From positions 10,381-74,380 of the forward strand of contig DASXZH010000075.1 of assembly GCA_036502005.1 (NCBI GenBank): a stretch of DNA of 64,000 nt, read 5' to 3'. Each line of letters opens with the position of its first letter. The first letter of the stretch is position 1. This DNA is from Fimbriimonadaceae bacterium. GTDB taxonomy: Bacteria; Armatimonadota; Fimbriimonadia; Fimbriimonadales; Fimbriimonadaceae. Below, piece by piece: positions 1 through 64,000 of this stretch. The notes below the pieces were generated by a model. The model ran no database searches. It was given only the letters and a program-made list of their open reading frames with translations, and was not told the origin of the DNA. Made by a program: the position numbers and the translations under genes.

Positions 1-73
1 GAAATACGCAGAAGCCAATGATCCAAGGGGAGGCGAACAGTAAGCCAATTCGGAGGTCTCGGCTTTTGCTCAC
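1..73 (-). CDS. carbohydrate ABC transporter permease, N-terminal fragment (gene runs off the window start)
   Basis: GTG at 73-71 overlaps the stop of the upstream binding-protein gene (GTGA). It reads VSKSRDLRIGLLFASPWIIGFCVF, the usual hydrophobic lead-in of MalF/MalG-type sugar permeases. Only 24 codons are visible. Confidence 0.45.
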   Translation of the reverse strand, partial: MSKSRDLRIGLLFASPWIIGFCVF

Positions 74-1395
74 TTCGCATCCCCTAGTATCTGTGTTCGA
101 TAGAGTTGCCATTGTCCTTCAAGCCGATTTTGGGCATCGTCCAGCGCCTGCTTAGCAGACTTCTGATCTGTGTTTATTTCCTGTGCGGCCACGCTGATCT
201 CGTTCCTGATCTGCGGGAAAATGCCAATCTGTGGGGCGGGGATCACATTGCTGGAACGGGCCATGTGGTCCAAATAACGAATCTCGCGATTCTGGTGAGT
301 TTTGAAAAAGTTTTCACTCACTTTTGCCAAGGCAGTGTTCTTCCCTTGAGCCGCGCATAGCCGCTCCATCACATCTTGCCTTTGGATGAATTTCACAAAC
401 TCAAACGCCTCCTTCGGGTGCTTTGTCCCCCGAGGAATGACCAAAACATCCTCATTAATAAAGGCGTGGTTTGCCAATTCTGGATGATCCTTAGGATACG
501 GAAATGGCACAACGAACCAAGGAAAAGTCTTGTGAGCCCCGTTGATGTATCCGGCTTTCCAAACGCCGTTGATCTCACAGGCGGTCTTCCCATCCAAAAA
601 AGGATCTTGCGGCGTCGCAAAAGCGCCGAATCCGCTTTGGAAACTGGCTATGGTTTGCGCTCCAAGGTTTTTTGGAAAAAGGGCCGTCCATTCAAATGCC
701 TTCAAATTCTCGGGCGAGTTTATAGTTAGCTTATCGCCTACGAAGAGCTTGCCCCCGAATAGGGGGCCCCAGGCCCACGGGTACCACCCAGGGCTTGCCG
801 GAAGAAATCCAGCCATTTTCAGCGTTCCGTTAGAGTTCTTAGTTGAAATCTTGAACATAAGGTCGTCGAAAGCTTCGATAGTCTTCGGGAAGGTTTCCTG
901 GGTGGCGTATTCCTTTGGGACCAAGTCCGCGCGGACATAGAGGCAAATAACGCTGGGGGTGCTTGGCAACGCCCAAAGCCTATCGTGATAGACAAGGCCA
1001 TCATAAAAGCTGGGAATGTAGTCACTTGCCTTAACATTGTTTTGGGCGGCCAGGTCCGTAAGGTCAGTCAGGGCTTTCGCGTCGGCGAACTGGGCCACCT
1101 GGTCTTGCCAAATCCCCGCGACATCGGGAGGGTTGCTGCCTGCGGCAGCAAGCAGCGTCTTTTTATCGATGTCGCTGATGCTGAGGTATTGAACGAAAAT
1201 GCGATTCTGCGAGGCATTGAAATCGTTAACGGCCCTCTGCATGGCTTCGCCTTCGGCACCCGTCCACTTTTCCCAATAGACAACCGTAACTTTTCCGCTC
1301 TCACCCTGTCTCGAAACAGCCATGTCGCCGTAGACCGCGGCGGCCACGACAACAGCCCCGACAGCGAGCAGCGAAAGACCCAGCTTCGTAGTCAT
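70..1395 (-). CDS. extracellular solute-binding protein (family 1 type) of a sugar ABC transporter
   Basis: 441-aa ORF with an N-terminal anchor/signal (MTTKLGLSLLAVGAVVVAAAV). Size and composition are typical of oligosaccharide-binding proteins. It lies between the GH42 gene and a permease start on the same strand. Confidence 0.8.
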   Translation of the reverse strand: MTTKLGLSLLAVGAVVVAAAVYGDMAVSRQGESGKVTVVYWEKWTGAEGEAMQRAVNDFNASQNRIFVQYLSISDIDKKTLLAAAGSNPPDVAGIWQDQVAQFADAKALTDLTDLAAQNNVKASDYIPSFYDGLVYHDRLWALPSTPSVICLYVRADLVPKEYATQETFPKTIEAFDDLMFKISTKNSNGTLKMAGFLPASPGWYPWAWGPLFGGKLFVGDKLTINSPENLKAFEWTALFPKNLGAQTIASFQSGFGAFATPQDPFLDGKTACEINGVWKAGYINGAHKTFPWFVVPFPYPKDHPELANHAFINEDVLVIPRGTKHPKEAFEFVKFIQRQDVMERLCAAQGKNTALAKVSENFFKTHQNREIRYLDHMARSSNVIPAPQIGIFPQIRNEISVAAQEINTDQKSAKQALDDAQNRLEGQWQLYRTQILGDAK

Positions 1396-1401
1396 CTATC
1401 C

Positions 1402-3432
1402 TTATGCTATCAGTTCTCTGGATTTAGTGAGGACTGCCGCGTTATAGGGAGCAATGCTGATGCTTCCCCACTTCTCGCTGGTTATTACTGTCGGCTCGGA
1501 AAGGGTGTTTAGCAAAAACAGCGTCTCGGAATCTTCGGCTTCCCTTTTCTTTGCCATCACGCCCATCGGAAGCTCGAAATCCACAACCGAAGAGACTCCC
1601 GCAGCTCTAGCCAACTTGGAAAGGAGCACATCCAGCAAGGCTGTCTCCGTGCGAGCGGCAAGATAATAAGCGACCCCGGCGCCAAATTTATTTCCTGTAA
1701 CAGCCGGGCTTCCGGCGTAAAACTCACCCCGGAACACTGCCAACGGCTCCGCCGTGGTGGGGTGGACGATTTCACAGAACTCGGTGGCCTGAAACTGTCC
1801 CGCAACACCTAGGGAGTTTTCTCCCAAGAAGTCCACCGAATTGGTTTGATCTTTATAGAGAGCATCTAATTCCTCGCTGGTGAGACCAAGGAGTTCCGAC
1901 CAAGGCGCCAAGAACCCTCCCTCAAAGACGAGGCTGTTTTCATCAACCCACCCCGAAAGGTAGGTGGTGAGAAAATGCCCGCCATTCTTTACAAACCGTT
2001 TGACTTCTTCGATAAAGGTTGGCCGAAGGCTATAAGCCATAGGCGCGACCACCAGCTTATATCGATCCAGAGAATCGTCTTGCCCGACGATGTCGACAGA
2101 AACTCCGGCCTTTATCAAGGCCCGATAAAAATCGGGAACAGTTTCCTCGTATTTCTTGTCCCCTTGGATCGGGCCGCAAGCGGCTTCCAGCGCCCAACGG
2201 TTCTCCCAATCGAAAAGCAGCGCCACCTCGGATTTCACCGTGCTACCGGCCAAGTTATTAAAGGTATCGAGCTCAATACCTACTTCGCAGACTTCATCGA
2301 AAATTCGTGTGTTTGAACCTGAATGGCTTACCACCGCCCCGTGAAACTGCTCTTGCCCGCCCCGGGACTGTCGCCACTGAAAGTATTGCAGCCCATCCGC
2401 GCCGTGAGCCAGAGCGTGAAGGCTCTCAAACCGGTGCATACCCGGCCTCTTGAGGGCCATTACGTCGTACCAGTTGGCAGAACTAGGCGTGTATTCCATC
2501 AGGAGCCACGGCTTATCCGGTTTAAGGGACCTCATCAGGTCATGGCGAAAACCAACCGTGATCCAAGTTTGAGGATCGGTAAGCGGCTTTTTGGGAGCCG
2601 GGTAACTGTCCCAAGAAATGAAGTCCAGGTGCTTGGCCATTTTCCGATAGTCGAGGCCTGGATAGGTGCCCATCATGTTGGTGGTGATAGGAACGTCTGG
2701 CGTTAGCTCGCGCAATGGCTCCGCTTCGCTCAGCATAAAGTCGATCGTCTGATCTGTTACGAAGCGCTTCCAATCGACTGTTAAACCCTGCACCGCGGTT
2801 TCGCCATAAGGCGTTCCAGGTGGATCGATCTCGTCCCAGCTTCCGTAGGTGTGACCCCAAAACGCGGTCCAATAAGCGTGGTTCAAGGCGCCAAGATCGT
2901 TGTTAAATTTGGATCGCAGCCATTCCCTGAACTGCTCGATGCTGTCCTGGCTGTAATCCTCGCCGTTGTATTCATTAGAAAGGTGCCAGGCCAAAAGCCG
3001 CGGATGGTTACCATATCGCTCGGCTAGCTTTCGGTTGATTTCCCGCGTTTTTTCTCGGTACAAAGCCGAGCCGATGTTGAAGTTGACCCTGTTTCCATGT
3101 CTCTGCCGCACACCATTAGGGCGCGTACGCAACGTCTCCGGATACTTGTTGGAAAACCACGCGGGAGGCGCCGCGCTCGGAGTCCCGAGGATGAACCACC
3201 GCTCCCCTTTCGTCAGCTTGTCAACAACTTCATCGAACCAGCCAAAGTCATAAACTCCCTCACTCGGTTCCAGCTTTGCCCATGCAAACATCCCCATCGT
3301 CGCCACCGTGAAACGGGATTTCTGCATCAAACGCACATCTTCATCCCAAATCTCCGGAGTCCACTGCTCAGGGCAATAATCTCCGCCGTGCCAAAGACTA
3401 GGAAATTTAGGGTTTATATATGATTTGCGCAT
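1402..3432 (-). CDS. glycoside hydrolase family 42 beta-galactosidase
   Basis: 676 aa. HGGDYCPEQW near the N-terminus, WHLSNEY (acid/base Glu context) and LLMEYTPS (nucleophile Glu context) are GH42 hallmarks. Confidence 0.9.
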   Translation of the reverse strand: MRKSYINPKFPSLWHGGDYCPEQWTPEIWDEDVRLMQKSRFTVATMGMFAWAKLEPSEGVYDFGWFDEVVDKLTKGERWFILGTPSAAPPAWFSNKYPETLRTRPNGVRQRHGNRVNFNIGSALYREKTREINRKLAERYGNHPRLLAWHLSNEYNGEDYSQDSIEQFREWLRSKFNNDLGALNHAYWTAFWGHTYGSWDEIDPPGTPYGETAVQGLTVDWKRFVTDQTIDFMLSEAEPLRELTPDVPITTNMMGTYPGLDYRKMAKHLDFISWDSYPAPKKPLTDPQTWITVGFRHDLMRSLKPDKPWLLMEYTPSSANWYDVMALKRPGMHRFESLHALAHGADGLQYFQWRQSRGGQEQFHGAVVSHSGSNTRIFDEVCEVGIELDTFNNLAGSTVKSEVALLFDWENRWALEAACGPIQGDKKYEETVPDFYRALIKAGVSVDIVGQDDSLDRYKLVVAPMAYSLRPTFIEEVKRFVKNGGHFLTTYLSGWVDENSLVFEGGFLAPWSELLGLTSEELDALYKDQTNSVDFLGENSLGVAGQFQATEFCEIVHPTTAEPLAVFRGEFYAGSPAVTGNKFGAGVAYYLAARTETALLDVLLSKLARAAGVSSVVDFELPMGVMAKKREAEDSETLFLLNTLSEPTVITSEKWGSISIAPYNAAVLTKSRELIA

Positions 3433-3437
3433 TGAAG

Positions 3438-4508
3438 TTAGTTTTTACCGCCGATGGTATCTACTGCGGGTAAAGCTTTGCCATCCTTATTGAAAGTTGC
3501 GAGAACATCCCAAGGGATTGACCTTTGTGGAGTTGAGATCCAAGTCGGCGCCCAGTAGAAAATTCCGCTCCCGTAACCGCCCGAATCTTGTTTGGTAATG
3601 TCGATGACCTGCTTCAGAAACTGCGATTGGCCCAAGGGAGTGGCTGGATATCCAGATTCAAGCTTTGAAAGAATTTCGGAAAAGTGGCCCGGAACATCGG
3701 CCGTCCACGGATAGGCCGTTTCCGCTATGTAGATTGGTTTCTTGTAACGCGGCCCAAGGTCGGCTAGGTTCGCTTTTAGCGCGCTAAGGTGGCCATGCCA
3801 AAAAGGATAATAGGATAGCCCGATCACGTCAAAATCGACTCCATATGGAGCAAGGTGATCGAACCACCAAACCGCGCCAGAGTTGTCGCCACCCCGCTCC
3901 AAATGGATCATCGTTAAGATGTGGTTTGCGCCTTGCCCATCATGAACGCCCTGGATTCCCGCCTTCAACAGAGTCGATAGCCGCTGCCATTCGTTCGGAT
4001 CGGCAGAGGTAATCTTTCCGTCGGGCCACAGCATGCCTGCTCCGATCTCGTTGCCAACCTGAACCATGTAAGGTGGCGTTCCATGGGCCACAAGTTTAGA
4101 AACGACTTCTTTTGTATAGTCGTGAACCGCTTTTGCCAAGTCCTCGAAGGAAAGATTCTTCCAAGCTGCCGGCTTGTACTGCTTGCCGGGGTCAGCCCAA
4201 TAATCCGAATAGTGAAAATCGATGCCAACCATTAGGCCGGCTGCCTTGGCCCTCTTGGCCATGGCAAGGGTATGGCTTTCGTCACAAAAGCCGTCTTTTG
4301 GGTTATTCCAGATTCGAAGCCTTATGTAGTTCCAACCCGCCTGTTTAAGCAGCTTCAGTGGATCTTCTTGTTGGCCCTTGTAGAAGTATTTGGCACCTGC
4401 CGCTTCCTCCTCCGGGATTTCAGAGACATCGCCTCCGCGTAAGAAAGGTCGTTGGCTAAAGCCAAGCTGCGCCGCGCAAATAACCAACAAAAAAAGAAGC
4501 CCTTTCAT
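3438..4508 (-). CDS. glycoside hydrolase family 53 arabinogalactan endo-beta-1,4-galactanase, secreted
   Basis: Start placed at ATG 4508 (MKGLLFLLVICAAQLGFSQ signal peptide). GGDVSE, NYIRLRIWNNP, VQVGNEI and YIAETAYPW match GH53. The longer 4604 start would overlap the upstream lipoprotein gene. Confidence 0.85.
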   Translation of the reverse strand: MKGLLFLLVICAAQLGFSQRPFLRGGDVSEIPEEEAAGAKYFYKGQQEDPLKLLKQAGWNYIRLRIWNNPKDGFCDESHTLAMAKRAKAAGLMVGIDFHYSDYWADPGKQYKPAAWKNLSFEDLAKAVHDYTKEVVSKLVAHGTPPYMVQVGNEIGAGMLWPDGKITSADPNEWQRLSTLLKAGIQGVHDGQGANHILTMIHLERGGDNSGAVWWFDHLAPYGVDFDVIGLSYYPFWHGHLSALKANLADLGPRYKKPIYIAETAYPWTADVPGHFSEILSKLESGYPATPLGQSQFLKQVIDITKQDSGGYGSGIFYWAPTWISTPQRSIPWDVLATFNKDGKALPAVDTIGGKN

Positions 4509-4522
4509 AAAAGAATAAAAGC

Positions 4523-4753
4523 CTACTTCGCTCCCGCTTTCGCTTTGGCGTCCTCGATCATCTTCTCCTTCTGAGTTGGGGTCATTGGGCTCGAGTTGAT
4601 CCATTTGATCTTGTCGTCCAGGCTCATGCTATCAAGCTTTTTTTGATACTCGGCAGGCGATGGCCCGGCCGGCGCATCACCGATGCCAGAGCATCCAACA
4701 GCGCTGTATCCCAATGCACAAAGCGCCCCAACAGTTAAAAATGTTTTTCGCAT
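4523..4753 (-). CDS. small lipoprotein, unknown function
   Basis: ATG 4753 gives MRKTFLTVGALCALGYSAVGC with a lipobox-like AVGC. 76 aa with a Lys/Glu-rich tail. It is the first gene after a terminator hairpin. Confidence 0.45.
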   Translation of the reverse strand: MRKTFLTVGALCALGYSAVGCSGIGDAPAGPSPAEYQKKLDSMSLDDKIKWINSSPMTPTQKEKMIEDAKAKAGAK

Positions 4754-4760
4754 ATTTTTG

Positions 4761-4800
4761 TAAAAAGGCAAGGTGGCTCGCATAACGCGAAGCCACCTTG
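4761..4800 (-). terminator. intrinsic terminator candidate after the pseudopilin-like gene
   Basis: Perfect 10-bp stem CAAGGTGGCT/AGCCACCTTG (4769-4778 / 4791-4800) with a 12-nt loop, followed on the minus strand by CCTTTTTAC. Confidence 0.55.
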
Positions 4801-4810
4801 CAAGGCGAAG

Positions 4811-5712
4811 CTATTGCTGGAAAGGAGGGCTTGCCTGATTCGTGCCCCAAAGCGGGTACATGGTTCCGCTCTTGGGATTTGAACCATCGTAGGGCCACAG
4901 GTTCCAAGCTGCTTCGTAACCGTAGGGTTCGAGCTGCGTGTTTGCGTAGCTGTGTGCATGAGAATCGCAGAAGGCTACGTTAGTGGTTCCGTTGTGAAGG
5001 CCGGTGTAAGCCGAGCCCCAGAACGTCGAACCGGGCCAGATGGAGTTATCAAGCGGGAAGTCCGTAATGAGAACCGCTTTCGCGGGAGAGATGATGCCAA
5101 CCGTCTCGCCGGCGGTTGGGAATCCGCCTCCGATATAGCCGGTCGATCCCACGGGAGCGTCTCCGGTATCCAGGTTTGCGCCCGCAATCGATCCTACTCC
5201 CGAAGAACTCGTACAGCCAGGGTTCCAACTCGATAGAACGGGATTGGGCAGGTAGTCCATTGGAGGATAGATATCGCTGAAATAGTTGTCGAGCCCTGAA
5301 TCGTAGGCAGTGCCGTAAATCGAAGTGCCTAGTCCGATGCAAGGGTCGCTCGGCGGGATCATCCAATAGTTGCCCGCGCCCCCGCGTCCTGCTCTACGTG
5401 CTGGGTTGTTCCCTGCGGATATGGGCTTGATGGGCATTTGAAAATGCCGCGACTCTTAACGTACGGCATCAAATAGGCCGCGAATAGATACCCGTGATAT
5501 CCGTTAGAGGCTGGGATCCAGTTATCGTAATCGTTAGCATACAGATAAACCGCGGTGCCGATCTGCTTGAGATTGGATAGACAAGAAGTTTTCTTTGCGG
5601 CGGCCTTTGCCTGGGCAAAAACCGGGAAGAGAATGGCCGCTAAAATCGCGATGATCGCGATTACGACGAGAAGTTCAATAAGCGTAAATGCGCTTTTTTT
5701 CTTTGGTTGCAT
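4811..5712 (-). pseudogene. prepilin-type N-terminal cleavage/methylation domain protein with H-X9-D(G/S)-type C-terminus; frame broken once
   Basis: ATG 5712 gives [36 protein letters not shown] (pseudopilin helix). That frame stops at 5359. A second frame, open from about 5456 to 4811, carries the remainder including HNGTTNVAFCDSHA. The overlap contains a C5 run (5379-5383). This could be an assembly indel. Confidence 0.7.
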
Positions 5713-5770
5713 TTTTGAATGACTCCGTTGTGACTGATTGCTTCGGTGCAAATGAATAGATATGAAATCA

Positions 5771-6793
5771 CTAGACCCTCGGAGAGCCAGAAGATTCGCG
5801 GATGACGAGTGAGACTGGAAGAACCGGGTGGGTATCCACAATATAGGCGCCCTCCAGGATCGAAATTAGTAAATCGGCAGCACGGCGGCCAAGGTCCGCA
5901 ACACCCATATGAATGCTGCAGAGAGTAGGTTGGACGACGGTGGAATACCAAGTGTCGTCGTAGCCTACAATGGCCACATCTTTTGGTGATTCGAGACCGC
6001 ATTCGCGGATCGCGTCAAGCGCTCCGTGAGCAGAAAGGTCGTTGGCCGCGAATATTGCGGTGGGCCGCTCACCTTCGGGGAGGGCCATCAATTTTAGGGT
6101 GGACTCTCTTCCGGTATTTCGATTGAAGTCGCCCGGCACCGATAATGCGGAGGAACCCGCGGCGGACATTGCGTCCTTGTATCCTTGCTCTCTCGGAAGA
6201 GTGGTTGAAACGCCAAACCGGCCGTGTAGATGTGCGATCTTAACGTGGCCAAGCTTTAAAAGGTGATTTGTTGCAAGTTTCCCACCTTCGTAGTCGTCCG
6301 ACTTTATGTGGGGCCCGGTGGCGGTATCGTCTCCCAGAATCGTCGCCACCGGAATGCCTTGCCTCTCGCATTCTTCGTAAATGGGTGAGCTGCTGGGAGG
6401 GCTCACAAGCACCAAGCCATCGATTCGCTTATCAATCATGCGGGCCGCACGAAGGCCCTGGTTCTCAGCGGTGGCCGTGTAGAGCATCACGTTGTATCCA
6501 CGAGCGGATGCCGCGCCCGTGATGCCATTAGCCACGAGAGTGTAAAACGGGTCGTGATCGGAATAGCCTTCAACACTTGGAAGCATGAACCCGATAACGT
6601 GGGTCCTTCCGGTAGCCAAGCTTCCCGCCAATGGGTTTCGGCGATACCCAAGTTCTTCAGCCGCTTGGAGGATTTTTTCTCGTGTGGCAGGACTCACGCC
6701 GAGGGTTTTGCTCTTTGCGCCATTAAGGGTCACGGAAACGGCGGCAATCGACGTCCCTGCCCTATTTGCAATGTCCAGCATCTTTGCACCCAT
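5771..6793 (-). CDS. LacI family transcriptional regulator
   Basis: N-terminal [24 protein letters not shown] followed by a periplasmic-binding-protein-like sugar-binding fold. 340 aa. Confidence 0.9.
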
Positions 6794-6833
6794 TGTCGTT
6801 ATCCCACACCTTGAGTAAATCGTTTAATTTTTA

Positions 6834-6851
6834 ATATTAAACGTTTAATAT
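6834..6851. promoter_or_regulatory. 18-bp perfect palindrome, candidate LacI-family operator
   Basis: ATATTAAACGTTTAATAT is self-complementary, with the AAACGTTT centre typical of LacI/GalR operators. It lies about 40 nt upstream of the LacI-family start. A degenerate copy TAAATCGTTTAA is at 6816-6827. Confidence 0.5.
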
Positions 6852-7100
6852 AAGCTGCTGATATTATTATACAACTGGCTAGCCAAATTGCCAAATTGTT
6901 TTTCCCAATAGGGGCGAGCTTTGCGTCTTTGCGTGAAATTCAAACCGTCAGTTGACCGAGAGGGCTGTTTCACTCTCAATGTTCGAATCAAAGCGGCTAT
7001 AAAAACTCGCATGCGGCACAAAGTTTGCGTGCTTGTCGTCCAATAATCATAACGTGCTGTAAGATAGATATTAGGTACAGCATTTTATTGGGAAACTAGC

Positions 7101-7976
7101 ATGGATTACCAAGCATGGTTGAAAGTCTTCAGCGTTGAGCTTTCTCACCAAAAGCCCGGCGTGGCTATTGATGATCTCGATCCCCTATATCTTCAAACTC
7201 TCTACCAAAAGGGCGTTGGCCCGGTTCAGGCTGTAAACAAAGCGCTTGTTCTTCGTGGGTACAGAGTCGAGGGAGACAACGGCTTCTTTGCCAAGGTTAG
7301 ATGGCATTATTTGATTCCCGCTGCCGCTTTACTCCTCGTCGGTTTCGTGGTAATGCAGTCTAAAAAGTCGATTAGTGATCAAGAAATTGTTACACCATCG
7401 GTTATTCACACTTATTCCGCGCCAAAAACTCAAGGAGATTTTTTCGCACTTGGCGATATTTCCTACTGGACGCCTGGCTCCAGCAACTTTAGGCAGGCGA
7501 CCGGTAGACCCTCCCGTAATCACGACCAGATTCCGATTCGCGTGGCTAACCAGATAAGCGACGAACCCGCCTTGGACAACCAGCCGATTGGACCAGGTGG
7601 AGACAGTTCTGTCAGTTCAGCCGCTTCAGGGGCAGTGTCCGTTTCGCTGGATATTCCCGCCACAAAATCGGCCACCATCTCTCGAAATGGGGGCGGTGGT
7701 TCGAACGCAGCAACGGCCAACCCCGACCTTCAGTCATTCCAAGTCAACGTCACCGGGCAGGATTACCAAGGCTATAGCGGCGAGGTGACCTGGAACGTTA
7801 CAAACGGTCAAAGCGTGCAGCTTTATCTTAACGGGCAAGCAATTTCGGGTGCCACAACGCTCGTCGGCAACCTTCCCTTCTCCGGCCTTCAGGAGGGGGC
7901 GATCTTTAACCTTCGGGTGATCAATAACGGAAAGGTCGCCGAGCAAACTGGAATGGTCGAACCGGCCAACCAGTAG
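7101..7976 (+). CDS. hypothetical membrane-anchored protein
   Basis: 291 aa. One TM helix (IPAAALLLVGFVVM) after an ~80-aa head, then a Ser/Gly-rich linker and a beta-rich C-terminal module. No motif recognised. Confidence 0.5.
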   Translation: MDYQAWLKVFSVELSHQKPGVAIDDLDPLYLQTLYQKGVGPVQAVNKALVLRGYRVEGDNGFFAKVRWHYLIPAAALLLVGFVVMQSKKSISDQEIVTPSVIHTYSAPKTQGDFFALGDISYWTPGSSNFRQATGRPSRNHDQIPIRVANQISDEPALDNQPIGPGGDSSVSSAASGAVSVSLDIPATKSATISRNGGGGSNAATANPDLQSFQVNVTGQDYQGYSGEVTWNVTNGQSVQLYLNGQAISGATTLVGNLPFSGLQEGAIFNLRVINNGKVAEQTGMVEPANQ

Positions 7977-8037
7977 AAGCATAAAGAGCGCAAAATTGTG
8001 AACCGCGCACTGTGCGCCGTTCCGTCCATACTTTGCT

Positions 8038-9813
8038 ATGGCAGCGCCAATTGAACATATTGTGAGATGGACGGCTGCGCCCCGTAAAAAAGAAAAGGAG
8101 CAAGCGCTTGAGGATGCTCTCGGCGTTCCTTCCCTAGTCGCCTCGGTCCTAGTGAATCGTGGCTACGATACACCCGAAACTGCCCACGAATTCCTGAACC
8201 CATCTTTAGACAGCCTCGGCGATCCAGAAAAGCTGCCCGACTACATCGCAGCACGAAACGAGATTCTTAAAGCACGCGACAACGGCGACCTCATCTATGT
8301 CCATGGCGACTACGACGTGGATGGCGTTACCAGCGCGGCCCTCCTAACTCGGTTCTTGCAGAGTATTAAATGCAAGGTAAAGGTGCACGTTCCTCACCGA
8401 ATGAAGGAAGGCTACGGCATCCATTTGATGGCGGTACAAGAAGCCAAGGACGCCGGAGCAAAGCTTTTCCTCACTTGCGACTGCGGTGTAAGCGCGCACG
8501 AGCAGGTGCAAGCAGCAAAAGATGCGGGAATGCGCGTGGTCGTAACCGACCACCATACGATTGGCGAAACCTTACCCGAAGCCCACGCCATGGTTAATCC
8601 CCATCGGGAGGGCTCGGAATATCCGTTCCAAGAGCTTTCGGGAGTTGGCGTTGCCTTCCGGTTATGTGAAGGTTTAACGACTGAACTTGGATTTAAGAAA
8701 GAAAACTACCGTCGGGCCTTTTTAGACTTGGCCGTGCTGGGCACGGTGGCAGACGTGATGCCGCTTGTCGGCGAGAACCGAATCATCACTCGCCACGGCT
8801 TAGGTTGTTTGCTCGAGTCTCGAAAGGAAGGCATTAAAGCTCTCCTACGCGAAAGTGGGATGCTGGAAGAAAATCGAGGACCCCTTAAAGCCCGCGATAT
8901 CGGGTACATTCTCGGGCCACGCTTGAACGCTGCAGGCCGCACCGATGACGCCGCACGGTCACTCAACTTGCTTTTGACTGGCAGCAATGAGGACGCCAAG
9001 AAGATGGCAGAAACGATCGAGGTCATCAACAAAAACCGGCGCGAAAAGCAAAATGAGATTGTTGAAGAAGCAGTGAAGCGTGTCATGGCGGAAGGGCTGC
9101 ACGAAGGTGCCACGATCGTGATCGGCGAGAACAACTGGCATCCGGGCATTATCGGGTTGGTCGCCGGACGCTTGGTTGAGAAGTTTCGAAGACCTGCCTT
9201 CGTGCTTTCGATCGATCCTGTTTCGGGCGAAGCCCGCGGCTCTGCCCGATCGATTCCTGGCTTCCATTTGGCCGACGCGATCCGCGCCCATCCAGATTTA
9301 GTAGTTGGCGGAGGACACGCGATGGCGGCGGGTTTCTCGACCTCCGCCGCCCAGATCCCGGAAGTCGCAAAGGCATTTGAGCTTTATGCTTCTACTCGTC
9401 TTTGCGCAAAGGATTTTGAGTTATCGCTTTGCGTGGAAGCGGAAGTCGAGCCAAACGAGGTCACTTTCGCAACCGTGAGCGCCTTAGAAGCCATTGAACC
9501 CTACGGAAACGCCAACGAAGAGCCCATGTTTGCTATTGGCGGTGTAAGCGTCGCCCGAGTTGAACAAACCAAGAGCCCCGACCATCCCCGCCTGGTGATT
9601 CGACCTTCGGACGGGACGGGCCACGTCGTAAAAGGAATGGCTTTTGGGCAAGGCAGCAAAGTGGCTCGATATGAGGAAGGGTTCGAGGCGCAGATGCTTA
9701 TTGTTCCCAAGATCGAGGAATGGCGCGGCGTGCGATCCATGAAGTGGGAGATCAAGCATTTTGAAGCCGGCCCGAATGCGATTTTGAAGGAAGAAAAACT
9801 GCTTCCAGCTTAA
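8038..9813 (+). CDS. recJ: single-stranded-DNA-specific exonuclease RecJ
   Basis: DHH-family motifs VHGDYDVDGVTS, VVVTDHH and GGGHAMAAG in the RecJ order. 591 aa. Confidence 0.9.
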   Translation: MAAPIEHIVRWTAAPRKKEKEQALEDALGVPSLVASVLVNRGYDTPETAHEFLNPSLDSLGDPEKLPDYIAARNEILKARDNGDLIYVHGDYDVDGVTSAALLTRFLQSIKCKVKVHVPHRMKEGYGIHLMAVQEAKDAGAKLFLTCDCGVSAHEQVQAAKDAGMRVVVTDHHTIGETLPEAHAMVNPHREGSEYPFQELSGVGVAFRLCEGLTTELGFKKENYRRAFLDLAVLGTVADVMPLVGENRIITRHGLGCLLESRKEGIKALLRESGMLEENRGPLKARDIGYILGPRLNAAGRTDDAARSLNLLLTGSNEDAKKMAETIEVINKNRREKQNEIVEEAVKRVMAEGLHEGATIVIGENNWHPGIIGLVAGRLVEKFRRPAFVLSIDPVSGEARGSARSIPGFHLADAIRAHPDLVVGGGHAMAAGFSTSAAQIPEVAKAFELYASTRLCAKDFELSLCVEAEVEPNEVTFATVSALEAIEPYGNANEEPMFAIGGVSVARVEQTKSPDHPRLVIRPSDGTGHVVKGMAFGQGSKVARYEEGFEAQMLIVPKIEEWRGVRSMKWEIKHFEAGPNAILKEEKLLPA

Positions 9814-9817
9814 CTAA

Positions 9818-10813
9818 CTACATTCCGACTTTAACTCGGAAATTCATCAACTTGCCGCTACGCAGGATCGAGATGTGGATATCCGTGCCCACTGGTTGGG
9901 CGAGCATCGTTCGACCAAAATCGACCTGGCTCTTTATCACGGTCCCTTCAATGTTGATGATAATGTCGCCCTCTTTAATGCCGGCATGGCCGGCCGGGGA
10001 ATCATCAAGAACCGCATCCACCAAGGCTCCGGGGCGTTTCGCATCGCGGCACCACACACCTATCGCCGGACGTAAAACTTCGTGTTTTGGGCTCATAAGG
10101 CCCTTTATCACCCGATCTAACACGTTCGGGCCGGGTGAATAAGCCACGGTGAGGCCACCGGGACCGTAGGCCCTTCCACCGCCAAAACCTTGGCTGCGAG
10201 AAGGACCGCTGAAGTTCCACGATATCTTTGGGCCGGTAGGAACTGTCGACAACGTTGCTTGTAAAACCCCCACAAGACGGCCATCCGTGGAGAAAATAGG
10301 CGAACCCGCCATACCGGTGGGTGGCGCTTCAAAGTGGATCTCGCTGAGGGTTGAGATCGACCTTTGAGATCGCAGTAAGGCAAGCGCGCGAGTGTTTACC
10401 AACTCTGCCATGATCGGCCCGGCAGGCAGGCCAGCTACCACGCTCTTCGGATGGTCAGGGTCGATCTTTTCTTCGCCCTGCTGAAAAATTGCTACAACCG
10501 GCCGGTCGGCGACTGGATCGTTAGTTTTCAAAAGAGCCAGTTGCGTTGGGGCATCAACCGCAACTAAGACCAGGGTGATATGGCGTCCGTCAAAGAATTC
10601 GCCATCCACGGTTTGCTCTCCGCCAAGCACGGAGTTGCCCGTGATGAAATAGCCTTGCGCATCAATGAGTGCGGCCGTTCCCCTTCGGATCGGGCCGCGT
10701 TCGATAATGACAACGGAGTGCTGGATCTTCGACCAGGCCGCGTTCAAAGCGGGATCGGCGATCTTGGCGGTGCCACCCTGGATCAGTATTAGGCTAGCCG
10801 CCAACCACAACAT
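9818..10813 (-). CDS. HtrA/DegS-like trypsin-fold protein with C-terminal PDZ domain, catalytic triad apparently substituted
   Basis: Hand alignment to DegP: GYFITGNSVL vs GYVVTNNHVV (His to Ser), TQLALLK vs SDIALIQ (Asp to Gln), GMAGSPIF vs GNSGGALV (Ser to Ala). A PDZ-like segment PAGHAGIKEGDIIINIEG is present. N-terminal signal-like helix. Confidence 0.65.
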   Translation of the reverse strand: MLWLAASLILIQGGTAKIADPALNAAWSKIQHSVVIIERGPIRRGTAALIDAQGYFITGNSVLGGEQTVDGEFFDGRHITLVLVAVDAPTQLALLKTNDPVADRPVVAIFQQGEEKIDPDHPKSVVAGLPAGPIMAELVNTRALALLRSQRSISTLSEIHFEAPPTGMAGSPIFSTDGRLVGVLQATLSTVPTGPKISWNFSGPSRSQGFGGGRAYGPGGLTVAYSPGPNVLDRVIKGLMSPKHEVLRPAIGVWCRDAKRPGALVDAVLDDSPAGHAGIKEGDIIINIEGTVIKSQVDFGRTMLAQPVGTDIHISILRSGKLMNFRVKVGM

Positions 10814-11591
10814 TTGAGGTGGGATCTACCTCCGTAGCTTGCTGGGCACCCGTGCTGTTATCCTCCGCGTCATGAACCACGATGATCTTCTGGGGGTCGT
10901 TCATCGCAGCAGCAGAAGTATCATCTGCGGGCGGCGCGGCGGTTAAATCGGTGGGTGCCTGCGAAGCAGGCTGATTGGCTGGCGCGGCTTCCGTCTGCGG
11001 GATGACAGCATCTCCGGCTTGACCCGCGCTATTGAGCGCCACCATTGAGCTGTTTAGCTCGGCAGGCACATACTCGCGTTTGCGCTTCTCCGGCTGCTTT
11101 AGGGCCGGCTTGGCATCATCGCCATTATTGTCCGAGCCATACGAATAAGTGGAACGGACAGCATGGTTCAGATTGGTGAGCTCCGTTTCAGGATGGAAAG
11201 CGCTCTCTTGCGACGGAAGCGTTTCAAACGCAACTGTTGTTTCCGGAGCGGGAGTTTGAACTCGCGAAACCGTTTGCGCAGAGGGGTTGCGTGGAAGCAA
11301 AAAGAATAAGGAAGCGGCAGCGGCCAAGGCAGGAACCAGGCTCCAAGCCCAGTAGTTGCGCTTTTGCTTTAGACCACCCCGAAGAATGGCTTCACGAAGG
11401 CGTTCCGTACTGATCTGATGATCAGGAATATCGTTCAAAAGGGGTAAATCAGCTTTCAACCTCTTGAACTGGGAAAGGGTTTGGGCAGCAGCAGGATTGG
11501 AGTTGTACTGTTCCTGGAGGCGGCCAGCCTCGGAATCCGGAATCTCTCCGAATGCCAAATCGATTATTCTGTCTTCGTCACGGCGTTTCAT
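10794..11591 (-). CDS. putative anti-sigma factor (single-pass membrane protein)
   Basis: ATG 11591 overlaps the sigma-factor stop (ATGA). Helical N-terminal ~80 aa, one TM (WAWSLVPALAAAASLFFLL), then a Pro/Ala/Thr-rich extracytoplasmic tail. No zinc-binding anti-sigma motif seen, so the call rests on position and topology. Confidence 0.55.
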   Translation of the reverse strand: MKRRDEDRIIDLAFGEIPDSEAGRLQEQYNSNPAAAQTLSQFKRLKADLPLLNDIPDHQISTERLREAILRGGLKQKRNYWAWSLVPALAAAASLFFLLPRNPSAQTVSRVQTPAPETTVAFETLPSQESAFHPETELTNLNHAVRSTYSYGSDNNGDDAKPALKQPEKRKREYVPAELNSSMVALNSAGQAGDAVIPQTEAAPANQPASQAPTDLTAAPPADDTSAAAMNDPQKIIVVHDAEDNSTGAQQATEVDPTSNVVVGG

Positions 11592-12244
11592 ATCTTTTCT
11601 TCTTCGCCTAATAGCGGCGCAATTCGATCTCTCAACGCCCTCCTGGCTCTCAAAACTCTTAACTTCGCTCCGCCAACCGTACATCCTAGAATTTCGGCTA
11701 TTTCTGAATATTCCTTCTCCTCCAAGTCTCGAAGGATGATCACCGTTCGGTGGTGGGCAGGCATCGCGTTCAATGCTTTTCGTAAAGCCCCCGCTCTCAT
11801 ATCTTGGGAAAGGTTCTCTACCGGGTCGTCCACGTCACCCTGCGTCATCCACAGGAGCGAGCCGGTCGCTTCTTGCTGCTCCAGCGTTTGGCGCCTGGTC
11901 GACATGCGCGCCATATCCGTACACAGGTTCGTCACGATGCGCAAAAGCCAGGTGGTGAACTTGGCTTCGTCTCTATATTTGCCAAGATTTTGATAGGCTC
12001 TAACAAAGGCCTCTTGCACGATATCTTCTGCATCATCTCGTTTGGATGCCATCTGGTAGGCAAATCTGTAAACCAACTGTCGATGCCTTTCAAACAGGAT
12101 CTCGAAAGCGGTGAAATCCCCTTCGCGCGCCCTTTTAACGAGAGCTATATCACTATCGATATCGAGAGCGACCGATGAACCGTGAACGAGTGTTGCAGTA
12201 GTCATATTCGGGTTATCCGTAACCGATGTTTGCTTTCCACTCAT
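11588..12244 (-). CDS. ECF-type RNA polymerase sigma-70 family factor
   Basis: Region 2 (DAEDIVQEAFVRAYQNLGKYRDEAKFTTWLLRIVTN) and region 4 HTH (YSEIAEILGCTVGGAKLRVLRARRALRD). Confidence 0.9.
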   Translation of the reverse strand: MSGKQTSVTDNPNMTTATLVHGSSVALDIDSDIALVKRAREGDFTAFEILFERHRQLVYRFAYQMASKRDDAEDIVQEAFVRAYQNLGKYRDEAKFTTWLLRIVTNLCTDMARMSTRRQTLEQQEATGSLLWMTQGDVDDPVENLSQDMRAGALRKALNAMPAHHRTVIILRDLEEKEYSEIAEILGCTVGGAKLRVLRARRALRDRIAPLLGEEEKI

Positions 12245-12307
12245 CTGACGCTGTTATATCCCTATAGTTTCTAACTGAATCTTAGAATCCTTTCAGCTTA
12301 GGCAGCT

Positions 12308-12343
12308 AAAAAACCGATGTCAAGTTAATTTACTTGCCATCGG
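12308..12343 (-). terminator. intrinsic terminator after the first propeller-PA14 paralogue
   Basis: Minus strand reads CCGATGGCAAGT-AAATTA-ACTTGACATCGG (11 of 12 bp paired), followed by TTTTTT. Confidence 0.6.
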
Positions 12344-12366
12344 CCAATTTAGTCTTAGGAAAACCC

Positions 12367-14688
12367 CTAGTTCGGAGATAACTGGGTTTTGGGAACGATA
12401 ACCAGCTGGGTTCCTAGAGTTTGCCAAGACAGTTGTAATAACGAACCCTGTTGATCAACGAAGAAATCGATCTTTATAGGGTATTTGTGACCAGCGACTA
12501 GGTCGTAGCGGCCGCTAGAGTAATTGGCGAAAATATCAATCCAACCATTAATCACTTCCCTCCCGTTTAGCCACAGCCGTACGCCGCCGTAGTTCTCCAC
12601 ATAGAGGTTATACGGGCCAGAAAATTGAGGGGTGATATAGCCTGTCCACTCCGCAGACCAGTTTGTGCTAGCCACTCCACTAGCCGGCGATCCACTACCC
12701 CAGTTGAAGTTAATGGTCGGGTCAAGCCTGGCAAGCGTCGGGGTACCGGATGGAGTCTGGGTTCCGTTGAAATATTTACCGGTAAGACCGGTTCCGGCAG
12801 AAACCAGTGGTGGAAATGAATAGTAATAATAGTTTGTGGCACTCGGTTTATAATTCCCAAAAACCGCCCTTAAAACTAGAGTTGCGTTAGAACTGATTGT
12901 GATGGGGCCCGAATAACGGTTAGAGTAAGTGTTCGGCACTGTGCCATCGAGCGTATAGTAAATCCTCGCTCCTGCAGTTAGATCGCTAAGCGTTACTTGG
13001 AATGAGCTAGAAAATTTGCCGCTTGCCACGTTGGAAGTTGGTAAAGCGGTTGCTAGGCCATAGACTCCCAATGTGCCGTTTGCGGCAGCATAGACTTTTC
13101 CATTTGCAACCGTAGGAGTAACAAATTTTACGGCGGGCCCATATACAGATGGGCCCTGCACGTTTGGACTGCGATATAGCATTTTGAGCGTCGATGCATC
13201 GTAAGCGTAAAGATATTCTTGTCCGTCACTCGTATACGAGGCAGTATCAATCGCCCACACGATCCCGTTCGCTGTTCCATTGGATGAAACTGAAGGCGTA
13301 GTCCCAAAAATGTTGAACTTATTGGCAGAGCTTGCAATGGCTGGAGTGGATATGGCGCCGCTAGATATTCCAAAAGACTGCAAGGAGCCGTTACTGCCGC
13401 CGACGTAGATGTGCCCGTTAAAGTAAGCCATCGCTCCCCAGACGCCTCTGTTCGCGTTATCGACTTCCTGAGCCACCGCATCCGTCGAGTTGTACCCGCC
13501 CAGGTCGGTGACATCACATAAATAAATTGTTCCCGATTTACCTTCTTGAACAAGAAGCTTAGGGTGCGCCTTACTGCCCACGCTGGGCGGCAGCAGCATG
13601 ACGCCTCCAGATCCTTGATCTGTATCGGTATCGTCCAAGCTAAGCTGGGCGTTCGGCGTAAAGGAGTCAGCGACTGCAAACGGCAAAGTCATTCTTAGAA
13701 TCGAGTCACCCCAAGCCGCCGTCGATGGGTCGAAAGCGCCGTTACCGGTCGCAAAATAGAGGCTAGTTCCATCGCTCGCTGGTCCCGCCCCGCTCATCCA
13801 TATTCCTCCTGCCGCAAGGCCGCCATTTGGATCGCTGGTTGCGTTTGGGGTCGTATTGAAAACTCCCTCCTGAGCGAGAGTGCTCGCGTTATAAGCCATT
13901 AGCCAGCCGTGATACGGGTAGGCATCGCCGTGCGAAGCCCAAGCAATGACGAGTGTCTTTGGAGCATTCGCATTGGGTCCAGGAATTAGTAACAAGGCAG
14001 GCCGCTGAGCTTGCCAAAGCGGGTTAAAAGGCACATTGCCATTCCCGTCGCTGCCATCGCCTGTGCCGTTTACGGTCGATGCAATGTTCACGGGACCCGG
14101 AGACGTAGCTCCCGGGGGCGTAATTGCTTCACTGCCAGTGGTTATATCTAAGGCGTGCAGATCCTGGCCGCATGACACATTGTTGCCAGCCTTTGACACT
14201 AAATAGATGATGCCTTTCCCATTTGTCTCATCGATAACGGGCGTTCCAGTGATGCCGACAACGGGACCCACGTCAAAGTAAGGGGGAAAGATGTCCGAGG
14301 CGGGAATGCCAGGATCTAAGTTTACGGACCACAGTGGCAATCCGGCTTGATCGGCGTCGAAGGCATAAACCGAGTTATTTTCTGTCGCCACGTAAACGAC
14401 GTTGTGCACCGTACCGTTAATTGTGACGCCGGGAACGTAAAGAGGCTGAGCGAAAATCTCACCATCCACCGAATCGTCAAACAGCAAGCCAAATGAAGCC
14501 GCATTAACATTAGAAGGCGTCAGAATCCTCTCGTTCGGGTTAAGTCCGACGCGATTATTGTCGTTATGCCAGGTAGTCACGGCAGTTTGGGCCGAAGCTG
14601 CCGCAGTTAAACAGGCGAGGACGAAAGCGACGAAGTGCTGCTTAACGTTAACCAGCCGCAGACTTGGGAATTGATTGTTTGCAAGCAT
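12367..14688 (-). CDS. secreted beta-propeller (PQQ-like repeat) protein with chitobiase/hexosaminidase-C-like and PA14 C-terminal domains
   Basis: 773 aa with a signal peptide. TTWHNDNNRVGLN...AQPLYVPGVTINGTVHNVVYVATENNSVYAFDAD is propeller-type. ARIYYTLDGTVPNTYSNRYSGPITISSNATL is the CHB_HEX_C-type module. GLTGKYFNG...NWSAEWTGYITPQFSGPYNLYVENYGGVRLWLNG is PA14. Confidence 0.75.
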   Translation of the reverse strand: MLANNQFPSLRLVNVKQHFVAFVLACLTAAASAQTAVTTWHNDNNRVGLNPNERILTPSNVNAASFGLLFDDSVDGEIFAQPLYVPGVTINGTVHNVVYVATENNSVYAFDADQAGLPLWSVNLDPGIPASDIFPPYFDVGPVVGITGTPVIDETNGKGIIYLVSKAGNNVSCGQDLHALDITTGSEAITPPGATSPGPVNIASTVNGTGDGSDGNGNVPFNPLWQAQRPALLLIPGPNANAPKTLVIAWASHGDAYPYHGWLMAYNASTLAQEGVFNTTPNATSDPNGGLAAGGIWMSGAGPASDGTSLYFATGNGAFDPSTAAWGDSILRMTLPFAVADSFTPNAQLSLDDTDTDQGSGGVMLLPPSVGSKAHPKLLVQEGKSGTIYLCDVTDLGGYNSTDAVAQEVDNANRGVWGAMAYFNGHIYVGGSNGSLQSFGISSGAISTPAIASSANKFNIFGTTPSVSSNGTANGIVWAIDTASYTSDGQEYLYAYDASTLKMLYRSPNVQGPSVYGPAVKFVTPTVANGKVYAAANGTLGVYGLATALPTSNVASGKFSSSFQVTLSDLTAGARIYYTLDGTVPNTYSNRYSGPITISSNATLVLRAVFGNYKPSATNYYYYSFPPLVSAGTGLTGKYFNGTQTPSGTPTLARLDPTINFNWGSGSPASGVASTNWSAEWTGYITPQFSGPYNLYVENYGGVRLWLNGREVINGWIDIFANYSSGRYDLVAGHKYPIKIDFFVDQQGSLLQLSWQTLGTQLVIVPKTQLSPN

Positions 14689-14835
14689 ATATATCCTAGC
14701 GGATTCGCAGCCTTTCAGCTAACTATTAAGACTGGAGGGAATAGGCGAATACACTAAGAATATAGGTCTGATCACGCAAAGATGCTGACGACAAAGTTCT
14801 AACTTGTCATCAGCAATGTTGCGTCCGGCATCTCC

Positions 14836-17208
14836 CTAGTTCGGAGATAGCTGGGTCGACGGCACCGTCACCAGTTGCGTCCCCAATGTTTGCCACTGAA
14901 GTTGGCAAAGGGATCCGCCCTGATTCTGGTAGTAGTCGATCTTAATCGGATACTTGTGGCCGGCGATCAAGTTGTACCGTCCACTTGAATAACCGGTCGG
15001 GGCCTGATCAACCCAGCCGTTGATGACTTCTCGTCCATTAAGCCAGAGTCTTATTCCATCGTCGCCAATTAAGTAAATATTATACGGGCCCGTGAACTGT
15101 GGCGTGATAAAGCCATTCCATTCTGCAGACCAGTTCGTTGTACCAATGCCTGCCCCTGGCGATGCGCCTGCCCAGTTGAAGTTGATGGTTGGATCAAGCC
15201 TCGTGAGAGTTACGGTTCCCGCTGGTGTCATCGTGCCGTTGTAGTATTTGCCGGTAAGGCCTGTGCCGCCAGAAACCACCGGCGGGAAGGAATAGAAATA
15301 ATAGTCAGCCGAGCTTGGCCCATAGCCAGTAGCGACCGCTTTTACCACCAATGTCGCATTGGCTGAGATTGTGAACGGAGTCGAATAACGGGCAGAGTAG
15401 GTATTCGGAATCGTACCGTCCAGAGTGTAATAAATCCTCGCCCCAGGGGTCGCATCGTGGAGAGTTACCTGGAAGGAGCTCGAGAAACTGCCGGTCGCCA
15501 CGTTGGATGTTGGGTTCGCCGTAAAGGATTCCAACCCAAAAACACCGATGGTGCTTCCTGAACCCACGTATACTTTTCCATTTGAAACTATCGGTGTGAT
15601 GAACTTAACCGACGAGCCAAAGTTGTCTCGCCCTTGAAGGCTTGCGCTACTGTAGAGGGTGTTCAACGTGGTTGCATCGTACGCGTAGAGATACTCTGGC
15701 CCCTTGCTGCCGAACAGGCTAGAATCCACCGCCCAGACAATGCCATTCGATGTCCCGTTAGAGGATATTGAGGGGGTGGGTGCTGGCCAGCTAAAGCCCT
15801 GGCTTGCAGCGGTCACCGGTGTGGAAGTTAAAATACCTTCCGATATTCCGAACGCGGATATCGCGTGACCGGGACTACCGATATAAACGTTACCGTTATA
15901 GTAAGCCATCCCACCCCAGACGCCGCCATTAGCTCCATCGACTTCTTGAACCATGGCGTCCGTTGGGTTATAACCGCCCAGTCCCGTGACATCGCATAAA
16001 TAGATGGTGCCCGACTTCCCTTCTTGAACCAACAGATTGGGATGCGCAGTACTGCCTACGCTTGGAGGAAGTAAGATCAGCCCTCCCGAGCCTTGATCCG
16101 TGTCGCCATCGTCCAAGCTAAGCTGGTCATTCGGCGTAAAGGAGCTTGTCACGGTAAAAGGCAGGGACATTTTTAAAATCGAGTCGCCCCATGCCGCTGT
16201 GCTTGGATCAAACGTGCCGTTGCCCGTTGCGAAATAGATGCTTGTTCCGTCGCTAGCGATGCCAGACCCGCTCATCCAAACGCCGCCGGCTGCGATTGGG
16301 TATCCGCTTGGATCATTAAGTGCGTTGGGGGTTGTATTGAAAACGCTCATTTGTGCAAGCGAACTAGCGTTATAAGCCATCAGCCAGCCATGATAAGGAT
16401 TGGCATCTCCATGGGATGCCCATGCAATCACGAGGGTCTTTGCGAGAGTCGCCTTACGAATGGGCAAAAGGAGCAAAGCGGGCCGCTGGAACTGCCAGAG
16501 AGGGTTGAAGGGTACGTTCCCATTCCCGTCTGTGCCCTCGCCAGTTCCTGCCACCGTTGCCGTGATGAGCACTGGCCCGGGGCTTGAAGCACCGTTCGGA
16601 GTAATGGCTTCGTTTCCAGTCGTGATATCAAGAGCGTGAATCCGCTGAACGTAAACGTAGTTGTTGCTCCCGCTTGCTTCCTTCGTTTTTGCCACGAAAT
16701 AAATGATTCCTTTGCCATTAGTCTCGTCAATAACTGGGGTTCCTGTAATGCCTATTTCTGGAACCACGTCGGTGTAACCGTTAAAAGCATCGTTACTTGG
16801 CACGGATGGGCCCTCGTTTACGTGCCAAAGAGGTGTGCCCGCAGTGTCGGCATCGAAGGCATAGATCGAGTTGTGCTCGGTGACCACATAGACCACGTTG
16901 TGCACCTTGCCGTTAATGGTGACTCCAGGCACATACAGCGGCTGGGCATACACCTGGCCATCCACTGCGTCGGCGAAAAGCAAGCCGAACGTGGTCGGCG
17001 AAACGTTCGCTGGTGTCAGCTTCGTTTCAGTCGAGTTCAGGCCAGTGCGGCTATTGTCGTAGTGCCAGGTTGTGACCGGCGTTTGAGCAGTGGCAAAAGC
17101 GGCAAGAAAGATCGCTGACAAAACCGTCAATTTTTTTTTGCGGTTAAGCAATAACGCTTTGGAAATTCGTTTGGGGAAAAGCATAGACGTCCACTCCGAG
17201 TCTCTCAC
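14836..17208 (-). CDS. paralogue of 12367-14688 (propeller + CHB_HEX_C-like + PA14)
   Basis: 790 aa, collinear with its neighbour and roughly 70% identical by eye over the full length. Same three-domain order. The start may instead be the internal ATG at 17184. Confidence 0.75.
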   Translation of the reverse strand: MRDSEWTSMLFPKRISKALLLNRKKKLTVLSAIFLAAFATAQTPVTTWHYDNSRTGLNSTETKLTPANVSPTTFGLLFADAVDGQVYAQPLYVPGVTINGKVHNVVYVVTEHNSIYAFDADTAGTPLWHVNEGPSVPSNDAFNGYTDVVPEIGITGTPVIDETNGKGIIYFVAKTKEASGSNNYVYVQRIHALDITTGNEAITPNGASSPGPVLITATVAGTGEGTDGNGNVPFNPLWQFQRPALLLLPIRKATLAKTLVIAWASHGDANPYHGWLMAYNASSLAQMSVFNTTPNALNDPSGYPIAAGGVWMSGSGIASDGTSIYFATGNGTFDPSTAAWGDSILKMSLPFTVTSSFTPNDQLSLDDGDTDQGSGGLILLPPSVGSTAHPNLLVQEGKSGTIYLCDVTGLGGYNPTDAMVQEVDGANGGVWGGMAYYNGNVYIGSPGHAISAFGISEGILTSTPVTAASQGFSWPAPTPSISSNGTSNGIVWAVDSSLFGSKGPEYLYAYDATTLNTLYSSASLQGRDNFGSSVKFITPIVSNGKVYVGSGSTIGVFGLESFTANPTSNVATGSFSSSFQVTLHDATPGARIYYTLDGTIPNTYSARYSTPFTISANATLVVKAVATGYGPSSADYYFYSFPPVVSGGTGLTGKYYNGTMTPAGTVTLTRLDPTINFNWAGASPGAGIGTTNWSAEWNGFITPQFTGPYNIYLIGDDGIRLWLNGREVINGWVDQAPTGYSSGRYNLIAGHKYPIKIDYYQNQGGSLCQLQWQTLGTQLVTVPSTQLSPN

Positions 17209-17277
17209 AGTTTAGTTAATTTCGCACCAAAATTTGCGAGTTATTTTAAGAGGCGGCACAAAGCGTAAAATGCGCAA

Positions 17278-18378
17278 ATGCCGACAGTTGGCCAGATTCT
17301 TGGCACCTTGGAAGAGATTGCTCCCGCCCGCTTCGCCTTTGAGTTCGACAAAGTTGGATTACAAATCGGGGATCGTGGCCGCGAAGTCACCAAAGCGGTG
17401 GTTTCGCTGGACCGTTCCCTTTCCGCGATTCGCTTCGCAAAGTCGTTGGGCGCGCAATTGCTGCTTTCGCATCACCCCCTGATTTGGGATCCGCTTACTT
17501 CGCTTACCGGCCGAGACATTGCAGAGCTGGGCGCGGCGGAATTGATCAGGAGCGATATGGCTTTCATTGCCGCCCACACAAACTGGGACTGCGCCCAAGG
17601 CGGTATCAACGATACGCTCGCCGGACTCCTCGATCTAAAAGATATTCGCAGCATTGGCAGCGCCGCTCCCGTTCAGCAATTGAAACTTGTTGTCTTTTGC
17701 CCCCTGGAAGACTGCGAACGGGTCATCGACGCAGCTTCGACAGCCGGCGCGGGGGTGATTGGCTGCTATTCTCGTTGCGCTTTCAGGAGCAAGGGCACGG
17801 GCACATTCGTCGGTTCGGAAGCCTCAAATCCCAGCATCGGAAAAGCTGGACAGCAAGAGGAGGTTGAGGAACTTCGGATCGAAATGGTTTTGCCAACGGT
17901 CAAGCGGCCGCAGGTGGAAGCCGCCATAAGAAAGCACCACCCCTACGAAGAGCCTGCTATCGATTTCTATTCCCTTGCCCCGTTAAGCGAGCAGCCGATT
18001 TGCCGAATAGGAGACCTGCCAAATAGAGTGAGCCTTACTGATTTCGCCGCCTCTGTAGATAAGAACCTGGCTACCCGCTGTTGGACCTTTGGGGACCCAA
18101 GCAAACCGATTTCGAAAGTTGCCATCTGCGGTGGGGCTGCAGACGATGAATGGATCCACGCGAAATCCAGCGGCGCCGACGTCTTCGTTACCGGCGAGGT
18201 AAAGCAACACGTTGGAATGGAAGCGGCAGAACGCAGCTTTGCCATTATCGCGGCTGGCCACTACGCAACTGAACACCCTGGATGCGTGGCTTTAGCGGCA
18301 CGAATGCGCGAAAGCGTGCCGGAAGTGGAATGGCAAGTGTTTACACCGGAGCCTGGCGCAGCTGGTCGGCCTTTCTAA
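17278..18378 (+). CDS. Nif3-like dinuclear metal centre protein (GTP cyclohydrolase I type 2 homologue family)
   Basis: Family-typical N-terminus (FEFDKVGLQIGD, VVSLD, LLLSHHPLIW) and C-terminal half (ICGGAADDEW...VFVTGEVKQH), with an inserted PII-like middle domain. 366 aa. Confidence 0.8.
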   Translation: MPTVGQILGTLEEIAPARFAFEFDKVGLQIGDRGREVTKAVVSLDRSLSAIRFAKSLGAQLLLSHHPLIWDPLTSLTGRDIAELGAAELIRSDMAFIAAHTNWDCAQGGINDTLAGLLDLKDIRSIGSAAPVQQLKLVVFCPLEDCERVIDAASTAGAGVIGCYSRCAFRSKGTGTFVGSEASNPSIGKAGQQEEVEELRIEMVLPTVKRPQVEAAIRKHHPYEEPAIDFYSLAPLSEQPICRIGDLPNRVSLTDFAASVDKNLATRCWTFGDPSKPISKVAICGGAADDEWIHAKSSGADVFVTGEVKQHVGMEAAERSFAIIAAGHYATEHPGCVALAARMRESVPEVEWQVFTPEPGAAGRPF

Positions 18379-18386
18379 AAATCTTG

Positions 18387-18462
18387 TGGTAGCCCGGACG
18401 GGTCTCGAACCCGCGACCTCCGCCGTGAAAGGGCGGCATCCTAACCACTAGACGACCGGGCC
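18387..18462 (-). tRNA. tRNA-Glu (anticodon UUC), CCA encoded
   Basis: Minus strand reads GGCCCGGTCGTCTAGTGGTTAGGATGCCGCCCTTTCACGGCGGAGGTCGCGGGTTCGAGACCCGTCCGGGCTACCA. It folds by hand as a cloverleaf: 7-bp acceptor stem (G1-U72 wobble), U8, anticodon stem CCGCC/GGCGG with loop CTTTCAC, and T-loop TTCGAGA. Confidence 0.9.
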
Positions 18463-18518
18463 AAAGTGAACTGTAGAGTTTGACTTAATTGTGGCCCAAT
18501 ACTCAAGCCCTGTGCCAA

Positions 18519-18737
18519 CTACGCTGCTTCATCTTCTTCGTGAATGCGAACACTCTTCGCACTTTCCGAAGCAGAAAAATCCCAGTTGTCGCAATCAAGG
18601 CGTTTGCAATAGATCATGCGCTTCATAGAACCGTCCTCGCTTTCCACATCTGCCATGTGCGCAAAACGACATTCGAAACACAATTCCGGCTCCAGAAGCC
18701 GCACGATTTTTAGTTGTCTTCGTGCCAATCCATGCAC
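18519..18737 (-). CDS. small Cys-containing hypothetical protein
   Basis: 72-aa ORF with CFEC...C(x5)C spacing (LCFECRF...YCKRLDCDNW) and an acidic tail. Start uncertain. No other support. Confidence 0.3.
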   Translation of the reverse strand: MHGLARRQLKIVRLLEPELCFECRFAHMADVESEDGSMKRMIYCKRLDCDNWDFSASESAKSVRIHEEDEAA

Positions 18738-18835
18738 CTCGTCGCCAATCCTCCGATGACACCCTTCGCCGAAACGAGAATATAACTGGTAAGAGTTTCC
18801 TTGGCTTAACTGAATCTTCGGGACTCCTGCTGTCC

Positions 18836-19450
18836 CTACCAGCCGCTAGAATTACGGGGTTCCTGTTGTTTACTCCAGATAGTTTTTTGCCCCAGTGCCA
18901 CCCCTAGTAGTGCCATGTACTCTTCATCACTCACCTCGTAAGCGCCTAAAGATTTCAAATGGGGATTCATGATCTGAGCATCAAAAATGGTAAAGCCTAG
19001 TTCTCGGCAGCGGTTTACAAGCGCCCAAAGGGCTAGCTTGGAAGCATCTGTCTTGCGATGAAACATCGATTCGGCGCAGAAACAGGACCCCAGCGCGACT
19101 CCATAAACGCCACCCGCCAGTTCGCCGTTCATCCATACGGCGGCGCAATGGCCCCATCCCTCTCTAAAGACTTCCCCGTAAGCGCGGAAAAAATGCTCGC
19201 TTAGCCAGTTATCCCCTGGTCTCACACAGGCCCTTATCACTTCATCGAAGTCAAGGTCGAACCTGACTTCAAAATCCGCCCTTCTAATTCGCTTTTCCAA
19301 AGATTTGGAGACGTGCACCCCGGAGTTGGGAAACAAAGCCCGACGCACAGGCCGAAACCAGTCGATCTCGCCATCTTCCATTGTCATCGGAAAGGCGCCC
19401 TGTTCGTAGCCATATCGGATCAACCAGGGAGTTAGCTCCTCGCCGCGCAT
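18836..19450 (-). CDS. aat: leucyl/phenylalanyl-tRNA--protein transferase
   Basis: YEQGAFPM, DWFRPVRRALFP, HVSKSLEKRIRR, GGVYGVALGSCFCAESMFHRKTDASKLAL: full-length match to the Aat family pattern. Confidence 0.9.
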   Translation of the reverse strand: MRGEELTPWLIRYGYEQGAFPMTMEDGEIDWFRPVRRALFPNSGVHVSKSLEKRIRRADFEVRFDLDFDEVIRACVRPGDNWLSEHFFRAYGEVFREGWGHCAAVWMNGELAGGVYGVALGSCFCAESMFHRKTDASKLALWALVNRCRELGFTIFDAQIMNPHLKSLGAYEVSDEEYMALLGVALGQKTIWSKQQEPRNSSGW

Positions 19451-19613
19451 GAATCTATTGTGCCTGCAAAAAGTTAGTTATACTAAAGGTGGCTAAGAAG
19501 TCAGCCACCGGGTCCGCGGGAAGGGTTTAACCCAGCTTAAGCATTTCTAGGCACGTTTCCAGCCTTTGTGCTTCCTGTACGGCGGACCGCAGGAAAGAGC
19601 ATGGAGGTTATAA

Positions 19614-21212
19614 ATGTTAAAGTCATTGCCTGAAAAGGCCAATTTGGACCACCTTCGCGGCCAAGCGAAGGATCTTCTCTCTTCCTATCGAACTGGCGAT
19701 TCAACGGCAATTGCGCGTGTTGTGGTGCAGTTGCCCAACAAAGAGAATCGCAAAATCTCTCTTCATGATGCCCAGCGCGCGGTCGCGAAAGAGTACGGCT
19801 TCGAGAGTTGGCCAAAGCTGGTTCATCACGTTGACGAGCTTAATGCCAGACGCGGCATCACTCCCGCGATCGCGGAGCAGTTTATTAGCTTGGCTTTCTC
19901 GCACCGTAGCGAGGAAATCCGCAAACTCCTAAAGCTTTATCCGGGCCTGCCACGCTATAACAGGGAAACCGCTTTGGTATGGGGAAGTTTGGATTTTGTA
20001 CGAGGAAAGGTCTCACAAACCGAGATATTGGGCGAGAGAGGATGGACGCCAATAGAGTACGTTGCCTATTCTCGTGTTCACCAGGCATTCCCCGAGCGTT
20101 ATGAGCCATTGGAAACCTCCGCTCAATATCTTCTTGAAAACGGCGCAGACCCCAATTCGAGCCATAAAGGCGATGGGCCGGATTCGCCACCCCTTAGCGC
20201 CCTCTACGGTGCATCCGGCGAAAGCTTCCACAAGGGCATTGTTAAATTGCTGCTTGAGAAGGGAGCTAACCCCAACGATGGCGAATCGATCTATCATGCC
20301 GCGCAATACTTCCAGCCGGAAATCCTTCAGTTGCTGTTCGACCACGGCGCGAATATCTCCGACAAAACCAAAGAGTGGGGCAACACTCCAATATTCTTCC
20401 TTTGTGGCCACCGGCCATCTGATTCGCAATACGAAACTGCCGTGAACGGCATCGAGTGGTTTTTGCAACACGGCGCGGATCCCAATATCACCTCGTACAA
20501 CCACCAGAGCACGCCACTTCATGCCGCTGCGGGCCTTGGAGGAACCAGACTGGTCGATATTCTACTGGCCCACAAAGGTGACCCAAATGCCAAAAGGGCA
20601 GATGGCCGAACGCCTTATGAGATCGCCCTCGTTACAGGCAACAACTACGCTGCCGACGCCCTGCTAAAGGCTGGGGCAAAGCCAACCGAAGATCCCAAGA
20701 TCGAGTTCCTTGCCGCTGCTCTTGCCTCCGATAAGAACAAAACCGATCAACTATTAAAGGATCATGCAAACCTGCTCGAAGAACTCTCGTCGGAAGGCGG
20801 GCACGTTCTCGTTCGGTTGGCAGAACTCGGAAATGAAAAAGGGGTTGCCGCTTTACTGGCGGCGGGCTGCCCGCCAAATCTGCTGGACGACTCCAAAATA
20901 ACGCCCCTTCATTTCGCTTCTTATACCGGCAGGGCGGGCATTGTCCGTTTACTCCTGCAGGCTGGAGCACAAACCGAAATCAAGGACGGCAGCTACAATG
21001 CGCCGCCGCTCGGTTGGGCATTGCATGGGCTTTCGTTTAACCCGAACCCCAAGGGGGATTATTCTGGGGTCATTAAAGCGCTTCTAGGGGCCGGTGCTGA
21101 CCCGGCTCCTCTTAAGGAGTATTCAGAGGATCGTGAGCATATCCCGGAACAGGTAAGGCAGTTTGTTATGGAGTTAATGCGAGGCACTCTCACGAATGAA
21201 GTTTCTGGATGA
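19614..21212 (+). CDS. ankyrin repeat protein
   Basis: Repeated TPLH.AA..G....V..LL..GA.PN units (for example STPLHAAAGLGGTRLVDILLAHKGDPN and ITPLHFASYTGRAGIVRLLLQAGAQ). The N-terminal helical module contains SLHDAQRAVAKEYGFESWPKL. Confidence 0.8.
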   Translation: MLKSLPEKANLDHLRGQAKDLLSSYRTGDSTAIARVVVQLPNKENRKISLHDAQRAVAKEYGFESWPKLVHHVDELNARRGITPAIAEQFISLAFSHRSEEIRKLLKLYPGLPRYNRETALVWGSLDFVRGKVSQTEILGERGWTPIEYVAYSRVHQAFPERYEPLETSAQYLLENGADPNSSHKGDGPDSPPLSALYGASGESFHKGIVKLLLEKGANPNDGESIYHAAQYFQPEILQLLFDHGANISDKTKEWGNTPIFFLCGHRPSDSQYETAVNGIEWFLQHGADPNITSYNHQSTPLHAAAGLGGTRLVDILLAHKGDPNAKRADGRTPYEIALVTGNNYAADALLKAGAKPTEDPKIEFLAAALASDKNKTDQLLKDHANLLEELSSEGGHVLVRLAELGNEKGVAALLAAGCPPNLLDDSKITPLHFASYTGRAGIVRLLLQAGAQTEIKDGSYNAPPLGWALHGLSFNPNPKGDYSGVIKALLGAGADPAPLKEYSEDREHIPEQVRQFVMELMRGTLTNEVSG

Positions 21213-21327
21213 TTGAGAAGCAGGACAAGGGCCTACTGCCATCCGGTTTTTCAAAATCGAACTCTGCCCGTTGGGACATAACCATCTAGCTATTGCCGAA
21301 TTGCTTTAAAGCGAATTCAGCTGTGGT

Positions 21328-21416
21328 TTAGTTCAAATAGCGAAGCGTTGTCATCCCGAACGAGGCCGCTAGGCCGAATTAGGGACGAGTGCCGCCCGAA
21401 CCCGTTCCGGCAAATC
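21328..21416 (+). repeat. family-1 intergenic element, copy A (left part only)
   Basis: TTAGTTCAAATAGCGAAGCGTTGTCATCCCGAAC...AGGGACGAGTGCCGCCCGAACCCGTTCCGGCAAATC aligns nearly base for base with 24830-24920. Confidence 0.75.
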
Positions 21417-21505
21417 TCGCCTCCTTGTCCTTAATTTCAATAACCTTCCATCTCGATAGTGCTGGCGTCTAAAAGGGAGAAACTAACAAGTTTAAGGGGA
21501 GAAAC

Positions 21506-22132
21506 ATGTTCATACCAATAATCGCAGCGGCAATCGCACTGTCGCAAAACGGAATACCGCAACACAGGTCGGCTCATCAGCGAGTGGTGATTATTCCGTT
21601 CGTTTTTCGGGGCGGAACTCAGTCAGCAGTAGAAACCGGGCGGGAAACCGTTGACAAATTCTTCGAAAGAGCCGGATACGATCGCATTTCCATCAACAAA
21701 GAAGACATTCCTTGGTCAGCAAGCGTGAACCTCGTCGGAGACGGAAACGATCCGATGCCAAGGCTTCCGTCCGAGCAGGTCATGCGTAAAATCGGACAAA
21801 CCGAGCATGCGGATTTGGTAGTTGCTGGCGAGGTCTATTGGCACACCCGATCCATCTGGGTATCTCTTGGTCCAAAAACGAAAGCAACCGCTTATGTAAA
21901 CCTTAAAATGGTTGCCCTTGGCGATCATCCAGTCAGGACCCTGAACGTGCATGACGTGCAAGCAAGCGATACCGATGAAGAATCTGGCTTTGCAACGGCA
22001 GCTTCGATCTTAACCGGCGGACTTGTCACCGTCGTAAGCGGTGGCCCGGAAACGCCTCACCAGCAATTGGCGGCCCAAATCGCGCTCAGCAAAGCGTTCG
22101 AGCCTTGGCTTGAAGGGGCGATTGGGCATTGA
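21506..22132 (+). CDS. hypothetical exported protein
   Basis: 208 aa with a hydrophobic N-terminus (MFIPIIAAAIALS). RBS-like GGGGAGAAAC lies before the ATG. No motif recognised. Confidence 0.5.
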   Translation: MFIPIIAAAIALSQNGIPQHRSAHQRVVIIPFVFRGGTQSAVETGRETVDKFFERAGYDRISINKEDIPWSASVNLVGDGNDPMPRLPSEQVMRKIGQTEHADLVVAGEVYWHTRSIWVSLGPKTKATAYVNLKMVALGDHPVRTLNVHDVQASDTDEESGFATAASILTGGLVTVVSGGPETPHQQLAAQIALSKAFEPWLEGAIGH

Positions 22133-22159
22133 TTGATAGGCCTTAAGCCAGCTGAGGAA

Positions 22160-22249
22160 GTAAACGGTAAACGGTGGGAGGAAACTCCGATCTGTTTACT
22201 GTTTACTGTTCTCCGTTCTAAGTTCTACTTACTCCGTGCTCCGTACCGT
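22160..22249. repeat. period-7 tract with short hairpin
   Basis: GTAAACG x2 (22160-22173) faces GTTTACT x2 (22194-22207). These are followed in phase by GTTCTCC, GTTCTAA, GTTCTAC, TTACTCC, GTGCTCC. Confidence 0.7.
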
Positions 22250-22280
22250 TTCCTTCCCCTTTCATGTATTCTAAATAACC

Positions 22281-23861
22281 GTGAAAGGCCAACTCTGTCT
22301 AATCGTCGCTTTGTGTTGTATAACCGCCTACGCCCAGAACCCCAATGCGGGCGGACAAGGGCAAGGCCGCCAACGTAACCGGCAAGCCCAAACTCCTCCG
22401 CCTACGGAGCCCGGCACAGCCGCCGCCGAAGGTTTCTCGCCCACCGAGGGTATGCACGCAGCGCCGGTAAGTAAAGACTGGGTTACCACCACTCACACCT
22501 GGCACGGCCATGGCCAATCCGTAAACTACACCGCAACTTGCGGTTTTATCCCGATCAAAGATGACAGCGATGTCACCGAAGCGCAAATGTTCTTTGTCGC
22601 TTACACAAAAGATGGTGCAGATCGGCTTACTCGGCCCGTAACTTTTGCATTCAACGGCGGCCCGGGCTCATCATCAGTCTGGCTGCATATGGGCGCGCTT
22701 GGACCCCGACGCGCAAAGATGAACGAGGATGGCACCATGCCACCACCTCCATTTCAGATTGCTGACAACGAGGAAAGCTGGCTGCCTTCGACGGATATTG
22801 TCATGATCGACGCGGTTGGCACCGGCTACAGCCGGCCAACCAAGCCAGAACTAGGCGCAAAGTTTTACGGCCTGCAGGGCGATCTCGCCGCTTTTACCGC
22901 TTTCATTAAGGGCTATATATCTGAGGAAGGCCGATGGCGCTCACCGATCCTTGTCGCTGGCGAGAGCTACGGAGGGATTCGGGTTGCCGGTCTTAGCAAC
23001 TCTCTGCTTCAAGCTGGGGTCGCCGTTAACGGCATTATTTCGATTTCGGGAGTAATGAACTTTGGCACCATCGACCCGGCCAAGGATAACGACATCCCCT
23101 ACCTCAGTTACCTGCCAGCCGAATGCGCGACTGCGATGTATTTTCATAAGATCCCAGACGCAAACTTCAAGGGAACAATTGCCGCCTGCGAGGAGTTTGC
23201 CTCAGGCGAATACGCCGCTGCGCTCATGAAAGGCAATGGCCTTTCGGATGTGGCGAAGAAGCACATTGCAGCTAAGTTGGCTTCGTTTACAGGCCTCTCT
23301 CCCCTCTATATCGAACGATCCAACTTAAGGATCTCGCCTTTCGGTTTCAGGGCCGAACTCCTTCGCGACAATTGGGATATCATCGGCCGCTATGATGGGC
23401 GTATTGTGGGCCACAACTCCAACGGCGTTAGCCAAGGCGCAGAATATGATCCTTCAGATGCTGCCACGAGCCCAGTTTTCACAGCCGCTTTTAACGACTA
23501 CATCACCCACGAGTTGAACTTCCACACATCGGAGACCTATCGCATCACGGCCTATCGGCAGATCAACGGCTGGAACTACGGAACGGACGGCCAAACACCT
23601 GACACTTCCGAAATGCTGCGCCGCGCCATGGAACAGAACCCGTACATGAAGGTGTTGCTGTGCTGCGGCTGGTATGACCTCGCCTGTCCCTACTTCGGCA
23701 TGCGCTACGTTATGGATCACTTGGGTGAGCAGAAGAAGCTGGAAAAGAATATTAAGTTCCAATACTTCCCCGCCGGCCACATGCTTTATATCGATACCGT
23801 GAGCCGCCAGAAGTTCGGAAGGGACATTGCGGAGTTTATTACTTCGGCTACCGGGAGGTAG
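22281..23861 (+). CDS. peptidase S10 family serine carboxypeptidase-like protein, secreted
   Basis: GTG start with a signal peptide (KGQLCLIVALCCITAYAQ). FNGGPGSSSVWLHMGALGP and GESYGG (nucleophile Ser) motifs. 526 aa. Confidence 0.8.
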   Translation: MKGQLCLIVALCCITAYAQNPNAGGQGQGRQRNRQAQTPPPTEPGTAAAEGFSPTEGMHAAPVSKDWVTTTHTWHGHGQSVNYTATCGFIPIKDDSDVTEAQMFFVAYTKDGADRLTRPVTFAFNGGPGSSSVWLHMGALGPRRAKMNEDGTMPPPPFQIADNEESWLPSTDIVMIDAVGTGYSRPTKPELGAKFYGLQGDLAAFTAFIKGYISEEGRWRSPILVAGESYGGIRVAGLSNSLLQAGVAVNGIISISGVMNFGTIDPAKDNDIPYLSYLPAECATAMYFHKIPDANFKGTIAACEEFASGEYAAALMKGNGLSDVAKKHIAAKLASFTGLSPLYIERSNLRISPFGFRAELLRDNWDIIGRYDGRIVGHNSNGVSQGAEYDPSDAATSPVFTAAFNDYITHELNFHTSETYRITAYRQINGWNYGTDGQTPDTSEMLRRAMEQNPYMKVLLCCGWYDLACPYFGMRYVMDHLGEQKKLEKNIKFQYFPAGHMLYIDTVSRQKFGRDIAEFITSATGR

Positions 23862-23869
23862 CCGTCGCA

Positions 23870-23997
23870 GCCTTCGGCCTTAGGCCTTAGGGGAATGACG
23901 GGCTTCCGGCGCTCCGTTCCCTTCGGACCATAAGTCGATTCAGCAGTAAACTTCCCCACTCCGAATGCCTAAGGCCGAATGCCTAAGGCCGAATGCC
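23870..23997. repeat. period-7 inverted arms in a convergent spacer
   Basis: GCCTTCG-GCCTTAG-GCCTTAG (23870-23890) lies opposite CCGAATG-CCTAAGG x2.5 (23961-23997). CGGCCTTAGGCCTTAGG pairs with the right arm at 15 of 17 positions. Confidence 0.7.
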
Positions 23998-24000
23998 TTT

Positions 24001-24570
24001 CTATGCTCCAGCCGCCTGTGCAACTGCCATGCGTTTCGCCCTAACCTGGCCCATATGAGCCTCAACCGCCTGATTAAACAGCGAATCGCTCGGAATCAAG
24101 TTGTGCAAAGCGAAGTAACCAATGAGCTCGCCGCCGGCCTCGCCAAGCAAAGCTAGATTTTCCATCGATTCGTCGCTAACCTGCTCCTTTAGAAGCTTCC
24201 AACCTTCGCTGCTCACTAAGAATGAGAACGAGCTGCGGCCCGCCGTGCGGGTATAGATCTGCCAAACCATAACCACCCCTTCCGCGTTCTCACGCTGCTG
24301 AATCGTAACCCTATAGCGCTTATCGCGCGAGGTGTATTGAATCTGATAAGGCGTGAGTCTAAAGCAGGCAAACAGGCCGTCACGGGTGGAACAAGCCTGC
24401 CTCATAAGGATCATGAGCTTGTTAGAAAGCGAAGTTCCGCTCACTGGCTCGCGGCTATTTAAAAGCGGCCGTAACTCAGATAAAACAAGAATGGACCACG
24501 GGTGCTCAAACACCCGCGCTTGAACATCAAGCGCGCTGCAAAGGGAGGGGGAGAGAACGAGCGCTTTCAT
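24001..24570 (-). CDS. hypothetical protein (orphan, bracketed by repeats)
   Basis: 189-aa ORF with no recognisable motif. Coding-like composition. Flanked by heptamer arms on both sides. Confidence 0.5.
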   Translation of the reverse strand: MKALVLSPSLCSALDVQARVFEHPWSILVLSELRPLLNSREPVSGTSLSNKLMILMRQACSTRDGLFACFRLTPYQIQYTSRDKRYRVTIQQRENAEGVVMVWQIYTRTAGRSSFSFLVSSEGWKLLKEQVSDESMENLALLGEAGGELIGYFALHNLIPSDSLFNQAVEAHMGQVRAKRMAVAQAAGA

Positions 24571-24682
24571 CTACTACTGTTATTATTGTGTGGTTTTGGC
24601 AATCCTTGCATGGTAAAGGACGCGACTATCGGATATTTCGCTCTTTTCGATAATTAGAGGCGCGCCTGTTGAGAGGAGTTCC

Positions 24683-24707
24683 TGGCCTTTGGCATTCGGC
24701 ATTCGGG
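24683..24707. repeat. period-7 arm (GGCCTTT-GGCATTC-GGCATTC), partner at 25056-25089
   Basis: 19 of 23 positions are complementary to 25066-25088. The two arms enclose about 360 nt that contain family-1 copy B. Confidence 0.65.
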
Positions 24708-24829
24708 GCGATTTTGTCCGGGAATGTCCAGTGCTTGTCATCGCAAATGGAAAAGTCCGAAATCATCCGTGGTCCGGCTATTCAACAATGGCTTCGAAGC
24801 TACTACCTTAGGTTGATCACAGTTATGGC

Positions 24830-25002
24830 TTAGTTCAAATAGCGAAGCGTTGTCATCCCGAACAAGGCCCCTCGGGCCGACTGAGGGACGAGCGCCGCCC
24901 AAACCAGTTCCGGCAAATCGTTAAAGTATGGATCGCTCGCGGTCCAACACTTTAACGAATTGCGATTCAAAGTTTGGGTCCCTCGCTTCGCTACTGAACT
25001 AA
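24830..25002 (+). repeat. family-1 intergenic element, copy B (full length, MITE-like)
   Basis: 173 nt with terminal inverted repeats TTAGTTCAAATAGCGAAGCG (24830-24849) and CGCTTCGCTACTGAACTAA (24984-25002). Internal hairpin GCAAATCGTTAAAGT / ACTTTAACGAATTGC (24913-24927 / 24949-24963). Confidence 0.75.
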
Positions 25003-25055
25003 CCGATTCCGCACTTTACTAATCGCAATGAGAACGCCGCTAGGTGAAACGTCTC

Positions 25056-25089
25056 GGGCCTAAGGCCGAACACCGAATGCCTAAGGCCG
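25056..25089. repeat. period-7 arm (GCCTAAG-GCCGAAC-ACCGAAT-GCCTAAG), partner of 24683-24707
   Basis: Reverse complement CGGCCTTAGGCATTCGGTGTTCGGCCTTAGGCCC. It abuts the stop of the VWA gene. Confidence 0.65.
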
Positions 25090-25093
25090 TAAT

Positions 25094-27913
25094 CTATTCC
25101 CCCTCTTTCCGCTTCCTCTTCGCATCCAACAACTTATTCGTCATCGTCCCAGGGGCGGGGACGGCCGGCTCCCGAGGCTCACTCGGCCTTTTCACACTTT
25201 GCGAACCAACCGAAACGGGCCTAACTGGCTCACCCGAAGAACTCGTGTTCGCCCGCTGCTTCGCCTGATGTAGCCTGCCCACCGCTTCAGCAGCAGGCGC
25301 GGCCCTCTGCACATGACGTCGATGCCTTAACCATCCAACCACTTTCGCATACATCTCCGCGATCGGCAGAGCAATACGCCGAGAAGCGATATCCAAAGGC
25401 AGCAGCAGCGCTGCCAATAACAAACAAACGGCCCACAGATCCTGAATCGAATAGCCTGGCTGAGGCACACCCCGAAAAGCTTCGGCCGGCGAGGTTAACC
25501 CCTTCCCGCCGGTAGTTTTTGCCACCGTTTTCAGGAGCGGCAGGTTCGTTCTAAAGCTGCGATACTCTAGCGGATACGGAATGGAAAAGCCCGAAGCGCT
25601 GACCCGCTTTGTTCCGCTCGCATCGGTTTCCGCGATGCTCACAATGTAAGACCCAATCTGCCCCGCCGTAAAGTTGCCGCTGTATTGGCCCGGTGCGCTC
25701 TGCGTAAGTGACATATCCGCAGAGCTTCCATCCGGAGCGGAAACGATCACCCTTGCCGGCAGGTTGTTAACCGGGTTGCCATTGGCATCGCTCGCTTTTA
25801 GGCTCACTACTGCCTTAGCGCCTTCCAGCTTTGTCTCCAGTTGATATTGGTTGCTGGCCGCTCGACGGCTGATCTCACGAACCGCTTGCGCCCAAAAAGT
25901 GCCAAACCCGTCCCAGGGCACCCATTTCGCTGCCCATCGAGCCTGTGCGTCTGAAGTGAAAGCCAGGGTTGTCCCAAGTCCATACTGCCAAACGGCGAGG
26001 AGTGGATCATCTTTCGCCGTCTTCATTCCGGTACGGGCCAACGGCTTAAAATCCGTTAAATCGTAGGCCAGTAAAGGAGGAATTGTGCTTGAATCAATCC
26101 CTTTCAGGATCTCTTCACCCATGGAGACTTTCGGCAAAAACGCCCCTTCCTCAATCGCGGACCGAGCAACCATCGCTGCATCTTGCGTGAACACGGCGGG
26201 AAGCTGATTTCCGTGAAGGGCCAAGTAGAACCGCCCGCCCCCAACTGCCGCAAGCTGCTTTAAAAACGGCACGTATTGGCCGTCGCCGATAGCCACGCAA
26301 CTGGTGGTGATATGCTCGACGCGCATGCGTGCCGCCACTTCAAAACAGCCATCGCGAAGGTCGACATCCGAACCATCCGCCATCAAAATAAGGTGTCGAA
26401 CCTTGCTCTGCTCTAGCTCCAAATGAGCAATGGCAAAATCCATGGAAGGCTTCGCGTAAATGCCGCCGCCGCCCACATCCATTCGCATGATGTCGTGCAC
26501 CATCTGCGCCTTGTTTGACAGCTTCTGCATGGGTGCCACAAACTCGATCGCATCCGTGCTCGCGACCACCCCCGCCCGGTCCTGGGAAGACATCATTTGA
26601 ACGGTGAAAGCGGCCGCTTTCGCCGCGAGTTTCACCTTCATCACACCATCCTCGACCATGCCCATGCTGCCTGAGGTGTCGCAGATGATGAGCACCGAAG
26701 TGCTGGGGAATGAAACCCGCTTTTTAACTTCTAAATCGACGGGCAGGGTATCGGCTACCGGTGTTCCGAACCACCCTCCGGGCAGGAACGAATCTTCCCC
26801 GCCGATCATACCAAAGCCGATACCGGTATCGCGCACCGCGCTCTTCATTAGCTTCATCTGGTCAGGCGTAATGGGCTCAGCCGCCACATCGTTATAAAGG
26901 ACCGCATCGTAAGCTTGCAAGTCTTCGGCATGGGTTGGCGCGCCGTAAGGGCCGCTAACCACCGTGTCGATATTCTGCTGCCGCAAAGCTGCCGCCAGCG
27001 GGCTGCTCTGCGGTTTGCTTTGCAAAATCAGCACCTTGGGCTTGCCTCGCACGACAACAAAGCCAACCCCCACGTTGTTGCGTGTGTCGTGATCTCCCTG
27101 AGCTTCGATAGTCGCCCGATACCGGTGAAACCCAACCGTGTCCACCGCCTGATCGAAGGCGAAAGTATTCTCGCCAGGGCTCAACGTAACCTGCGACTTC
27201 TTTACTTCCAACCCATCGCGATCCAGGGAGAGAAGACCCTCCGTCGCGATATCGGAGCTAACGCTCACTTTAACCTGAAATGGCCGCCCTGAGCGGCTAT
27301 CGCTGGGAACTTGAAGTTCGTTAATTGCGACCTCGCCGCGGATTTCCGCTCCCAAAGGCACAAAGTCGATAGGCACATTTTCGGAAGCGGAAACTTCGGC
27401 CGCGCGTTCTACTTCCCCGCTCGTTTCGTTGCCGTCCGAAAGCAAAACCATCCGCCTAGACTTGCCATCGGGAAAAGTGGCACTGGCCAGCCGAACCGCT
27501 GCCGCGATGTCGGTCGCGCTGCCGTCTACCACCGAAGTCACCCGGTCGAGATTGGAAGTGGTGCTCGGCATCGTTTCGACCGTCGCGTCCTTCCCGAACA
27601 CAACGATTCCAACCTCATCGTCCGGTGCAAGATTGGATATCGACTTCTTGATGAAATCTTCCTGCTTGGATCGATCCTTATCTTGGATAGAATCCGACCT
27701 ATCCAAAAGGAAGATCGTGCAAAGTCCGTGGTTCTTGCGAAAAGCCTCTGGCCCCGCGAGGGCCACCACCAACAGACCAATCAATAAGAACCGAAGGAAA
27801 AACGCGAGCCTTTTTCGGGCCTTTAACATCCCATGAACGCGCGGGTAAGACAGAGCTAGCGCAATAAAAAACGGGATTAAGAGAAGCAAATAGAGGGGAT
27901 CGGAAAACCTCAT
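25094..27913 (-). CDS. BatA-N-terminal-domain protein with two von Willebrand factor A domains
   Basis: 939 aa. The N-terminal double-TM MRFSDPLYLLLLIPFFIALALSY is aerotolerance-regulator-N type. Two MIDAS motifs, FLLDRSDSI and LIICDTSGSM. C-terminal TM and a basic tail. Confidence 0.75.
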   Translation of the reverse strand: MRFSDPLYLLLLIPFFIALALSYPRVHGMLKARKRLAFFLRFLLIGLLVVALAGPEAFRKNHGLCTIFLLDRSDSIQDKDRSKQEDFIKKSISNLAPDDEVGIVVFGKDATVETMPSTTSNLDRVTSVVDGSATDIAAAVRLASATFPDGKSRRMVLLSDGNETSGEVERAAEVSASENVPIDFVPLGAEIRGEVAINELQVPSDSRSGRPFQVKVSVSSDIATEGLLSLDRDGLEVKKSQVTLSPGENTFAFDQAVDTVGFHRYRATIEAQGDHDTRNNVGVGFVVVRGKPKVLILQSKPQSSPLAAALRQQNIDTVVSGPYGAPTHAEDLQAYDAVLYNDVAAEPITPDQMKLMKSAVRDTGIGFGMIGGEDSFLPGGWFGTPVADTLPVDLEVKKRVSFPSTSVLIICDTSGSMGMVEDGVMKVKLAAKAAAFTVQMMSSQDRAGVVASTDAIEFVAPMQKLSNKAQMVHDIMRMDVGGGGIYAKPSMDFAIAHLELEQSKVRHLILMADGSDVDLRDGCFEVAARMRVEHITTSCVAIGDGQYVPFLKQLAAVGGGRFYLALHGNQLPAVFTQDAAMVARSAIEEGAFLPKVSMGEEILKGIDSSTIPPLLAYDLTDFKPLARTGMKTAKDDPLLAVWQYGLGTTLAFTSDAQARWAAKWVPWDGFGTFWAQAVREISRRAASNQYQLETKLEGAKAVVSLKASDANGNPVNNLPARVIVSAPDGSSADMSLTQSAPGQYSGNFTAGQIGSYIVSIAETDASGTKRVSASGFSIPYPLEYRSFRTNLPLLKTVAKTTGGKGLTSPAEAFRGVPQPGYSIQDLWAVCLLLAALLLPLDIASRRIALPIAEMYAKVVGWLRHRRHVQRAAPAAEAVGRLHQAKQRANTSSSGEPVRPVSVGSQSVKRPSEPREPAVPAPGTMTNKLLDAKRKRKEGE

Positions 27914-29722
27914 CTACGACTTCCTCATAAAAAGCCACCATTCCAAACTCAGCACGAATAAGGCGAACAGCACAAGCGGCTTCCACCAATCGAGCAGACG
28001 GCTCGTAACATCATTAGAAGCCACATTCAATCCGCCAAGCATGAGCTTGTCGACAGGGGCGATATTGGACTGCGAATCGTCACCGAAGGTGACATATATA
28101 GACCGGCTCGGCTTCGAATGAATATCATATCGCCCGACTGTATTTAAATCGCGAAGGATATATTGGCCGTTCGTCGGCGGCACCGTCAACGAATCCCCGT
28201 TTGGAGCGGTAATCGACAGATCCGAAGCGCCAGCGGGCAAGGCGATCATTCTCCCGGCGGGGACCGCTAGGTTGGAATTAAAAGTCTCTTTTGGAGCCAA
28301 GAAATCCAAAATGTTGCCGATGAAGATCGGGAAACTCACCTGTAACGGGAAGTCGGAATTCAAAGGCGCAAAAGCAGCATAAACGTGCCGTTGAACCCCA
28401 AGCGAGGCCACCAACAAAGGCCCATCGCTTCCCTGCACCAAAACTTCCGCATCGGGAGCAGCGATCACCCGTTGCGCCGAAGCAATAAAGGTTCCGCTTA
28501 AAGCGACGTTCTTTAGCAGGGGTGAATCCGACTGGGATTTTACGGTTGGTTTTGGTGTGGTCCCATTTACTTTAACGGGACTGCCTTGGCCCGCATTGCC
28601 CAAAGTAAGAACGCCAAGGGCGTTCACCGGCTGCTCTGGCACGTTGTCGAAAACCACCAAATCGTAATGACCTGTAGAAGGAACGCTCTCAGACTTATAC
28701 AAAACCACCCGGGGATCGAGACTTAGAGCCCGTTCTAAGAACAAGTCTCCCTTGCCAACGAGTAGCACGTTAAGGGTGCTCGCGCCCACTAAAGAAACGG
28801 CATAGTTATCGGCTGCCAAATGGTCGCCATCATCGAGCTTTGCCTCGATAACTTTGGCACCCGCCGGCGCCGGGAGGGTTTGCCCAAAGGTGGATTTCCC
28901 CTTCACGTCAACCTCGAACGAGTTGAACAACTTGCCATCGGCGTAAAGGTTCAGAACTCCTTTGGAATCTGAAAATCCATAGTTTTTTAGGCCACAAAAA
29001 ATCTGCGGCCCTTTGCTGGAGTCTGCTTGCCCTAGTGCCGTTACAGCCGTGTTGGCATCGGATGTGCCGATGTGCTGAAACTCAAGGTTCGCCCTGCCTG
29101 GGCTGAAATTTTGCACTTCCGGAAACACTCCGTCGGATAGTAAAACTATCCGCGCAGCAGGATCCTTTGAAACTAAAGAAGAGGCAAGCCTCAAAGCTTC
29201 TCCCACATCACCAACCGTGTCCGAGGGTTCCACCGAGTTCAAGGCTTGCCGCATTTTGCCCTGGTCATTGGAAAGGGGCGACAAAACTCGCGGGGTTGGC
29301 CCCGCTTCAATCAGGCTCAGCCTGTCCCCAGGGGTCGCCGCATCGATAATCTTCTTCGAGAGGCGTACCGCCTCACCCAATCGGTTCGGCTTCACGTCCG
29401 TTGCCGACATGCTCGCCGAACCGTCGATCACGATAACGGTAACCTGCCCGCTCAGGTTGTTCGACCTTATTTGAGGACGTGCAAAGGCAAAAACGACCAA
29501 CAGCAAAGCTAAAAGCTGCAACACCAAAAGCCAACTAAACCGAAGCTTCTGAATCAGCGAGTTGGCTCGCACCTCGGTCGTCATGTTCGGCCAAAGGAAG
29601 CTGGCGGGGACTTTGAACTCCTTCCGCCGCATCTTCAGCAGATAAAGCAAGATGATAATCCCAGCCAACGGAATCAGCCAAAACAGCGCGCCCGCATTAA
29701 CCAAATTCACGTGGAGAGCCAC
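27914..29722 (-). CDS. BatA-like VWA domain membrane protein
   Basis: N-terminal LFWLIPLAGIIILLYLLKMRRKEFKVPASFLWP (BatA_N type), MIDAS VIVIDGSASM, and a C-terminal TM. 602 aa. Confidence 0.75.
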   Translation of the reverse strand: MALHVNLVNAGALFWLIPLAGIIILLYLLKMRRKEFKVPASFLWPNMTTEVRANSLIQKLRFSWLLVLQLLALLLVVFAFARPQIRSNNLSGQVTVIVIDGSASMSATDVKPNRLGEAVRLSKKIIDAATPGDRLSLIEAGPTPRVLSPLSNDQGKMRQALNSVEPSDTVGDVGEALRLASSLVSKDPAARIVLLSDGVFPEVQNFSPGRANLEFQHIGTSDANTAVTALGQADSSKGPQIFCGLKNYGFSDSKGVLNLYADGKLFNSFEVDVKGKSTFGQTLPAPAGAKVIEAKLDDGDHLAADNYAVSLVGASTLNVLLVGKGDLFLERALSLDPRVVLYKSESVPSTGHYDLVVFDNVPEQPVNALGVLTLGNAGQGSPVKVNGTTPKPTVKSQSDSPLLKNVALSGTFIASAQRVIAAPDAEVLVQGSDGPLLVASLGVQRHVYAAFAPLNSDFPLQVSFPIFIGNILDFLAPKETFNSNLAVPAGRMIALPAGASDLSITAPNGDSLTVPPTNGQYILRDLNTVGRYDIHSKPSRSIYVTFGDDSQSNIAPVDKLMLGGLNVASNDVTSRLLDWWKPLVLFALFVLSLEWWLFMRKS

Positions 29723-30600
29723 CCTTCGCGGCGAAGCGTGTCCCTAATGAAGTCCATCAAGGGCCGGTTATTGGGCAGAAGCGCATATCGCCCGCCCACC
29801 TTTTGGCATTCCGCCGCAATGCCCTCGCAGTGCGTTTTCAAGTTCTTTCTATAAGCCTCAATCGCCGCGCTGTTTGCCGTAACTTCAACCGTGACGCCGC
29901 TCTCAACATCGATCAGCTTTAGGTCGCCTTCCATGTCCGGATCAAGTTCTTCGGCGCTCAAGATCTGCACAAACCAAACCTCGTGCCCCCGGGCAGAAAG
30001 AACCCGGATGGATTGCCTAATCGATGGATCGAGTCCATCGGAGGCGATAACCACCACCCCCGCCCGCAACGCGCTCCCCGCAAACTCCTTTAGGCTTTGA
30101 CTCAAGACCTGATCCCCGTCCGCCGTTTGCCCATTTAACCAAGCGGCAAACTTCGGATAGGAGGATCGCGACCGAATCGCGCGAGGCGGCTGCTGACGCT
30201 TGCCAATCACCCGCGGATTCAAAGCATCCTGCGCGTTCAAAGCTGCCAATGCAAGCGCAGCCAGTACTTTACAAGCGGCACTTAACTTCAAAGGGTCGCC
30301 GAAGCTCATCGAAGATGAGCAGTCCAGCGCCAAATAAACGGCCAAGTCTTCCTCGTCCTGGTAGGTCTTAATCACCGGCGACTGGAGCCGCGCTAAAACG
30401 TTCCAATCCAGATGGCGAAGATCGTCCCCGTGGCTGTACTCGCGGTAATCCGCAAACTCTATGCTGATGCCCTTCCTTTTCGTTAACCGTTCGCCACGCA
30501 CTCGGCCTGAAAAAGTCTTGCGAGTGTTGAAGCGCAACCGTTCGACCGCCCGCATTTCGGACGGTTCCAGAATCAGCGAAAGGGCGTTTTCGGAAAGCAA
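29707..30600 (-). CDS. DUF58 domain protein
   Basis: FADYREYSHGDDLRHLDWNVLARL is the DUF58 signature. It sits in the standard position after MoxR. Confidence 0.85.
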   Translation of the reverse strand: MLSENALSLILEPSEMRAVERLRFNTRKTFSGRVRGERLTKRKGISIEFADYREYSHGDDLRHLDWNVLARLQSPVIKTYQDEEDLAVYLALDCSSSMSFGDPLKLSAACKVLAALALAALNAQDALNPRVIGKRQQPPRAIRSRSSYPKFAAWLNGQTADGDQVLSQSLKEFAGSALRAGVVVIASDGLDPSIRQSIRVLSARGHEVWFVQILSAEELDPDMEGDLKLIDVESGVTVEVTANSAAIEAYRKNLKTHCEGIAAECQKVGGRYALLPNNRPLMDFIRDTLRREGWLST

Positions 30601-30602
30601 AC

Positions 30603-31604
30603 TTAAACCCGGATAGGATCGCGGTCGGCGCGCTCGGCGTGCTCTACTACATCGGAAAGGATTCGATCGGGCGACATGCCATCCGCCTCCGCTTCAAAGT
30701 TCAGCAAAATGCGGTGCCTTAGCGCCGGCTTAACGGCCTTGTTCAGGTCCTCTTTGGCCAAGTTGTAGCGACCCGCAAGCAAGGCATAAGCCTTGCCAAT
30801 CGTCACAATCGACTGCGCGCCACGTGGGCTGGAGCCAAACCGGATATAGCGCTTAGCAACGTCTGAAGCTCCTTCTGAATCCGGATGGGTGGCCAGCACG
30901 ATCGAAAGCGCGTACTGCAACACCGGCTCCGCCACCGGAACCTCCCGCAAGATCTTCCGCATCTCCAATACCGCGTCTTTCTCAGCAACAGGCTCCAAAT
31001 CCGAAGGGTCCTTCCCTGTCGTTCTTGTAACGATATCGGCTAGCTCGGACCTGGAAGGAAACGGAACCAAGAGCTTCATCAAAAACCTGTCCAACTGGGC
31101 TTCCGGCAACGGATAAGTTCCTTCCTGCTCAATCGGGTTCTGGGTCGCCATCACCAAAAAAGGCTCCTCCAAGACATGCCGCACCCCGCCAACCGTAACC
31201 GAACGTTCCTGCATCGCTTCCAACATCGCCGACTGGGTCTTCGGCGTCGCTCGGTTGATCTCGTCAGCCAAGATCAGATTGGCAAAAATCGGCCCCCGCC
31301 TAAACTCAAATCCCTTGGAGCCAGCGCCCGTATCGGCAAGAATGTTCGTTCCCGTCACGTCCGCCGGCATCAAGTCCGGGGTGAACTGAATGCGGTTAAA
31401 ACTTAAATGCAAAGCTTGGCTGAGCGAGCGGACCAGCAAGGTCTTGCCCAAACCCGGCATGCCTTCCAAGAGCACATTTCCGTTGGCGGCAAGGCCAATA
31501 AGCACGCCTTCCACAATGTCTTCCTGGCCCACAATCGCCTTGCGCACTTCGGTGCGCACGCTGTTAAAAGTGTCTCTAAACCACTGCGCTTTCTGTTCAC
31601 TCAT
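30603..31604 (-). CDS. MoxR family AAA+ ATPase
   Basis: Walker A GMPGLGKTLLV, FNRIQFTPDLMPADVTG, and Walker B/sensor ILADEINRATPKTQSAMLEAMQE. 333 aa. Confidence 0.9.
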   Translation of the reverse strand: MSEQKAQWFRDTFNSVRTEVRKAIVGQEDIVEGVLIGLAANGNVLLEGMPGLGKTLLVRSLSQALHLSFNRIQFTPDLMPADVTGTNILADTGAGSKGFEFRRGPIFANLILADEINRATPKTQSAMLEAMQERSVTVGGVRHVLEEPFLVMATQNPIEQEGTYPLPEAQLDRFLMKLLVPFPSRSELADIVTRTTGKDPSDLEPVAEKDAVLEMRKILREVPVAEPVLQYALSIVLATHPDSEGASDVAKRYIRFGSSPRGAQSIVTIGKAYALLAGRYNLAKEDLNKAVKPALRHRILLNFEAEADGMSPDRILSDVVEHAERADRDPIRV

Positions 31605-33232
31605 TGTCCACCTTCCTGCAACGAATCGAAATAATCTTTCACCCTCTTCTGCTGATCGGGCGGAATCTGCTGACGGTCAAGCGCCTGCTCGGCCTGCTTG
31701 CGATACTGCTTAAAAACTTGAACGTAAGGAGTGCGAGATTTTGATCCCACCCCGCTCGGCCCCTTAACCTCGATGTAGGTCTCCGTTCCCTGCGCTGCCC
31801 TTTCCCCCCTAATCGCGCGGGGATCGGACTTTGCTTTAATATCGTGAGGGTCTTTTGAGAGTGGAATCTGGTGCGTGTTGGCAAAGTTAACCTCCGTGCC
31901 GTTACCGGGACCAGGAACTCCCATCGAGGGAAGGTTGAACAGACCCAAACCTATGCCCATCTTGTCGCCGCCCAACTGCATGTTCTTAAGCGAATCTTCC
32001 ATCTCCTTTATAAACTCTTGCATGGCTTTGTCATCTTTAAGCCTATCGGCCAAAGCCTCCAACTGCTTCTCCATTTCCTTGATTTGTTGCTTTATCTGCT
32101 CCATCTGCTCTTTCGTAAGAGTCGGCTGTTGGCCGGCTTTCCCAGATTGGGCATTCTTCTGCATGTCCTGCAACATCTTCATGAGTTTCTGCCACTCCGG
32201 CTGGGCCGCAAGCTTGGCCATCATATCCAACACTTTCTGCGAGTATTTGACCTGCGAAAGCTCTTTCTCCAACTCCTCCATCTGCTTGGAAAGCTCCATC
32301 TTCTTCGCTTCCGAAAGCTTGTTTCCATGATCGTCTTTGCCGCTATTTAACTGCTGCTTAAGCTTGTCGATTTGGTTTTGTAAATCCTGCGCGGCATTGG
32401 GAGGAACTGGATTCTTCTCAAGGTTCTTAAGCAGGTTCGGGTCCACATTCATACCCTGCGCCTTAAGGGCATCGGCTTGCATTTTGTCCAGCGCATCCTG
32501 CGCCGAATCCATATCTTTCTGGCTTTCTGTGTAGTCCGACTTTGCCATGTCATCCGCCTTGTTGACCAAGTCGTTTGCCTTCTGCATTGCCTCAGGAGGG
32601 CTCAAACGGGCTTTCTTAAGCTCATCCCGATACTGCTCCAACTGATTTGCTAGCTGCTTCTCATCGGACGTCTTGTCAACCTTGTCTAGCAATGGCCTCG
32701 CAACCCGCTCTACAACCGCCGCCTGCTCCTTAAGCTTTTCCCGATCCGCCTTCTGTTGGCTGTTCAACAGCAGCGGGCTGTTACCCATCAAAAAAAGTGC
32801 TGCCGCGATGATCCCGCCTAGGACCAGCGCACCATGCCAACGGGAAAGTCTAATAGGATAAACCTTGGCCGCCTTAACCCGCTCCAAACTGGCAAGGGCG
32901 TCCTGCTGCTGAACCTCCCGAAATGAAGAATCCAGCCCCGAAATGCTCGTGCTCAGCCGGTCTTCGAGCTTCCCACGTCGGTCGATACTGCTTGCCAGGT
33001 CCTTTTCCTTTAGCCTCAACAAGACTCCGATCAGAGCGCCAACGAACGCAGGCACCAAAACCGTAAGCAACAAATACGGCCACTCCGTATAAAACACACG
33101 AAAGAAATCCAGGGCTGCCCAAGTCAAAGCCAAAACGGCGCCAGCCGTGCCACCGATGGCAAAACCGGCCCACGCCCTCACCAGCCGAACCCGGATGGCA
33201 AATCGCTTCAAAGTAGGGCTAAGTTGGCTCAT
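31601..33232 (-). CDS. membrane-anchored coiled-coil protein, unknown function
   Basis: 543 aa. Three N-terminal hydrophobic helices, then about 300 aa of K/E/Q/M-rich heptad-like sequence (KQMEELEKELSQVK, EQMEQIKQQIKEMEKQLEALADRLK). ATGA overlaps on both sides. Confidence 0.6.
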   Translation of the reverse strand: MSQLSPTLKRFAIRVRLVRAWAGFAIGGTAGAVLALTWAALDFFRVFYTEWPYLLLTVLVPAFVGALIGVLLRLKEKDLASSIDRRGKLEDRLSTSISGLDSSFREVQQQDALASLERVKAAKVYPIRLSRWHGALVLGGIIAAALFLMGNSPLLLNSQQKADREKLKEQAAVVERVARPLLDKVDKTSDEKQLANQLEQYRDELKKARLSPPEAMQKANDLVNKADDMAKSDYTESQKDMDSAQDALDKMQADALKAQGMNVDPNLLKNLEKNPVPPNAAQDLQNQIDKLKQQLNSGKDDHGNKLSEAKKMELSKQMEELEKELSQVKYSQKVLDMMAKLAAQPEWQKLMKMLQDMQKNAQSGKAGQQPTLTKEQMEQIKQQIKEMEKQLEALADRLKDDKAMQEFIKEMEDSLKNMQLGGDKMGIGLGLFNLPSMGVPGPGNGTEVNFANTHQIPLSKDPHDIKAKSDPRAIRGERAAQGTETYIEVKGPSGVGSKSRTPYVQVFKQYRKQAEQALDRQQIPPDQQKRVKDYFDSLQEGGQ

Positions 33233-34821
33233 GCAGCAGCTACCACGGGAGGAACGTCTTTCCGTTTCTCCAAAACTAAAACCCCAAAGCCTAATAACAG
33301 CATGCAGGCCGCATAGATTGGGGAAAACAACTTGCCCTCATTTGAAAACAGCGGATAAAGGATGTGCAGTGCCCAAGCCCCGCCCACGCCGTTCCCCATG
33401 TACTGATAGCTCATCGCCGAGTTTATTAGCGAGATTAGAGGCGCCGGCAACGCGACAATCAATACCAGTGCGCCTACAAATCCCGTCCGGGCCGCTTTCA
33501 GGGTCGATGTCCGGGAAGATATCGTTCGCCCGATGCACCACCACATGACAAAGTAAGACAAGCTCCATAGAGCCATGCAATAGGGCGCCATTGTATAGTT
33601 TGCGCTTGAACCAAATGTAGCGCTTCTCGCGGGAAAGGCGCCCATCATTGGCCCTGAGCTCATGGTTGTCCCCGCAATCGCTTGCCCAATAAGCGCTCCT
33701 CCCGCAAGCGCAGCCCACAGTAGAATCGTGTAGGGCAAGCTGCCGGAGGGATTCGACCAGAAAGCATTTCGGAACGAGAACCTGCCGTCGTTGCGATACT
33801 TCTGCCCCATATCTGTTCCGTAGCTGTACATATACGGCATAAGGAAAAAGAGCAAAACCGTAACGACGCCAATGAAGCCGGCAGTAAACTGGGCCCCGCC
33901 AAGCCCGACCGAAACGTTATTCAGAGCCCAGCAACCACCCACCGAGAGAGCAAAAAGGTAAATCAGGCCGTAAACTCGAAGCTTTTTCGTCTCCGGCGCG
34001 CGATGGAAACTTAAGGCTGAACCGGCGCCCAGCAGGCAAAGCTTGCTGATCAAGAACGCAATAATCCCGGCCGGGATCCAGTTTGGAATGTTCTGGCCCA
34101 AAAACACACAATGGCTGGGCCCGACTAAACCTGCCGTAAAAGGAAACATGCCCACGTACCAGGGCATCACGGTGGGGTCGCGCATCATGCTCATCGCAGT
34201 TCCCGATCCAGCGAACATTCCAGCCACCACCAGATAGCCGATGACGCTTAGGTAGGTCCAAAGAATCGCCGCCGCCATGCTCGAGATCAGCAGCCCTAGG
34301 GCAGTCATCACGATGCCCGAAAATGACAGGATCGCGTAGGCGGAAAGAACGTCGCTCCAGCTTGCGCCGCCCATCACCACGCAGAGCGAGGTAATCGGAA
34401 GCGACAGCACCAGTAACATCCACAAATACCGGTAGCTGCTGATCATCTTGCCGACCAAGAGCCCCTTCATGGATACGGGGGCCGAAAATAGCAGATCTAG
34501 GCTCCGCCGCTGACGCTCGACCGGGATTGTCCCCGCCGTAAGCGCAGGCGTGATCACACAAACGATGACCGCCATCCAGATCATCATCGTTTGATAGAAC
34601 TGCTGGAGCTGATCCTGAACCTCTGAAACCGACATTACAGCGCCGTTTCGCTGGATGCCATCGTAAACAAAATAGGCAACCGCAAACAACAGCGCCAGAT
34701 AAACGCTCCATAGCCAGAGCGCTTTATTGCCTCTTAGCTGAGCACGAAAATCGCGCTTGGCAGTTGCGTTATCATAATAAGCCCGAAAGCTATTCAACAA
34801 ACCTGCGCGAGTAAAGGCCAC
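33229..34821 (-). CDS. large polytopic ABC-2-type permease-like membrane protein
   Basis: At least 10 hydrophobic segments. I prefer the GTG at 34821 (VAFTRAGLLNSF), directly after the ATPase stop, over the ATG at 34893, which overlaps the ATPase gene by 71 nt. Confidence 0.6.
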   Translation of the reverse strand: MAFTRAGLLNSFRAYYDNATAKRDFRAQLRGNKALWLWSVYLALLFAVAYFVYDGIQRNGAVMSVSEVQDQLQQFYQTMMIWMAVIVCVITPALTAGTIPVERQRRSLDLLFSAPVSMKGLLVGKMISSYRYLWMLLVLSLPITSLCVVMGGASWSDVLSAYAILSFSGIVMTALGLLISSMAAAILWTYLSVIGYLVVAGMFAGSGTAMSMMRDPTVMPWYVGMFPFTAGLVGPSHCVFLGQNIPNWIPAGIIAFLISKLCLLGAGSALSFHRAPETKKLRVYGLIYLFALSVGGCWALNNVSVGLGGAQFTAGFIGVVTVLLFFLMPYMYSYGTDMGQKYRNDGRFSFRNAFWSNPSGSLPYTILLWAALAGGALIGQAIAGTTMSSGPMMGAFPARSATFGSSANYTMAPYCMALWSLSYFVMWWCIGRTISSRTSTLKAARTGFVGALVLIVALPAPLISLINSAMSYQYMGNGVGGAWALHILYPLFSNEGKLFSPIYAACMLLLGFGVLVLEKRKDVPPVVAAA

Positions 34822-34822
34822 G

Positions 34823-35752
34823 TTACTGAACCGCCCCCGTCGTAATCCGCAAGAACACGTCTTCGAGGTCTGCCTGCTGCTCTCGGAAATCAAGCACCTT
34901 GTATTTACTTCTGATCAGCGCTTCCAAGAGCGTAACCTGGTCTTCCAGGGTTCCAGAGAACGAGAGACGAACCGTATCTTCGCCAAACCGCTCCGCCAAA
35001 CTCACATGAGGTTGGTCCATTAAAAATCCAATCGCGTGCTCGGATTCCAGCAGGAAACGGATATCCAAAGTTCGCGTTAGCTGACCGCTCTGAACAATCT
35101 CGTTCACCGGACCAAAAGCGAGCATAACGCCGCGCTCGATGATCCCCACCATATTGCAGAAATCCGCTAGTTCGGGCAGGATGTGCGATGAAACGATGAC
35201 GATTTTGCCCATTCGGCCAAGTTCGATAATGAGCTCTTTCAGCTCTGCTCGGGCGCGAGGATCGAGACCGCTCGCGGGCTCATCCAACAGCAAAAGCATC
35301 GGGTCGTGAACCAAGCATCGGGCCAAGCACAATCGCTGCTGCATACCGCGCGAAAGCGTTTGCACAAATGCGTCTCGCTTAATCGTGAGATCGGTCAGCT
35401 CCAGAACGTTGGCGATCACGTCCGGCCGCTGCTTGGCGGGAACCTGATAAATGTTGGCAAAGAAATCCAGATATTCCCAAACTTTGACGTCGTCATAAAG
35501 CCCGAAAAAATCAGGCATATAGCCGATGTGGCGGCGAACTTCCATCGGGTCCTTGTTGATATCCGCCCCGTTCACAATCGCCGTGCCCGCCGAAGGCTCA
35601 AGCAGGGTTGAAATCATCCGGATGGTCGTCGTCTTCCCCGCCCCATTCGAGCCAATAAAGCCAAAGATATCCCCCGGATTGAGCGTGAAGTTCATGTTGT
35701 CCACGGCCATCAGATTTGAATAAGATTTGGTTAAACCTTTAACTTCAAGCAT
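34823..35752 (-). CDS. ABC transporter ATP-binding protein
   Basis: Walker A GSNGAGKTT, signature LSRGMQQRL, Walker B LLLLDEPASGLD. Confidence 0.9.
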   Translation of the reverse strand: MLEVKGLTKSYSNLMAVDNMNFTLNPGDIFGFIGSNGAGKTTTIRMISTLLEPSAGTAIVNGADINKDPMEVRRHIGYMPDFFGLYDDVKVWEYLDFFANIYQVPAKQRPDVIANVLELTDLTIKRDAFVQTLSRGMQQRLCLARCLVHDPMLLLLDEPASGLDPRARAELKELIIELGRMGKIVIVSSHILPELADFCNMVGIIERGVMLAFGPVNEIVQSGQLTRTLDIRFLLESEHAIGFLMDQPHVSLAERFGEDTVRLSFSGTLEDQVTLLEALIRSKYKVLDFREQQADLEDVFLRITTGAVQ

Positions 35753-36602
35753 TGTTCATTTTCCCTGCAAGGCTGTTCCGGCGTTCACGAATAGAGGCGA
35801 TGGCTAGCAACAGAAACATCAAAGTAAGGCTCCCGTAAAATAGGAGCTGCATCGGCGCGGTGTACATTCTTCCCGCATGGTGCGGCCCACCTCCTAAATA
35901 AGGAGCAGGGTTTTCGATGGACATGACATAGAAGGCGGTCATAAATGGGTGCGTCCAAAGCAGATACTCCCCGCTGTTGCTTTCGTTGCCCAAGGTTGGA
36001 ATGATAGCGACCAGCATCGGCCATAGAATCATCCAAACAAAAAGGATCGCGTAAATGGTCGCTTGGGCGCTAAAGGCCCGATTCATTAACGAAGAGATGA
36101 AAATCCCGAGGGCAGCAAAAGCGATCCCAAACCCGATCGAGGCGGTCTCGCTGGCAAGAACCCCCCAAAGTTGGTCATGAGGGGCGTAATTCTCCTTGCC
36201 GAACGAGCAAATGATCACGATTGGCAAGAGCCCCACGGCCACTGCAAGAACGACCGAAATAGCGCTAAGAAATTTGCCCAAAATGATTTGGGTCTTGGAA
36301 ATCGGAGCAACCATAAGCATGTCCCAGCTTCGGCGTTCCCGTTCCCCGGCAATGGCGCCAAAAGTGACGGCGGGGACGATGAAGCAAAAGAGGAACGACT
36401 GAAATAGCGTAATGTGCTCCGCCGTTAAGGAGTTCATGTTGGCAAATGCGATGCCCACGATCGATAAGTAAATTACGGCAAGAAGGAAGATCAGCGCCTT
36501 GTTGGTTGTCTTGCTCTTTGAAGCTCCGACAAACTTCCGCCAGAACCGGCGCGCTTCCACCAGCAGCGGGTTTTCGGTGAAGTTCTGGCTAAACCAGCTC
36601 AT
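35745..36602 (-). CDS. ABC-2 family permease
   Basis: 285 aa with six hydrophobic segments. 8-nt overlap with the ATPase gene. Confidence 0.7.
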   Translation of the reverse strand: MSWFSQNFTENPLLVEARRFWRKFVGASKSKTTNKALIFLLAVIYLSIVGIAFANMNSLTAEHITLFQSFLFCFIVPAVTFGAIAGERERRSWDMLMVAPISKTQIILGKFLSAISVVLAVAVGLLPIVIICSFGKENYAPHDQLWGVLASETASIGFGIAFAALGIFISSLMNRAFSAQATIYAILFVWMILWPMLVAIIPTLGNESNSGEYLLWTHPFMTAFYVMSIENPAPYLGGGPHHAGRMYTAPMQLLFYGSLTLMFLLLAIASIRERRNSLAGKMNNA

Positions 36603-36687
36603 GAGTTCCCTCCAAGCTTCTCAATGAGACCCCCATAGGCGTTAAATTAAGGTTGGGAGCGCTACTTTCAAAGGTGCGTAGCTCGCG

Positions 36688-36837
36688 CCTCTCCCGGTTC
36701 GCGGACTCACCGACCTCTCCATCCGGGAGAGATTTGTGGCTGCGGAAATACCAAAGTTGCCTTATTTTAATGGATATGCGGATAACCCGTCGCCCCTCTC
36801 GGGCGGAGGGGCCGGTGAGTCCCCGAACCGGGGGAGG
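36688..36837. repeat. 33-nt imperfect inverted repeat with local hairpins
   Basis: CCTCTCCCGGTTCGCGGACTCACCGACCTCTCC (36688-36720) versus GGAGGGGCCGGTGAGTCCCCGAACCGGGGGAGG (36805-36837): 29 of 33 positions complementary. The left copy also folds locally (CTCTCCCGG / CCGGGAGAG). Confidence 0.7.
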
Positions 36838-36881
36838 TCCCGAGGAAACAAACCTGGGAACAATGGGCAATGGAAACCAGT

Positions 36882-38966
36882 TCACGAGCTTCCTCCAAGA
36901 GTTTCAACAAGCTGCATCGTCCCCCCGATCACTTCCGTTCCGATCGGCGTGCCGGGATGAAAGCCCGATATTGTCCCGCTCAGAACGAAACGGTCGCCCG
37001 AAATCTCTGATGCCAACTGGCTTTCCGCTTCCCAAGCATCGCTTGCCGAGCCGGGGCCGATTTGAACGGTTTGGCCAGGAAGTAGCGCTTTATCGGTCGC
37101 GCCATTCTTACCGAACCCTTGAACCTTGATATGGTCTATTCGGTAGGCGCTAAGATTGGTGATCTCGCCCTTAAGTCCGTCGTCTGTTTGCGTAATCTTG
37201 CCGGCAACCCACTTTTGACCATCAAGTTTTTGGCCCATGCTGAACTCATAGAAGCCCAAATTGGAAGATGTTAAGTTCGGCACAAGGATCTGGCCAACGT
37301 CAATTGGATTTATATTATTCGACCTTCTCGAACCAGGACCGCGATATCTCATGCTGGGATAACCGTCCTCCAACTCGTTACCTGGCGCCAAAAAGTCGAC
37401 GTCGTGTAGCTTTAGGTCGTACCCGCCGCTGTGGGGAAAAAACATTTGAACGCGCCCCAAATAGTAAGAAAAATCCGACCGGCTGTCGGCAAGGACAATC
37501 CCGTTCGTTTCCTTCGAAAGGCCCGTTCCGTAAAGGCTGCCCGCGAACTTAAAGAAAACCATGGCGAAGGCAATGCTGATGACGGGCGCGGTAAGCCAGG
37601 CCCACTCACCCCTTTTAAGCCGCCTCAAAATAAGCAGGTTTAGAGGAACAACAACGGCCACATAAACGAGCAAAATCTCAAAGACCGTCTTCGTTTCCGG
37701 TAGCTTCATTTGGAAAGGATTGCGCTGTTGGCCCGAATAGTAGGGCATCGCGGGCGTGACAGGGCCGCTGTAGGTCGTTCGGTAACTGCCCGTTGTGGTC
37801 GTAATAGAACCTGTTGTGGTCGTGGTCGTAGTTGAGGGCCCGGTGGAGTAAACGGTGGTAGAACCTGAGGGGCCTGAATAGCTGAAGTACGGACCGTTAG
37901 GACCTCCGCCAATGCCAAACGCTGTGGCATCCACCATTTCAGTTGCCGGAGCCGTTCCCTTCAAGTTCAAAAAGGCCTTAAAGAACTCGCCTCTGTTATC
38001 CAAATCTCTAAAAGGTGATTCAAAGGGGTCCGCCGCGAAGTACAGCACCTTTCCGGCTCCAAAGGGCCGGCTCGCCACAATCGGGTTTCCGTGATCGCTA
38101 TCCAGAACCTGGGTCCCACTGGCCTTTTGAGAAGAGGCGACCGTAATCGAATGGTCGATGCTCGTCGAGAAGTCGTCAAACTCCAGGTCGAGCTTCGGCA
38201 GAGTTTTGGTTTCAACGTTCTTAACAGGCAGGATTTCTTGCCAGCGCGGATCCCGCAATATCTGGGGCGAAGCTCCGCCAAAAAACACCAGCGTGCCGCC
38301 ACAAAGAACATATTCCTTTAGGGCCTTCGCTGCGGTATCGCTCATCCTTTCCGAACCGGGCCCTAACAAAACAAGCCAAAAGCCTTGGTAGCCAACACCC
38401 CGATCGGGCAGGATCTTTGGCTTACCGTAAATGTCCGATAGGGTCATTTCCGAGCCGGGGATCTTGATGCCCTTTAAGTAGTTTACGGAACCGCCCTCGT
38501 CGGCGATCATTAAAACCTGTGGCCCCCCTCCGCTAAGGTTGGTGTTATCCCATTCGGAGTCGATGTGGCCGTTATCGGTATCGAGCTTTAAGTCGAGGGG
38601 TTCGTAAAGTTGGGCGATATCCGGGTAGGCGACAAACTCCTTTCTGGAATGGGAGGGTAAGTTGACCGGGTAATGAATGGTCCCGTTGGGCGTGCCGAGA
38701 GTCACTTCCCCCTTCGTGCTGGGCCCAACATTTTGAACGTCGATTAGGAGTGGAAAATGCTGGGTCGGGTTTGCACCCGGGAATAGTGAGGTTGCGTAAA
38801 CCTGTAGGTTCTTTTGTTGAGAAAACGCCGCGCAGGAAATGAGCAGGGCGCAGACGCAAGCCGCCGTTCGGATTATGCGGAACCGATGCCCTGTTACTAT
38901 CCCCACATGCTTGCCCTTGATATGTAACGTAATAGTAGAACGTTGGTTTATACCTGTAACGTTCAA
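36882..38966 (-). CDS. large hypothetical membrane protein with poly-Thr linker
   Basis: 694 aa. Signal-like RTAACVCALLISCAAFSQ, a Thr-rich stretch (STTTTTTTGSITTTTGS), and central TM helices (VFEILLVYVAVVVPLNLLIL, WLTAPVISIAFAMVFFKFAG). The start codon is uncertain. Confidence 0.6.
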   Translation of the reverse strand: MNVTGINQRSTITLHIKGKHVGIVTGHRFRIIRTAACVCALLISCAAFSQQKNLQVYATSLFPGANPTQHFPLLIDVQNVGPSTKGEVTLGTPNGTIHYPVNLPSHSRKEFVAYPDIAQLYEPLDLKLDTDNGHIDSEWDNTNLSGGGPQVLMIADEGGSVNYLKGIKIPGSEMTLSDIYGKPKILPDRGVGYQGFWLVLLGPGSERMSDTAAKALKEYVLCGGTLVFFGGASPQILRDPRWQEILPVKNVETKTLPKLDLEFDDFSTSIDHSITVASSQKASGTQVLDSDHGNPIVASRPFGAGKVLYFAADPFESPFRDLDNRGEFFKAFLNLKGTAPATEMVDATAFGIGGGPNGPYFSYSGPSGSTTVYSTGPSTTTTTTTGSITTTTGSYRTTYSGPVTPAMPYYSGQQRNPFQMKLPETKTVFEILLVYVAVVVPLNLLILRRLKRGEWAWLTAPVISIAFAMVFFKFAGSLYGTGLSKETNGIVLADSRSDFSYYLGRVQMFFPHSGGYDLKLHDVDFLAPGNELEDGYPSMRYRGPGSRRSNNINPIDVGQILVPNLTSSNLGFYEFSMGQKLDGQKWVAGKITQTDDGLKGEITNLSAYRIDHIKVQGFGKNGATDKALLPGQTVQIGPGSASDAWEAESQLASEISGDRFVLSGTISGFHPGTPIGTEVIGGTMQLVETLGGSS

Positions 38967-39032
38967 TCAGGGTTTCACTTTTTTCTGGGACTTGTCTGAG
39001 GGCTTAAGTTTGCGTGGCAGGCATTCGGGCTT

Positions 39033-40487
39033 GTGGCACCACCTTTGGGGCAACGCCATCCCATTGTTACAAGAATCGAACTCAGATTGTCATCCGGCCA
39101 ATCGATGTCGGCCGACCCAATCCTTGACCAGCTTTCTGCAACAAATGTAGGCGACTACGCAAGCCCCCAGTTGCCGGTAGATCCGGGCGCATACACGAAC
39201 ACGTTCGATCCCAATGGCAACCTCACCGGCTCCGTGGGTGGGGCAGACAACTTAACTCTGGCATATCAATACAATGTCCATAATCAACTAATAAGCGTTA
39301 CCGACGGTGGAACAACCCCGGTCTCCTATGCAGACGCTTCCTACAACCCTGAGGGTCTCCGTATTTCCTCGGATTGGGGCAACGACGAGTACAACGCGTC
39401 CAGTTACCTTTACGACGGAACAGCCATCTTGGCCCAAACGGAGACCAACTACAACTCGCCTTCATTCTACGTTTGGGGACCTACTGGCCTGGTTATGACC
39501 GTTGCCTGGAACGATCCAAGCTACACGTTCACCTTCGATCCAAGCGGAAACAACGTGGGGGTCCACGACCAATACAATCTAGCGCCACAGGCCAGCAACT
39601 TTTACGATGCCTATGGCGAGAGAATCATTGGAACGACCAGCCAAAACATGTTCGACGAGATCGGATACAAGGGCCAGTTCGGCTGCATAACCGATTGGAA
39701 CACGAATCTCGTCTATTGCCAGCAGCGCTACTACTCACCCGTTATGGCCGCGTGGATCACCCGCGACCCCACCGGCGCAGACGGGGGCATGAACGTCTAC
39801 GAATTCTGCGGAAATAACCCCGTGATGATAAGCGATCCAAGTGGGCTGGAAGGAGATTGGGACTGGGGTCAATACTTCTCCGACATGTGGAAGTTCACAA
39901 AGGGAATGGGTAAGGCGGCATTACACCTGGTCGTAGCCACTGTGAAGGGTGCAGTTCTTAATAATCCGGTTAACCCCCTTTGCTGGTATGGCATGATCAA
40001 GAGCGATTATGAAATGTGTAGTCACCCCGCCGCCACAATCGAAGGAATTAAACAGGGAGCCTTAAATTTCTGGGGCGGCCTTAAAGGTGAAAGGGGTATG
40101 GAAGCTCAGGGAGATAGCTTCGGTGATATTCTCGGCACGGTGGCACTGATTGCCTCCGGGTCAGCCGAAGCGGGTGGCGAGTACTGTGTCTATCAGGCAG
40201 TCTTGGAAGATGGCGCGCCAACATATATCGGTATGACGAAAAACCCAGTTCGCAGGGCTATGGAGCACCTTCGTTCTCCGAGGGGGATCGCTATTAAACC
40301 AATAAAAGGACTCGAGAGATTGACCGAAGCTGACGCGAGAGCTGTAGAACAGGTGCTTATCGAACGAAATGGAATATCGCCCAACGGTACACTAACGAAC
40401 AAGATTAATAGCATAGCGAAGTCAAATCCCATATATCCTGGTGCAATCAAAAGAGGTAACTATCTTTTGAAGCGGGCAGGTTACTAG
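39033..40487 (+). CDS. short RHS/YD-repeat protein with RHS-associated core and GIY-YIG-like C-terminal toxin domain
   Basis: YD-type repeats (NTFDPNGNLTG, YLYDGTAILA, FTFDPSGNNVG). Core YCQQRYYSPVMAAWITRDPTGADGGMNVYEFCGNNPVMISDPSGL. Tip YCVYQAVLEDGAPTYIGMTKNPVRRAMEHL...EQVLIERNG...LTNKINS has GIY/YIG/Arg/His/Glu/Asn in GIY-YIG order. The start is GTG 39033 or ATG 39105. Confidence 0.75.
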   Translation: MAPPLGQRHPIVTRIELRLSSGQSMSADPILDQLSATNVGDYASPQLPVDPGAYTNTFDPNGNLTGSVGGADNLTLAYQYNVHNQLISVTDGGTTPVSYADASYNPEGLRISSDWGNDEYNASSYLYDGTAILAQTETNYNSPSFYVWGPTGLVMTVAWNDPSYTFTFDPSGNNVGVHDQYNLAPQASNFYDAYGERIIGTTSQNMFDEIGYKGQFGCITDWNTNLVYCQQRYYSPVMAAWITRDPTGADGGMNVYEFCGNNPVMISDPSGLEGDWDWGQYFSDMWKFTKGMGKAALHLVVATVKGAVLNNPVNPLCWYGMIKSDYEMCSHPAATIEGIKQGALNFWGGLKGERGMEAQGDSFGDILGTVALIASGSAEAGGEYCVYQAVLEDGAPTYIGMTKNPVRRAMEHLRSPRGIAIKPIKGLERLTEADARAVEQVLIERNGISPNGTLTNKINSIAKSNPIYPGAIKRGNYLLKRAGY

Positions 40488-40490
40488 TCC

Positions 40491-40964
40491 TTGTCAAGAA
40501 AAAAAACAGAAGTTGGCGATTTGGTCGAAATTTCGACCAAGGACGGTCTCGTCTACGCTATGTACACTCATTCCGATAAGTCCATGGGCAGTCTTTTGAG
40601 AGTTTTTGCGCAGTTCTACCCATCTAGACCCCATGACTTTGAAGTGATAGTCAGGACGCCAGTAATGCTCAGCGTATTCTTTCCCCTCCAAGGTGCCTTG
40701 AACAGGGGCATCTTTACAATAGTCGGGAACTTTGCAATCCCCGAAGACCTACAGCGATTTCCAATTTTTAAATGTCAAGGGTTGCGAGATCCTAGAAACA
40801 GCCGCATCGTTTGGTGGCTGTGGGATGGCAAGAAAGAATGGCGCGTTGGCGACCTAACCGAAGCACAGCAGGACCTCCCGGAATACCAAGTCGTAAACGA
40901 TGCAATGCTTATCGTCATGATCGAGCGAGGGGCCAAGAAACTTGACACTAACTGTGGAAGTTAG
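40491..40964 (+). CDS. candidate cognate immunity protein
   Basis: 157-aa ORF starting at a TTG 3 nt after the toxin stop. Lower G+C than its surroundings. The call rests on position immediately downstream of a polymorphic-toxin tip. Confidence 0.55.
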   Translation: MSRKKTEVGDLVEISTKDGLVYAMYTHSDKSMGSLLRVFAQFYPSRPHDFEVIVRTPVMLSVFFPLQGALNRGIFTIVGNFAIPEDLQRFPIFKCQGLRDPRNSRIVWWLWDGKKEWRVGDLTEAQQDLPEYQVVNDAMLIVMIERGAKKLDTNCGS

Positions 40965-41076
40965 CCCTATCTACCGAATAAATTGGTCTTTCGCTCACTC
41001 GTAGCATCTAAACAAGCTGATTAGAAGGTCTAAGCGATTAGCTACCCAAGTCTTACGAGAGCTCAAAGCTCGATGA

Positions 41077-41400
41077 TCAATGCACCTCCGCTTCCCATCC
41101 GTCGTACTCTCCCCCAAGACTTCCGGCCAGTTCTTCAAATTTCGGTTGAAGGTGACTCAACACCTGGGTCGGATTCGTGGAACGTGTCGTAATTAAGAGC
41201 AAATACGATGTGCCATCTGCTCCGGGCCTAACCTCCGACGTAAGTTCCGGATCATCGGAGATCAACACCTGGGCTCTACCCGCAATTTCGTCGGTCGGGA
41301 AGTAGAGGTAAAAATGAACTAGTCGCGGCAAAGCCCCCGGCTTCATCGCATCTACTAGTTCAGGCAGAATTCGCTCATTTTTTTTCTTGAATAGTTTCAT
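41077..41400 (-). CDS. RraB (regulator of ribonuclease activity B) family protein
   Basis: 107 aa. VHFYLYFPTDEIAGRAQ and the C-terminal GGEYDGWEAE resemble the E. coli RraB pattern (HHL...EYDGWGT). Confidence 0.55.
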   Translation of the reverse strand: MKLFKKKNERILPELVDAMKPGALPRLVHFYLYFPTDEIAGRAQVLISDDPELTSEVRPGADGTSYLLLITTRSTNPTQVLSHLQPKFEELAGSLGGEYDGWEAEVH

Positions 41401-41584
41401 TTATGAGTAGACAGTATGACCACGACCCGGCGAGCTTCGATTTTCTTTGGCTCAGGCCATCGGTAAAAGGAGACTCGTTCTGATGGCGTCCACATAAGCA
41501 GCTAACAAGTTCACAATTCGAGGTTACATTCACAACACTGTTCAGCGTCGAAATGGAATGGCCAGTTATGGAACGCCAACAATG

Positions 41585-41657
41585 CCCGGAGGGTGTGTTG
41601 CTCTCGTCCCTCGCTGCGCTAGGAATGACAAAGCTCGCGGACTCGCTATTTGAACCT
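41585..41657 (-). repeat. family-1 intergenic element, copy D (degenerate, inverted)
   Basis: The reverse complement AGGTTCAAATAGCG...TTTGTCATTCCTAGCGCAGCGAGGGACGAG shares the GGTTCAAATAGCG, TTGTCAYYC and GAGGGACGAG blocks with copies A-C. Confidence 0.6.
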
Positions 41658-41729
41658 GGTAAGATTTCCGTTCCCGCTCATACAACTTTCTACCGGCTGG
41701 CTAGCTCCATTTCTGTTTCCATCAATTCG

Positions 41730-43031
41730 CTACAGAACCGGAGCCGCTTCTTCGGCGACCTCGGCGGGGACAGGCACTGGGATCATTCCTGATTCCAAAT
41801 AAATCGGGTGCATGATTCTGTTCAACTTTGGATGCTCAAACGTAAACCAAATGGCACCCAAAATGCAGCAAGCCCCCGTGAACATAACTGTGCGAGGCAC
41901 CCCAACGGCATTAGCTAAAAACCCCGCCAGAAGGCTACCAAAAGGGGTCGATCCGAAGAACGCCATCGTGTAGTAGCCCATAACCCTGGCTCGTTTGTCC
42001 TCCGGCACAAGAGACTGGATAACGGTATTGCTGACGGAAGCGCACTGCATCAAGCCGAACCCGACAAAGACCATCAAAATAAACGCCACCCAGAAAACGT
42101 TTGAGAAGCCAAATAAGATCAGCGCGATGCCTAGCGTCGCGGAAGCGATCTGGAGCATCCTGGTTAAGCCCACTACCGTTTTTCGCACGGCCAGAGATAG
42201 GGCTGAAGTAAGGGCTCCGACACCGGAACCAGCAGTCAGCCAACCCAGAGTTGCCGCATCGCCGTGCAGGACCTGGCTGGTGAAGGCGGGCAGCAAAACC
42301 ATATAGGGGTAACCCATTAGGCTAATGAGGGCGAAGAGCGTAAGAATCGTGCGGATCGGGCGGAAGTTGCGCACGTAATCCCAGCCCTCGCGGATTTGGG
42401 CGATCATCGTGCGGCCGTCGCTGAGCCTAGGCGTAGCTCGAACTCGCATCATCAGCAGCGAGGCAATAACGGCCAGGTAGCTAACGCCATCGATAAGGAA
42501 GCACCAGCCCGGACTGGATGCTGCGATAACCAAGCCCGCGATGGCCGGCCCGATAAGACGCGCCCCGTTCGCCATAGAAGAGTTGATGGCGATCGCGTTG
42601 CTGAGATCCTCTTTATCCTCCACCATTTGAACCAGAAATGACTGCCTTCCCGGCATATCGAACGCGTTTATGAGGCCCTGGAAAGCGGATAAAGCGATGA
42701 TCTCCCAAAGGTTGATCACATGAGCGAGAGCCAACGTGGCCAACGCCAACGATTGAATGGAGGCAAGCGCCTGGGTCCAAACGAGAAGCCGTTGCCTGTT
42801 CAATCTTTCGACCCAGACCCCGGCAAATGGCCCTAGAATAAAAGCAGCAATTTGGCCGGAAAAACTAACGATTCCGAGCAGCAAAGCTGACTCAGTAATG
42901 CGATAAACCAGATAGCTGGTGGCCAGCCTTGTCATCCAAGTTCCAATCACCGAGATGCTTTGGCCAAAGAAAAACAGCTTGAAGTTGCGGTGTCTTAGGG
43001 CGCGCCATGCATGGGAAAAGGATCTCAACAT
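41730..43031 (-). CDS. MFS transporter (enterobactin-exporter/MFS_3-like)
   Basis: 433 aa with 12 hydrophobic segments. N-terminus WRALRHRNFKLFFFGQSISVIGTWMTRLA is typical of this MFS subgroup. Confidence 0.8.
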   Translation of the reverse strand: MLRSFSHAWRALRHRNFKLFFFGQSISVIGTWMTRLATSYLVYRITESALLLGIVSFSGQIAAFILGPFAGVWVERLNRQRLLVWTQALASIQSLALATLALAHVINLWEIIALSAFQGLINAFDMPGRQSFLVQMVEDKEDLSNAIAINSSMANGARLIGPAIAGLVIAASSPGWCFLIDGVSYLAVIASLLMMRVRATPRLSDGRTMIAQIREGWDYVRNFRPIRTILTLFALISLMGYPYMVLLPAFTSQVLHGDAATLGWLTAGSGVGALTSALSLAVRKTVVGLTRMLQIASATLGIALILFGFSNVFWVAFILMVFVGFGLMQCASVSNTVIQSLVPEDKRARVMGYYTMAFFGSTPFGSLLAGFLANAVGVPRTVMFTGACCILGAIWFTFEHPKLNRIMHPIYLESGMIPVPVPAEVAEEAAPVL

Positions 43032-43462
43032 TCTCCCATACGCTTTAGAATCTCTATAGCGCCGAACAGTTGCTCCTGCTCATCTTCCGGAAGTTTGGCT
43101 ATTTCTTGCGCCAGCCAGGTTATCTTTTCGGCCCGGTTCTCTTCCCTAACCTGCGCGCCTTTTTCGGTGAGGACTATGTTGGTTTGGCGTCCATCGGTGG
43201 GGTGGGGCTGCTTTTCTACAAGTTTGAGTTCTTCGAGAGCGGCAACTGTAGCTCCCATGGATTGGGACTTCATGGCTTCGGCCCGCGCCAGATCGGAAAT
43301 GGTTTGCGGCCCATATCTGGCGAGCCTTCCCATAACGGCACGCTGGGTTAATGAGAGTTCGTGTCGGTTCCCTTGAGTTCTAATTCGGCGTGCCAACGCG
43401 CCGACGGCAATCGCCAACTCGGCGACTCTTTCGGTGAGATCTTGTTCTTGTTGAACGGCCAC
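43025..43462 (-). CDS. MarR family transcriptional regulator
   Basis: Winged-helix LTQRAVMGRLARYGPQTISDLARAEAMKSQSMGATVAALEELKLVEKQPHPTDGRQTNIVLTEKG. GTG start. Overlaps the MFS gene by 7 nt. Confidence 0.85.
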   Translation of the reverse strand: MAVQQEQDLTERVAELAIAVGALARRIRTQGNRHELSLTQRAVMGRLARYGPQTISDLARAEAMKSQSMGATVAALEELKLVEKQPHPTDGRQTNIVLTEKGAQVREENRAEKITWLAQEIAKLPEDEQEQLFGAIEILKRMGEC

Positions 43463-43474
43463 GAATTAGAATAC

Positions 43475-43503
43475 GTGAAGTTAAACTGTGAAGTTTCACT
43501 TCA
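43475..43503. promoter_or_regulatory. candidate MarR operator
   Basis: GTGAAGTT occurs twice (43475-43482 and 43488-43495). The second copy forms the palindrome TGAAGT-ttc-ACTTCA (43489-43503), 13-41 nt upstream of the MarR start. Confidence 0.4.
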
Positions 43504-43515
43504 TAGTTCGAGTGG

Positions 43516-43695
43516 CGTGACGAGTGAGAGGTGATAGGGGAAGGGGATCGGATCGGATCGGATCAAAGGATATTCGACGTTTGATAAACAAACAAGCACT
43601 CTAGCAATACATTCGGTCCATCCGCTATCCGCTATCCGCCATTCTCCACCCCTCCATCCACTTTAGACCTTCGACACTCCCCTATGACCTATCAC
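43516..43695. repeat. short-period tracts in the MarR/lipoprotein divergent spacer
   Basis: GTGACGA-GTGAGAG-GTGATAG (43516-43536), (GGATC)x4 (43545-43564), TCCGCTA-TCCGCTA-TCCGCCA (43621-43641), and CCCCTATGACCTATCAC (43679-43695), which is partly complementary to GTGATAGGGG. Confidence 0.6.
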
Positions 43696-43763
43696 ATGTG
43701 TCCCTTTGTTAACATTTCAGCCCTCCTCTTGCACCCGCAAAAAAGCTGGCGGATACTAAATGC

Positions 43764-44564
43764 ATGCGTCGCCGTTTTATAGCATTTGTATGCTTATTGC
43801 CTCTGTTGCCAGGATGCAATATGAAGGGTGTCCAGAATGGCAACTCTACGGGGCTAGAGGGAGATTGGGCGCTCTTTGTCCCCCTCCCCGGATCAACAAG
43901 CGCCACCGTGAACTTCAGCGGTAATAAGTTCAAAGAGGTGTTTGAAATGGGGTCGGGCACGAATTCGGCCGAATTGACTATAACGGGTGACGACACGTCT
44001 GACAATCACACCCTCCACCTAAACAACGAGCAGTTTCAGATCAATAAGTCGGTGTCATTTGAGGCAATGTCCTTTCGAGAGCTTTACAAGAAATCCATTG
44101 GCGCGGACTTCACGATGGAGTGGAACGGAACAAGCCTCGTCTACCTGGCCAGTGGAGCGGAAGGGGCAAATGGCGGTGCCACTACCACTTTGGCCCTCAG
44201 CAGAAATGGCGCCCAACCCGATCCTAAAAAGGTTGGCGTCGAGGTCGAAATCAACTCAACAACAACGTCCGACGGGCAATCAACTACAACAACAACCACC
44301 AACACGGGCGGTGACACAGGAAATACTGCGCCGCAGCCGCCAGGCACGGACCAATCACAACCCAACCAATACTCGGGACAAGGCGGAAGCGTAGCTCCAT
44401 CGCAAGATGGTCAGGAGCAATCTGGGCAGGGCTCAAAGCAGACGCCACAAACGCCGACTCCTCCTCCCACTCAGGTGCCTACTTCGAGTCAGAGTCCACC
44501 GGCTCAGGACCAGCAGGCACCGCAGCAAGCGGCTCGTTCCGCGGCCTCAACTACGGGCCAGTAG
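43764..44564 (+). CDS. lipoprotein with low-complexity Thr/Gln/Pro-rich C-terminus
   Basis: MRRRFIAFVCLLPLLPGC lipobox. A globular ~150-aa module followed by TTTSDGQSTTTTTTNTGG...PQTPTPPPTQVP. Confidence 0.65.
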   Translation: MRRRFIAFVCLLPLLPGCNMKGVQNGNSTGLEGDWALFVPLPGSTSATVNFSGNKFKEVFEMGSGTNSAELTITGDDTSDNHTLHLNNEQFQINKSVSFEAMSFRELYKKSIGADFTMEWNGTSLVYLASGAEGANGGATTTLALSRNGAQPDPKKVGVEVEINSTTTSDGQSTTTTTTNTGGDTGNTAPQPPGTDQSQPNQYSGQGGSVAPSQDGQEQSGQGSKQTPQTPTPPPTQVPTSSQSPPAQDQQAPQQAARSAASTTGQ

Positions 44565-45039
44565 CTAAAGCGGTAAGGGAATCGCCGGTCACTCGCATGA
44601 CCGTCCACTCATCCATCGAAAGGGCACCGAGGGTTTTGTAAAACTCGATGCTGGGCTCGTTCCAATCCAGCACCCACCACTCGAAGCGGCCGCAGCCTCT
44701 CTCCAGGGCTATTTTGGCCAGATGTCTCATAAGCGCCTTCCCCACTCCTTTGCCTCGAGCATGGGGTCTTACAAATAGGTCTTCTAAGTAGAGTCCAGGC
44801 TTGCCCAAAAAGGTTGAGAAGTTATGAAAGAACAATGCGAACCCAACCGGCTCGCTATCAACGAAAGCGAAGACCACTTCCGCGTAAGGTCTCGCGCCAA
44901 AGAGGGTCTGCTCCAGGTTCTCGTTTGTAACCACGCATTCGTGGCTTAAACGCTCGTAAGCGGCCAGTTCACTTATGAACTGGCGGATCAGGAGCACATC
45001 TTCTATAGTCGCAAACCGGAACTCTGGGTGCGTTGGCAT
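44551..45039 (-). CDS. GNAT family N-acetyltransferase
   Basis: Start moved to ATG 45039 (MPTHPEFRFATIEDV). Acetyl-CoA motif VRPHARGKGVGKALM. 162 aa. The 246-aa version has no family-like N-terminus. Confidence 0.8.
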   Translation of the reverse strand: MPTHPEFRFATIEDVLLIRQFISELAAYERLSHECVVTNENLEQTLFGARPYAEVVFAFVDSEPVGFALFFHNFSTFLGKPGLYLEDLFVRPHARGKGVGKALMRHLAKIALERGCGRFEWWVLDWNEPSIEFYKTLGALSMDEWTVMRVTGDSLTALATGP

Positions 45040-45396
45040 CCAGAAGGTTTTACCCGTCGGGATTCTCGAATCTCGATTGGGGATCGAAGTCTTTAGATGC
45101 CGCTTGGTTGTGTCGCCTTGGCTATCGGTCATGGGGCATAACTCGACTGTCTGAACCAGTTGTGTCTGGTTATGTCCGGTTCTGGCTGCCACAACTGGTT
45201 CAAAATTGGGAGTTTCTCGAAAAAAGTTGTTCACACTTTGGAATGGCATTTTTCCGGCAAGCCTAGATTCGGAGTTTATGAAGTTCTTCAAGGATCAGGC
45301 GTCAGGTTCGTTATTCAAACCACCTTTGAATACTGGACGCCACTGCCTCTTCTTAAAGGTTCAGGCTTTTAGGTCCTCAGCCGAAGCACACGAGTA

Positions 45397-45548
45397 GGGG
45401 GCCTTATGCCAACTCTCATTTGATCTTGGAGCTGTTTGTAGGCTGATTTATCAGAACCTCTCCCCCTTCCCCCTCTCCTCTGCCGGAGCACAGGAGAAGG
45501 GGGGGCCTTATGCCAACTCTCATTTGATCTTGGAGCTGTTTGTAGGCT
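45397..45548. repeat. two perfect 48-nt direct repeats, period 104 nt
   Basis: GGGGGCCTTATGCCAACTCTCATTTGATCTTGGAGCTGTTTGTAGGCT occurs at 45397-45444 and 45501-45548. The 56-nt spacer is a C/T-rich hairpin (CTCTCCTCTG...CAGGAGAAGG). The flanks are also similar but diverged. Confidence 0.85.
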
Positions 45549-45588
45549 TGGTTTTTCGGAACCAACCAATCAAAAATCCATAAGCAGT

Positions 45589-46017
45589 TCAGCCTTTCTT
45601 TAGAAGGTCTCGAATCTCCGTGAGAAGGATCTCTTCTTTCGTTGGCTCAGGCTCTACTACGGGAGCCGCTTCCTCTTTCTTCTTAAGCTTATTCATCGCC
45701 TTAACCAGGAAGAACACTACAAGAGAAACGACCAGGAAGTTTATAAGCAGGTTGATAAAGTTTCCGTAGTTAATCGTGACTGCTTTTGCAGCACTCGCCG
45801 CATCAGGGGTCGCATATGGCCCTATCGGGTTTCCGTCTTTGAGGACGATCATGAGGTTCTTGAAATCGATATGGCCGAGAGCCAAACCGATCGGCGGCAT
45901 CACGATATCTTTCACCAACGATGTGACTATGGCCCCGAACGCAATGCCCAAAATGAGCGCGACGGCCAGATCCAACATATTCCCCTTAACTGCAAATTCC
46001 TTAAATTCCTTGAGCAT
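45589..46017 (-). CDS. mscL: large-conductance mechanosensitive channel
   Basis: Start at ATG 46017: MLKEFKEFAVKGNMLDLAVALILGIAFGAIVTSLVKDIVMPPIG, the canonical MscL N-terminus. 142 aa. Confidence 0.9.
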   Translation of the reverse strand: MLKEFKEFAVKGNMLDLAVALILGIAFGAIVTSLVKDIVMPPIGLALGHIDFKNLMIVLKDGNPIGPYATPDAASAAKAVTINYGNFINLLINFLVVSLVVFFLVKAMNKLKKKEEAAPVVEPEPTKEEILLTEIRDLLKKG

Positions 46018-46062
46018 GTATGTTGCGTTAGACGCGCGGGCGGGGGGAATGGATTCTACTGG

Positions 46063-46186
46063 GTGACGGGTAACGTGTGACGCGTGACGGGTAGGCAGCA
46101 AACTGCCGTGGATCTGGAAAGCAAAACCGCCTTGTAACGCACGTATTGGTTCCAGACACGTCACTCGTCACGCGTCACTCGTCACC
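46063..46186. repeat. period-7 inverted arms (GTGACGN units) around a 59-nt core
   Basis: Left GTGACGG-GTAACGT-GTGACGC-GTGACGG (46063-46095). Right GTCACTC-GTCACGC-GTCACTC-GTCACC (46155-46186). 26 of 32 positions complementary. Confidence 0.7.
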
Positions 46187-46210
46187 ACTCCGCCGTAGTA
46201 AACAATTCCT

Positions 46211-48172
46211 GTGAGAATGATCGCGTCACAAATCCCCATCGGTGAGATTCTCGATTTACTCGGAAATGCTTTCGAGTCTCACATCGCCTTCATTGGCTCT
46301 GACCTCAGATACCGCTACGCGAACGATGCCTACCAGGCTTGGCACCTGCGCTCCCCGCAAATGATCGCAGGCAAAAGCATTCAAGACATCTTGGGAAGAG
46401 CGGAATACGAATCCTTGAAACCCCATTTGGATTACGCACTGGCCGGCAACAGAGATGAATTTGAGTTCTCAGCCCGGCACCCTACGGCAGGGATGCGGAC
46501 TTTTCTGGCTCGATTGGTCCCCGATACCATGCCCGATGGCACGGTAAACGGCGTCCTGCATATTTTTCGCGACGTCACCGAGGGCCGTAGGCGCGAGAGG
46601 GTTGACTCTGAGAAAAAGGCAGAGCAAGAGAAAGCTGAACGCGCCTTGCAGGCTTCGGAAAGCCGCTTCCGCACAATGGTCGACCGATCTCCGTTTGCCA
46701 TTCAGATTTTCGATTCCGAAGGCAAGTCTGTCCATTTTAACGAGGCCTGGAAAAGGCTGTGGCTTGGAGACCCGGAGGCGCTAAAGAATTACAGTCTGTT
46801 TGAAGATCCCCAGCTTGAAAAACTCGGCCTCACTCAGCTCTTCAAACTAGCTCTGGATGGCGAAACGATTGAAGTCGCGGCGTTTGAATACAAGCCAGCC
46901 GAAAGCGGCCTAACCGGCCGTCCTCGCTGGATCAGCGCCGTCGCTTATCCGGTGGCACTAGCCGCCGAACAGGAATTGGCTCTAATCTTCCAAGATGTGA
47001 CCGAGGAGCGCGAGGCGCAGATGGAGGTTCAAGCGATAAAAGAGCGGCTACAGCTCATCGTAAACACCGCCCTCGATGCCGCCATCACGATCGACTCAGA
47101 AGATCGAATTACAGCCTGGGACGGACAAGCAGCAAACATCTTTGGCTGGACCCGTGCAGAAGTTCTTGGCCAAAACTTATACGAAACGATTATCAGTAAG
47201 CCCGCGAGGGATCCCAAGAACCGAACTATGGCCAATCTATTGGTACACAAAGGCAAGGTTCTGCAGCACCGGCGGATCGAGATCATTGCCAATCACAAGC
47301 ATGGACACACTTTCCCGGCTGAAATCGCCATCGCATCGGCCAAGCAAAACGAAACGACCTTTTATATTATTTCGGCAAGGGACATTAGCGATCGGGTCCA
47401 GAGCCGGCAGGAGTTGCAAGAGCTCAACTCCCAGCTAGAAGCTAGAGTCGAAGCGCGAACCACCGAACTGAAAAAGACCAACGAAGAGCTAGCCGCAGCC
47501 TATAACAAGTTGGAAACTTTCAGCTATTCCGTTTCCCATGATCTTCGCAATCCTTTAAGAAGATTGATGGCTGTGGCAGCCATTCTGCAGGAAGATGCGC
47601 CCCTCAGCGGCGAACACAAAGAAGAACTTAATTCCATAAAAACCTTCGCCGAGAACATGACAAGGCTCATCGAGGACCACTTAAATTTTGCAAAGTCTGC
47701 CCATACTCAACTTCAGAGACAGGAAACCGACTTCTCGCACTTAGCATGGGCCGTTGCTCGTGAAGTAATGGAGGAGCATCCACGCACCGATGTTCGGGTC
47801 AGGACCCTACCAAATCTAACTGTCTCTGCGGATCCCCTTCTTTTGCGCGTTGTCTTAGAAAACCTTGTTGAAAACGGCGCCAAATTTAGCCAAAGTTGCC
47901 CAAATCCGGTAGTGGAAATCGGTACGACTACTCAAGAAAACGAACGGCTCTTCTTTGTCAGAGACAATGGAATTGGCTTCGATCCCGAGTTTTCGCACAA
48001 GCTGTTTGAGCCTTTCGAGAAGCTTCACCGGGAAGAAGAACTGGCCGGCACAGGCATCGGGCTCTCGAACACGAAAGAGATTATCGAAAGGCACGGCGGA
48101 AAGATCTGGGCGGAAGGCATCCCCGGCAAAGGAGCAACCTTTTTCTTTACCCTCGGGACCGCAGAACTTTAA
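46211..48172 (+). CDS. PAS-domain sensor histidine kinase (no adjacent response regulator)
   Basis: Three PAS-like modules. H-box FSYSVSHDLRNPLRRL, N-box LENLVENGAKFS, G1 VRDNGIGF, G2 GTGIGLS. Confidence 0.85.
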   Translation: MRMIASQIPIGEILDLLGNAFESHIAFIGSDLRYRYANDAYQAWHLRSPQMIAGKSIQDILGRAEYESLKPHLDYALAGNRDEFEFSARHPTAGMRTFLARLVPDTMPDGTVNGVLHIFRDVTEGRRRERVDSEKKAEQEKAERALQASESRFRTMVDRSPFAIQIFDSEGKSVHFNEAWKRLWLGDPEALKNYSLFEDPQLEKLGLTQLFKLALDGETIEVAAFEYKPAESGLTGRPRWISAVAYPVALAAEQELALIFQDVTEEREAQMEVQAIKERLQLIVNTALDAAITIDSEDRITAWDGQAANIFGWTRAEVLGQNLYETIISKPARDPKNRTMANLLVHKGKVLQHRRIEIIANHKHGHTFPAEIAIASAKQNETTFYIISARDISDRVQSRQELQELNSQLEARVEARTTELKKTNEELAAAYNKLETFSYSVSHDLRNPLRRLMAVAAILQEDAPLSGEHKEELNSIKTFAENMTRLIEDHLNFAKSAHTQLQRQETDFSHLAWAVAREVMEEHPRTDVRVRTLPNLTVSADPLLLRVVLENLVENGAKFSQSCPNPVVEIGTTTQENERLFFVRDNGIGFDPEFSHKLFEPFEKLHREEELAGTGIGLSNTKEIIERHGGKIWAEGIPGKGATFFFTLGTAEL

Positions 48173-49409
48173 CTCCGGCGCCAAAGCAGACGGCGCCAAT
48201 GGCAACCAAAATGGCACATGGCACTAACATTTCTTGAAAAGTGAAGCCTCGCCAGATCGCGCCCTCAATGCTTAATACCGTCCACTTGAGCGGGCTGAAG
48301 CTGCTCGCCGATTGCATCCAGCCCGGCATCATGAAAATGGGAATCATGCCTCCACCGAACATGGCCATCGTGATCATCACGCCCCATGAAGATCCGGAAA
48401 CCGCCTGCTCGGTGCGACCAAGAACGCTCAGCAGCATCATGATTCCAACCACGCAAAGGGAGCCGCATAAAATGGCCATCGCTAGCAGCAGCGGCGAGGT
48501 AAGGCGAACGTTGAATGCAAAGTGACCAATAAGAAGGAGCAAGGCCATAACTCCCGCGCAAGCGATAAGGCAGGCCAAAGCTTTTCCGGCCAAGATTTCG
48601 CCCATAGACATGGTGGATTGCAAGCGCACCAAGGTGCCCTGTTCTCGCTCCTTCACCAGGGAAACGACGAAGCTGGAAATGACGCCCAGGAGGCCCCAGA
48701 TAATAGCTTGCGGGAAGGTGATTTCGAAAGCGGAAGCAGGTTTTGATCCAGATGCCGATATCGGCTTTTGCTCGACCTGAGGTCCTTCAAATTCGAAACT
48801 CGCGGTGGATGCTTGAGGATCGGTATCGCGCTTGGTTTGCAGGTCGCTCGCGTAATGCATCAATTGCATTAGGTCTTTCTTGCGGGCCGGGTCCAAAGTG
48901 GAGTTTTGGACATTGCTGAGGTTCTCCGCCAAGTCTTGCGGATTCATTTGCATGGCGTCGCCCATAAGTTTTGAGGCCGCACCGGTTGCAATACCTTGGA
49001 GCATTCCCGCCTCCGCTTGGTGGCTAGGGTCGATGCCCAGTTGAATGGCCGGCCCCTTGGCATACTGAAAAGTTTGCACCTCGTGGCCGAAGCCTTTCGG
49101 GATCAAAATATAGGCTGAGAGGTTTCCCTTCCTCACGGACTCTTTCGCAGCGCTCAAAGCGTCACTTTGCGCTGGCGCCAAAACGTTCAGAGCGGTCGAG
49201 TCCTTGAGGCCCTTTACAAGCTCTTGGGATTGCTTGCTATTGTCTTGATCGATGAGAACAACATCGATCTTTGAAGCCCCGTTCGATCCGCCAAAAATGG
49301 AGCCAAATAGGATGGCGATCATCAGCGGAAAGACCAAGACCCAAAAGAGGGCGGATTTGTCGCGGACCAGCAGCTTAACGTCTTTAAGTGCTAGGGTTAG
49401 GCTTTTCAT
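48147..49409 (-). CDS. ABC-2 type transporter permease with large extracytoplasmic loop
   Basis: 420 aa. TM1, then a ~200-aa loop, then five C-terminal TMs: the YhaP/NatB-like topology. Confidence 0.75.
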   Translation of the reverse strand: MKSLTLALKDVKLLVRDKSALFWVLVFPLMIAILFGSIFGGSNGASKIDVVLIDQDNSKQSQELVKGLKDSTALNVLAPAQSDALSAAKESVRKGNLSAYILIPKGFGHEVQTFQYAKGPAIQLGIDPSHQAEAGMLQGIATGAASKLMGDAMQMNPQDLAENLSNVQNSTLDPARKKDLMQLMHYASDLQTKRDTDPQASTASFEFEGPQVEQKPISASGSKPASAFEITFPQAIIWGLLGVISSFVVSLVKEREQGTLVRLQSTMSMGEILAGKALACLIACAGVMALLLLIGHFAFNVRLTSPLLLAMAILCGSLCVVGIMMLLSVLGRTEQAVSGSSWGVMITMAMFGGGMIPIFMMPGWMQSASSFSPLKWTVLSIEGAIWRGFTFQEMLVPCAILVAIGAVCFGAGVKVLRSRG

Positions 49410-49410
49410 A

Positions 49411-50298
49411 TCAGTCTCTCAGGCTCCTGCCGGTCAGGTTAAGAAACACCGTTTCCAAATTCGGGCTTTCCATTTTCAAAGATTTCATGGCGACACCCGC
49501 GCCAGCCAGCTTAGCCATGTCCGCGAACGGCTCCTTGGATTTAAGGGTGAGAATAGAGCCGGTAACTTCGGCTCCGGCGAAAACGAAGCTATCGGGCATG
49601 CGTTCAAACTCTGCGATCAGCGTGGACTCGGCTCCAAACTGGCCAATGAGTTCTTGCACGGTTCCCTGCGCCAAAATCTTGCCTTGATCCATGATCGCAA
49701 CCCTATCGCAAAGGCGCTCGGCCTCTTCCATGTAGTGGGTGGTGTAGATGATGGTCAGACCCTCGTCCCTCAGTTTCTCAACCGTATCGAACAGGAAGTT
49801 CCGAGACTGGGGGTCCACGCCCACCGTTGGCTCATCCAGGAAAACTACTTCGGGGGCATGAACAAGTGCGCAGACGAGATTCAATCTTCGCTTCATACCG
49901 CCTGAAAACGTGCCCACTATGTCCTTGCGGCGATCGGCCAGACCGGCCAGTTCTAAAGCCCAAGTCGTTCTTTCCGAAAGTTGTGGCCCGCCAAGGCCGG
50001 ATAGCTTCCCAAAGAACATCAGGTTTTCTTCGGCGGTGAGACGCTCATAGATGGCAAGGGATTGAGGAGCAAGGCCTATGCGCTTTTTTGCCGCCGCCGA
50101 GATTGGGTCATCCCCGCTGATCTTAACCGTTCCGCTATCGGGCTTTAGCAAGCCCGCCATGATTGAGATCGTGGTGGACTTCCCCGCCCCGTTTGGACCC
50201 AGCAACCCAAACATCTCTCCTTTGTTTATGGTTAGGGAAACTCCATCTACCGCAACGAGTGAGCCGTAGCTCTTTTTAAGATTAGATACTTCAATCAC
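49411..50298 (-). CDS. ABC transporter ATP-binding protein
   Basis: Walker A GPNGAGKST, signature FSGGMKRRL, Walker B VVFLDEPTVGVD. Confidence 0.9.
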   Translation of the reverse strand: MIEVSNLKKSYGSLVAVDGVSLTINKGEMFGLLGPNGAGKSTTISIMAGLLKPDSGTVKISGDDPISAAAKKRIGLAPQSLAIYERLTAEENLMFFGKLSGLGGPQLSERTTWALELAGLADRRKDIVGTFSGGMKRRLNLVCALVHAPEVVFLDEPTVGVDPQSRNFLFDTVEKLRDEGLTIIYTTHYMEEAERLCDRVAIMDQGKILAQGTVQELIGQFGAESTLIAEFERMPDSFVFAGAEVTGSILTLKSKEPFADMAKLAGAGVAMKSLKMESPNLETVFLNLTGRSLRD

Positions 50299-50360
50299 GA
50301 CTAACTATCATCATAGCTGCGGTTTGTTCTGGCGATAAGGCGATGGGCCTATTGGCAGAT

Positions 50361-50423
50361 GTGATAGGTGAAAGGTGATGGGGGATAGGAGATAGGAGAT
50401 AGGAGATAGGAGATAGGGGATGG
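50361..50423. repeat. nine tandem heptamers, consensus GRGATAG
   Basis: GTGATAG GTGAAAG GTGATGG GGGATAG GAGATAG x4 GGGATGG, in perfect phase. Confidence 0.85.
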
Positions 50424-50453
50424 GCAGAAAAATGAAACCGGATCAAGTCCGGT
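50424..50453 (-). terminator. intrinsic terminator candidate after the CDP-alcohol phosphatidyltransferase gene
   Basis: Minus strand reads ACCGGA-CTTGA-TCCGGT followed by TTCATTTTTCTGC. The stem is only 6 bp. Confidence 0.4.
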
Positions 50454-50467
50454 CACTTAAGCGAGCG

Positions 50468-51045
50468 TCAACCGCTCTCCGCATTGACCTGAGCCTGCCT
50501 TTTCGCATGAAAGCATGAGAGCACATCGTGGTGCCAGCCGGGCAGGATTGTCTTGATTGCGGTCGCGTCGGCGAAACTAATGAGCCCAAATACCAAAGCG
50601 ACCCAAACCAGCGCCCCAGTGTGAAAGGCCAGCACTCCCACAAACGCAAGGTAAAGGGTGAAACCCCACAGCTTGGCGGAATAGGCGTGTAATGAACTTA
50701 TCCTTCCATACCGAATCAGGTCGTAAGTGTAAGAGGCGACCTGAAGGACGATCTCGATCGTTATGGGAATCCAAACAGAGATCAAAACTGTCTTATCTGC
50801 CGCCCACGCGGTTGCAACCACCCAAATAAAGAACCATGCATCGGCCCGGCTATCCATTACGCGTAAGGGCGCGGTGGCGATTTTGAGCCGTCTGGCAATA
50901 ACGCCGTCGAAAATGTCGCTCAGCATAGCGACTATAAGCACTCCAATAATAACGGCACTACTAGCTGAATAAAAGCATATTGCAAATAAACTGGGCCGAG
51001 AATGAACCGAAGCGCAATAAGAAAGGCGGGAACGAGCTTCAGCAT
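50468..51045 (-). pseudogene. CDP-alcohol phosphatidyltransferase, frame broken once near the 5-prime end
   Basis: ATG 51045 gives MLKLVPAFLIALRFILGPV (family-typical first TM) and stops at 50932. The motif-bearing part (DIFDGVIARR...DSRAD) is in another frame that is open upstream through RPSLFAICFYSASSAVIIGVL. The switch is likely near 50985-50998. Confidence 0.65.
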
Positions 51046-51048
51046 TGT

Positions 51049-51450
51049 ATGAGTATGGGTCAAACTTATAAAGTGGACACAGAGCTTCGCCACCTGGAAA
51101 AGATCGCGCATGAATTCGAGGATGTACTCCGTGTTTTGCGCTCTCTTGAAGCCAACACCACAGACGGCGAAAAACGCATGGAGATCCATGCCTTCACCGT
51201 TCTTGCCACCCGCTATTACAACTCTTGCTATTCCACCTCGCAGCTTTTGAGGGCGATGGAGTTGCTGGAGCGCAGCTCGCCCGAATCGCGCGAGATGATT
51301 TCAGCCGATATTCGCAAGCTAAAGGAGCACGGGTCCACCGGCGGAAACGCGTTGCCTGTTTCCAAACCTGCGGAAGTAAAGGAACTCCTTACCAACGCCC
51401 AGAAGGTTCTGGGTGAGGCGAAAAAGTTTGTAGAGCCTCACGGGGAGTAA
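51049..51450 (+). CDS. hypothetical helical protein
   Basis: 133-aa ORF from ATG 51049 (MSMGQTYKVDTELRHLEKIAHEFEDV). No motif. The start is only 3 nt from the divergent 51045 start, so it is uncertain. Confidence 0.35.
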   Translation: MSMGQTYKVDTELRHLEKIAHEFEDVLRVLRSLEANTTDGEKRMEIHAFTVLATRYYNSCYSTSQLLRAMELLERSSPESREMISADIRKLKEHGSTGGNALPVSKPAEVKELLTNAQKVLGEAKKFVEPHGE

Positions 51451-51666
51451 AAGATCGCTCGTTCCTAGGACCTAGAAAAGCTGTATCGTCGCGGGTTGGC
51501 TCTCTTATGAACAGGGCGATCTGCTCGGCTACCCCTAAATCGTTGAATCTTCGGCGTTTTTCCTAATGCCCTGTCCTACCCGGCAGAACGATTCGCAAAG
51601 CCTCGCGTTCAGAAACCAAATCGTTGCAAAGGAAAATAGATTTCGGAGATCATCGTTATCCCAGAC

Positions 51667-52428
51667 TCATGGGTCAGTTTCTGCATCAGCTCGCTTCTTC
51701 ACTTTTGGTACTTGAAATCCGTAGGGCCTCAAGATTGCCAACAAAACTTCATACTTTTTCTTAAGCGTCCTATCCTCAGACATGTAGTTTTTTAAGACTT
51801 CTTGCCAGCCCCAGTCGAACAGCATGCAGTAAATCTCAGCCATATCGCGAGTTTCGCTTGATTTAGCTAAAGAATCTACGAAGCCAGGACTAGGGTGGTT
51901 CAGTGCGCCATCAAGCCGCCCAGGAACATATGGTTGTGCGTAATTAAATCGAGCCGCTGATTCCCAAGCCGCGTTCTTCCATGCCTCGCCGCCTTTAAAC
52001 CTGCGCAAAAAATAAGAAAACAACGCATTATCTACATAGTGTGCTCGGACAACATGAAAGGTATTTGCCAAGCCGCAATCCACTATAAGGGATTCTGACT
52101 CCGTATCTGGAGTTGCGCCCAGTCGAACGCCATTTTGAAAAAGACCCTTTACTAGAACTACTCTCTTAATTCCTAACCTGTGTCGATAAGCTGGAGAAAG
52201 TTCGCTCAGTTCGAGTTTCACCATCGAGAGCATCTTAATACAGCGCTTATCAGAGTCCCCGGGGGTGTATCTCAAGCCGGAAATCACGCGTGATGGCTTA
52301 GTCGCCACACCACAACCCATTGCGCCCAAATCCGACGTCAACTTCGCCATGGCTGGTTCAGTTTTGGCTCTCAATTGGTTACTCGGAAAAAAGGCCGCAC
52401 AAACAAGACACATAGGAAATAACATCAT
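51667..52428 (-). CDS. hypothetical exported protein (low-GC module, gene 2)
   Basis: 253 aa with a hydrophobic N-terminus MMLFPMCLVCAAFF. ATGA overlap with the upstream ORF. No motif recognised. Confidence 0.55.
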   Translation of the reverse strand: MMLFPMCLVCAAFFPSNQLRAKTEPAMAKLTSDLGAMGCGVATKPSRVISGLRYTPGDSDKRCIKMLSMVKLELSELSPAYRHRLGIKRVVLVKGLFQNGVRLGATPDTESESLIVDCGLANTFHVVRAHYVDNALFSYFLRRFKGGEAWKNAAWESAARFNYAQPYVPGRLDGALNHPSPGFVDSLAKSSETRDMAEIYCMLFDWGWQEVLKNYMSEDRTLKKKYEVLLAILRPYGFQVPKVKKRADAETDP

Positions 52429-53250
52429 GAAACTGCCTTTAGGACCGGTAAAGCTTCTGTGGCCCCTGCCTCCAAATTCAAATCAGTAACTATCAAAGAC
52501 ATTTCTTTAACCAACTGATACAATAGTGAGAGCTGACTTGGGTTCAAGAGTTCAAGATCGAGCGACTGATTTCTAGCACTCTTTAACTTTAAAACCTGTA
52601 GAAAAGTGGAAATAGCGCGCTCGTTGGCCAGTTTGTCCCCGTCACAAATCATAGCCATCTGGAACGCAATAACACCCGCAACGCGAACCATTATTGTCGG
52701 GTTAGCAAAGAAAACTAAATCGGGCTCAGTCAAACAATAAGTCACATCAAATGGCTCCCGCAAATATTCTCCGTACCACGAATCTCCATCGACCACCCCA
52801 TCGTCGTATTCTTCAATATCTTCTTCGGAGAGTGCCGGGAGGTCTTTCCATAGCGCAACCACTTGGGATTTCCAGAGCCCGGATTTGATGTCAACAACTT
52901 CCCGGAATCTGCGTCCTTTTTCGCGGAGCAAAATGCTTTGAAGGATTACATCCATATATATTTTTAGTGCCGCCTGGGACTTGGGCAATTCCTTCTTGAC
53001 CAAACGCCTGGTCTGATCGAAGGGCTAACCTTCTATGTCCTCCAGTTCTCATACCTAATATGCCGCTTTGCAGCCCATTTACGACGGGCCCACGGCCAAC
53101 AGCAAAAGTTATAGGATACGCACCACTATCTATTACTGTTGAATCTCTAAGATTGGAGCGAACAGTAACTGTGACGACGTCACCGTTTTGGACTGTTTCC
53201 TGACCCGTGCCGATAACCAGGTCCTTTATTTCACTCATGCCACGACTCAT
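52425..53250 (-). pseudogene. divergent FKBP-like domain joined (through one frame change) to a ~170-aa unknown domain (low-GC module, gene 1)
   Basis: ATG 53250 gives IKDLVIGTGQETVQNGDVVTVTV...FAVGRGPVVNGLQSGILGMRTGGHRRLALRSDQAFGQ, collinear with FKBP12. The expected last strand (LPKSQAALKIYMDVIL) is in the frame of ORF 52425-53003. The switch lies around 52990-53000. Confidence 0.5.
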
Positions 53251-53286
53251 GCCAATATTGAAGCAGACATAGCCTAGTTATACACT

Positions 53287-53376
53287 GGATTTGTGAGCCG
53301 GTGGCAATGCCACGTAGATTGCTGCGTAGCTAGCCCGCCTACGGCGCGCTGCCTCTCCTCGCAACGACAAATTTCC
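53287..53376 (+). repeat. family-2 small palindromic element, copy 1
   Basis: GGATTTGTGAGCCGGTGGCA...GTAGATTGC...CGGCGCGC...GACAAATTTCC. The ends are inverted repeats of each other. About 70% identical to the reverse complement of 61605-61691. Confidence 0.65.
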
Positions 53377-53441
53377 TATTTTGGGGGCGGCAAAGAATCC
53401 TAAAATGCTTTGCGATTTCCTAATAGCCTTAAGCCTTCCAC

Positions 53442-53574
53442 TAGGTTCAAATAGCGCCTTGTCACTCTAAGCGCGACCTCCGGGCCGAAGCGAGGGACGG
53501 GTGCGACTCAACCCAATTCAGGCAAATCGTGAAAGTGTTGGGCCGCTTGCGGTTCTTCACCATCACGATTTGCC
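53442..53574 (+). repeat. family-1 intergenic element, copy C
   Basis: TAGGTTCAAATAGCG..TTGTCACTC...GCGAGGGACGGG...GGCAAATCGTGA(30 nt)TCACGATTTGCC. The terminal 12-bp perfect hairpin is at 53521-53532 / 53563-53574. Confidence 0.7.
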
Positions 53575-53587
53575 ACACAAGACTTTC

Positions 53588-54451
53588 CTAAACCGCGACT
53601 TCTCCGTATGCGTCCAAGTTCTGGGCGCCATACTTTGCCAAGATCGCCTCTACTTCAGATCGAGCGGTATCTGACGTTAGCGCAACAGCTAAAATGGCTC
53701 CGCCGCGGTCAAATGCCTCGTGATAAACGGTGAGAACATCATCTGGAACACCTTGATCCTTCAGATACCCAACGACTCCTCCAGCTATAGCGCCTGCTCC
53801 CGCTGCGCCGGCAGTTCCGAGGACTCCCGCTGCCAGTGCGCCACCGCCGATAACCATGCCAATGCCTGGTACAAAAACAGCGGCCAAAGTTGCCAAAATC
53901 CCGACTCCTATTCCAGCGGCTAATCCCTTAACCGCGCCCGAACCGGCATCGGCAGCGGTCGTTGTCGTAATGCCTGATTTGGCGGCAACGGGATGCCGAA
54001 TGAGGGTGGGATCGTGAACAACAGCTTGGTCGACGGGGAGTGTGTCAGTCGGCGGATTGAAGACCGGGGCTCCGTCGTCATCGATAAAGGGCTGGTCGCC
54101 GGATCGATAAAAGGTCGCCGCATCCGTCGATTCGATTCCACCAGCCATCCCGTATCCAGAGGCAATATTTGAGCCAGGTTCCGACCAAACGCCCTGAGGC
54201 TGCGTCGTCGAGTTGCTAAAATCGTTCACCGCAGAGTGCCCGATGACGCTGCCGGTCGTCTCGTTCTGCTCGATTTCATTTCGGATTCGATCCTGCTCAG
54301 CAGCAGCAATCGATGACCGGCGCTCTTCGTCGTACTGTTCGTGAGCTAGGATGCTAATATCCTGGGACTTCAGCCCGTGGTCAAGTAGGGCACCAGCCGC
54401 CCTTTCCGCGTCTGCCGGCTTGGCAAACGATGCAAATAATGTCGATTTCAT
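53588..54451 (-). CDS. YflT/general-stress-protein-17M-like protein with glycine-zipper membrane segment
   Basis: N-terminal FASFAKPADAERAAGALLDHGLKSQDISIL, a Gly/Ala-rich hydrophobic region, and C-terminal YLKDQGVPDDVLTVYHEAFDRGGAILAV. Confidence 0.5.
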   Translation of the reverse strand: MKSTLFASFAKPADAERAAGALLDHGLKSQDISILAHEQYDEERRSSIAAAEQDRIRNEIEQNETTGSVIGHSAVNDFSNSTTQPQGVWSEPGSNIASGYGMAGGIESTDAATFYRSGDQPFIDDDGAPVFNPPTDTLPVDQAVVHDPTLIRHPVAAKSGITTTTAADAGSGAVKGLAAGIGVGILATLAAVFVPGIGMVIGGGALAAGVLGTAGAAGAGAIAGGVVGYLKDQGVPDDVLTVYHEAFDRGGAILAVALTSDTARSEVEAILAKYGAQNLDAYGEVAV

Positions 54452-54475
54452 TTCTCTCTCTCCCTTTCCTTTTGT

Positions 54476-55252
54476 TTAATCCGTAGCCTCGATGAGTTGC
54501 ACATTTCGCGCGCCAACATCTTCCAAAACTTGCTGGATAACATCATAATCTGCTCCTCCCGGAGGAGTTGCAATGGCAACTACCGCGCCACCTTTCTCAA
54601 AATCTGCCCCCAACATGAACGCTAAATCAGCTGGCACGCCCTGGTCTTCAAGGTAATCCTGAATATGAGCGGCCGGGACGCCGCCCACTTCGTCGGCCAT
54701 GCCGGCCCCCATCACGCTGGTTGCCAGCGCGCCATCCCCGATGGCGATTCCGAGATTCGGTATTGCGACGGAGGAAATCTCGTCGCCAATTGCATTTTTG
54801 TCCACGTTGGGCAAACCTAAGCTTTCCTGGTTTGGCTTGGTCGTGTTGAAAAACCCGGTGTTAGTTGCCTGCACGGTATCGCGCCTTTCCTGCGAAGAAT
54901 AGGATTGGGCGCTGGCCGGATAGCTCATCTCTTCGGCCGCTTCCTGCGAATCGTCCATCTCCTCCACGCTGGAAACGTCGTCGTCAGGAGTTGAAGTGCT
55001 GATTCCTCCGCCTATTCGCGACTCGTGAACATAGGAGCCTTCCGTTTGGATACCGGTGTGGCCGAACCTAATGGTTTCCGCGTCCCCCGAATCAACCATG
55101 ACCAAGGCCTCGTTGCTGTCTTCTAAGCTGGCGTGGTTGTTTTTGACAATGAGGCTCATGTCCTCCGCGGCAACACCGGATTCTAGTAGCGAGCCGACCA
55201 AACGCTCAGCGACTTCGCCATTTGTGAACGATGCAAAAACTGTTGGTAACAT
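54476..55252 (-). CDS. paralogue of 53588-54451 (YflT-like N- and C-terminal modules)
   Basis: FASFTNGEVAERLVGSLLESGVAAEDMSLIV ... YLEDQGVPADLAFMLGADFEKGGAVVAI. Same architecture with an acidic middle region. Confidence 0.5.
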   Translation of the reverse strand: MLPTVFASFTNGEVAERLVGSLLESGVAAEDMSLIVKNNHASLEDSNEALVMVDSGDAETIRFGHTGIQTEGSYVHESRIGGGISTSTPDDDVSSVEEMDDSQEAAEEMSYPASAQSYSSQERRDTVQATNTGFFNTTKPNQESLGLPNVDKNAIGDEISSVAIPNLGIAIGDGALATSVMGAGMADEVGGVPAAHIQDYLEDQGVPADLAFMLGADFEKGGAVVAIATPPGGADYDVIQQVLEDVGARNVQLIEATD

Positions 55253-55342
55253 CCCTTTACCTCTCTTACTGGATGACCTCAGTATAAGCGCGCATGTTCC
55301 TGCATGCGTGTGGTGATTAACGTGGACGCAGGGTTAGGAATT

Positions 55343-55370
55343 TTTGGATTTTTGATTTTTGATGTTTGAT
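55343..55370. repeat. four tandem heptamers (TTTGGAT TTTTGAT TTTTGAT GTTTGAT)
   Basis: Read directly. Followed by two copies of TCCCTCGCA(A/C)GGAGTTC at 55392 and 55453. Confidence 0.7.
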
Positions 55371-55489
55371 TGGTGGCAGGGTCACCGGCATCCCTCGCAA
55401 GGAGTTCGGGACAAGGGCCATAAATGCTGTCCGCTTGGGCTTTGCCCCCGGGTTCCCTCGCACGGAGTTCATGATGACAAACTTGACTA

Positions 55490-56477
55490 TTAGGCCACTT
55501 TTGCAGGAGCACCATCACTAGCGGCGGATTTCCAAGCAGCCTCGGTAAGCCGAATTACTTCTAGTCCGCACTCAAAAGGCGACTCGCATTCGGCACGGTC
55601 CAGAATCGCATCGATAAAGTTCTGATCCGGCGTGCTGCCACCCGAAAGATGCTCCGCCTTAAACTTGTTATCCTTTCTATCTACCATGGTCAGCACGTTG
55701 GCTCGCATGTAGAAAACCATGTTTTCGCAGACGATGCTCACGTCCTCGTACCAGCCGAAGCCATTCCCAACAACGCCCAGCGAAGCTTGGGCGCCATTCT
55801 TGAACTTGACGGCGAGCGTAGAGTTGATGTCAACCTCAGTTCCGAAATTATCGGTGAAGGCGCAAATGCTAGCGGGCTTGCAGGCCGGTTACCCAAAGGA
55901 TGACGTCCAGCAAGTGGCTGGCTGAGTCGTTTAGCTGGCCGCCACCGGAGAGCGAGAGCTTTTGTCGCCAAGTGCCGCTGGTGGCCTTAAGCCATCCCTG
56001 CTCCTGAATGGCGCTGACGAATTGCACCTTCCCAGCTTCCCCGTTTTGTATCTTTTCTCGAATATAGCGATACTCCGGCTGATAGTGGCGCTGGTAGCTA
56101 ACGAGGCCAACCTTGCCCGCCTTGTCTCTAGCTTCAATCACTCGATGGGCATCTTTAACAGTCGTGACAAGCGGCTTCTCGCAGCAGACGTGGGCGCCGG
56201 CTTCAAAGGAATCTACGATCTGATCCGCATGCTGGGTATGGGGCGTGGCGATCATGACCGCATCCGGCTTAACTCCTTTCAGCATCTGCCGATAGTCTTC
56301 AAAGACGGGACAGTCTGCCAGTTGCGGATACGCTTCGATTGTCTTTTGAATCTGCTCCGTATCGGGGTCGACCAACGCGACCACTTTCGCTTCTTTGACT
56401 TTAAAAAGATTGCCCAAGCGGTAGCGCTGAAAGCCTCCGCAACCGATCATTCCGACCGTTACAACGTTGTTTGCCAC
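55490..56477 (-). pseudogene. Gfo/Idh/MocA family oxidoreductase, frame broken once
   Basis: The Rossmann half (VGMIGCGGF...EKPL) ends at TAG 55869-55871 after WVTGLQAR. A neighbouring frame continues KPASICAFTDNFGTEVDINSTLAVKFKNGAQASLGVVGNGFGWYEDVSIVCENM... to 55490. One extra base near 55876-55885 explains this. Confidence 0.75.
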
Positions 56478-56500
56478 GGTTGTGAAGCATACCGGGGCTT

Positions 56501-56629
56501 CGCGTGATAAGTGATAGGAAATAAGTGATAGGTCCGGAGGGCCCTTCCCCTTGCGCTCCGGCGGAGGGGGAAGGGTTGCGATGGGGGTTTTTCGCTCCCT
56601 ATCACCTTTTACATATCACTTATCACGCG
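56501..56629. repeat. period-7 inverted arms (GTGATAA/GTGATAG) enclosing an inner G/C hairpin
   Basis: CGCGTGATAAGTGATAGGAAATAAGTGATAGG (56501-56532) versus CCCTATCACCTTTTACATATCACTTATCACGCG (56597-56629): 28 of 32 complementary. Inner stem CCCTTCCCC / GGGGGAAGGG. Confidence 0.75.
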
Positions 56630-56638
56630 CGAAGCGCG

Positions 56639-58036
56639 CTAAGGCGTTACCGTCGCTCGCGTTCGCTGAATAACCTGATCCAAGAAGGACGTGTTGTTCG
56701 GCGTTCGCTTAAGTAGCTTGATAAGCTGCTCGGTGGCTTCAACTGAACTATTCTGATTTGCCACCATTCGGTGCAATTGAACAACGCCATCCAGCTCATC
56801 CTTGTCGAATAGTTTCTCCTCGTGGCGAGTGGAGCTGCGCTTCACATCGATGGCGGGCCAGATTCGGCGCTCGGAAAGGTCGCGATCAAGCACGATTTCC
56901 ATGTTGCCGGTGCCCTTGAATTCTTCAAAGATGGCGTCATCCATTCGGCTTCCAGTATCGATCAAAGCAGATGCGATGACGGTTAACGAGCCACCCTCTT
57001 CAATGTTTCGGGCGGAGCCGAAGAATCGGCGCGGACGATACAAAGCGGAAGGATCCAAACCACCGCTAAGGGTTCGGCCCGAAGGGTTAATGGTCAAGTT
57101 AGAAGCGCGAGAAAGACGCGTAAGCGAATCCAACAGGATCACAACGTCTCGGCCTGCTTCAACCAAACGCTTGGCTTGCTCAAGGCAGAGTTCGGAAACG
57201 CGGATATGGTTTTCGGGCGGCTCATCGAACGTGGAGCTAATAACTTGGCCACGTACAGAACGGCGGAAGTCGGTAACTTCTTCAGGCCGCTCATCCACGA
57301 GCAGAACCATTAGGTAGCACTCGGGATGGTTGGCGGTGACGGCGTTGGCTATCGTCTTGAGAATCGTTGTCTTTCCAGCTTTTGGAGGAGACACGATGAG
57401 ACCGCGCTGGCCCTTACCGATCGGCGAGATGAGATCGATGATTCGAGCGACGATGTTGTCGCCCATGGTTTCCATCTTGATTCTCTCTTCAGGGTGAAGG
57501 GGCGTCAGTTCATCGAAGTTCTTTCGATGCTGCATTTCCGAAGAGGCAGTGGCGAGGTTGTTAACGCTCTCGACTCGGAGCATGCCCTGATACTTTTCGC
57601 CTTCCTTGGGCGGGCGCACCTGGCCATACACCATATCTCCTGGGCGTAAAGCAAAGCGCTTCACTTGAGATTGGGAAACGTAAACGTCTTGGTTGGAGGG
57701 CTGATAGTTATCGCGGCGCAAAAAGCCCCAGCCGTCGTTTAGAACTTCGAGAATGCCTCGGGCGTAAATAGCCCCTTGTTCGGCGTTTGTGAAGTTGAGA
57801 AGTTGCTCGATGACCTCATGTTTGGTCTTATCGGCGATGGAGATCTTGGCGGATTTTGCAGCCTTTGCAAGGTCTGCGGGCGCCAATTGGTCGAAATGAT
57901 TAAAATCCTGTTCTGGCAGCGCTTCTAAGTCTGATGCGTTGTCGGTTCTTGGGAGACCTTCGCGGGAACGGCCACGGCCGCGACGCTGGCCGCCGCCTCC
58001 GCCGTCCGACTTACGAGGTCGAAATTGATGAGTCAT
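56639..58036 (-). CDS. rho: transcription termination factor Rho with Arg/Gly-rich N-terminal extension
   Basis: RNA-binding RFALRPGDMVYGQVRPP, Walker A SPPKAGKTTIL, and a RecA-like C-terminal domain. The first ~35 aa are MTHQFRPRKSDGGGGGQRRGRGRSREGLPR. Confidence 0.9.
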   Translation of the reverse strand: MTHQFRPRKSDGGGGGQRRGRGRSREGLPRTDNASDLEALPEQDFNHFDQLAPADLAKAAKSAKISIADKTKHEVIEQLLNFTNAEQGAIYARGILEVLNDGWGFLRRDNYQPSNQDVYVSQSQVKRFALRPGDMVYGQVRPPKEGEKYQGMLRVESVNNLATASSEMQHRKNFDELTPLHPEERIKMETMGDNIVARIIDLISPIGKGQRGLIVSPPKAGKTTILKTIANAVTANHPECYLMVLLVDERPEEVTDFRRSVRGQVISSTFDEPPENHIRVSELCLEQAKRLVEAGRDVVILLDSLTRLSRASNLTINPSGRTLSGGLDPSALYRPRRFFGSARNIEEGGSLTVIASALIDTGSRMDDAIFEEFKGTGNMEIVLDRDLSERRIWPAIDVKRSSTRHEEKLFDKDELDGVVQLHRMVANQNSSVEATEQLIKLLKRTPNNTSFLDQVIQRTRATVTP

Positions 58037-58057
58037 ATTGCTCCTGTTTTGCGGTTG

Positions 58058-58079
58058 AGAAAAAGTCGAACGCCGACTT
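58058..58079 (-). terminator. intrinsic terminator candidate after hpt
   Basis: Minus strand reads AAGTCG-GCGTT-CGACTT followed by TTTTCTC. The stem is 6 bp. Confidence 0.45.
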
Positions 58080-58108
58080 GCTTCAGCCTGTGTGGAAAGA
58101 GTGGGAGA

Positions 58109-58642
58109 TTAACCCTCGCGAAGAACTGCAATATAGGGAAGATTCCTATAACGTTCCGCGTAATCTAAACCATATCCTACCACAAACTCGTTTGGAATCT
58201 CGAATCCGACGAATTCAATCATCGCATCTCGTTCTCGAGCCTCAGGTTTGGAAAGCAAGGACGCAACTTTCAAAGATTTCGGCTTTCGGGTCAACAGCAA
58301 CTCTCTTAAGTGGCTGAGGGTTATCCCCGTGTCGACGATATCTTCAACGATAAGGACGTGCTTGTCCTCGATATTGATATCTAAATCTTTTCTAATTTGT
58401 ACGACGCCACTGGAAGACTTTTGGTTACCGTAACTGCTGACCTGCACAAAGTCTACGGTCACGTTCGGCCCAAGTTTCCGGCAGAGATCGGCTAGGAAGA
58501 GAAAAGATCCCTTTAAAACGGCTACGAGAAGCAAAGTCTCTGCGCCGTAGGTTTGGCGAATCGCATCCGCCATCTCTGAAATTTTATCGGAGATTTGCTG
58601 CTCAGAAATTAGGACATCTAACGATTCTGCCACCGCGGCCAT
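58109..58642 (-). CDS. hpt: hypoxanthine phosphoribosyltransferase
   Basis: Start at ATG 58642 (MAAVAESLDVLISEQQI). PRPP motif VLIVEDIVDTGITL and C-terminal VGYGLDYAERYRNLPYI. The 268-aa ORF version only adds translated heptamer repeats. Confidence 0.9.
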   Translation of the reverse strand: MAAVAESLDVLISEQQISDKISEMADAIRQTYGAETLLLVAVLKGSFLFLADLCRKLGPNVTVDFVQVSSYGNQKSSSGVVQIRKDLDINIEDKHVLIVEDIVDTGITLSHLRELLLTRKPKSLKVASLLSKPEARERDAMIEFVGFEIPNEFVVGYGLDYAERYRNLPYIAVLREG

Positions 58643-58677
58643 GGGATTTGTTAAAGTTACCACGTTTTGGGAAGCAA

Positions 58678-58962
58678 GTCGAAGGTCGAAAGTCGAAAGG
58701 CGAAAGCCGGACCGAAGAAAGGCGAAGGTTGAACTCGAAAGTCGAAAAGCGTAAGTCGAAGGTCGAAAGGCGAAAGGCGAAAGGCGTAAAGTCGAAGGTC
58801 GAAGGTCGAAGGTCGAAAGCCGGGCGGTGGAAAGGCGGAAAAGGCAGGCAAGGCAAATGCGGAGGCGCAATTCGTTAAAAACAAAGGCACTTTTAGTCTC
58901 CATCAGGTGTGGCACAAAGCCCCACCCTCGGCTTTCGACCTTCGACCTTCGACCTTCGACTT
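58678..58962. repeat. largest period-7 element: ~150-nt GTCGAAR/GGCGAAA array plus perfect 34-bp inverted repeat
   Basis: 16 in-phase heptamers from 58678, then one 1-nt slip, then more. AAGTCGAAGGTCGAAGGTCGAAGGTCGAAAGCCG (58789-58822) is the exact reverse complement of 58929-58962. The core is 106 nt. Confidence 0.9.
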
Positions 58963-59123
58963 CCTATTCCGGGCACCCATTCGCGCTTATCACTCGTATT
59001 ACTCCGTGTTATCTCTTGGCGCTTCCGAAAGCTTTTCAATCGAATTGCGAATGGACAAATCGACTCGGACCTGAGCACGTCATTAATAACAGGGCGCTTG
59101 AGCCCCATTTTGAGGAGACCAGT

Positions 59124-60140
59124 TTGAAAGTTTATTCAGTTATTGCCTTGGCCCTGGCTGCAGTCGCAACCTTTGCGCAAGTCGACCCGGCAAAGACCGT
59201 GCTTACAATAAATGGCGAGAACGTTAACGGTGCTGAATACTACCGCCGTATGGAGTTCCTTCCGGATGTTGGACGGGTGCTGGAAGGCGGCCACGTCGCT
59301 GTTTACCCACCCGGATTCCTCACGATCGTGCAACTGATTAACGAACATTTGGTGCTTCAGTTGGCTAAGCAGAAGGGCCTTATTCCCACGGATCAGGAAA
59401 TTGATAACACCCTTTCGGAAACAGAAGCGGCGGATCCGAATTTTAAATCCAGTTGGATCAACTCCGGCCGAACTGAGCCGGAACTTCGTGATCAGGTTCG
59501 TTTTCAGCTTATCCAGTTCAAACTAACCACTGAGGGCATCACCGTCTCCGATCAGGAAGTGGCCGATTTCTATCACAGCAGTTCGATTCCTGGACTAACG
59601 ACAGTGCCTCGCTCAGTAAAGATGAGTTTGATCGCAGTTAGAGACGACACCGGCATGAAAAAAGTTGACAGCGATCTTGCTGCAGGCAAGAGCTTCTCCG
59701 CCGTTGCCCATGATGAAAGTGCAGATGCCACCTCAGCGAACGGAGGCGAACTCGGAACCGTCGCCATCGACAATCTTCCGAAAGAGGTTGCCAATGCGGT
59801 AGACCACACACACCAGGGTGAAGTGACGGGCTGGGTTTCCGTTCCGGTTGGTACCAGCAGCGACGGAACCACGCCCCTTATGGTTCATGTGAAGTACTCT
59901 ATTGAGAGCAAAGAAGCGGAAAAGCATTTTGACTTCAACGACGCATTAAAAAGCCGTTTGCGCCGTTATCTTATGCTGAACAAAGGCAAGATAAAGAATG
60001 ATGTGGAGGTTGAACTTTCGGCGCTCCGAAAGACCTCCAAGATCGCCATCACTTCGCCAGAGTTTGCGAAGATGTATGAGCAGTTCATGAAGGAGTTTTT
60101 CCGGGAGTCCGTCACGACCAGCGGGGGCTCCGGAAGTTAG
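59124..60140 (+). CDS. SurA-like / parvulin-type peptidyl-prolyl isomerase, secreted
   Basis: TTG 59124 is preceded by GAGGAG. Signal peptide KVYSVIALALAAVATFAQ. A SurA-N-like chaperone region, then ANGGELGTVAIDNLPKEVANAV (rotamase-like). Confidence 0.65.
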   Translation: MKVYSVIALALAAVATFAQVDPAKTVLTINGENVNGAEYYRRMEFLPDVGRVLEGGHVAVYPPGFLTIVQLINEHLVLQLAKQKGLIPTDQEIDNTLSETEAADPNFKSSWINSGRTEPELRDQVRFQLIQFKLTTEGITVSDQEVADFYHSSSIPGLTTVPRSVKMSLIAVRDDTGMKKVDSDLAAGKSFSAVAHDESADATSANGGELGTVAIDNLPKEVANAVDHTHQGEVTGWVSVPVGTSSDGTTPLMVHVKYSIESKEAEKHFDFNDALKSRLRRYLMLNKGKIKNDVEVELSALRKTSKIAITSPEFAKMYEQFMKEFFRESVTTSGGSGS

Positions 60141-60304
60141 AACTTAGAACAGAGAGCTTAGAACGGAGAACGGAATGGCCGCAAGCAAATCGGTTTCGGA
60201 GCTTCTTTCCCGTAGGGTGTCCGGGCCTCTAGGGCCCGACGTTTGCCGTTTGGTGTTACGGTCCCCTTCGTTCTACTTTCCAAGTTCTCCATTCTAAGTT
60301 CTCC
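60137..60304. repeat. period-7 inverted arms (TTAGAAC/GGAGAAC vs GTTCTCC/ATTCTAA)
   Basis: Left arm TTAGAAC TTAGAAC AGAGAGC TTAGAAC GGAGAAC (60137-60171). Right arm GTTCTAC TTTCCAA GTTCTCC ATTCTAA GTTCTCC (60270-60304). Inner stem CGGGCC/GGCCCG. The same units recur at 22208-22228. Confidence 0.7.
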
Positions 60305-60335
60305 GCTAGCGAAAGATCAGATAAGCTACAAACAC

Positions 60336-61301
60336 ATGGCCAGGCTCCTCCGGTTAAACCGTATCCAGCTACTAGAGGGCTCCCTGGATTTGGATGCAAT
60401 GCAGTTGCCGGATCCGGTTTATCTGGCTTGGACTGATTCGGATTTGGAGGAGCTGTTGGCCTCCAAAGGGATAACAACAACTGTTCTGGTGGGCGACGAA
60501 ATCCCAGAGGTTGGAACCCTCATCCTAAACGAGAGGCCGCTATACGATCTCGTCTATCTTTCAAACCGTTTGCTCGGACCAGGAGGCTGCCCTTGGGATC
60601 AGGCACAGACCCACGAATCGCTCAAGCGATATCTGCTGGAAGAGACCTATGAGGTATTAGATGCCATCGATTCGGGTTCCGACGACAAGCTGTGCGAAGA
60701 ACTTGGCGACATAATGCTGCAGCCCCTTATGCACGCGGCAATGAAAGAAATGGCCGGGCAGTTCACGATTGATGACGTTGCGTCGAAGGTGGTCGATAAA
60801 CTCGTTCATCGCCATCCCCATGTGTTCGGCTCTGTCGCAGTAGAAAACGTGGATGACGTATTGCGAAATTGGGATGCTTTGAAAAAGAAGGAGAAGGGCG
60901 AAGAAGAGCAATCCATTTTAAGCGGCGTACCCAAAGGCATGGCTTCCCTACTTCGGGCTTACGAAGTCAGTAAACGCGCCCAGAGGAGCGGGTTTGAGTG
61001 GCCCGAAATCGAGGCCGTTTTCGAGAAACTGCACGAGGAAGAAGCTGAGTTGCGTGCAGCTTTAAAAAGCGGTGACCCGGAATCGATTGAATTTGAACTT
61101 GGAGACATGCTTTTCACCGTTGTGAACATAGCCCGGTGGGCTAAGGTTGAGCCGGAGGAAGCTTTACGCAAGATGGTAAACCGCTTTACCTTGCGTTTTC
61201 AAGCCATGGAAAACGCGGCCACTAAGCCACTAATTGAACTTACACCCGGGGAGTGGGATCAGCTTTGGGAATCGGCTAAAAGCGCTCAAGCGGTCTTGTG
61301 A
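60336..61301 (+). CDS. mazG: nucleoside triphosphate pyrophosphohydrolase MazG
   Basis: Start at ATG 60336. GCPWDQAQTHESLKRYLLEETYEVLDAI, ELGDIMLQ, HRHPHVFG, and a second MazG repeat EEEAELRAAL...ELGDMLFTVVNIAR. Confidence 0.85.
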   Translation: MARLLRLNRIQLLEGSLDLDAMQLPDPVYLAWTDSDLEELLASKGITTTVLVGDEIPEVGTLILNERPLYDLVYLSNRLLGPGGCPWDQAQTHESLKRYLLEETYEVLDAIDSGSDDKLCEELGDIMLQPLMHAAMKEMAGQFTIDDVASKVVDKLVHRHPHVFGSVAVENVDDVLRNWDALKKKEKGEEEQSILSGVPKGMASLLRAYEVSKRAQRSGFEWPEIEAVFEKLHEEEAELRAALKSGDPESIEFELGDMLFTVVNIARWAKVEPEEALRKMVNRFTLRFQAMENAATKPLIELTPGEWDQLWESAKSAQAVL

Positions 61302-61516
61302 GCATCGATATCCCGCATGCGCACTTCCTTTAGAAGCCAATAGCTGAAATCGTCGCTGTGACCCCGCTCAGAAATGCCGCGAGCTAGGGCGATATCATCC
61401 CAATCCCCGTCTTCAATCCAGGTGCGGACATCGGACATGAGGGTCATCAACTCTATCTCCCCCATCTTTTTGAGTTCATCATGAACGTCAACGGGAGGCT
61501 CTATCTGCCATGCCAT
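61286..61516 (-). CDS. small acidic hypothetical protein
   Basis: 76-aa ORF with convergent 16-nt overlap with the mazG end. No motif. Confidence 0.35.
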   Translation of the reverse strand: MAWQIEPPVDVHDELKKMGEIELMTLMSDVRTWIEDGDWDDIALARGISERGHSDDFSYWLLKEVRMRDIDAHKTA

Positions 61517-61604
61517 AGTTTTCTTGACTCCAAGTTAGAATCCGGCGTTCCGAGTTTGAATGGGGGGTCAAATCCCACTCGGGGATCCGATAGATGGCCC
61601 AATT

Positions 61605-61691
61605 GGTAAATTTGTCATTTCAAGGAGCGGGCGCGCCGCAGGTACGCAAGCGACGTGGCAATCTACCTAGCCTGCCGCCGGTTGACAAATC
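61605..61691 (-). repeat. family-2 small palindromic element, copy 2
   Basis: The reverse complement GATTTGTCAACCGGCGGCA...GTAGATTGC...CGGCGCGC...GACAAATTTACC matches 53287-53376, with identical 19-nt spacing between the GTAGATTGC and CGGCGCGC blocks. Confidence 0.65.
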
Positions 61692-61708
61692 TGGAGGCTA
61701 GCTGAATT

Positions 61709-61897
61709 CTATTTTATTGTCTGCGGCCGCCACCCTTTAATGACAATTGTAAATTGACTCCATTCCTCTCCGGGCATCCTTGCAAACTCGACGTCTTGCT
61801 CAAGCGTCCAGCGCCGCCCGTTTTCCGCCGTCTTTATACCCTGGTCCAAAGCCGCCAAAGTCTCAGCGTCCAAGATTTCGGTTTCTTCTTGTTTCAC
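61709..61897 (-). CDS. small hypothetical protein (antitoxin-like helical segment)
   Basis: GTG 61897 overlaps the stop of the upstream giant gene (GTGA). AETLAALDQGIKTAENGRRWTLEQ resembles the C-terminal helix of some type II antitoxins. No toxin partner is present. Confidence 0.3.
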   Translation of the reverse strand: MKQEETEILDAETLAALDQGIKTAENGRRWTLEQDVEFARMPGEEWSQFTIVIKGWRPQTIK

Positions 61898-64000
61898 GGT
61901 GTTAAAGTTAAGCTCTGCGTGAGCGTTACGACGCCTTTAGTGGCCGAGATGGTCACGGAAGTGTTCGAAGCCACAGCAGAACTGCTGATTGGGAACGAAA
62001 CAACCGTTTGTCCAAATGGAACTGTAACAGTTGCAGGCACAGTTACATTTGGGTTATTACTTGCGATAGAGATCTTCGCGCCCCCCGCGCCGGCCAGTCC
62101 ATTCAAATACACGGCCACATTCATGCCGGTTCCACCTTTCAAGGTAAACGAGCCAAGCCGCAAAACTAAAATGCCGGCCGTTTCTACGATAAGCGTTCCC
62201 GACTTTGAAGCGCCGTTCAGAGTCGCCGTTATATTGACCACGAGCGTCGAAGCAACGGGTCCAGTCGCAACAGAAAACGACGCAAAGCTCGCACCCGCAA
62301 GCACTGGGACGGAAGCTGGGACAACGACATTAGAATCGCTCGATGCTAAAGTGACCGTTGCACCGCTTGGCCCAGCGGCACCATTGAGGGTGACCGTCAC
62401 TTGTGCGCCGATCCCTCCAATAACCGCGGACGGCGCAGAAGCAACTTGGCTCACGGTGGCTGCAGTAAGGGTAAGGGTCTGTTGAATCGTAACTGGGCCC
62501 TTCGTGGCAGAAAGAGTCACGACCGCATTCGAAGAAACAGCAACACTCGAAATGGGGAAAGCGAAGGCATTGGCACCTGCAGGTACGACTACACTTGCTG
62601 GCACAGTAACGTTTGAGTTGTTACAGGATATATTGACGATTGAGCCGCCTGGCCCGGCCGGGCCGTTTAAATATACGGCTACGTTCATACCATTGCCTCC
62701 GAGAAGCGTCGGAGCGGTAAGCCTCAATTGGACCAGGGCAGCCGATTCAACTGGAAGCGTGTAGGTTTTAGTAACTCCGTTTAAGGAAGCGGTAATCGTG
62801 GCCTGTACGGTTGTGGACACTGCGGCGGTCGTGATAGGAAATGTCGCGTTTGGACTTCCGCTTGAGACCGTTACTGAGGGTTGAACGGTCGCGTTTGGGT
62901 CACTCGATGAAAGCGTAATGGCTGTGCCTCCCGATCCGGCGAGACCGCCGAGGCTTACGGTTGCCTGTGTTGTCGCTCCTCCGATAACAGCACCGGGGTT
63001 GAGCGTTAGGGCTGCCAATGGCGCGGGAGTCAACTGCAAAGTTATGGCAAGGGTCTTCCCTCCGCTGAGAGCGGTTAGCGTTACCGATGTGTTGGCGGAA
63101 ACTCCGCCGGTGACGACCGGAAAGTTTACGGCATTCGTTCCAGCAGGAACGACGACGCTGGTGGGTAGAGTAGCTAAAGCGCTATTGCTGCTCAAGCTCA
63201 CCGTTTTGCCGTTGGAAAGTGCGAGAGCATTCAGATACACGGCCGCTTTTTCCGTTATGCCCCCGGCGATTGAAGGTGAAGTTAGCCGGAAGCCGCTAAG
63301 CGCGGCCTGGGTAGCCGGGGCAATACTGGCGGCGGCAACAAACCCGGTTCCTGAAGCATTATAGTTGGTTGTCTGAAAGGCTAAGGGAGTCACCGGGAAG
63401 TCTGCAGAGAAGGCTTGTCCAGCAATAAAAACCTTTCCGGGCGTGGTTAAAGCGACCGAATCTGCCGTATCTGCGTCAGATCCGCCAAGATACGAACTGT
63501 AAAGGATGGTAGAGCCATCTGCACTTAGCATGGCTAAGAAACCGGTAAAGAACGGAGTGTTGTACTGGCCCTGAATTGCGTTCGAAGTGATCGGAAAGTC
63601 GCTTGAATCCGTAGTGCCTGCCAGTACGGCGTTGCCAGATGAATCAAGTTTAACGGACAAAACCAAATCACCGTAATCGCTGGGAGCTCCACTGCCTCCG
63701 AGATACGTGCCAAACAATAAGGTGGTTTCGTCGGCGCTGAGTTTGGCCACAAAGCCATTGGAGTTGCCGGGAGCAGCATTCATTTTTAACTGATAGGATC
63801 CCGGAGTGACGGGGAAATTGGTTGATCCAGTGCTCCCACCTACGACGATGTTTCCAGTTGAGTCCAGCGCGAGACTGAACGCGCCATCGAATTCGTTGCC
63901 ACCGAGGTAGGTGCCGCTCAACAAAATCGAACCGTCGCTGCTTAACTTCGTAACAAACCCAGTGCCTTCACGGCTGCTATTAATGGTCTGGAAGGCGCCC
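61894..64000 (-). CDS. giant surface protein, C-terminal part: SBBP-type beta-propeller repeats followed by at least six ~90-aa Ig-like repeats (5-prime end outside window)
   Basis: The frame is open to the window edge (GFVTKLSSDGSILLSGTYLGGNEFDG...). Repeated GFVAKL..DG.....TYLGG units, then repeats of the type LTAPTLLGGNGMNVAVYLNGPAGPGGSIVNISCNNSNVTVPASVVVPAGANAFAFPISS. Confidence 0.75.
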   Translation of the reverse strand, partial: GAFQTINSSREGTGFVTKLSSDGSILLSGTYLGGNEFDGAFSLALDSTGNIVVGGSTGSTNFPVTPGSYQLKMNAAPGNSNGFVAKLSADETTLLFGTYLGGSGAPSDYGDLVLSVKLDSSGNAVLAGTTDSSDFPITSNAIQGQYNTPFFTGFLAMLSADGSTILYSSYLGGSDADTADSVALTTPGKVFIAGQAFSADFPVTPLAFQTTNYNASGTGFVAAASIAPATQAALSGFRLTSPSIAGGITEKAAVYLNALALSNGKTVSLSSNSALATLPTSVVVPAGTNAVNFPVVTGGVSANTSVTLTALSGGKTLAITLQLTPAPLAALTLNPGAVIGGATTQATVSLGGLAGSGGTAITLSSSDPNATVQPSVTVSSGSPNATFPITTAAVSTTVQATITASLNGVTKTYTLPVESAALVQLRLTAPTLLGGNGMNVAVYLNGPAGPGGSIVNISCNNSNVTVPASVVVPAGANAFAFPISSVAVSSNAVVTLSATKGPVTIQQTLTLTAATVSQVASAPSAVIGGIGAQVTVTLNGAAGPSGATVTLASSDSNVVVPASVPVLAGASFASFSVATGPVASTLVVNITATLNGASKSGTLIVETAGILVLRLGSFTLKGGTGMNVAVYLNGLAGAGGAKISIASNNPNVTVPATVTVPFGQTVVSFPISSSAVASNTSVTISATKGVVTLTQSLTLTP

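Follow-up and report, generated by a model that had tools for sequence, protein, structure and literature searches.

Heptanucleotide tandem repeats with inverted arms in intergenic spacers of a Fimbriimonadaceae lineage

Heptamers are the dominant class of long simple sequence repeats (SSRs; 5–11-nt units) in many bacteria (Mrazek, Guo & Shah 2007, as cited in PMC4679880 and PMC4692102). The long SSRs of that account, as relayed by later papers, share several properties with the repeats described here: tandem 7-nt units that run far beyond chance length in intergenic DNA, and a sporadic distribution among free-living bacteria with large genomes, with slippage as the proposed origin. In its relayed form, the general description differs in including neither inverted pairing nor a polarity relative to genes. 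Cyanobacterial STRRs and the TAACTGA repeats of Beggiatoaceae (MacGregor 2015, PMC4679880) likewise form many intergenic heptamer arrays, often near start codons, and STRRs, too, fall into several unit families within a genome; proteins suggested to bind these heptamers are Csp, S1 and CsrA. They occur in other phyla, however, with other unit sequences and in descriptions that lack inverted arms, the TAACTGA arrays being nearly all direct repeats (169 direct sets versus one indirect).

Paired arrays have been reported in Xanthomonas, in which each genome carries 70–75 convergent pairs of GGGAATC heptamers (Rehm et al. 2015, PMC4692102). Like the arrays studied here, these and the GGGGAYT arrays of Nostoc are intergenic, and the Xanthomonas pairs are convergent, place a G-rich arm before a C-rich one and keep their pair type between species while varying in length. 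Xanthomonas, however, uses a single G-tract unit genome-wide that can form G-quadruplexes, whereas at least five or six unit families occur here, most of them without GGG runs, which makes quadruplex formation unlikely; and its G-rich and C-rich strands both occur on transcripts, whereas the present arrays are strictly oriented to start codons. In Haemophilus influenzae, a 5′-UTR heptamer SSR, (ATCTTTC)n, of hmw1A and hmw2A lies in a hairpin cleaved by RNase III, and changes in its copy number need both hairpin folding and transcription (Rapun-Araiz et al. 2025, PMC12721329). As here, the SSR lies upstream of a gene, is pyrimidine-rich on the sense strand, varies in copy number and folds with a G-rich complementary arm into a long hairpin. 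Unlike here, it belongs to a single virulence locus of a host-adapted pathogen, its right arm consists of a G-rich stretch in place of a mirror heptamer array, and its polarity is opposite, with the pyrimidine arm first; RNase III cleavage and effects on expression have been demonstrated for hmw and are putative for the present repeats. The Xanthomonas pairs and the hmw arm contradict the view, taken in a first-pass annotation of this DNA, that paired inverted arms had not been described.

Here we analyse a 64,000-nt window (DASXZH010000075.1, 10381–74380) of a metagenome contig from an uncultured member of the Fimbriimonadaceae (Armatimonadota), a placement that agrees with the earlier remark that its gene content is not cyanobacterial. 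Its repeats belong to the long-SSR class, with units of 5–11 nt, that also holds the cyanobacterial STRRs and the Xanthomonas GGGAATC repeats. Our leading interpretation, held with about even confidence, is that they are heptanucleotide microsatellites in the spacers of a narrow Fimbriimonadaceae lineage, produced by slippage and by copying across a hairpin, and acting as stem extensions of variable length.

Period-7 tracts in intergenic DNA

Reading in 7-nt register together with TRF recovered all ten tract loci (A–J) that had been listed; a single one, the three imperfect units at 43516–43536, fell below the TRF threshold. TRF returned 15 period-7 and 4 period-14 rows, all between 22160 and 60304 and none in positions 1–22000, as well as 70/77-nt higher-order rows at 58676–58819 (20.4 copies). 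Exact runs of at least nine matches numbered ten at lag 7 (about 0.26 expected per lag), eight at lag 14, four at lag 21 and no more than one at any remaining lag between 1 and 20. Every one of the ten lag-7 runs lies in non-coding DNA, which makes up 12.5% of the window. Same-base frequency in intergenic DNA was 0.300, 0.284 and 0.279 at lags 7, 14 and 21 (adjacent lags, 0.24–0.26); in coding DNA it was 0.2435 at lag 7, and period 3 alone was visible. The autocorrelation comparison proposed earlier therefore gave, within the window, an excess in intergenic DNA only.

JGI gene calls and Pfam coordinates place the tracts outside supported coding sequences, as had been claimed, and the spurious N-terminal ORF extensions suspected there were found in MscL (an ORF of 191 aa where the called gene has 142 aa, the Pfam match beginning at residue 50), in Pribosyltran (ORF 58109–58915, 268 aa against a 177-aa gene) and in PPIase (437 aa against 374 or 338 aa). 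The genes that flank the tracts have varied housekeeping functions.

Inverted arms around unrelated cores

Reverse-complement arms of 22–47 nt surround unique cores of 16–359 nt at seven loci, matching the earlier count of at least seven, and the predicted helices are very stable, with energies between −31 and −74 kcal/mol (z between −3 and −10). The longest tract, at locus I (58673–58822; TRF, arm search), has more than 20 G-rich GTCGAAR/GGCGAAA units in a 70/77-nt higher-order arrangement and lies 34 nt before the minus-strand Pribosyltran-rho operon; its last 34 nt (58789–58822) are 100% complementary to the 3′ arm, (CCTTCGA)4 at 58929–58962, which adjoins a conserved block, the putative leader/promoter of the PPIase gene. 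At locus E, (GTGACGN)4 (46046–46092; TRF, arm search, fold) lies upstream of mscL (minus strand, start 46017) and (CGTCACN)4 (46163–46209) upstream of a histidine kinase gene (plus strand, start 46217), the 47-nt arms being 70% complementary (predicted fold z −5.3/−6.9). One arm of locus H, GTGATAA-GTGATAG-GAAATAA-GTGATAG (56501–56532), lies 24 nt ahead of the minus-strand GFO start, and its 32-nt, 88% complementary partner (56598–56629) directly follows the rho stop codon (56639, minus strand; z −7.3/−9.8); by folding and core comparison the intervening sequence (56533–56597), with its GC-rich hairpin CCCTTCC..GGAAGGG, exemplifies a unique core. At locus J, TTAGAAC/GGAGAAC (60133–60174; TRF, arm search) overlaps the PPIase stop codon (60140) and GTTCTCC/ATTCTAA (60269–60304; arm search) lies upstream of mazG, with 34 nt (60139–60172 and 60269–60302) 82% complementary. 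The arms of H and J mirror each other with the order of variant units preserved.

Between convergent genes, locus B pairs (GCCTTAG)3 at 23870–23891 (TRF, arm search, fold) with (CCGAATGCCTAAGG)2.7 at 23961–23998 (TRF, arm complementarity), 22 nt (to 23982 on the right) being 86% complementary and the arms 69–83 nt apart. Locus C has units of the same family, GGCATTC at 24684–24706 (TRF, arm search, cross-locus unit match) and CCTAAGG/CCGAATG at 25056–25089 (arm complementarity); 23 nt (to 25066–25088) are 87% complementary across 359 nt. This core contains one copy of a 95-nt dispersed repeat. At locus A, TRF and register reading place (GTAAACG)2.3, with G exceeding C, at 22158–22175, and (CTGTTTA)2.7 running into C-rich GTTCTCC/GTTCTAA/GTTCTAC at 22192–22249, upstream of an S10 peptidase gene; the predicted fold pairs the former with 22192–22210 (−31.1 kcal/mol, z −7.0). 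Locus D places G-rich GTGACGA-GTGAGAG-GTGATAG and then (GGATC)4 (43516–43564, the latter at 43545–43564) upstream of marR (minus strand), and C-rich (ATCCGCT)2.9 (43620–43639; TRF, lag runs) upstream of a plus-strand gene starting at 43821 (predicted plus-strand fold, z −3.4). Single tracts, both from TRF and lag runs, make up locus F, (GRGATAG)8–9 at 50361–50423, which is C-rich on the minus (sense) strand and lies between a terminator-like hairpin (50436–50454) and the ABC_tran start (50298), and locus G, (TTTTGAT)4.4 at 55340–55371.

Core-to-core BLAST gave zero matches, no 8-mer was common to three or more cores, and an Rfam search gave no match. Arm mismatches showed no G:U wobble bias of the kind that would point to selection on RNA, the arms have no downstream U-runs, and consensus terminator and promoter scans showed no enrichment. 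At the divergent gene pairs D, E and I the two arms are probably not both on one RNA. REP/BIME elements and intrinsic terminators are also hairpin-forming repeats of intergenic DNA, and the A-tract/hairpin/T-tract layout of bidirectional terminators resembles the purine-first, pyrimidine-last polarity here; the present arms nevertheless consist of tandem heptamers, not of one conserved palindromic unit, and have no conserved palindrome sequence and no U-run after the stems.

Inverted termini enclosing a 65–106-nt interior, with the same arm units at several loci in the window and in L077, a Chloroflexia MAG, might suggest miniature elements (MITEs) with heptamer arrays as terminal inverted repeats, and breaks in Logan unitigs at the tracts might suggest misassembly. 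Either is barely credible. The interiors are all unrelated by 8-mers and BLAST, which argues against a MITE, and L077 has the same arms around unrelated cores; arm length and copy number vary, and target-site duplications were not seen. Three assemblies carry identical tracts, and independent samples have related tracts at orthologous sites, which excludes an artefact. A single mobile element or assembly artefact was ruled out on these grounds, and the claim that the tracts are not one dispersed repeat stands.

Shared units and polarity relative to genes

Units recur between loci, contradicting the claim that each locus has its own: GTTCTCC is identical in the locus A extension and locus J, GCCTTAG/CCGAATG is common to B and C, and GNGATAG to D, F and H, with six exact cross-locus matches against about 0.2 expected. 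At least five or six unrelated families without a common consensus occur within 40 kb. The 5′ arm has more G than C in 10/10 informative pairs, and the 3′ arm is rich in C. Immediately before start codons the sense strand is accordingly C-rich, with a GC skew of −0.58 for tract bases in the 100 nt preceding a start codon; in other upstream DNA the value is −0.056.

Such uniformly C/U-rich, G-poor leaders could be phased loading arrays for a protein that binds single-stranded nucleic acid, one per heptamer, such as a cold-shock-domain or S1-like OB-fold protein, or Rho, with the other arm as competitor or sequestering partner. The skew, the 10/10 polarity and unit families that recur as recognition motifs would are consistent with this, as is the binding of CspB, one per heptamer with a preference for pyrimidine-rich heptamers (MacGregor 2015, PMC4679880). 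The longest tract fronts the Pribosyltran-rho operon. Escherichia coli rho is autoregulated through Rho-dependent attenuation in its own leader. We nonetheless find this reading improbable, given the lack of a consensus among the unit families, the wholesale replacement of units between close relatives and the lack of a candidate protein; in addition, the putative PPIase promoter/leader block lies downstream of its tract, so that this tract may not be transcribed at all.

Copy number might instead alter promoter geometry or the distance to a regulator, making the tracts phase- or rheostat-variable contingency elements like the TTTTGAT repeats of the Vibrio cholerae ctx promoter and the SARP heptamer direct repeats. 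Tracts fill the divergent promoter regions D, E and I, lie 24–95 nt from start codons, differ by 50 nt between assemblies and, in arm E, include a −35-like GTCACA with a TAGAAT −10. Half of the loci (A, B, H and J), however, are situated past a stop codon or flanked by convergent genes, spacing effects do not need inverted arms, promoter-like matches are no commoner than in shuffles, and the flanking genes are neither surface nor antigenic; we hold this to be very improbable.

Turnover at orthologous spacers

The heptamer trait occurs in the closest relatives L033, L115 and L116, weakly in L004 and L038, and in one Chloroflexia MAG, and is absent from about 60 other loci compared; this sporadic, narrow distribution matches reports for the long-SSR class. 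Comparing orthologous spacers, as the first-pass annotation had proposed, revealed both unit turnover and length difference. Upstream of PPIase, the window has (CCTTCGA)4, L115 has (GTTTCGA)4–5 and (CTATCCC)3, and L116 has none, beside a conserved block that is the same in all three. A 50-nt indel inside the tract at 58676–58819 separates two otherwise identical assemblies of the same population. In the PPIase–mazG spacer the window has heptamer arms, L115 an inverted repeat of 57 nt that is not periodic, and L116 a simple hairpin; after rho, plain GC hairpins are present in relatives that lack heptamers. The core hairpin of locus H is common to the window and L116, which keeps the left arm and lacks the complementary one, so that arm pairing there is not conserved. 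These comparisons show that the hairpin is the persistent feature at each orthologous site, that arms are gained and lost around it and that the heptamer unit changes in concert, which, with the mirror-copy arms, fits the proposed structure- or mechanism-driven origin.

The same turnover, rapid among relatives at 78–85% protein identity, would also be expected of a functionless by-product, in which a lineage-specific quirk of replication or repair favours 7-nt slippage (for example through the polymerase footprint idea of Mrazek 2007, as relayed by later papers) and tracts persist where they are harmless. The narrow distribution, the varied housekeeping neighbours, the unconserved pairing at locus H and the missing wobble signature are in keeping with that account, which we consider possible but rather unlikely: strict polarity to gene starts calls for purifying selection on orientation as a minimum, distant loci share units, and arms stay 82–100% complementary.

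Discussion

Under the slippage-and-copying interpretation, slipped-strand mispairing of 7-nt units would lengthen or shorten a tract beside a pre-existing intergenic hairpin, and intramolecular template switching or gene conversion across that hairpin would create, and later re-homogenise, the complementary second arm. This would give the layout of the loci: a G-rich arm, a unique core with its own GC hairpin or hairpins, and a C-rich arm. Orientation would be filtered such that the strand read just before the start codon is C-rich and G-poor and presents no Shine–Dalgarno-like or GTG/ATG motifs. Counting against it, identical units at loci 38 kb apart are beyond local slippage, and it explains neither the period of 7 nor the strict polarity. 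From the earlier interpretation, the tracts, their inverted arms, the exclusion of a single element and the appeal to mechanism stand, whereas a private unit for each locus and the novelty of the arms do not.

Since like repeats are already described in Xanthomonas, cyanobacteria and Haemophilus, what is new is the host lineage and not the kind of element; the literature that we searched holds no earlier report of heptamer long SSRs for Armatimonadota. The polarity of a G-rich 5′ arm and a C-rich 3′ arm relative to genes may be a new feature. If transcribed, or extruded as DNA, the arms would add a 22–34-bp helix that closes the core hairpin, with a length changeable through slippage. Experiments have characterised the parallel case, the (ATCTTTC)n 5′-UTR hairpin of H. 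influenzae hmw. In this lineage the stem could serve as an RNase III or other processing site, as a barrier against exonucleases or a termination barrier, or as an insulator between neighbouring genes.

Heptamer tracts occupy the spacers

When ten intergenic sites (loci A–J, starting at 22158, 23870, 24684, 43516, 46046, 50361, 55340, 56501, 58673 and 60133) were read in a 7-nt register, all the units that a first-pass annotation had listed for them were reproduced. A tandem-repeat finder (TRF) reported 15 period-7 and 4 period-14 arrays in the window, with every heptamer array lying within 22160–60304; the tract at 58676–58819 (locus I) reached 20.4 copies and also showed higher-order periods of 70/77 nt. 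Autocorrelation, one of the checks proposed for these tracts and run here on the window, gave a period-7 excess in intergenic DNA, where the same-base frequency was 0.300, 0.284 and 0.279 at lags 7, 14 and 21, with 0.24–0.26 at neighbouring lags, whereas coding DNA gave 0.2435 at lag 7 and a period-3 signal alone. Exact runs, defined for all lags alike as nine or more matches in a row (chance expectation about 0.26 per lag), numbered 10, 8 and 4 at lags 7, 14 and 21, and at most one at each remaining lag from 1 to 20. All 10 lag-7 runs fell in the non-coding DNA that makes up 12.5% of the window.

The tracts lie outside called genes and Pfam-supported regions, in keeping with the earlier statement that none is in a supported CDS, and this rules out a heptad-peptide coding reading. 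Compared with the gene calls, ORF finders run through the tracts at MscL, Pribosyltran and PPIase, producing the spurious N-terminal extensions that had been suspected. In practical terms, the tracts break short-read assemblies and make gene callers add false N-terminal extensions.

The claim that each locus has its own unit did not survive comparison across loci, which gave six exact cross-locus unit matches against about 0.2 expected. GTTCTCC/GTTCTAA is common to the sites at 22208 and 60270, GCCTTAG/CCGAATG occurs four times in 23870–25089 on both sides of the gene at 24001–24570, and a GNGATAG unit is present at 43516, 50361 and 56501. The unit of locus G (55340–55371), TTTTGAT, is the heptad of the Vibrio cholerae ctxAB promoter repeats and also forms short runs in two Pelagibacter loci (L069, L072); as the motif is AT-rich, the likeness to the ctxAB repeats is probably a coincidence.

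The gene content of the window is ordinary, with GH42/GH53 glycosidases, RecJ, a Bat/VWA/MoxR operon, MarR–MFS, MscL, a PAS histidine kinase, ABC-2 transporters, Pribosyltran–rho, a PrsA-like PPIase and MazG. Positions 1–22000 contain no heptamer tract despite about 2.4 kb of spacers; 22–60 kb holds about 1.8 loci per kb of spacer, and a rough Poisson estimate for the empty first 22 kb is P ~ 0.01. This tract-free part carries the genes for glycosidases and sugar uptake, along with two PA14 paralogues (12367–14688 and 14836–17208, about 75% nucleotide identity).

Inverted arms enclose unrelated cores

Inverted arms, previously proposed for at least seven loci, were found at seven (A, B, C, E, H, I and J). 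They are 22–47 nt long and 70–100% complementary, and enclose cores of 16, 69, 359, 69, 65, 106 and 96 nt, respectively; locus D is a weaker version of the pair, and loci F and G are single tracts. Each paired element begins with a G-rich arm and ends with a C-rich one, a unique core lying between them, and the cores carry GC-rich hairpins of their own. No 8-mer is shared by three or more cores, core-to-core BLAST gave no matches among them, and in a Chloroflexia MAG (L077) the same arms likewise surround unrelated cores. The elements are therefore not one dispersed repeat, as had been argued, and because MITEs would have homologous interiors we reject that reading. An origin of the tracts as MITEs or assembly artefacts is hardly credible.

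Helices that include the arms are predicted by in silico folding to be very stable (−31 to −74 kcal/mol, z about −2 to −10), with −31 kcal/mol (z −7.0) at locus A, −68/−72 kcal/mol (z −5.3/−6.9) at locus E, −74/−66 kcal/mol (z −7.3/−9.8) at locus H and z of −2 to −3.6 at loci B, D and J. The order of variant units is preserved in mirror between facing arms at loci H and J: at H, GTGATAA-GTGATAG-GAAATAA-GTGATAG stands opposite GTGATAA-GTGATAT-GTAAAAG-GTGATAG, and at J, both arms alternate TTAGAAC with GGAGAAC. One arm pair, at locus I, is identical at 34 of 34 positions, and the few arm mismatches show no G:U wobble bias for either strand. Given this mirror order, the 34/34 pair and the lack of wobble bias, the arms look like young DNA-level inverted copies and not like old helices kept by RNA-level selection.

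A consensus terminator scan flagged no arm pair and gave a total count not above shuffles; beside the tracts, it flagged only a small hairpin with a T-run at 50436–50454 adjoining tract F. The arm pairs do not combine a GC-rich stem–loop with a direct U-run, and intrinsic (Rho-independent) terminators were rejected as an identity for them. Against Rfam 15, tRNA-Glu was the sole match in the window at the gathering threshold, and nothing credible appeared at E ≤ 1 in the regions 21000–25500 and 55000–61500.

Other repeated sequences are also present in the window. The 13-mer TTAACGAATTGCG occurs exactly twice, at 24952–24964 (+) and 58866–58878 (−), both copies inside the cores of heptamer-arm elements (C and I), and the conserved PPIase leader contains the related AATTGCGAAT; the 13-mer may be an operator, or a chance recurrence. 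A dispersed repeat of about 95 nt is found in direct orientation at 21318–21416 and 24820–24919 (88% identical), the second copy within the 359-nt core C, between the arms at 24684–24706 and 25066–25088. It contains a small hairpin, with inner stem GGCCGCTAGGCC versus GGCCCCTCGGGCC in the two copies, has no significant overall fold and no Rfam match, and is absent from all fetched relatives. The spacer between a GNAT gene and mscL holds an 88-nt near-tandem duplication (45374–45458 and 45476–45563, 88% identity), a region in which JGI calls a 66-aa ORF. The inverted repeat listed as the window's longest, with 42-nt arms at 36688–36729 and 36796–36837 (83% complementary, 66 nt apart), is non-heptameric and lies within coding sequence at the junction of the genes 36589–36885 and 36882–38705.

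Arm polarity follows the neighbouring genes

An automated pair search of the window and six tract-bearing relatives yielded 11 pairs, of which the window accounts for five. The 5′ arm has more G than C in all 10 informative pairs, the other being neutral, and because the arms are inverted this G-first polarity is true on both strands. The sense strand carries the G-rich arm after a stop codon and the C-rich arm before a start codon, and in the divergent spacers D, E and I the sense strand of each gene is C-rich beside its start. For tract bases at most 100 nt upstream of start codons the sense-strand GC skew is −0.58, compared with −0.056 for other upstream DNA. The single tracts F and G have the same polarity, as do the tracts of the closest Rho relative (L033) and of two relatives syntenic at PPIase (L115 and L116).

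AGGAG/AAGGA/GGAG motifs and GTG/ATG codons abound on the G-rich strand, so that selection against decoy ribosome-binding sites is the simplest explanation of the polarity. The tracts could be a purely neutral by-product, filtered for orientation alone, which we consider possible but doubtful; if the orientation rule is genome-wide, purely neutral slippage would be insufficient, leaving RNA-level or transcription-linked explanations. The C-rich, G-poor leader may instead be functional. One such function would be to serve, on the C-rich sense strand, as a phased array of binding sites for a CSD/S1-type protein or for Rho, which we think quite improbable for the present tracts. MacGregor 2015 (PMC4679880) described TAACTGA arrays beside start codons and noted CspB binding of one protein per heptamer. 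A Nostoc preprint reported regulatory effects of heptamer repeats but named no binding partner. In what we found on the repeats of Xanthomonas, cyanobacteria and Beggiatoaceae, no such rule linking orientation to start codons is stated. The polarity was absent from the first-pass annotation and is one of two points that add value to it.

Period-7 arrays are sporadic among relatives

The closest Rho proteins (72–83% identity) belong to Fimbriimonadaceae, Fimbriimonadales and other Armatimonadota MAGs, and the nearest PPIase relatives are likewise Fimbriimonadaceae/Armatimonadota MAGs; the earlier description of the host as non-cyanobacterial was therefore right. We surveyed about 110 rho/PPIase loci of other genomes (L003–L082 and L085–L116), applying the exact-run test to L003–L082 and L085–L114 and TRF to L115 and L116. 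Among the run-tested loci, several exact lag-7 runs (stretches of bases equal to the base 7 positions away) occurred only in L033, whose Rho is 83% identical and which has nine in 16.8 kb, and in the Chloroflexia MAG L077, which has four. About 60 other loci had none or one; counted by group, these were about 30 other Armatimonadota and about 45 other bacteria. TRF found period-7 and period-14 arrays in L115 and L116 and weaker signals in L004 and L038. Inverted arms around a core of about 70–140 nt recur in L033, L004, L038, L077 and L116. In L077 (CAWJBF010000012.1), which belongs to another phylum and has the architecture seen in the window, (AGTGCTG)n...(CAGCACT)n arms at 524–669 and 16952–17074 surround two unrelated cores of about 70–85 nt, and GAAAGTT tracts lie at 11863 and 14374.

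None of about 36 Armatimonadota rho loci has neighbouring genes in common with the window, and these loci were therefore used for the density survey only. A metagenome scan with the PPIase protein returned no close relative (best match 42% identical); a protein search yielded L115 (PPIase 85% identical) and L116 (78%), both syntenic with the window.

Tract length differs between assemblies

The window is 100% identical to contig Ga0376652_0000496 of JGI 3300036780 over 22.8 kb and 21.3 kb (L001, L117). Over a further 9.4 kb (L083) the two are identical apart from one 50-nt indel at 58737/58738, in the locus I tract, where an additional 50 nt, AAAGTCGAAAAGCGTAAGTCGAAGGTCGAAAGGCGAAAGGCGAAAGGCGT, are present in the JGI contig. 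The indel reflects either population heterogeneity or assembly collapse; its position in the longest tract is consistent with ongoing slippage, though it may also stem from the assembler. Two Logan SRR11833492 unitigs, 100% identical to the window, end in repeats, one (L084) at 50413 in tract F and the other (L002) at 24841 in the ~95-nt repeat of core C.

Hairpins persist while arms turn over

Upstream of the PPIase gene, the window (58965–59123), L115 (175–350) and L116 (6490–6666) have in common a nearly invariant non-coding block, GGGCACCCATT...CTCGTATTAC...GTTATCT followed by AATTGCGAATGGACAAATCGACTCGGACCTGAGCACGTCATTAATAACAGGGCGGAGGAG, although their PPIase proteins share only 78–85% identity. 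The block, which has no Rfam match, is probably a promoter with a structured or regulated leader. Directly upstream of it stand (CCTTCGA)4 in the window and (GTTTCGA)4–5 followed by (CTATCCC)3 in L115; L116 has no tract. The site shows that units were replaced in concert, that copy number changed and that tracts were gained or lost, and the comparison of orthologous spacers that had been suggested did reveal differences in both copy number and unit. Tracts that vary beside a probable promoter might be contingency elements acting on promoter geometry; in a consensus promoter scan counts were not above shuffles, and we regard this reading as very unlikely.

In the rho–GFO spacer, the GFO-side arm is orthologous between the window (GTGATAA-GTGATAG-GAAATAA-GTGATAG) and L116 (GAGATAG-GTGAAAG-GTGATAA-GTGAAAG). 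The complementary arm is absent from L116, which has a different pair, (TGTCTTG)4...(CAAGACA)4, around a 141-nt core; both genomes retain the inner hairpin CCCTTCC..GGAAGGG and the TTTTT behind it. The PPIase–mazG spacer of the window has heptamer arms; that of L116 has a plain hairpin of some 17 bp, and that of L115 (1431–1559) an inverted repeat with 57-nt arms, 84% complementarity, a 15-nt loop and no 7-nt periodicity. In relatives that lack heptamers, the rho stop codon is followed by ordinary GC hairpins. As hairpins are kept at orthologous spacers while the arms change, the hairpin is the persistent feature and the heptamer arms a fast-evolving overlay. This is the second point that adds value, beside the polarity.

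The adjoining GFO/IDH/MocA oxidoreductase gene (55496–56477, minus strand) is split by a frameshift near 55870–55875: residues 1–201 and 203–327 of the L116 orthologue match two different window frames, and the JGI call covers the first 193 aa only, plus small overlapping ORFs. The gene is either a pseudogene or carries an assembly indel.

Relation to known heptamer repeats

Canonical cyanobacterial STRR units are CCCCAGT, TTGGTCA and CAACAGT. By eye, none of the window's units equals any of these under rotation or reverse complement, and with a Fimbriimonadaceae host that is not a (heterocystous) cyanobacterium the STRR reading was rejected.

As relayed in PMC4679880 and PMC4692102, Mrazek et al. 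2007 ranked heptanucleotides first in abundance among the long SSRs of most genomes, reported a sporadic spread over Burkholderia, cyanobacteria, actinobacteria and Xanthomonas, and proposed a polymerase footprint to account for them. The window tracts have the properties of the LSSR 5–11 class: head-to-tail unit iteration beyond chance, an intergenic preference for a unit length that is not a multiple of three, sporadic lineage-specific occurrence, and copy-number instability, seen in the indel (possibly assembler collapse) and in the orthologous differences with L115 and L116. In Xanthomonas, the pair type of intergenic GGGAATC repeats is kept between species while lengths vary (Rehm et al. 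2015, PMC4692102). The window shares that architecture, two near arrays in convergent orientation on opposite strands, and the same G-first polarity; Xanthomonas, however, has a single G4-forming unit, whereas the window's units have no regular GGG tracts. A G-quadruplex, which calls for tracts of at least three Gs in at least four units, was rejected because GTGATAG, GTCGAAG, GTAAACG, GGAGAAC, GCCTTAG and similar units lack G-tracts. The hmw (ATCTTTC)n repeat forms one arm of an RNase III-cleaved 5′-UTR hairpin, its copy number tunes expression, and change in its repeat number needs transcription and hairpin folding (Rapun-Araiz et al. 2025, PMC12721329). The window's repeat pairs are likewise predicted to place each tract opposite a complementary arm in a long hairpin.

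The elements are not STRRs, G4 repeats, MITEs, canonical terminators or members of a known RNA family. Our literature search found no report of such repeats for Armatimonadota, and both heptamers and this phylum go unmentioned in a 2025 tree-of-life survey of STRs. The first-pass observation is confirmed and its interpretation partly supported.

Origin and possible function

The best-supported account is slippage beside hairpins together with inverted copying, the arms extending the stem. Tracts would originate by slipped-strand mispairing of 7-nt units beside intergenic hairpins, and a second arm would arise when intramolecular template switching or gene conversion copies a tract across to the opposite flank; the mirror unit order, perfect arms, concerted unit change and persistent hairpins all point to these steps. 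As a putative function, the arms would lengthen the helix closing the core hairpin by 22–34 bp, an extension that suits RNase III in length and would be a strong barrier, and slippage would then tune the processing, stability, termination or insulation of neighbouring genes. In divergent spacers the two arms probably lie on different RNAs, and the locus I arm by PPIase may not be transcribed at all, given the conserved promoter-like block downstream of it.

A broader reading, which we put forward as an improbable one, is that a transcription- and hairpin-dependent process makes and homogenises heptamer arrays flanking intergenic hairpins, giving a strand-polar ‘punctuation code’ read by a general RNA factor. 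Besides acting in the present Fimbriimonadaceae lineage, the process would have arisen independently in some Chloroflexia, Xanthomonas and others; it would set the G-rich arm after stops and the C-rich, G-poor arm before starts. Candidate readers would be RNase III, Rho (at a rut-like loading site, also before rho itself) and a cold-shock-domain protein, whose 7-nt footprint would also explain the period. The only hint of such an array process comes from the recent hmw work.

The novelty is modest overall, and the polarity and the persistent hairpin are both open to a genome-wide test. The lineage is a compact natural experiment: 40 kb hold several unit families, arms are paired, their orientation relative to start codons obeys a strict rule, and comparison with relatives reveals, site by site, tracts gained, lost or replaced in concert.

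Follow-up and report, generated by a model that had tools for sequence, protein, structure and literature searches.

Organization and genomic setting of the cassette

The cassette lies in a Fimbriimonadaceae chromosome (Armatimonadota), alone between housekeeping operons, and was analysed within a 64-kb stretch of a metagenome contig that we refer to as the window. Its toxin open reading frame (39033..40487, +) encodes 484 aa when counted from a GTG codon, or 460 aa from the ATG at 39105 that public gene callers use as the start. A 157-aa ORF (40491..40964) opens with a TTG codon 3 nt past the toxin stop, and a check of the ORFs agreed with the original prediction on both lengths and on the spacing between them. 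A 107-aa ORF on the opposite strand (41077..41400, -) is convergent to this pair. The locus contains the following features:

39105..39848 (+), RHS stub, with about seven YD hairpins and the RHS-associated core
39765..39848 (+), aspartyl autoprotease motif RDPTG...(x18)...SDPSGL, with Asp245 and Asp268 (GTG numbering)
39849..40157 (+), linker or pre-toxin region of about 103 aa, helical in the structural model at low pLDDT
40158..40487 (+), Tox-URI1 toxin domain of the GIY-YIG superfamily, 109 aa, the C-terminal domain of the toxin ORF
40491..40964 (+), putative cognate immunity gene, 157 aa, TTG start, of a divergent Imm26-like family
41077..41400 (-), RraB-like (VC0424-type) gene, 107 aa, matching PF06877

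The gene upstream of the toxin ORF is divergent and is the first of an operon that is conserved in related contigs. The neighbouring operon is also present in two related Fimbriimonadaceae-like contigs that lack the cassette, and judged by these two the cassette is accessory. As anticipated, no larger rhs gene lies upstream: we found no other RHS sequence within the 64 kb, no full-length rhs within 39 kb upstream or 23 kb downstream, and no RHS-like sequence in any frame of the 1.1 kb upstream of the toxin ORF. A search of the same 64 kb for T6SS, VgrG and PAAR genes likewise found none.

Base composition divides the cassette internally. GC3 is 0.665 in the RHS stub, compared with 0.60-0.68 in host genes, and 0.46-0.54 in the linker, toxin, immunity and RraB-like genes, with the break falling at the cleavage motif. 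The RraB-like gene, at 0.519, groups with the cassette and not with the host. The 157-aa ORF had been expected to be low in G+C, and it is (0.479 versus 0.529 for the window), although the 45% originally counted over its first 60 nt is in fact 41.7%.

Broader scans of the locus added context. The closest match in a scan of genome contigs was 58% identical, and a second contig (L085) is 100% identical and so provides no polymorphism with which to assess selection. A metagenome scan with the RHS stub for a parent rhs gave 32 pattern matches, none of them related, and was uninformative in that it also missed the source contig. No Rfam match was obtained between 38.0 and 42.5 kb. Scans for sigma-70 promoters (0 sites versus 2.5 expected) and for terminators (not above background) are uninformative for this phylum.

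The RHS stub retains its autoprotease and about a fifth of the shell

The RHS-associated core is recognized by TIGR03696 well above its cut-off (66.4 versus 32.5 bits, aa 191-272), while the RHS_repeat model gives a single match just below its own (21.7 versus 22 bits). In the AlphaFold model of the toxin ORF, 14 beta-strands forming about seven hairpins precede the core, and thus the initial estimate of about six YD repeats was roughly right. The stub is modelled confidently (pLDDT 75-93), and Foldseek aligns it with RhsA, RhsP and Tse15 over 220-250 columns at a TM score, normalized to the target, of 0.14-0.20. With a length of about 215-245 aa, it matches roughly the last fifth of an RHS cocoon, and when superposed it covers only about 19% of a solved cocoon structure. 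This structural comparison supports the original view that the protein is far too short for the usual RHS cage. The frame extends without a stop from the GTG at 39033, RHS homology begins near aa 19-25, and alignment to a degenerate YD repeat runs across the ATG start. We found no hydrophobic N-terminus, signal peptide or transmembrane segment in the toxin ORF, whose N-terminus is hydrophilic, and no Pfam domain, DUF6531 included, ahead of the repeats, again as predicted.

The core and the DPSGL cleavage motif, both of which had been noted from the sequence, appear to be intact as an autoprotease. Asp245 and Asp268 align with D1369 and D1391 of Tse15, the two positions changed by mutation in 8uxt, the 'toxin cleavage mutant' structure, and the corresponding D221 and D244, along with G247 (all in ATG numbering), are nearly invariant among 73 homologues. 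Autoproteolysis is predicted to occur after Leu272.

Between the cleavage motif and the toxin lies the linker, close to the roughly 100 aa first estimated for it and for the tip alike. It contains two moderately hydrophobic segments (aa 291-311 and 362-381, with Kyte-Doolittle maxima of 1.0-1.3) and is conserved in about ten homologues that align from aa ~216 to 484; a Pfam search of the linker gave no match. It is conceivable that this region aids entry into target cells.

A Tox-URI1 tip of the GIY-YIG superfamily

The GIY-YIG motif order first read from the tip is confirmed: the positions concerned (VY, YIG, RR, H, VEQ, N) are invariant or nearly so among 31 homologues, and within their alignment the elements Y, YxGxT, R, ARxVEQ and NxINSI are invariant. 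In the toxin ORF these motifs are VY387, Y398-I-G, R408, R436-A-V-E439 and N456, and they match the Tox-URI1 signature of Y, YxG, R, [RK]xxE and N published in PMC3482391. We propose Y387, Y398, R408, H412, E439 and N456 as candidate catalytic residues, and the tip is predicted to be a Mg-dependent DNase.

Profile searches returned a mixed answer: the Pfam GIY-YIG model PF01541 matches 30 of the 31 tip relatives (best E 2.8e-6), but the tip sequence of the toxin ORF alone scores 16-19 bits, below the cut-off of 22.6. A profile of the tip reaches I-TevI, UvrC and BH0048 in the PDB at E ~0.1. GIY-YIG folds make up 8 of the 10 top PDB folds for the tip model (pLDDT 84.5), but the Foldseek matches are weak (E 0.2-0.7, TM 0.45-0.55). 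A possible degenerate second copy of Tox-URI1 at 41896-42099 (+), with E 3e-4 over 71 aa and two stops, is probably a chance match, and we rejected it because it lies antisense to a well-supported MFS gene.

A divergent Imm26-like immunity family linked to the toxin

At 77 of 80 loci, drawn from many phyla, the gene directly downstream of the same toxin domain encodes a homologue of the 157-aa protein. Because of this linkage the 157-aa ORF, an immunity candidate from the outset, is in all likelihood the cognate immunity gene. Its N-terminus aligns residue for residue with those of its homologues, which supports the TTG start. The family comprises 1444 representatives at 50% identity, a large number that took an exhaustive profile search to reach, as a word-indexed search retrieved just two relatives.

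The Pfam Imm26 model (PF15428) gives the window protein 13.5 bits, below the gathering score of 23.3, and matches 15 of 60 family members at E<=0.1 (best E 9.6e-6), while a PDB sequence search for the family found no match. The window protein keeps all 16 of the nearly invariant family positions. These profile comparisons indicate that the family is a divergent sister or sub-branch of Imm26, which has itself been listed as a partner of Tox-URI1 on RHS, TcdB/TcaC and T6SS carriers (PMC3482391).

The convergent RraB-like gene is tied to the immunity family

The product of the convergent gene matches Pfam RraB (PF06877) with E 2e-8 and 35.2 bits against a cut-off of 23.3, and has a C-terminal GEYDGWE motif. 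A PDB search with this single sequence found no match, while a profile of its relatives matches VC0424 (1nxi) over the full length at E 0.015. DUF1260 presumably corresponds to PF06877, in keeping with the 1nxi match.

The original prediction left open whether this gene was unrelated to the cassette or a second protective factor. The first of these is not favoured: in 31 of the 150 best family representatives (of 1444 in total) the immunity domain is followed by an RraB-like domain within one fusion protein, which ties the gene to the immunity family, and such a domain adjoins or is fused at four of the loci compared (L016, L024, L064 and L081). Members of Imm-VC0424 have also been counted among the potential immunity proteins that polymorphic toxin loci encode (PMC3482391). 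The RraB-like gene probably belongs to the cassette as an accessory part or as a second component of immunity type.

Carriers of the same toxin and short RHS forms

Carriers of this Tox-URI1 family fall into size classes of more than 2000 aa, 1242-1897 aa and 200-730 aa, in addition to bare cassettes of 95-148 aa; among those followed by a homologue of the 157-aa ORF are a 3113-aa SpvB/TcdB/RHS protein and a bare 120-aa cassette. At several of the loci there is a classic orphan array that follows a full-length rhs. The RHS stub that precedes the toxin is also variable, at 2, 16, 24, 45, 46, 55, 94 or 141-159 aa, or is missing altogether.

Several short RHS proteins from different lineages begin 3-25 aa before a common 'NGLNQYT' landmark, which lies about 200-240 aa before the cleavage site and is internal in RHS proteins of 741-847 aa. 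One of them, P0032 (443 aa), is an architectural twin of the window toxin: it starts at the same landmark and stands alone beside a divergent upstream gene, its tip is likewise Tox-URI1, an Imm26 gene follows after 3 nt, and it carries a clear Sec-type signal peptide directly before the stub. The existence of this twin means that short RHS-tipped toxins may be functional in some organisms. P0004 (485 aa), considered as a second stand-alone mini-RHS, was rejected, as it represents the tail end of a full-length rhs gene that carries a frameshift.

A 5'-truncated orphan cassette and its alternatives

We favour the reading of this locus as a 5'-truncated, stand-alone orphan rhs-CT/immunity cassette in a Fimbriimonadaceae chromosome, to which we assign a probability of roughly 0.68. 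The toxin ORF keeps only the last exchangeable module of an RHS protein, consisting of YD repeats, the RHS core with its autoprotease, the linker and Tox-URI1. In full-length relatives, to judge from solved RHS structures, this module would close a cocoon of about 1000 aa that holds the toxin; the core would cut after DPxGL, and the toxin, delivered into a rival cell, would cut DNA. Here the protein lacks the first four fifths of the shell as well as any domain for secretion or trafficking, and would therefore form no closed cage and would not export itself. The translationally coupled Imm26-like protein would neutralize the nuclease, presumably by direct binding, and may protect the cell against this type of toxin whether it is home-made or injected by neighbours. 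The RraB-like gene would have arrived with the same imported cassette, as an accessory or second immunity-type factor.

The cassette would then probably serve as a retained immunity locus and as a putative reservoir, its tip recombinable onto a full-length rhs through the conserved terminal RHS module. It is not a textbook orphan behind its parent gene, since a full-length rhs is missing from the flanks described above. The toxin ORF is intact over 1.4 kb with all toxin catalytic and autoprotease residues present, and the intact ORF, the confident model of the stub and the host-like codon usage fit a functional protein as well as a recent relic.

Of the two options offered in the original prediction, the first, an orphan polymorphic-toxin/immunity cassette, is the one that the RHS core, the GIY-YIG-like tip and the linked immunity gene support. 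The second, an unusually minimal RHS delivery format, is not supported for this ORF, in view of the coverage of about 19% of a cocoon, a YD repeat that continues across the start, the lack of a trafficking element and the occurrence of stubs of every length. A related proposal is that the protein is a functional short toxin that dispenses with the cage, in which the module from 'NGLNQYT' to DPxGL (about 215-245 aa) acts as a self-cleaving carrier or release module that does not enclose its cargo, and export follows some route not visible in the window. We regard this as unlikely, though it has points in its favour: the start landmark is shared by short RHS proteins of different lineages, the stand-alone P0032 combines a Sec-type signal with a Tox-URI1 tip and an Imm26 neighbour, and in the window both autoprotease aspartates are intact within a well-modelled, unbroken ORF. 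However, the N-terminus of the window protein is hydrophilic, signal-free and itself a degenerate YD repeat, and there are no secretion genes nearby. A conserved recombination module would account equally well for the shared boundary, because longer RHS proteins have the landmark in their interior; stub lengths form a continuum down to 2 aa; and in P0004 the apparent short RHS proved to be merely the tail of a broken gene. More ambitious, and rather doubtful, is the broader proposal that the terminal RHS module is a self-sufficient cage-less release cassette, sometimes Sec-exported as in P0032, with the window toxin a working example, and that immunity to Tox-URI1 has two components, an Imm26-like protein and an RraB/VC0424-like partner.

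We consider it improbable that the locus is an intracellular addiction module akin to a toxin-antitoxin system, in which a cytoplasmic toxin, cleaved or whole, is held in check by the coupled immunity protein and either stabilizes imported DNA or brings about an abortive type of suicide, with the RraB-like protein as modulator. The 3-nt spacing of the toxin and immunity ORFs, the lack of an export signal in the toxin ORF and the foreign composition of the cassette would all suit such a system, as would the common occurrence of bare toxin cassettes (95-148 aa) next to an immunity gene. Yet the family occurs overwhelmingly on secreted carriers (RHS, TcdB/SpvB and filamentous haemagglutinin), PADLOC defence models match none of the three proteins, neither a promoter-like site nor a regulator is evident, and there is no indication that the toxin is the more stable of the two proteins. 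An assembly or gene-calling artefact, in which a frameshift or a chimeric metagenome join has left the ORF as the tail of a longer rhs, has a precedent in P0004, and the window comes from a metagenome contig, but such an artefact is very improbable given the lack of RHS-like sequence in any frame of the 1.1 kb upstream, the conserved operon that the upstream gene opens, and an identical 8.2-kb contig that spans both junctions in the Logan assembly of SRR11833492, which may share its sample with the window.

Relation to known systems

Orphan rhs-CT/immunity modules have been described in Enterobacteria. The window cassette shares with them a 3' fragment of the RHS core, a polymorphic toxin and an adjoining immunity gene, the lack of an N-terminal delivery part, and a tip and immunity gene of lower G+C than the core. 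It differs from them in not lying behind a full-length rhs, in having a possible start codon of its own and in the comparative length of its stub (about 245 aa). In comparative genomics such modules have been termed 'standalone toxin cassettes' (PMC3482391).

Resemblance to the Tox-URI1/Imm26 pairs catalogued by Zhang, Aravind et al. in 2012 (PMC3482391) extends to the signature, the RHS, TcdB/TcaC and filamentous-haemagglutinin carriers, the Imm26-type gene downstream and the broad phyletic spread. In contrast to those pairs, the window immunity protein scores too low for the Pfam Imm26 threshold and is part of a divergent branch, whose frequent fusion to an RraB/VC0424-like domain is not listed there. 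The cassette is an ordinary member of an already catalogued toxin/immunity family and not a new delivery device, and the addition of an Armatimonadota example to that pair matters little alone.

We know of no biochemical characterisation of a member of any Tox-URI1/Imm26 pair. The cocoon-forming RHS effectors of known structure (RhsA 7q97, RhsP 8h8a/b, Tse15 8uxt, Tse5 8cp6 and TcB-TcC 4o9x) have shell strands, a core plug, the DPxGL motif and the Asp pair in common with the window toxin, and the stub superposes on solved cocoons with an RMSD of 2.4-3.8 A over 220-250 columns. Unlike them, the window toxin has about one fifth of the shell and is without a DUF6531-type N-terminal plug, PAAR, VgrG or prePAAR, and in contrast to TcC, for which TcB supplies the rest of the cage, it has no such partner. 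The internal start landmark shared by short RHS proteins points to a defined exchangeable terminal module, an idea that is useful for the annotation of rhs orphans and for asking how much shell the autoprotease needs.

The associated immunity genes are of wider interest, as the family adjacent to Tox-URI1 is large (the 1444 representatives above) and only marginally captured by Pfam Imm26. The RraB-like gene resembles RraB/Imm-VC0424 in its above-threshold PF06877 match, its GEYDGWE motif and its weak full-length similarity to VC0424. It differs from RraB, the E. coli RNase E regulator, in being linked specifically to a Tox-URI1/Imm26-like cassette, with no sign of a connection to RNase E. The presence of RraB/VC0424-like fusions in about one fifth of the best immunity-family members provides a toxin context for this poorly understood domain, and suggests an experiment.

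The cassette and its genomic surroundings

The three ORFs of the original prediction are all present where it placed them:

39033..40487, + strand, toxin ORF, 484 aa from a GTG start
40491..40964, + strand, immunity ORF, 157 aa, TTG start, 3 nt past the toxin stop
41077..41400, - strand, RraB-like ORF, 107 aa

In public gene calls the toxin ORF starts at the ATG at 39105, which gives 460 aa. The genes around the cassette are ordinary chromosomal ones, with a divergent BatA/VWA/DUF58/MoxR and ABC-2 operon 5' of the toxin ORF, an MFS_3 transporter and a MarR regulator on the 3' side, and RecJ, Rho, MazG, GH42, GH53 and similar genes elsewhere. We found no T6SS, VgrG, PAAR or second RHS sequence in the 64-kb window. 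MoxR shares 69-72% identity with named Fimbriimonadaceae and Fimbriimonas ginsengisoli proteins, which places the source in the Armatimonadota; the contig, of 79 kb, belongs to JGI metagenome 3300036780. In two related contigs the adjacent operon is retained, with different genes at the cassette junction. The RHS stub has a GC3 of 0.665, against 0.60-0.68 for neighbouring host genes; past the DPSGL site the values drop, to 0.534 (linker), 0.464 (toxin), 0.538 (immunity gene) and 0.519 (RraB gene). This drop makes the tip, immunity and RraB genes resemble a single import attached to an RHS module of resident type.

The related Fimbriimonadaceae-like contigs L090 and L091 conserve this operon, and within it the window encodes two paralogous DUF7408-containing membrane proteins at 36882-38966 (-) and 27914-29722 (-), the first being 607 aa according to gene callers versus 694 aa as a TTG ORF. 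Two tandem paralogues at 12367-17208 (-), of 773 and 790 aa, each combine a chitobiase-C/Fn3-associated domain with a PA14 domain at the C-terminus, and a 532-aa ankyrin-repeat protein is encoded at 19614-21212.

A Tox-URI1 tip with an Imm26-like partner

BLAST against first-round hits delimits residues ~376-484 of the toxin ORF as a separately conserved domain, 41-61% identical to relatives that occur in many architectures, one of them annotated as a filamentous haemagglutinin. Across a 31-sequence alignment the invariant elements are Y, Y-x-G-x-T, R, A-R-x-V-E-Q-x-x-I, N-x-I-N-S-I and Y, and this motif string is that published for Tox-URI1, 'Y, YxG, R, [RK]xxE, N' (Zhang et al. 2012, PMC3482391). 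Pfam GIY-YIG matches 30 of the 31 members (best E 2.8e-6); the window tip itself reaches 19.2 bits (cut-off 22.6). Searched against PDB, the tip profile weakly (E ~0.1) retrieves I-TevI (1mk0), UvrC (1yd6) and BH0048 (1zg2), and at that E value its Y/Y/G/R/H align to I-TevI Y6/Y17/G19/R27/H31. Modelled alone, the tip reaches a pLDDT of 84.5, and GIY-YIG domains make up eight of the ten best PDB fold matches, all weak (E 0.2-0.7, TM 0.45-0.55). No biochemically characterised Tox-URI1 member was found in the literature searched. A further candidate Tox-URI1 stretch at 41896-42099 (+) (71 aa, 35% identity, tblastn E 3e-4) is interrupted by two in-frame stops and shows neither YxG nor RxxE. It was rejected as a probable chance match because the opposite-strand MFS gene at 41730-43031 (-) is well supported.

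The stretch from DPxGL to the tip (window 39849-40157, aa 273-375) is helical and has moderately hydrophobic or glycine-rich segments such as GDILGTVALIASGSAEAGG, with LLLGGFGGLLGGVAYGYG as the equivalent at other loci (L028/L040/L042 and L006 ORF N-termini). This linker may be a membrane-interacting entry segment.

A word-indexed search with the 157-aa protein returned two relatives, one directly behind a 3113-aa SpvB/TcdB/RHS protein ending in the same toxin domain and the other directly behind a bare 120-aa copy of that domain. The toxin alignment, run against species-representative genomes, yielded 103 confirmed loci, and 80 of these were retained; they lie in Proteobacteria, Chloroflexota, Planctomycetota, Nitrospirota, Actinomycetota, Bacteroidota, Armatimonadota, a CPR bacterium, Chlamydiota and others. 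The predicted toxin/immunity reading is supported by the RHS core, the Tox-URI1 tip and the downstream ORFs, which are homologous to the 157-aa ORF in 77 of the 80 tested across the fetched loci (phmmer E 5e-46 to 1e-4). An exhaustive profile search places 1444 representatives in the immunity family at E<=1e-3, and the window protein retains all 16 nearly invariant family positions. It scores 13.5 bits against Pfam Imm26, below the threshold of 23.3, and 15 of 60 family members match Imm26 at E<=0.1 (best 9.6e-6); by these profile comparisons it is a divergent Imm26 relative. No solved structure was found for the family. TipC, an Imm26-domain immunity protein, has been shown to neutralise a DNase T6SS effector in Yersinia (PMC10833071). 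Published partners of Tox-URI1 are Imm14/26/44/51, and its carriers and repeats include RHS, FilH and TcdB/TcaC (PMC3482391). Comparative genomics had already described the Tox-URI1/Imm26 pair carried by RHS proteins, as well as toxin cassettes that stand alone (PMC3482391), and the window cassette therefore belongs to a known kind.

An RraB-like gene linked to the cassette

The 107-aa ORF matches Pfam RraB at 35.2 bits. Many immunity-family representatives are ~250-290 aa, not ~155 aa, and a C-terminal RraB domain was present in eight of ten long ones scanned. An iterated HMM detects an RraB-like domain in 31 of the top 150 representatives, and in every case it follows the immunity domain on the C-terminal side (P0096, P0098, P0110, P0112, P0116, P0124, P0125 and P0085 are among the proteins recorded with this fusion). 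RraB-like sequence is likewise fused to the immunity ORF at loci L064 (6336-7151) and L081 (328-1149) and stands beside it at L016, convergent as in the window, and L024. The RraB neighbour, which the original prediction took as possibly unrelated or possibly a second protective factor, is linked to the cassette. A profile of the RraB-like domains matches the whole length of V. cholerae VC0424 (1nxi; E 0.015), and DUF1260 is presumably the old name of PF06877. 'Imm-VC0424 (DUF1260)' has been listed as a potential immunity protein without an assigned toxin (Zhang et al., PMC3482391); through the Imm26-like/RraB fusion, the RraB-like fold acquires a specific setting among polymorphic toxins, that of Tox-URI1.

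Orphan fragment or short RHS format

The RHS-associated core at aa 191-272 scores 66.4 bits with NCBIfam TIGR03696 (cut-off 32.5), and a single YD repeat match reaches 21.7 bits, slightly below the cut-off of 22. The motif RDPTG-x18-SDPSGL is present, and its two aspartates, nearly invariant in a 73-sequence alignment, align with Tse15 D1369 and D1391, the residues altered in the 'toxin cleavage mutant' entry 8uxt. The AlphaFold2 model, for which 73 homologues were used (mean pLDDT 73.6; 75-93 in the RHS region), has 14 strands in ~7 hairpins over residues 31-178 (ATG numbering) and then the strands of the core. In Foldseek the RHS region superposes on the C-terminal end of the cocoons RhsA 7q97, RhsP 8h8a/b, Tse15 8uxt and Tse5 8cp6 (E 1e-10 to 1e-12; RMSD 2.4-3.8 A over 220-250 columns) with a target-normalised TM of only 0.14-0.20, and as modelled it would form about one fifth of a cocoon shell.

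Residues 19-57 (…QSMSADPILDQLSATNVG…YTNTFDPNGNLT) can be aligned to YD repeats that lie inside longer RHS proteins, with patterns such as F-A-Y-D-P-V-G-N-R…N-Q-L-T…Y-D-D-N-G-N-L-T, and therefore repeat homology crosses the ATG. The nearest upstream in-frame stop is 12 codons 5' of the GTG, the 1.1 kb upstream contains no RHS-like sequence in any frame, and the toxin ORF has no hydrophobic N-terminal segment. Judged from these alignments, the protein begins where a repeat array has been cut, and not with an N-terminal domain. Carriers of the same toxin domain range from ORFs of >2000 aa through complete ORFs of 1242-1897 aa and ORFs of 200-730 aa to bare 95-148-aa cassettes, and in short ORFs the RHS stub preceding DPxG measures 2, 16, 24, 45, 46, 55, 94, 141-143 or 159 aa. 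Some short forms are arrayed behind a long RHS gene, for instance at L019, L028 and L062, as is P0019 behind a 1535-aa RHS gene, and others stand isolated, for instance at L048 and L076. The stub-length continuum, the one-fifth shell and the repeat-cutting N-terminus together argue that the toxin ORF is an orphan fragment, and count against the minimal delivery format that had been proposed as an alternative.

Two observations nevertheless speak for a dedicated short format, the less likely reading. In many short RHS proteins, drawn from different lineages, the start lies 3-25 aa ahead of an 'NGLNQYT' landmark ~200-240 aa upstream of the DPxGL cleavage site (window 39105-39140; P0065, P0056, P0073, P0081, P0067, P0039, P0034 and P0045), a landmark that is internal in RHS proteins of 741-847 aa, and this common start suggests a defined exchangeable terminal module. 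One of these short proteins, the 443-aa P0032 (JGI 3300056388, 6.4-kb contig) has a Sec-type signal peptide (MKHKYLKIFTFLLACIFFFTHSVAPVLA) directly before a ~215-aa RHS stub, then a linker and Tox-URI1 tip. It stands alone, with a divergent gene upstream, an Imm26 gene 3 nt downstream and the same tip as in the window, and may represent a short RHS toxin that is truly secreted. P0004, a 485-aa apparent short RHS protein, was ruled out as one, being the tail of a frameshifted full-length gene.

At locus L086 (2351-9458), a frameshift divides an rhs gene of ~2300 aa (Fn3, PA14, DUF6531, RHS repeats) into calls of 1838 and 485 aa, and behind the gene come ~15 small ORFs, possibly a poly-immunity or orphan array.

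Follow-up and report, generated by a model that had tools for sequence, protein, structure and literature searches.

A heptamer-armed hairpin between hpt and a SurA-like PPIase gene is a large member of a repeat family dispersed through a Fimbriimonadaceae genome

The window analysed here, a stretch of 64,000 nucleotides from the genome of a Fimbriimonadaceae bacterium (contig DASXZH010000075.1), contains between the divergent hpt and PPIase genes a tandem array of heptamers whose inner end recurs in inverted orientation beyond a unique core. This element (58678-58962) belongs to a family of heptamer-armed hairpins found throughout the genome, among which it is large and carries no gene. It is probably best read as an ORF-less IVS-like cassette, since the arms that bracket S23p genes elsewhere in the genome match the layout of ORF-bearing 23S IVS. 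The element has no locus-specific feature and does not serve as a regulator dedicated to hpt or to the PPIase gene: taken alone, it is an ordinary large copy of a dispersed repeat.

The element and its flanking genes

The features of the locus, including a sibling element next to rho, which lies downstream of hpt, are listed below with their positions in the window.

56503..56629, no strand assigned: sibling element with GTGATAR / YTATCAC arms and a TCCGGAGG junction, identified from the sequence and by TRF
58109..58645, minus strand: hpt (hypoxanthine/guanine phosphoribosyltransferase), 178 aa; Pfam PF00156, E = 4e-29
58678..58789, no strand assigned: distal portion of the left array, partly degenerate, with 16 GTCGAAR / GGCGAAA-type heptamers (unit parse, TRF, direct-repeat family D1)
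58678-58712, within the left array: internal arm-plus-junction copy, (GTCGAAR)3 GGCGAAA GCCGGAC
58789..58822, no strand assigned: left, G-rich arm of the perfect inverted repeat, AAGTCGAAGGTCGAAGGTCGAAGGTCGAAAGCCG (pair I1, 34 nt, 100% complementary)
58819..58825, no strand assigned: junction unit GCCGGGC, which forms a GC clamp where the arm meets the core; an instance of the family-wide GNCGG motif that closes GTCGAAR arrays
58823..58928, no strand assigned: core (loop) of 106 nt, with a purine-rich left half and a unique right half
58929..58962, no strand assigned: right, C-rich arm, CGGC + TTTCGAC + three CTTCGAC + TT, the exact reverse complement of 58789-58822
58963..59123, plus strand: unique 161-nt stretch from the right arm to the PPIase start, with a GAGGAG ribosome-binding site; presumed to hold the PPIase promoter and leader
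59124..60140, plus strand: SurA-like PPIase gene, 338 aa, with a signal peptide (Pfam Rotamase / SurA_N), divergent from hpt

Sixteen in-phase heptamers open the left array, as the initial annotation had described, and both the unit parse and TRF recovered them. Read from 58678, they are GTCGAAG, GTCGAAA, GTCGAAA, GGCGAAA, GCCGGAC, CGAAGAA, AGGCGAA and GGTTGAA (units 1 to 8), then CTCGAAA, GTCGAAA, AGCGTAA, GTCGAAG, GTCGAAA, GGCGAAA, GGCGAAA and GGCGTAA (units 9 to 16). They are followed by a 1-nt slip (an extra A at 58790) and by the units GTCGAAG (three times), GTCGAAA and GCCGGGC. TRF reported the segment 58676-58819 as a period-7 repeat of 20.4 copies with 73% matches, and it also detected in the left array a higher-order period of 70/77 nt, which we attribute to recurring arm-plus-junction modules such as GTCGAAR...GCCGGAC at 58678-58712. 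The right arm consists of 3.9 perfect heptamer copies according to the same program. The 34-nt inverted repeat proposed around the 106-nt core proved to be 100% complementary, and in the folding prediction its stem extends by about 5 further pairs into the core (GGTGG/CCACC). The two arrays point at each other, GTCGAAR running into the core from the left and YTTCGAC from the right. When the segment 58670-58975 was folded as RNA, the predicted energies were -128 kcal/mol for the plus strand (z = -6.1) and -115 kcal/mol for the minus strand (z = -6.7). None of 100 shuffled sequences folded as strongly, in agreement with the very stable hairpin that had been anticipated.

A BLAST search of the whole genome matched the arm sequence at hundreds of other places and found the 106-nt core to be single-copy; the unique spacer to the right of the arms likewise had no second copy. 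The core contains no ORF, the PF05635 profile gave no match in its six frames even at E<10, and Rfam returned none on either strand of 58400-59300 at a permissive threshold (E<=1). The core thus matches neither a known RNA nor a repeated element. Judged by its sequence, the left half of the core looks like a decayed heptamer array. An identity as a MITE or IS end is ruled out, the core being single-copy and the arms having no direct repeats on their flanks.

The hpt start codon at 58645 is supported by the relatives of Hpt, whose alignments begin at residues 5-9 of the 178-aa protein, and the spacer is therefore 478 nt long (58646-59123) rather than the 481 nt first given. The longest hpt ORF (268 aa) crosses the array and is a false extension. 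From the start codon there are 32 nt to the first heptamer (58678) and 30 nt to the array start called by TRF (58676); at such a distance, the array must belong to the hpt promoter or 5' leader. Scans with a promoter tool and with our own script gave no convincing consensus sigma-70 promoter, their sole weak promoter-like matches being two, of which the first lies within the PPIase ORF and the second in the array. An intrinsic terminator, that is a short GC-rich hairpin with a U-tract, is ruled out, because no terminator-like site was found in 58500-59250 and the element lies between divergent genes. The sibling element follows rho at about 10 nt from its stop codon (56639-56641), and a short GC hairpin (GCGCG-AAG-CGCGC) separates the two. 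An orphan ORF of 189 aa lies between heptamer arrays at 24001-24570 and matches no Pfam family.

Heptamer arrays and inverted pairs across the genome

The repeat search covered the whole genome (4.78 Mb in 98 contigs, 53% G+C); the TRF thresholds decide which repeats are called arrays, and the statistics use a crude gene map made from the longest ORFs. Rho relatives assign the genome to the Armatimonadota, family Fimbriimonadaceae. TRF returned 955 period-7 rows for the real genome and 61 after block shuffling. The array and its inverted repeat are non-random, as had been claimed. The neighbouring periods gave 87 rows (period 6), 181 (period 8) and 207 (period 14). Under the crude ORF mask, 668 of the 955 period-7 rows are fully intergenic. 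Merging yielded 910 heptamer arrays genome-wide, and about one fifth of the intergenic regions hold one. The canonical units number 170, the commonest being GTCGAAA with 99 arrays, to which GTCGAAG adds 33 more. Within this population the element stands out by its dimensions: its perfect stem is the third longest among 148 inverted pairs (median 13) and its left array the sixth to seventh longest of the 910 (median length 28.5 nt). The word flagship, used in the initial annotation, is justified by this size ranking and by nothing beyond size.

Arrays show no preference among spacer types, with 0.22 per tandem, 0.19 per divergent and 0.24 per convergent spacer, and no strand bias relative to transcription (200 sense versus 175 antisense). 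A terminator-like enrichment at 3' ends was rejected, divergent spacers being equally rich in arrays. Many arrays abut stop codons (203 of 463 lie within -10 to +10 nt of the stop), and on the start-codon side they mostly keep a distance of 20-75 nt. Eight of the 196 contig ends fall inside heptamer arrays, a sign that the assembler has trouble with them, and the element might on this account result from the collapse or chimeric joining of repeats in a draft of 98 contigs. We give this explanation hardly any credence, however: the element lies within a long contig, with unique sequence on its flanks, its degenerate units and unique core are unlike a collapse product, and a like architecture is found in independent assemblies of other organisms.

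Neighbouring arrays with reverse-complementary units form 148 inverted pairs, and 282 of the 955 period-7 arrays (about 30%) belong to such polar pairs. The median core measures 90 nt (interquartile range 57-159) and the median shorter arm 27 nt (interquartile range 23-32). Their polarity is fixed, the G-rich strand running 5' to 3' toward the core. Each unit family uses the same strand for its 5' arm (36:0 for GTCGAAA, 18:1 for GATAGGT, 12:0 for AAGTGAT, 9:0 for AACTTAG and 8:0 for AAACGGT), and over the inverted pairs G exceeds C in the 5' arm of 129 and falls below it in 11. As an inverted repeat is identical when read on either strand, this polarity is a genuine feature of the element. GTCGAAR arrays also usually end alike, in one variant unit: of 142 inner ends, 31 continue with GCCGG, 24 with GACGG, 11 with GTCGG and 6 with GGCGG. 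The junction unit pairs with CCGGC of the opposite arm to form a GC clamp, represented in the hpt/PPIase element by GCCGGGC ... CGGC. Cores are single-copy in 93 of 135 cases, and since they are mostly unique, the whole hairpin is not the copied unit, nor is it a MITE.

The two arms of a locus showed no sign of concerted evolution: the longest perfect run averaged 16.5 nt between arms within a locus and 15.3 nt between same-family arms across loci (p = 0.17). The 34-bp perfection at the hpt/PPIase locus is therefore the upper tail of the family and not a locus-specific design, and this arm-complementarity test gave no evidence for a special maintenance of pairing there.

These properties bear on a plainer explanation, which we regard as doubtful, while granting it an appreciable chance. 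The arrays would be slippage microsatellites with no link to S23p, made by a polymerase that prefers 7-nt slips (Mrazek's hypothesis, in the form in which PMC4692102 cites it); template switching would create the inverted pairs, and the hairpins would be functionless and fill the intergenic space that selection leaves free. Space filling is what the arrays abutting stop codons and the gap kept on the start side would lead one to expect, and the equal frequency across spacer types fits as well, as do within-locus arms that match no better than arms from different loci. Independent slippage cannot explain, however, why the unit and its GNCGG junction recur together at 72 of the 142 inner ends, and it leaves unexplained both the absolute polarity and the narrow range of the shorter arm.

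Inverted pairs occur at approximately equal frequency in the three spacer types (43 pairs for 613 divergent, 80 for 1764 tandem and 20 for 526 convergent spacers), and the implication that a special structure is tied to the two housekeeping promoters is not supported. Relative to the number of spacers, inverted pairs are nonetheless somewhat commoner in divergent regions, which have no need of an RNA 3' end. This slight excess favours a role at the level of DNA, as a cruciform or a site for a nucleoid or topology protein that would provide supercoiling or replication punctuation between the hpt and PPIase promoters. BIME/REP elements, which bind gyrase and IHF, provide the model. The perfect 34-bp inverted repeat and the strong folding predicted on either strand would suit such a site, and three heptamers would correspond to two helical turns. 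Extrusion of a cruciform with a loop of 106 nt is nevertheless kinetically unfavourable, 170 different units argue against a single sequence-specific binding protein, and the presence of a like architecture inside operons and 23S rRNA points to tolerance at the RNA level. We therefore consider a DNA-level function unlikely.

S23p cassettes, the 23S rRNA gene and arm turnover

The reading of the element as an ORF-less IVS-like cassette draws on the surroundings of S23p (PF05635) genes. A profile search of all ORFs, confirmed with Pfam, found seven PF05635 loci in the genome, five of which are tightly bracketed by inverted heptamer arrays:

C94:122039-122962: PF05635 cassette with heptamer arms
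C94:140665-141185: PF05635 cassette with heptamer arms
C82:12443-12939: PF05635 cassette with heptamer arms
C52:30301-30961: PF05635 cassette with heptamer arms
C93:27892-28541: PF05635 cassette with heptamer arms, the gene being a broken, half-length pseudogene

A sixth locus lies at the end of contig C95 and runs into an array. Among the thousands of other genes, only about three are bracketed by inverted arrays, each of them between two separate hairpins. The cassette at C94:122039-122962 has GTCGAAR arms with GCCGGAG / TCCGGC junctions, which are the arm family and the clamp of the hpt/PPIase element. In contigs from other organisms, all six PF05635 homologues examined lie between inverted heptamer arrays, one of them wedged between leuC and leuD. 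If the arrays were slippage products, S23p genes would merely have landed in or beside them; yet five of seven genes in this genome and six of six outside it sit exactly between inverted arms.

Arm length changes quickly. A sister species (L161) carries an orthologue of the C94 cassette, with 74-81% nucleotide identity across the flanks; this orthologue has four units per arm and keeps the junction of the GTCGAAR cassette; in the present genome one arm reaches about 300 nt with repeated junction modules. This comparison is direct evidence of rapid arm expansion, and it parallels the lopsided arms at 58678-58962. One further cassette, found at one site in two genomes (L168 and L169), has 5 units per arm in one and 7.5 in the other. 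Such differences between sister species also suit the slippage explanation, as does the absence of S23p remnants from the cores: none was detectable in the short cores, that of hpt/PPIase included. A core without any trace of S23p weighs against simple descent from an ORF-bearing cassette, and the shared arms could instead stem from cassettes that inserted into pre-existing arrays. In the 160 loci examined for comparison, no S23p gene was found.

The 23S rRNA gene was located on the minus strand of contig C78 by the conserved motifs GAACTGAAACATCT, AGTAGCGGCGAGCGAA and TACCGTGAGGGAAAG. Between the last two, the stretch is about 180 nt longer than what we take to be the E. coli spacing. It carries a hairpin at C78:157003-157125 whose arms are four GTGACGR and four GTCACGC units and whose folding energy is predicted at -60 kcal/mol. 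Its placement among the conserved motifs indicates that this GTGACGR hairpin sits within the 23S rRNA gene. The genome also encodes RNase III (rnc at C7:11334-12083; PF14622, PF00636, dsrm). In Coxiella burnetii, the 23S IVS has a 28-bp terminal stem and an S23p ORF, and is excised by RNase III (Warrier et al. 2016, PMC4990558); the S23p ORF of IVS is optional and prone to decay (PMC4990558).

On this basis, we propose how an ORF-less IVS-like cassette would behave at the hpt/PPIase locus. Its arms would grow and shrink by slippage and segmental duplication, and the left arm would have grown to about 20 units with extra arm-plus-junction modules. Any transcript crossing both arms, be it an hpt leader arriving from the right, read-through from the PPIase side or an antisense RNA, would form a double-stranded stem of at least 34 bp, which RNase III would cut. 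Cleavage would render the elements harmless inside transcription units and uncouple the flanking transcripts. Such processing, which we infer by analogy with known IVS, would account for the tolerance of the elements in operons and in rRNA; the effect on the neighbouring genes is likewise conjectural. A wider scheme is put forward tentatively, as one that may prove right and for which we would not claim better than that. In this scheme there would be a mobile IVS-like cassette, of which the heptamer hairpins are the non-autonomous form, while its autonomous members would encode the S23p/Avd-like four-helix-bundle protein; a polar templated process would lay the arms, and RNase III would remove the stem. 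The templated step is suggested by the G-rich strand always facing the core and ending in a GNCGG clamp.

Relatives bear on both the distribution of the trait and its relation to hpt. The hpt-rho pair is conserved across the Armatimonadota loci, and in none of the relatives examined (loci L001-L036) does a PPIase gene adjoin hpt, no PPIase match being found. In most relatives, heptamer arrays do not rise above background. Metagenome loci totalling 278 kb gave 13 period-7 rows, a number close to those for periods 6 and 8, and the genome loci of relatives about 5 period-7 rows in 35 loci. The closest relative examined (L031, Rho 83% identical) has 9 period-7 rows in 9.4 kb, with other units. In it, an AAGGATG/TCATCCT inverted pair begins at the rho stop codon, the same place as the GTGATAR sibling in the window. 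The trait is thus lineage-restricted, and sites recur while units turn over. A metagenome scan with Hpt gave a best match of 74% identity, and an exact-protein look-up of Hpt and of the PPIase found no identical protein on record.

A regulator specific to this locus, acting on hpt, on the PPIase gene or on both as a leader attenuator, an operator array or a phase-variable promoter spacer, would profit from the position of the array about 30 nt from the hpt start codon, hence within the promoter or leader, where a change in array length would alter the hpt leader. Against it stand some 900 similar arrays beside unrelated genes and the lack of an Rfam match. Moreover, among the Armatimonadota relatives that conserve hpt-rho, a clear array upstream of hpt was found only in L031, just upstream of the gene and with a different unit (CGTAAAT, four copies). 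Such a regulator is accordingly very unlikely. Two distant metagenome loci (L128 and L130) carry short arrays just upstream of their hpt match.

Relation to known repeat systems

STRR-type repeats have been known since around 1990. Heptanucleotide repeats were reportedly described in Calothrix by Mazel in 1990, and over-represented heptameric SSRs by Mrazek in 2007. REP, BIME and REPIN sequences form another class of extragenic repeats: they number hundreds of short elements, often arranged as inverted doublets that form hairpins and are co-transcribed with their neighbours. Their REP units are single imperfect palindromes of conserved sequence, REPIN spacers are conserved between copies, and a RAYT transposase is associated. 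The family described here differs in that its arms are tandem 7-mers and not palindromic REP units, and its cores are mostly unique.

With IVS, the element shares a terminal stem of at least 20 bp around a loop (34 perfect pairs and about 5 more), and both S23p genes and a 23S hairpin are heptamer-armed in this genome. In contrast to IVS, the hpt/PPIase element is intergenic, lies outside rRNA and has neither an ORF nor a remnant of one; RNase III processing is conjectured here, and the published descriptions of IVS stems do not mention heptamer arrays.

The closest published counterpart is found in Xanthomonas, where GGGAATC heptamers are intergenic and strongly over-represented, with 70-75 convergent pairs per genome (Rehm et al. 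2015, PMC4692102). These pairs consist of convergent arrays on opposite strands and are able to form stem-loops; close species differ in the length and sequence of the repeats but retain their site and their single or paired type, and most of the repeats are transcribed (PMC4692102). Our family resembles them in its intergenic tandem heptamers and in the convergence of two same-unit arrays on opposite strands. It differs by having about 170 units, most of them without G-runs, instead of one G-tract unit that forms a G-quadruplex; GTCGAAG and GTCGAAA contain no GGG run, and GTCGAAR cannot form a G4. Moreover, Xanthomonas belongs to the Gammaproteobacteria and our organism to the Armatimonadota, and a link to S23p is not reported in PMC4692102.

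PMC4692102 cites both the heptanucleotides of Calothrix PCC7601 and over-represented heptameric SSRs, with polymerase slippage proposed as the generator. With such STRRs, known from heterocystous cyanobacteria and other bacteria, the present arrays share the period of 7, several unit families per genome, an intergenic location and a restriction to lineages. STRRs are there mainly direct arrays, with few pairs in Nostoc, whereas about 30% of the arrays here are in polar pairs with a GC-clamp junction. TAACTGA direct repeats are known from marine Beggiatoaceae, cyanobacteria and Bacteroidetes, in 2-6 and up to 43 copies and with a patchy spread (MacGregor 2015, PMC4679880). They comprise one indirect repeat among 170 sets and are sited just upstream of start codons (PMC4679880). 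Both they and our arrays are abundant intergenic heptamers, but here there are many units, inverted pairs are common and the arrays abut stop codons.

The class as such is therefore already known from Xanthomonas and cyanobacteria; what appears to be new is its presence in Armatimonadota, with many non-G4 units, and our search found no paper combining Fimbriimonas with 'tandem repeat'. This Armatimonadota genome brings new constraints on such repeats: polarity, a GC-clamp junction, stems clustering at 23-32 nt, abutment on stop codons, and the sharing of arms with S23p cassettes and with a hairpin inside the 23S rRNA gene. Should the mobile-cassette scheme be true, it would say concretely where the STRR and heptamer repeats found in cyanobacteria, Xanthomonas and other phyla come from, and by a mechanism that can be tested. 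At a practical level, heptamer arrays break short-read assemblies and can lengthen ORF calls, as in the false 268-aa hpt product.

S23p genes and a 23S rRNA hairpin with heptamer arms

Seven loci of the source genome belong to PF05635 (S23p), the four-helix-bundle family of 23S rRNA intervening-sequence proteins, and inverted heptamer arrays lie on both sides in five of the seven. The loci, by contig of this genome, are:

C94:122039-122962, PF05635 locus
C94:140665-141185, PF05635 locus
C82:12443-12939, PF05635 locus
C52:30301-30961, PF05635 locus
C93:27892-28541, PF05635 locus with a half-length, broken gene
C69:30247-30660, PF05635 locus at which arms were not detectable by tandem-repeat finder (TRF)
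C95:3-665, PF05635 locus whose ORF reads through into a heptamer array, giving a repeat tail of ~14 aa

Another organism also has an S23p cassette armed with inverted heptamer arrays, in the JGI metagenome contig Ga0394881_0000151 (L162:1201-1739); there it fills the leuC-leuD gap and leaves ~10 nt per side, so that the operon transcript must pass through the cassette. Outside the window, the 23S rRNA gene of the source genome itself carries a heptamer-armed hairpin, flanked by the conserved motifs AGTAGCGGCGAGCGAA and TACCGTGAGGGAAAG:

C78:157003-157125, minus strand, arms GTGACGR x4 / GTCACGC x4 around a loop of ~55 nt

The predicted fold of this hairpin is -60 kcal/mol, and it looks like an intervening sequence devoid of an ORF. 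One orphan ORF of the window is enclosed by arrays:

24001-24570, minus strand, 189-aa ORF flanked on both sides by GCCTTAG/CCGAATG-type heptamer arrays

A Pfam scan of its product returned no family at E<=0.1, and the protein does not resemble S23p.

Arrays at the hpt and rho boundaries

In the closest relative examined (L031), arrays at 3343-3372 and 5381-5508 occupy the same gene boundaries as in the window, namely the upstream side of hpt and the stop codon of rho, with units unrelated to those of the window; the outer neighbouring genes differ despite these shared positions. The window's hpt array is traversed entirely by the longest hpt ORF:

58109-58915, minus strand, 268-aa ORF with a GTG start

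Since (Y)TTCGAC repeats are free of stop codons whichever frame is read, this ORF stays open across the array. Gene callers could make hpt too long at this site.

Layered arrays and a dispersed repeat in the cores

In the source genome, arrays built from different unit families lie directly against one another and point the same way (for example GGGGATA, then GTCGAAR, GNCGGAG and the core), which suggests layered growth or nested insertion. Some longer cores between heptamer arms contain a separate dispersed repeat, among them:

C20:8110-8344, core with dispersed repeat
C23:2527-2843, core with dispersed repeat
C90:126826-127154, core with dispersed repeat

Two copies share 86% identity over 153 nt, and the genome has 100+ BLAST matches to the repeat. 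It looks like a MITE-type element landing in or beside heptamer arrays.
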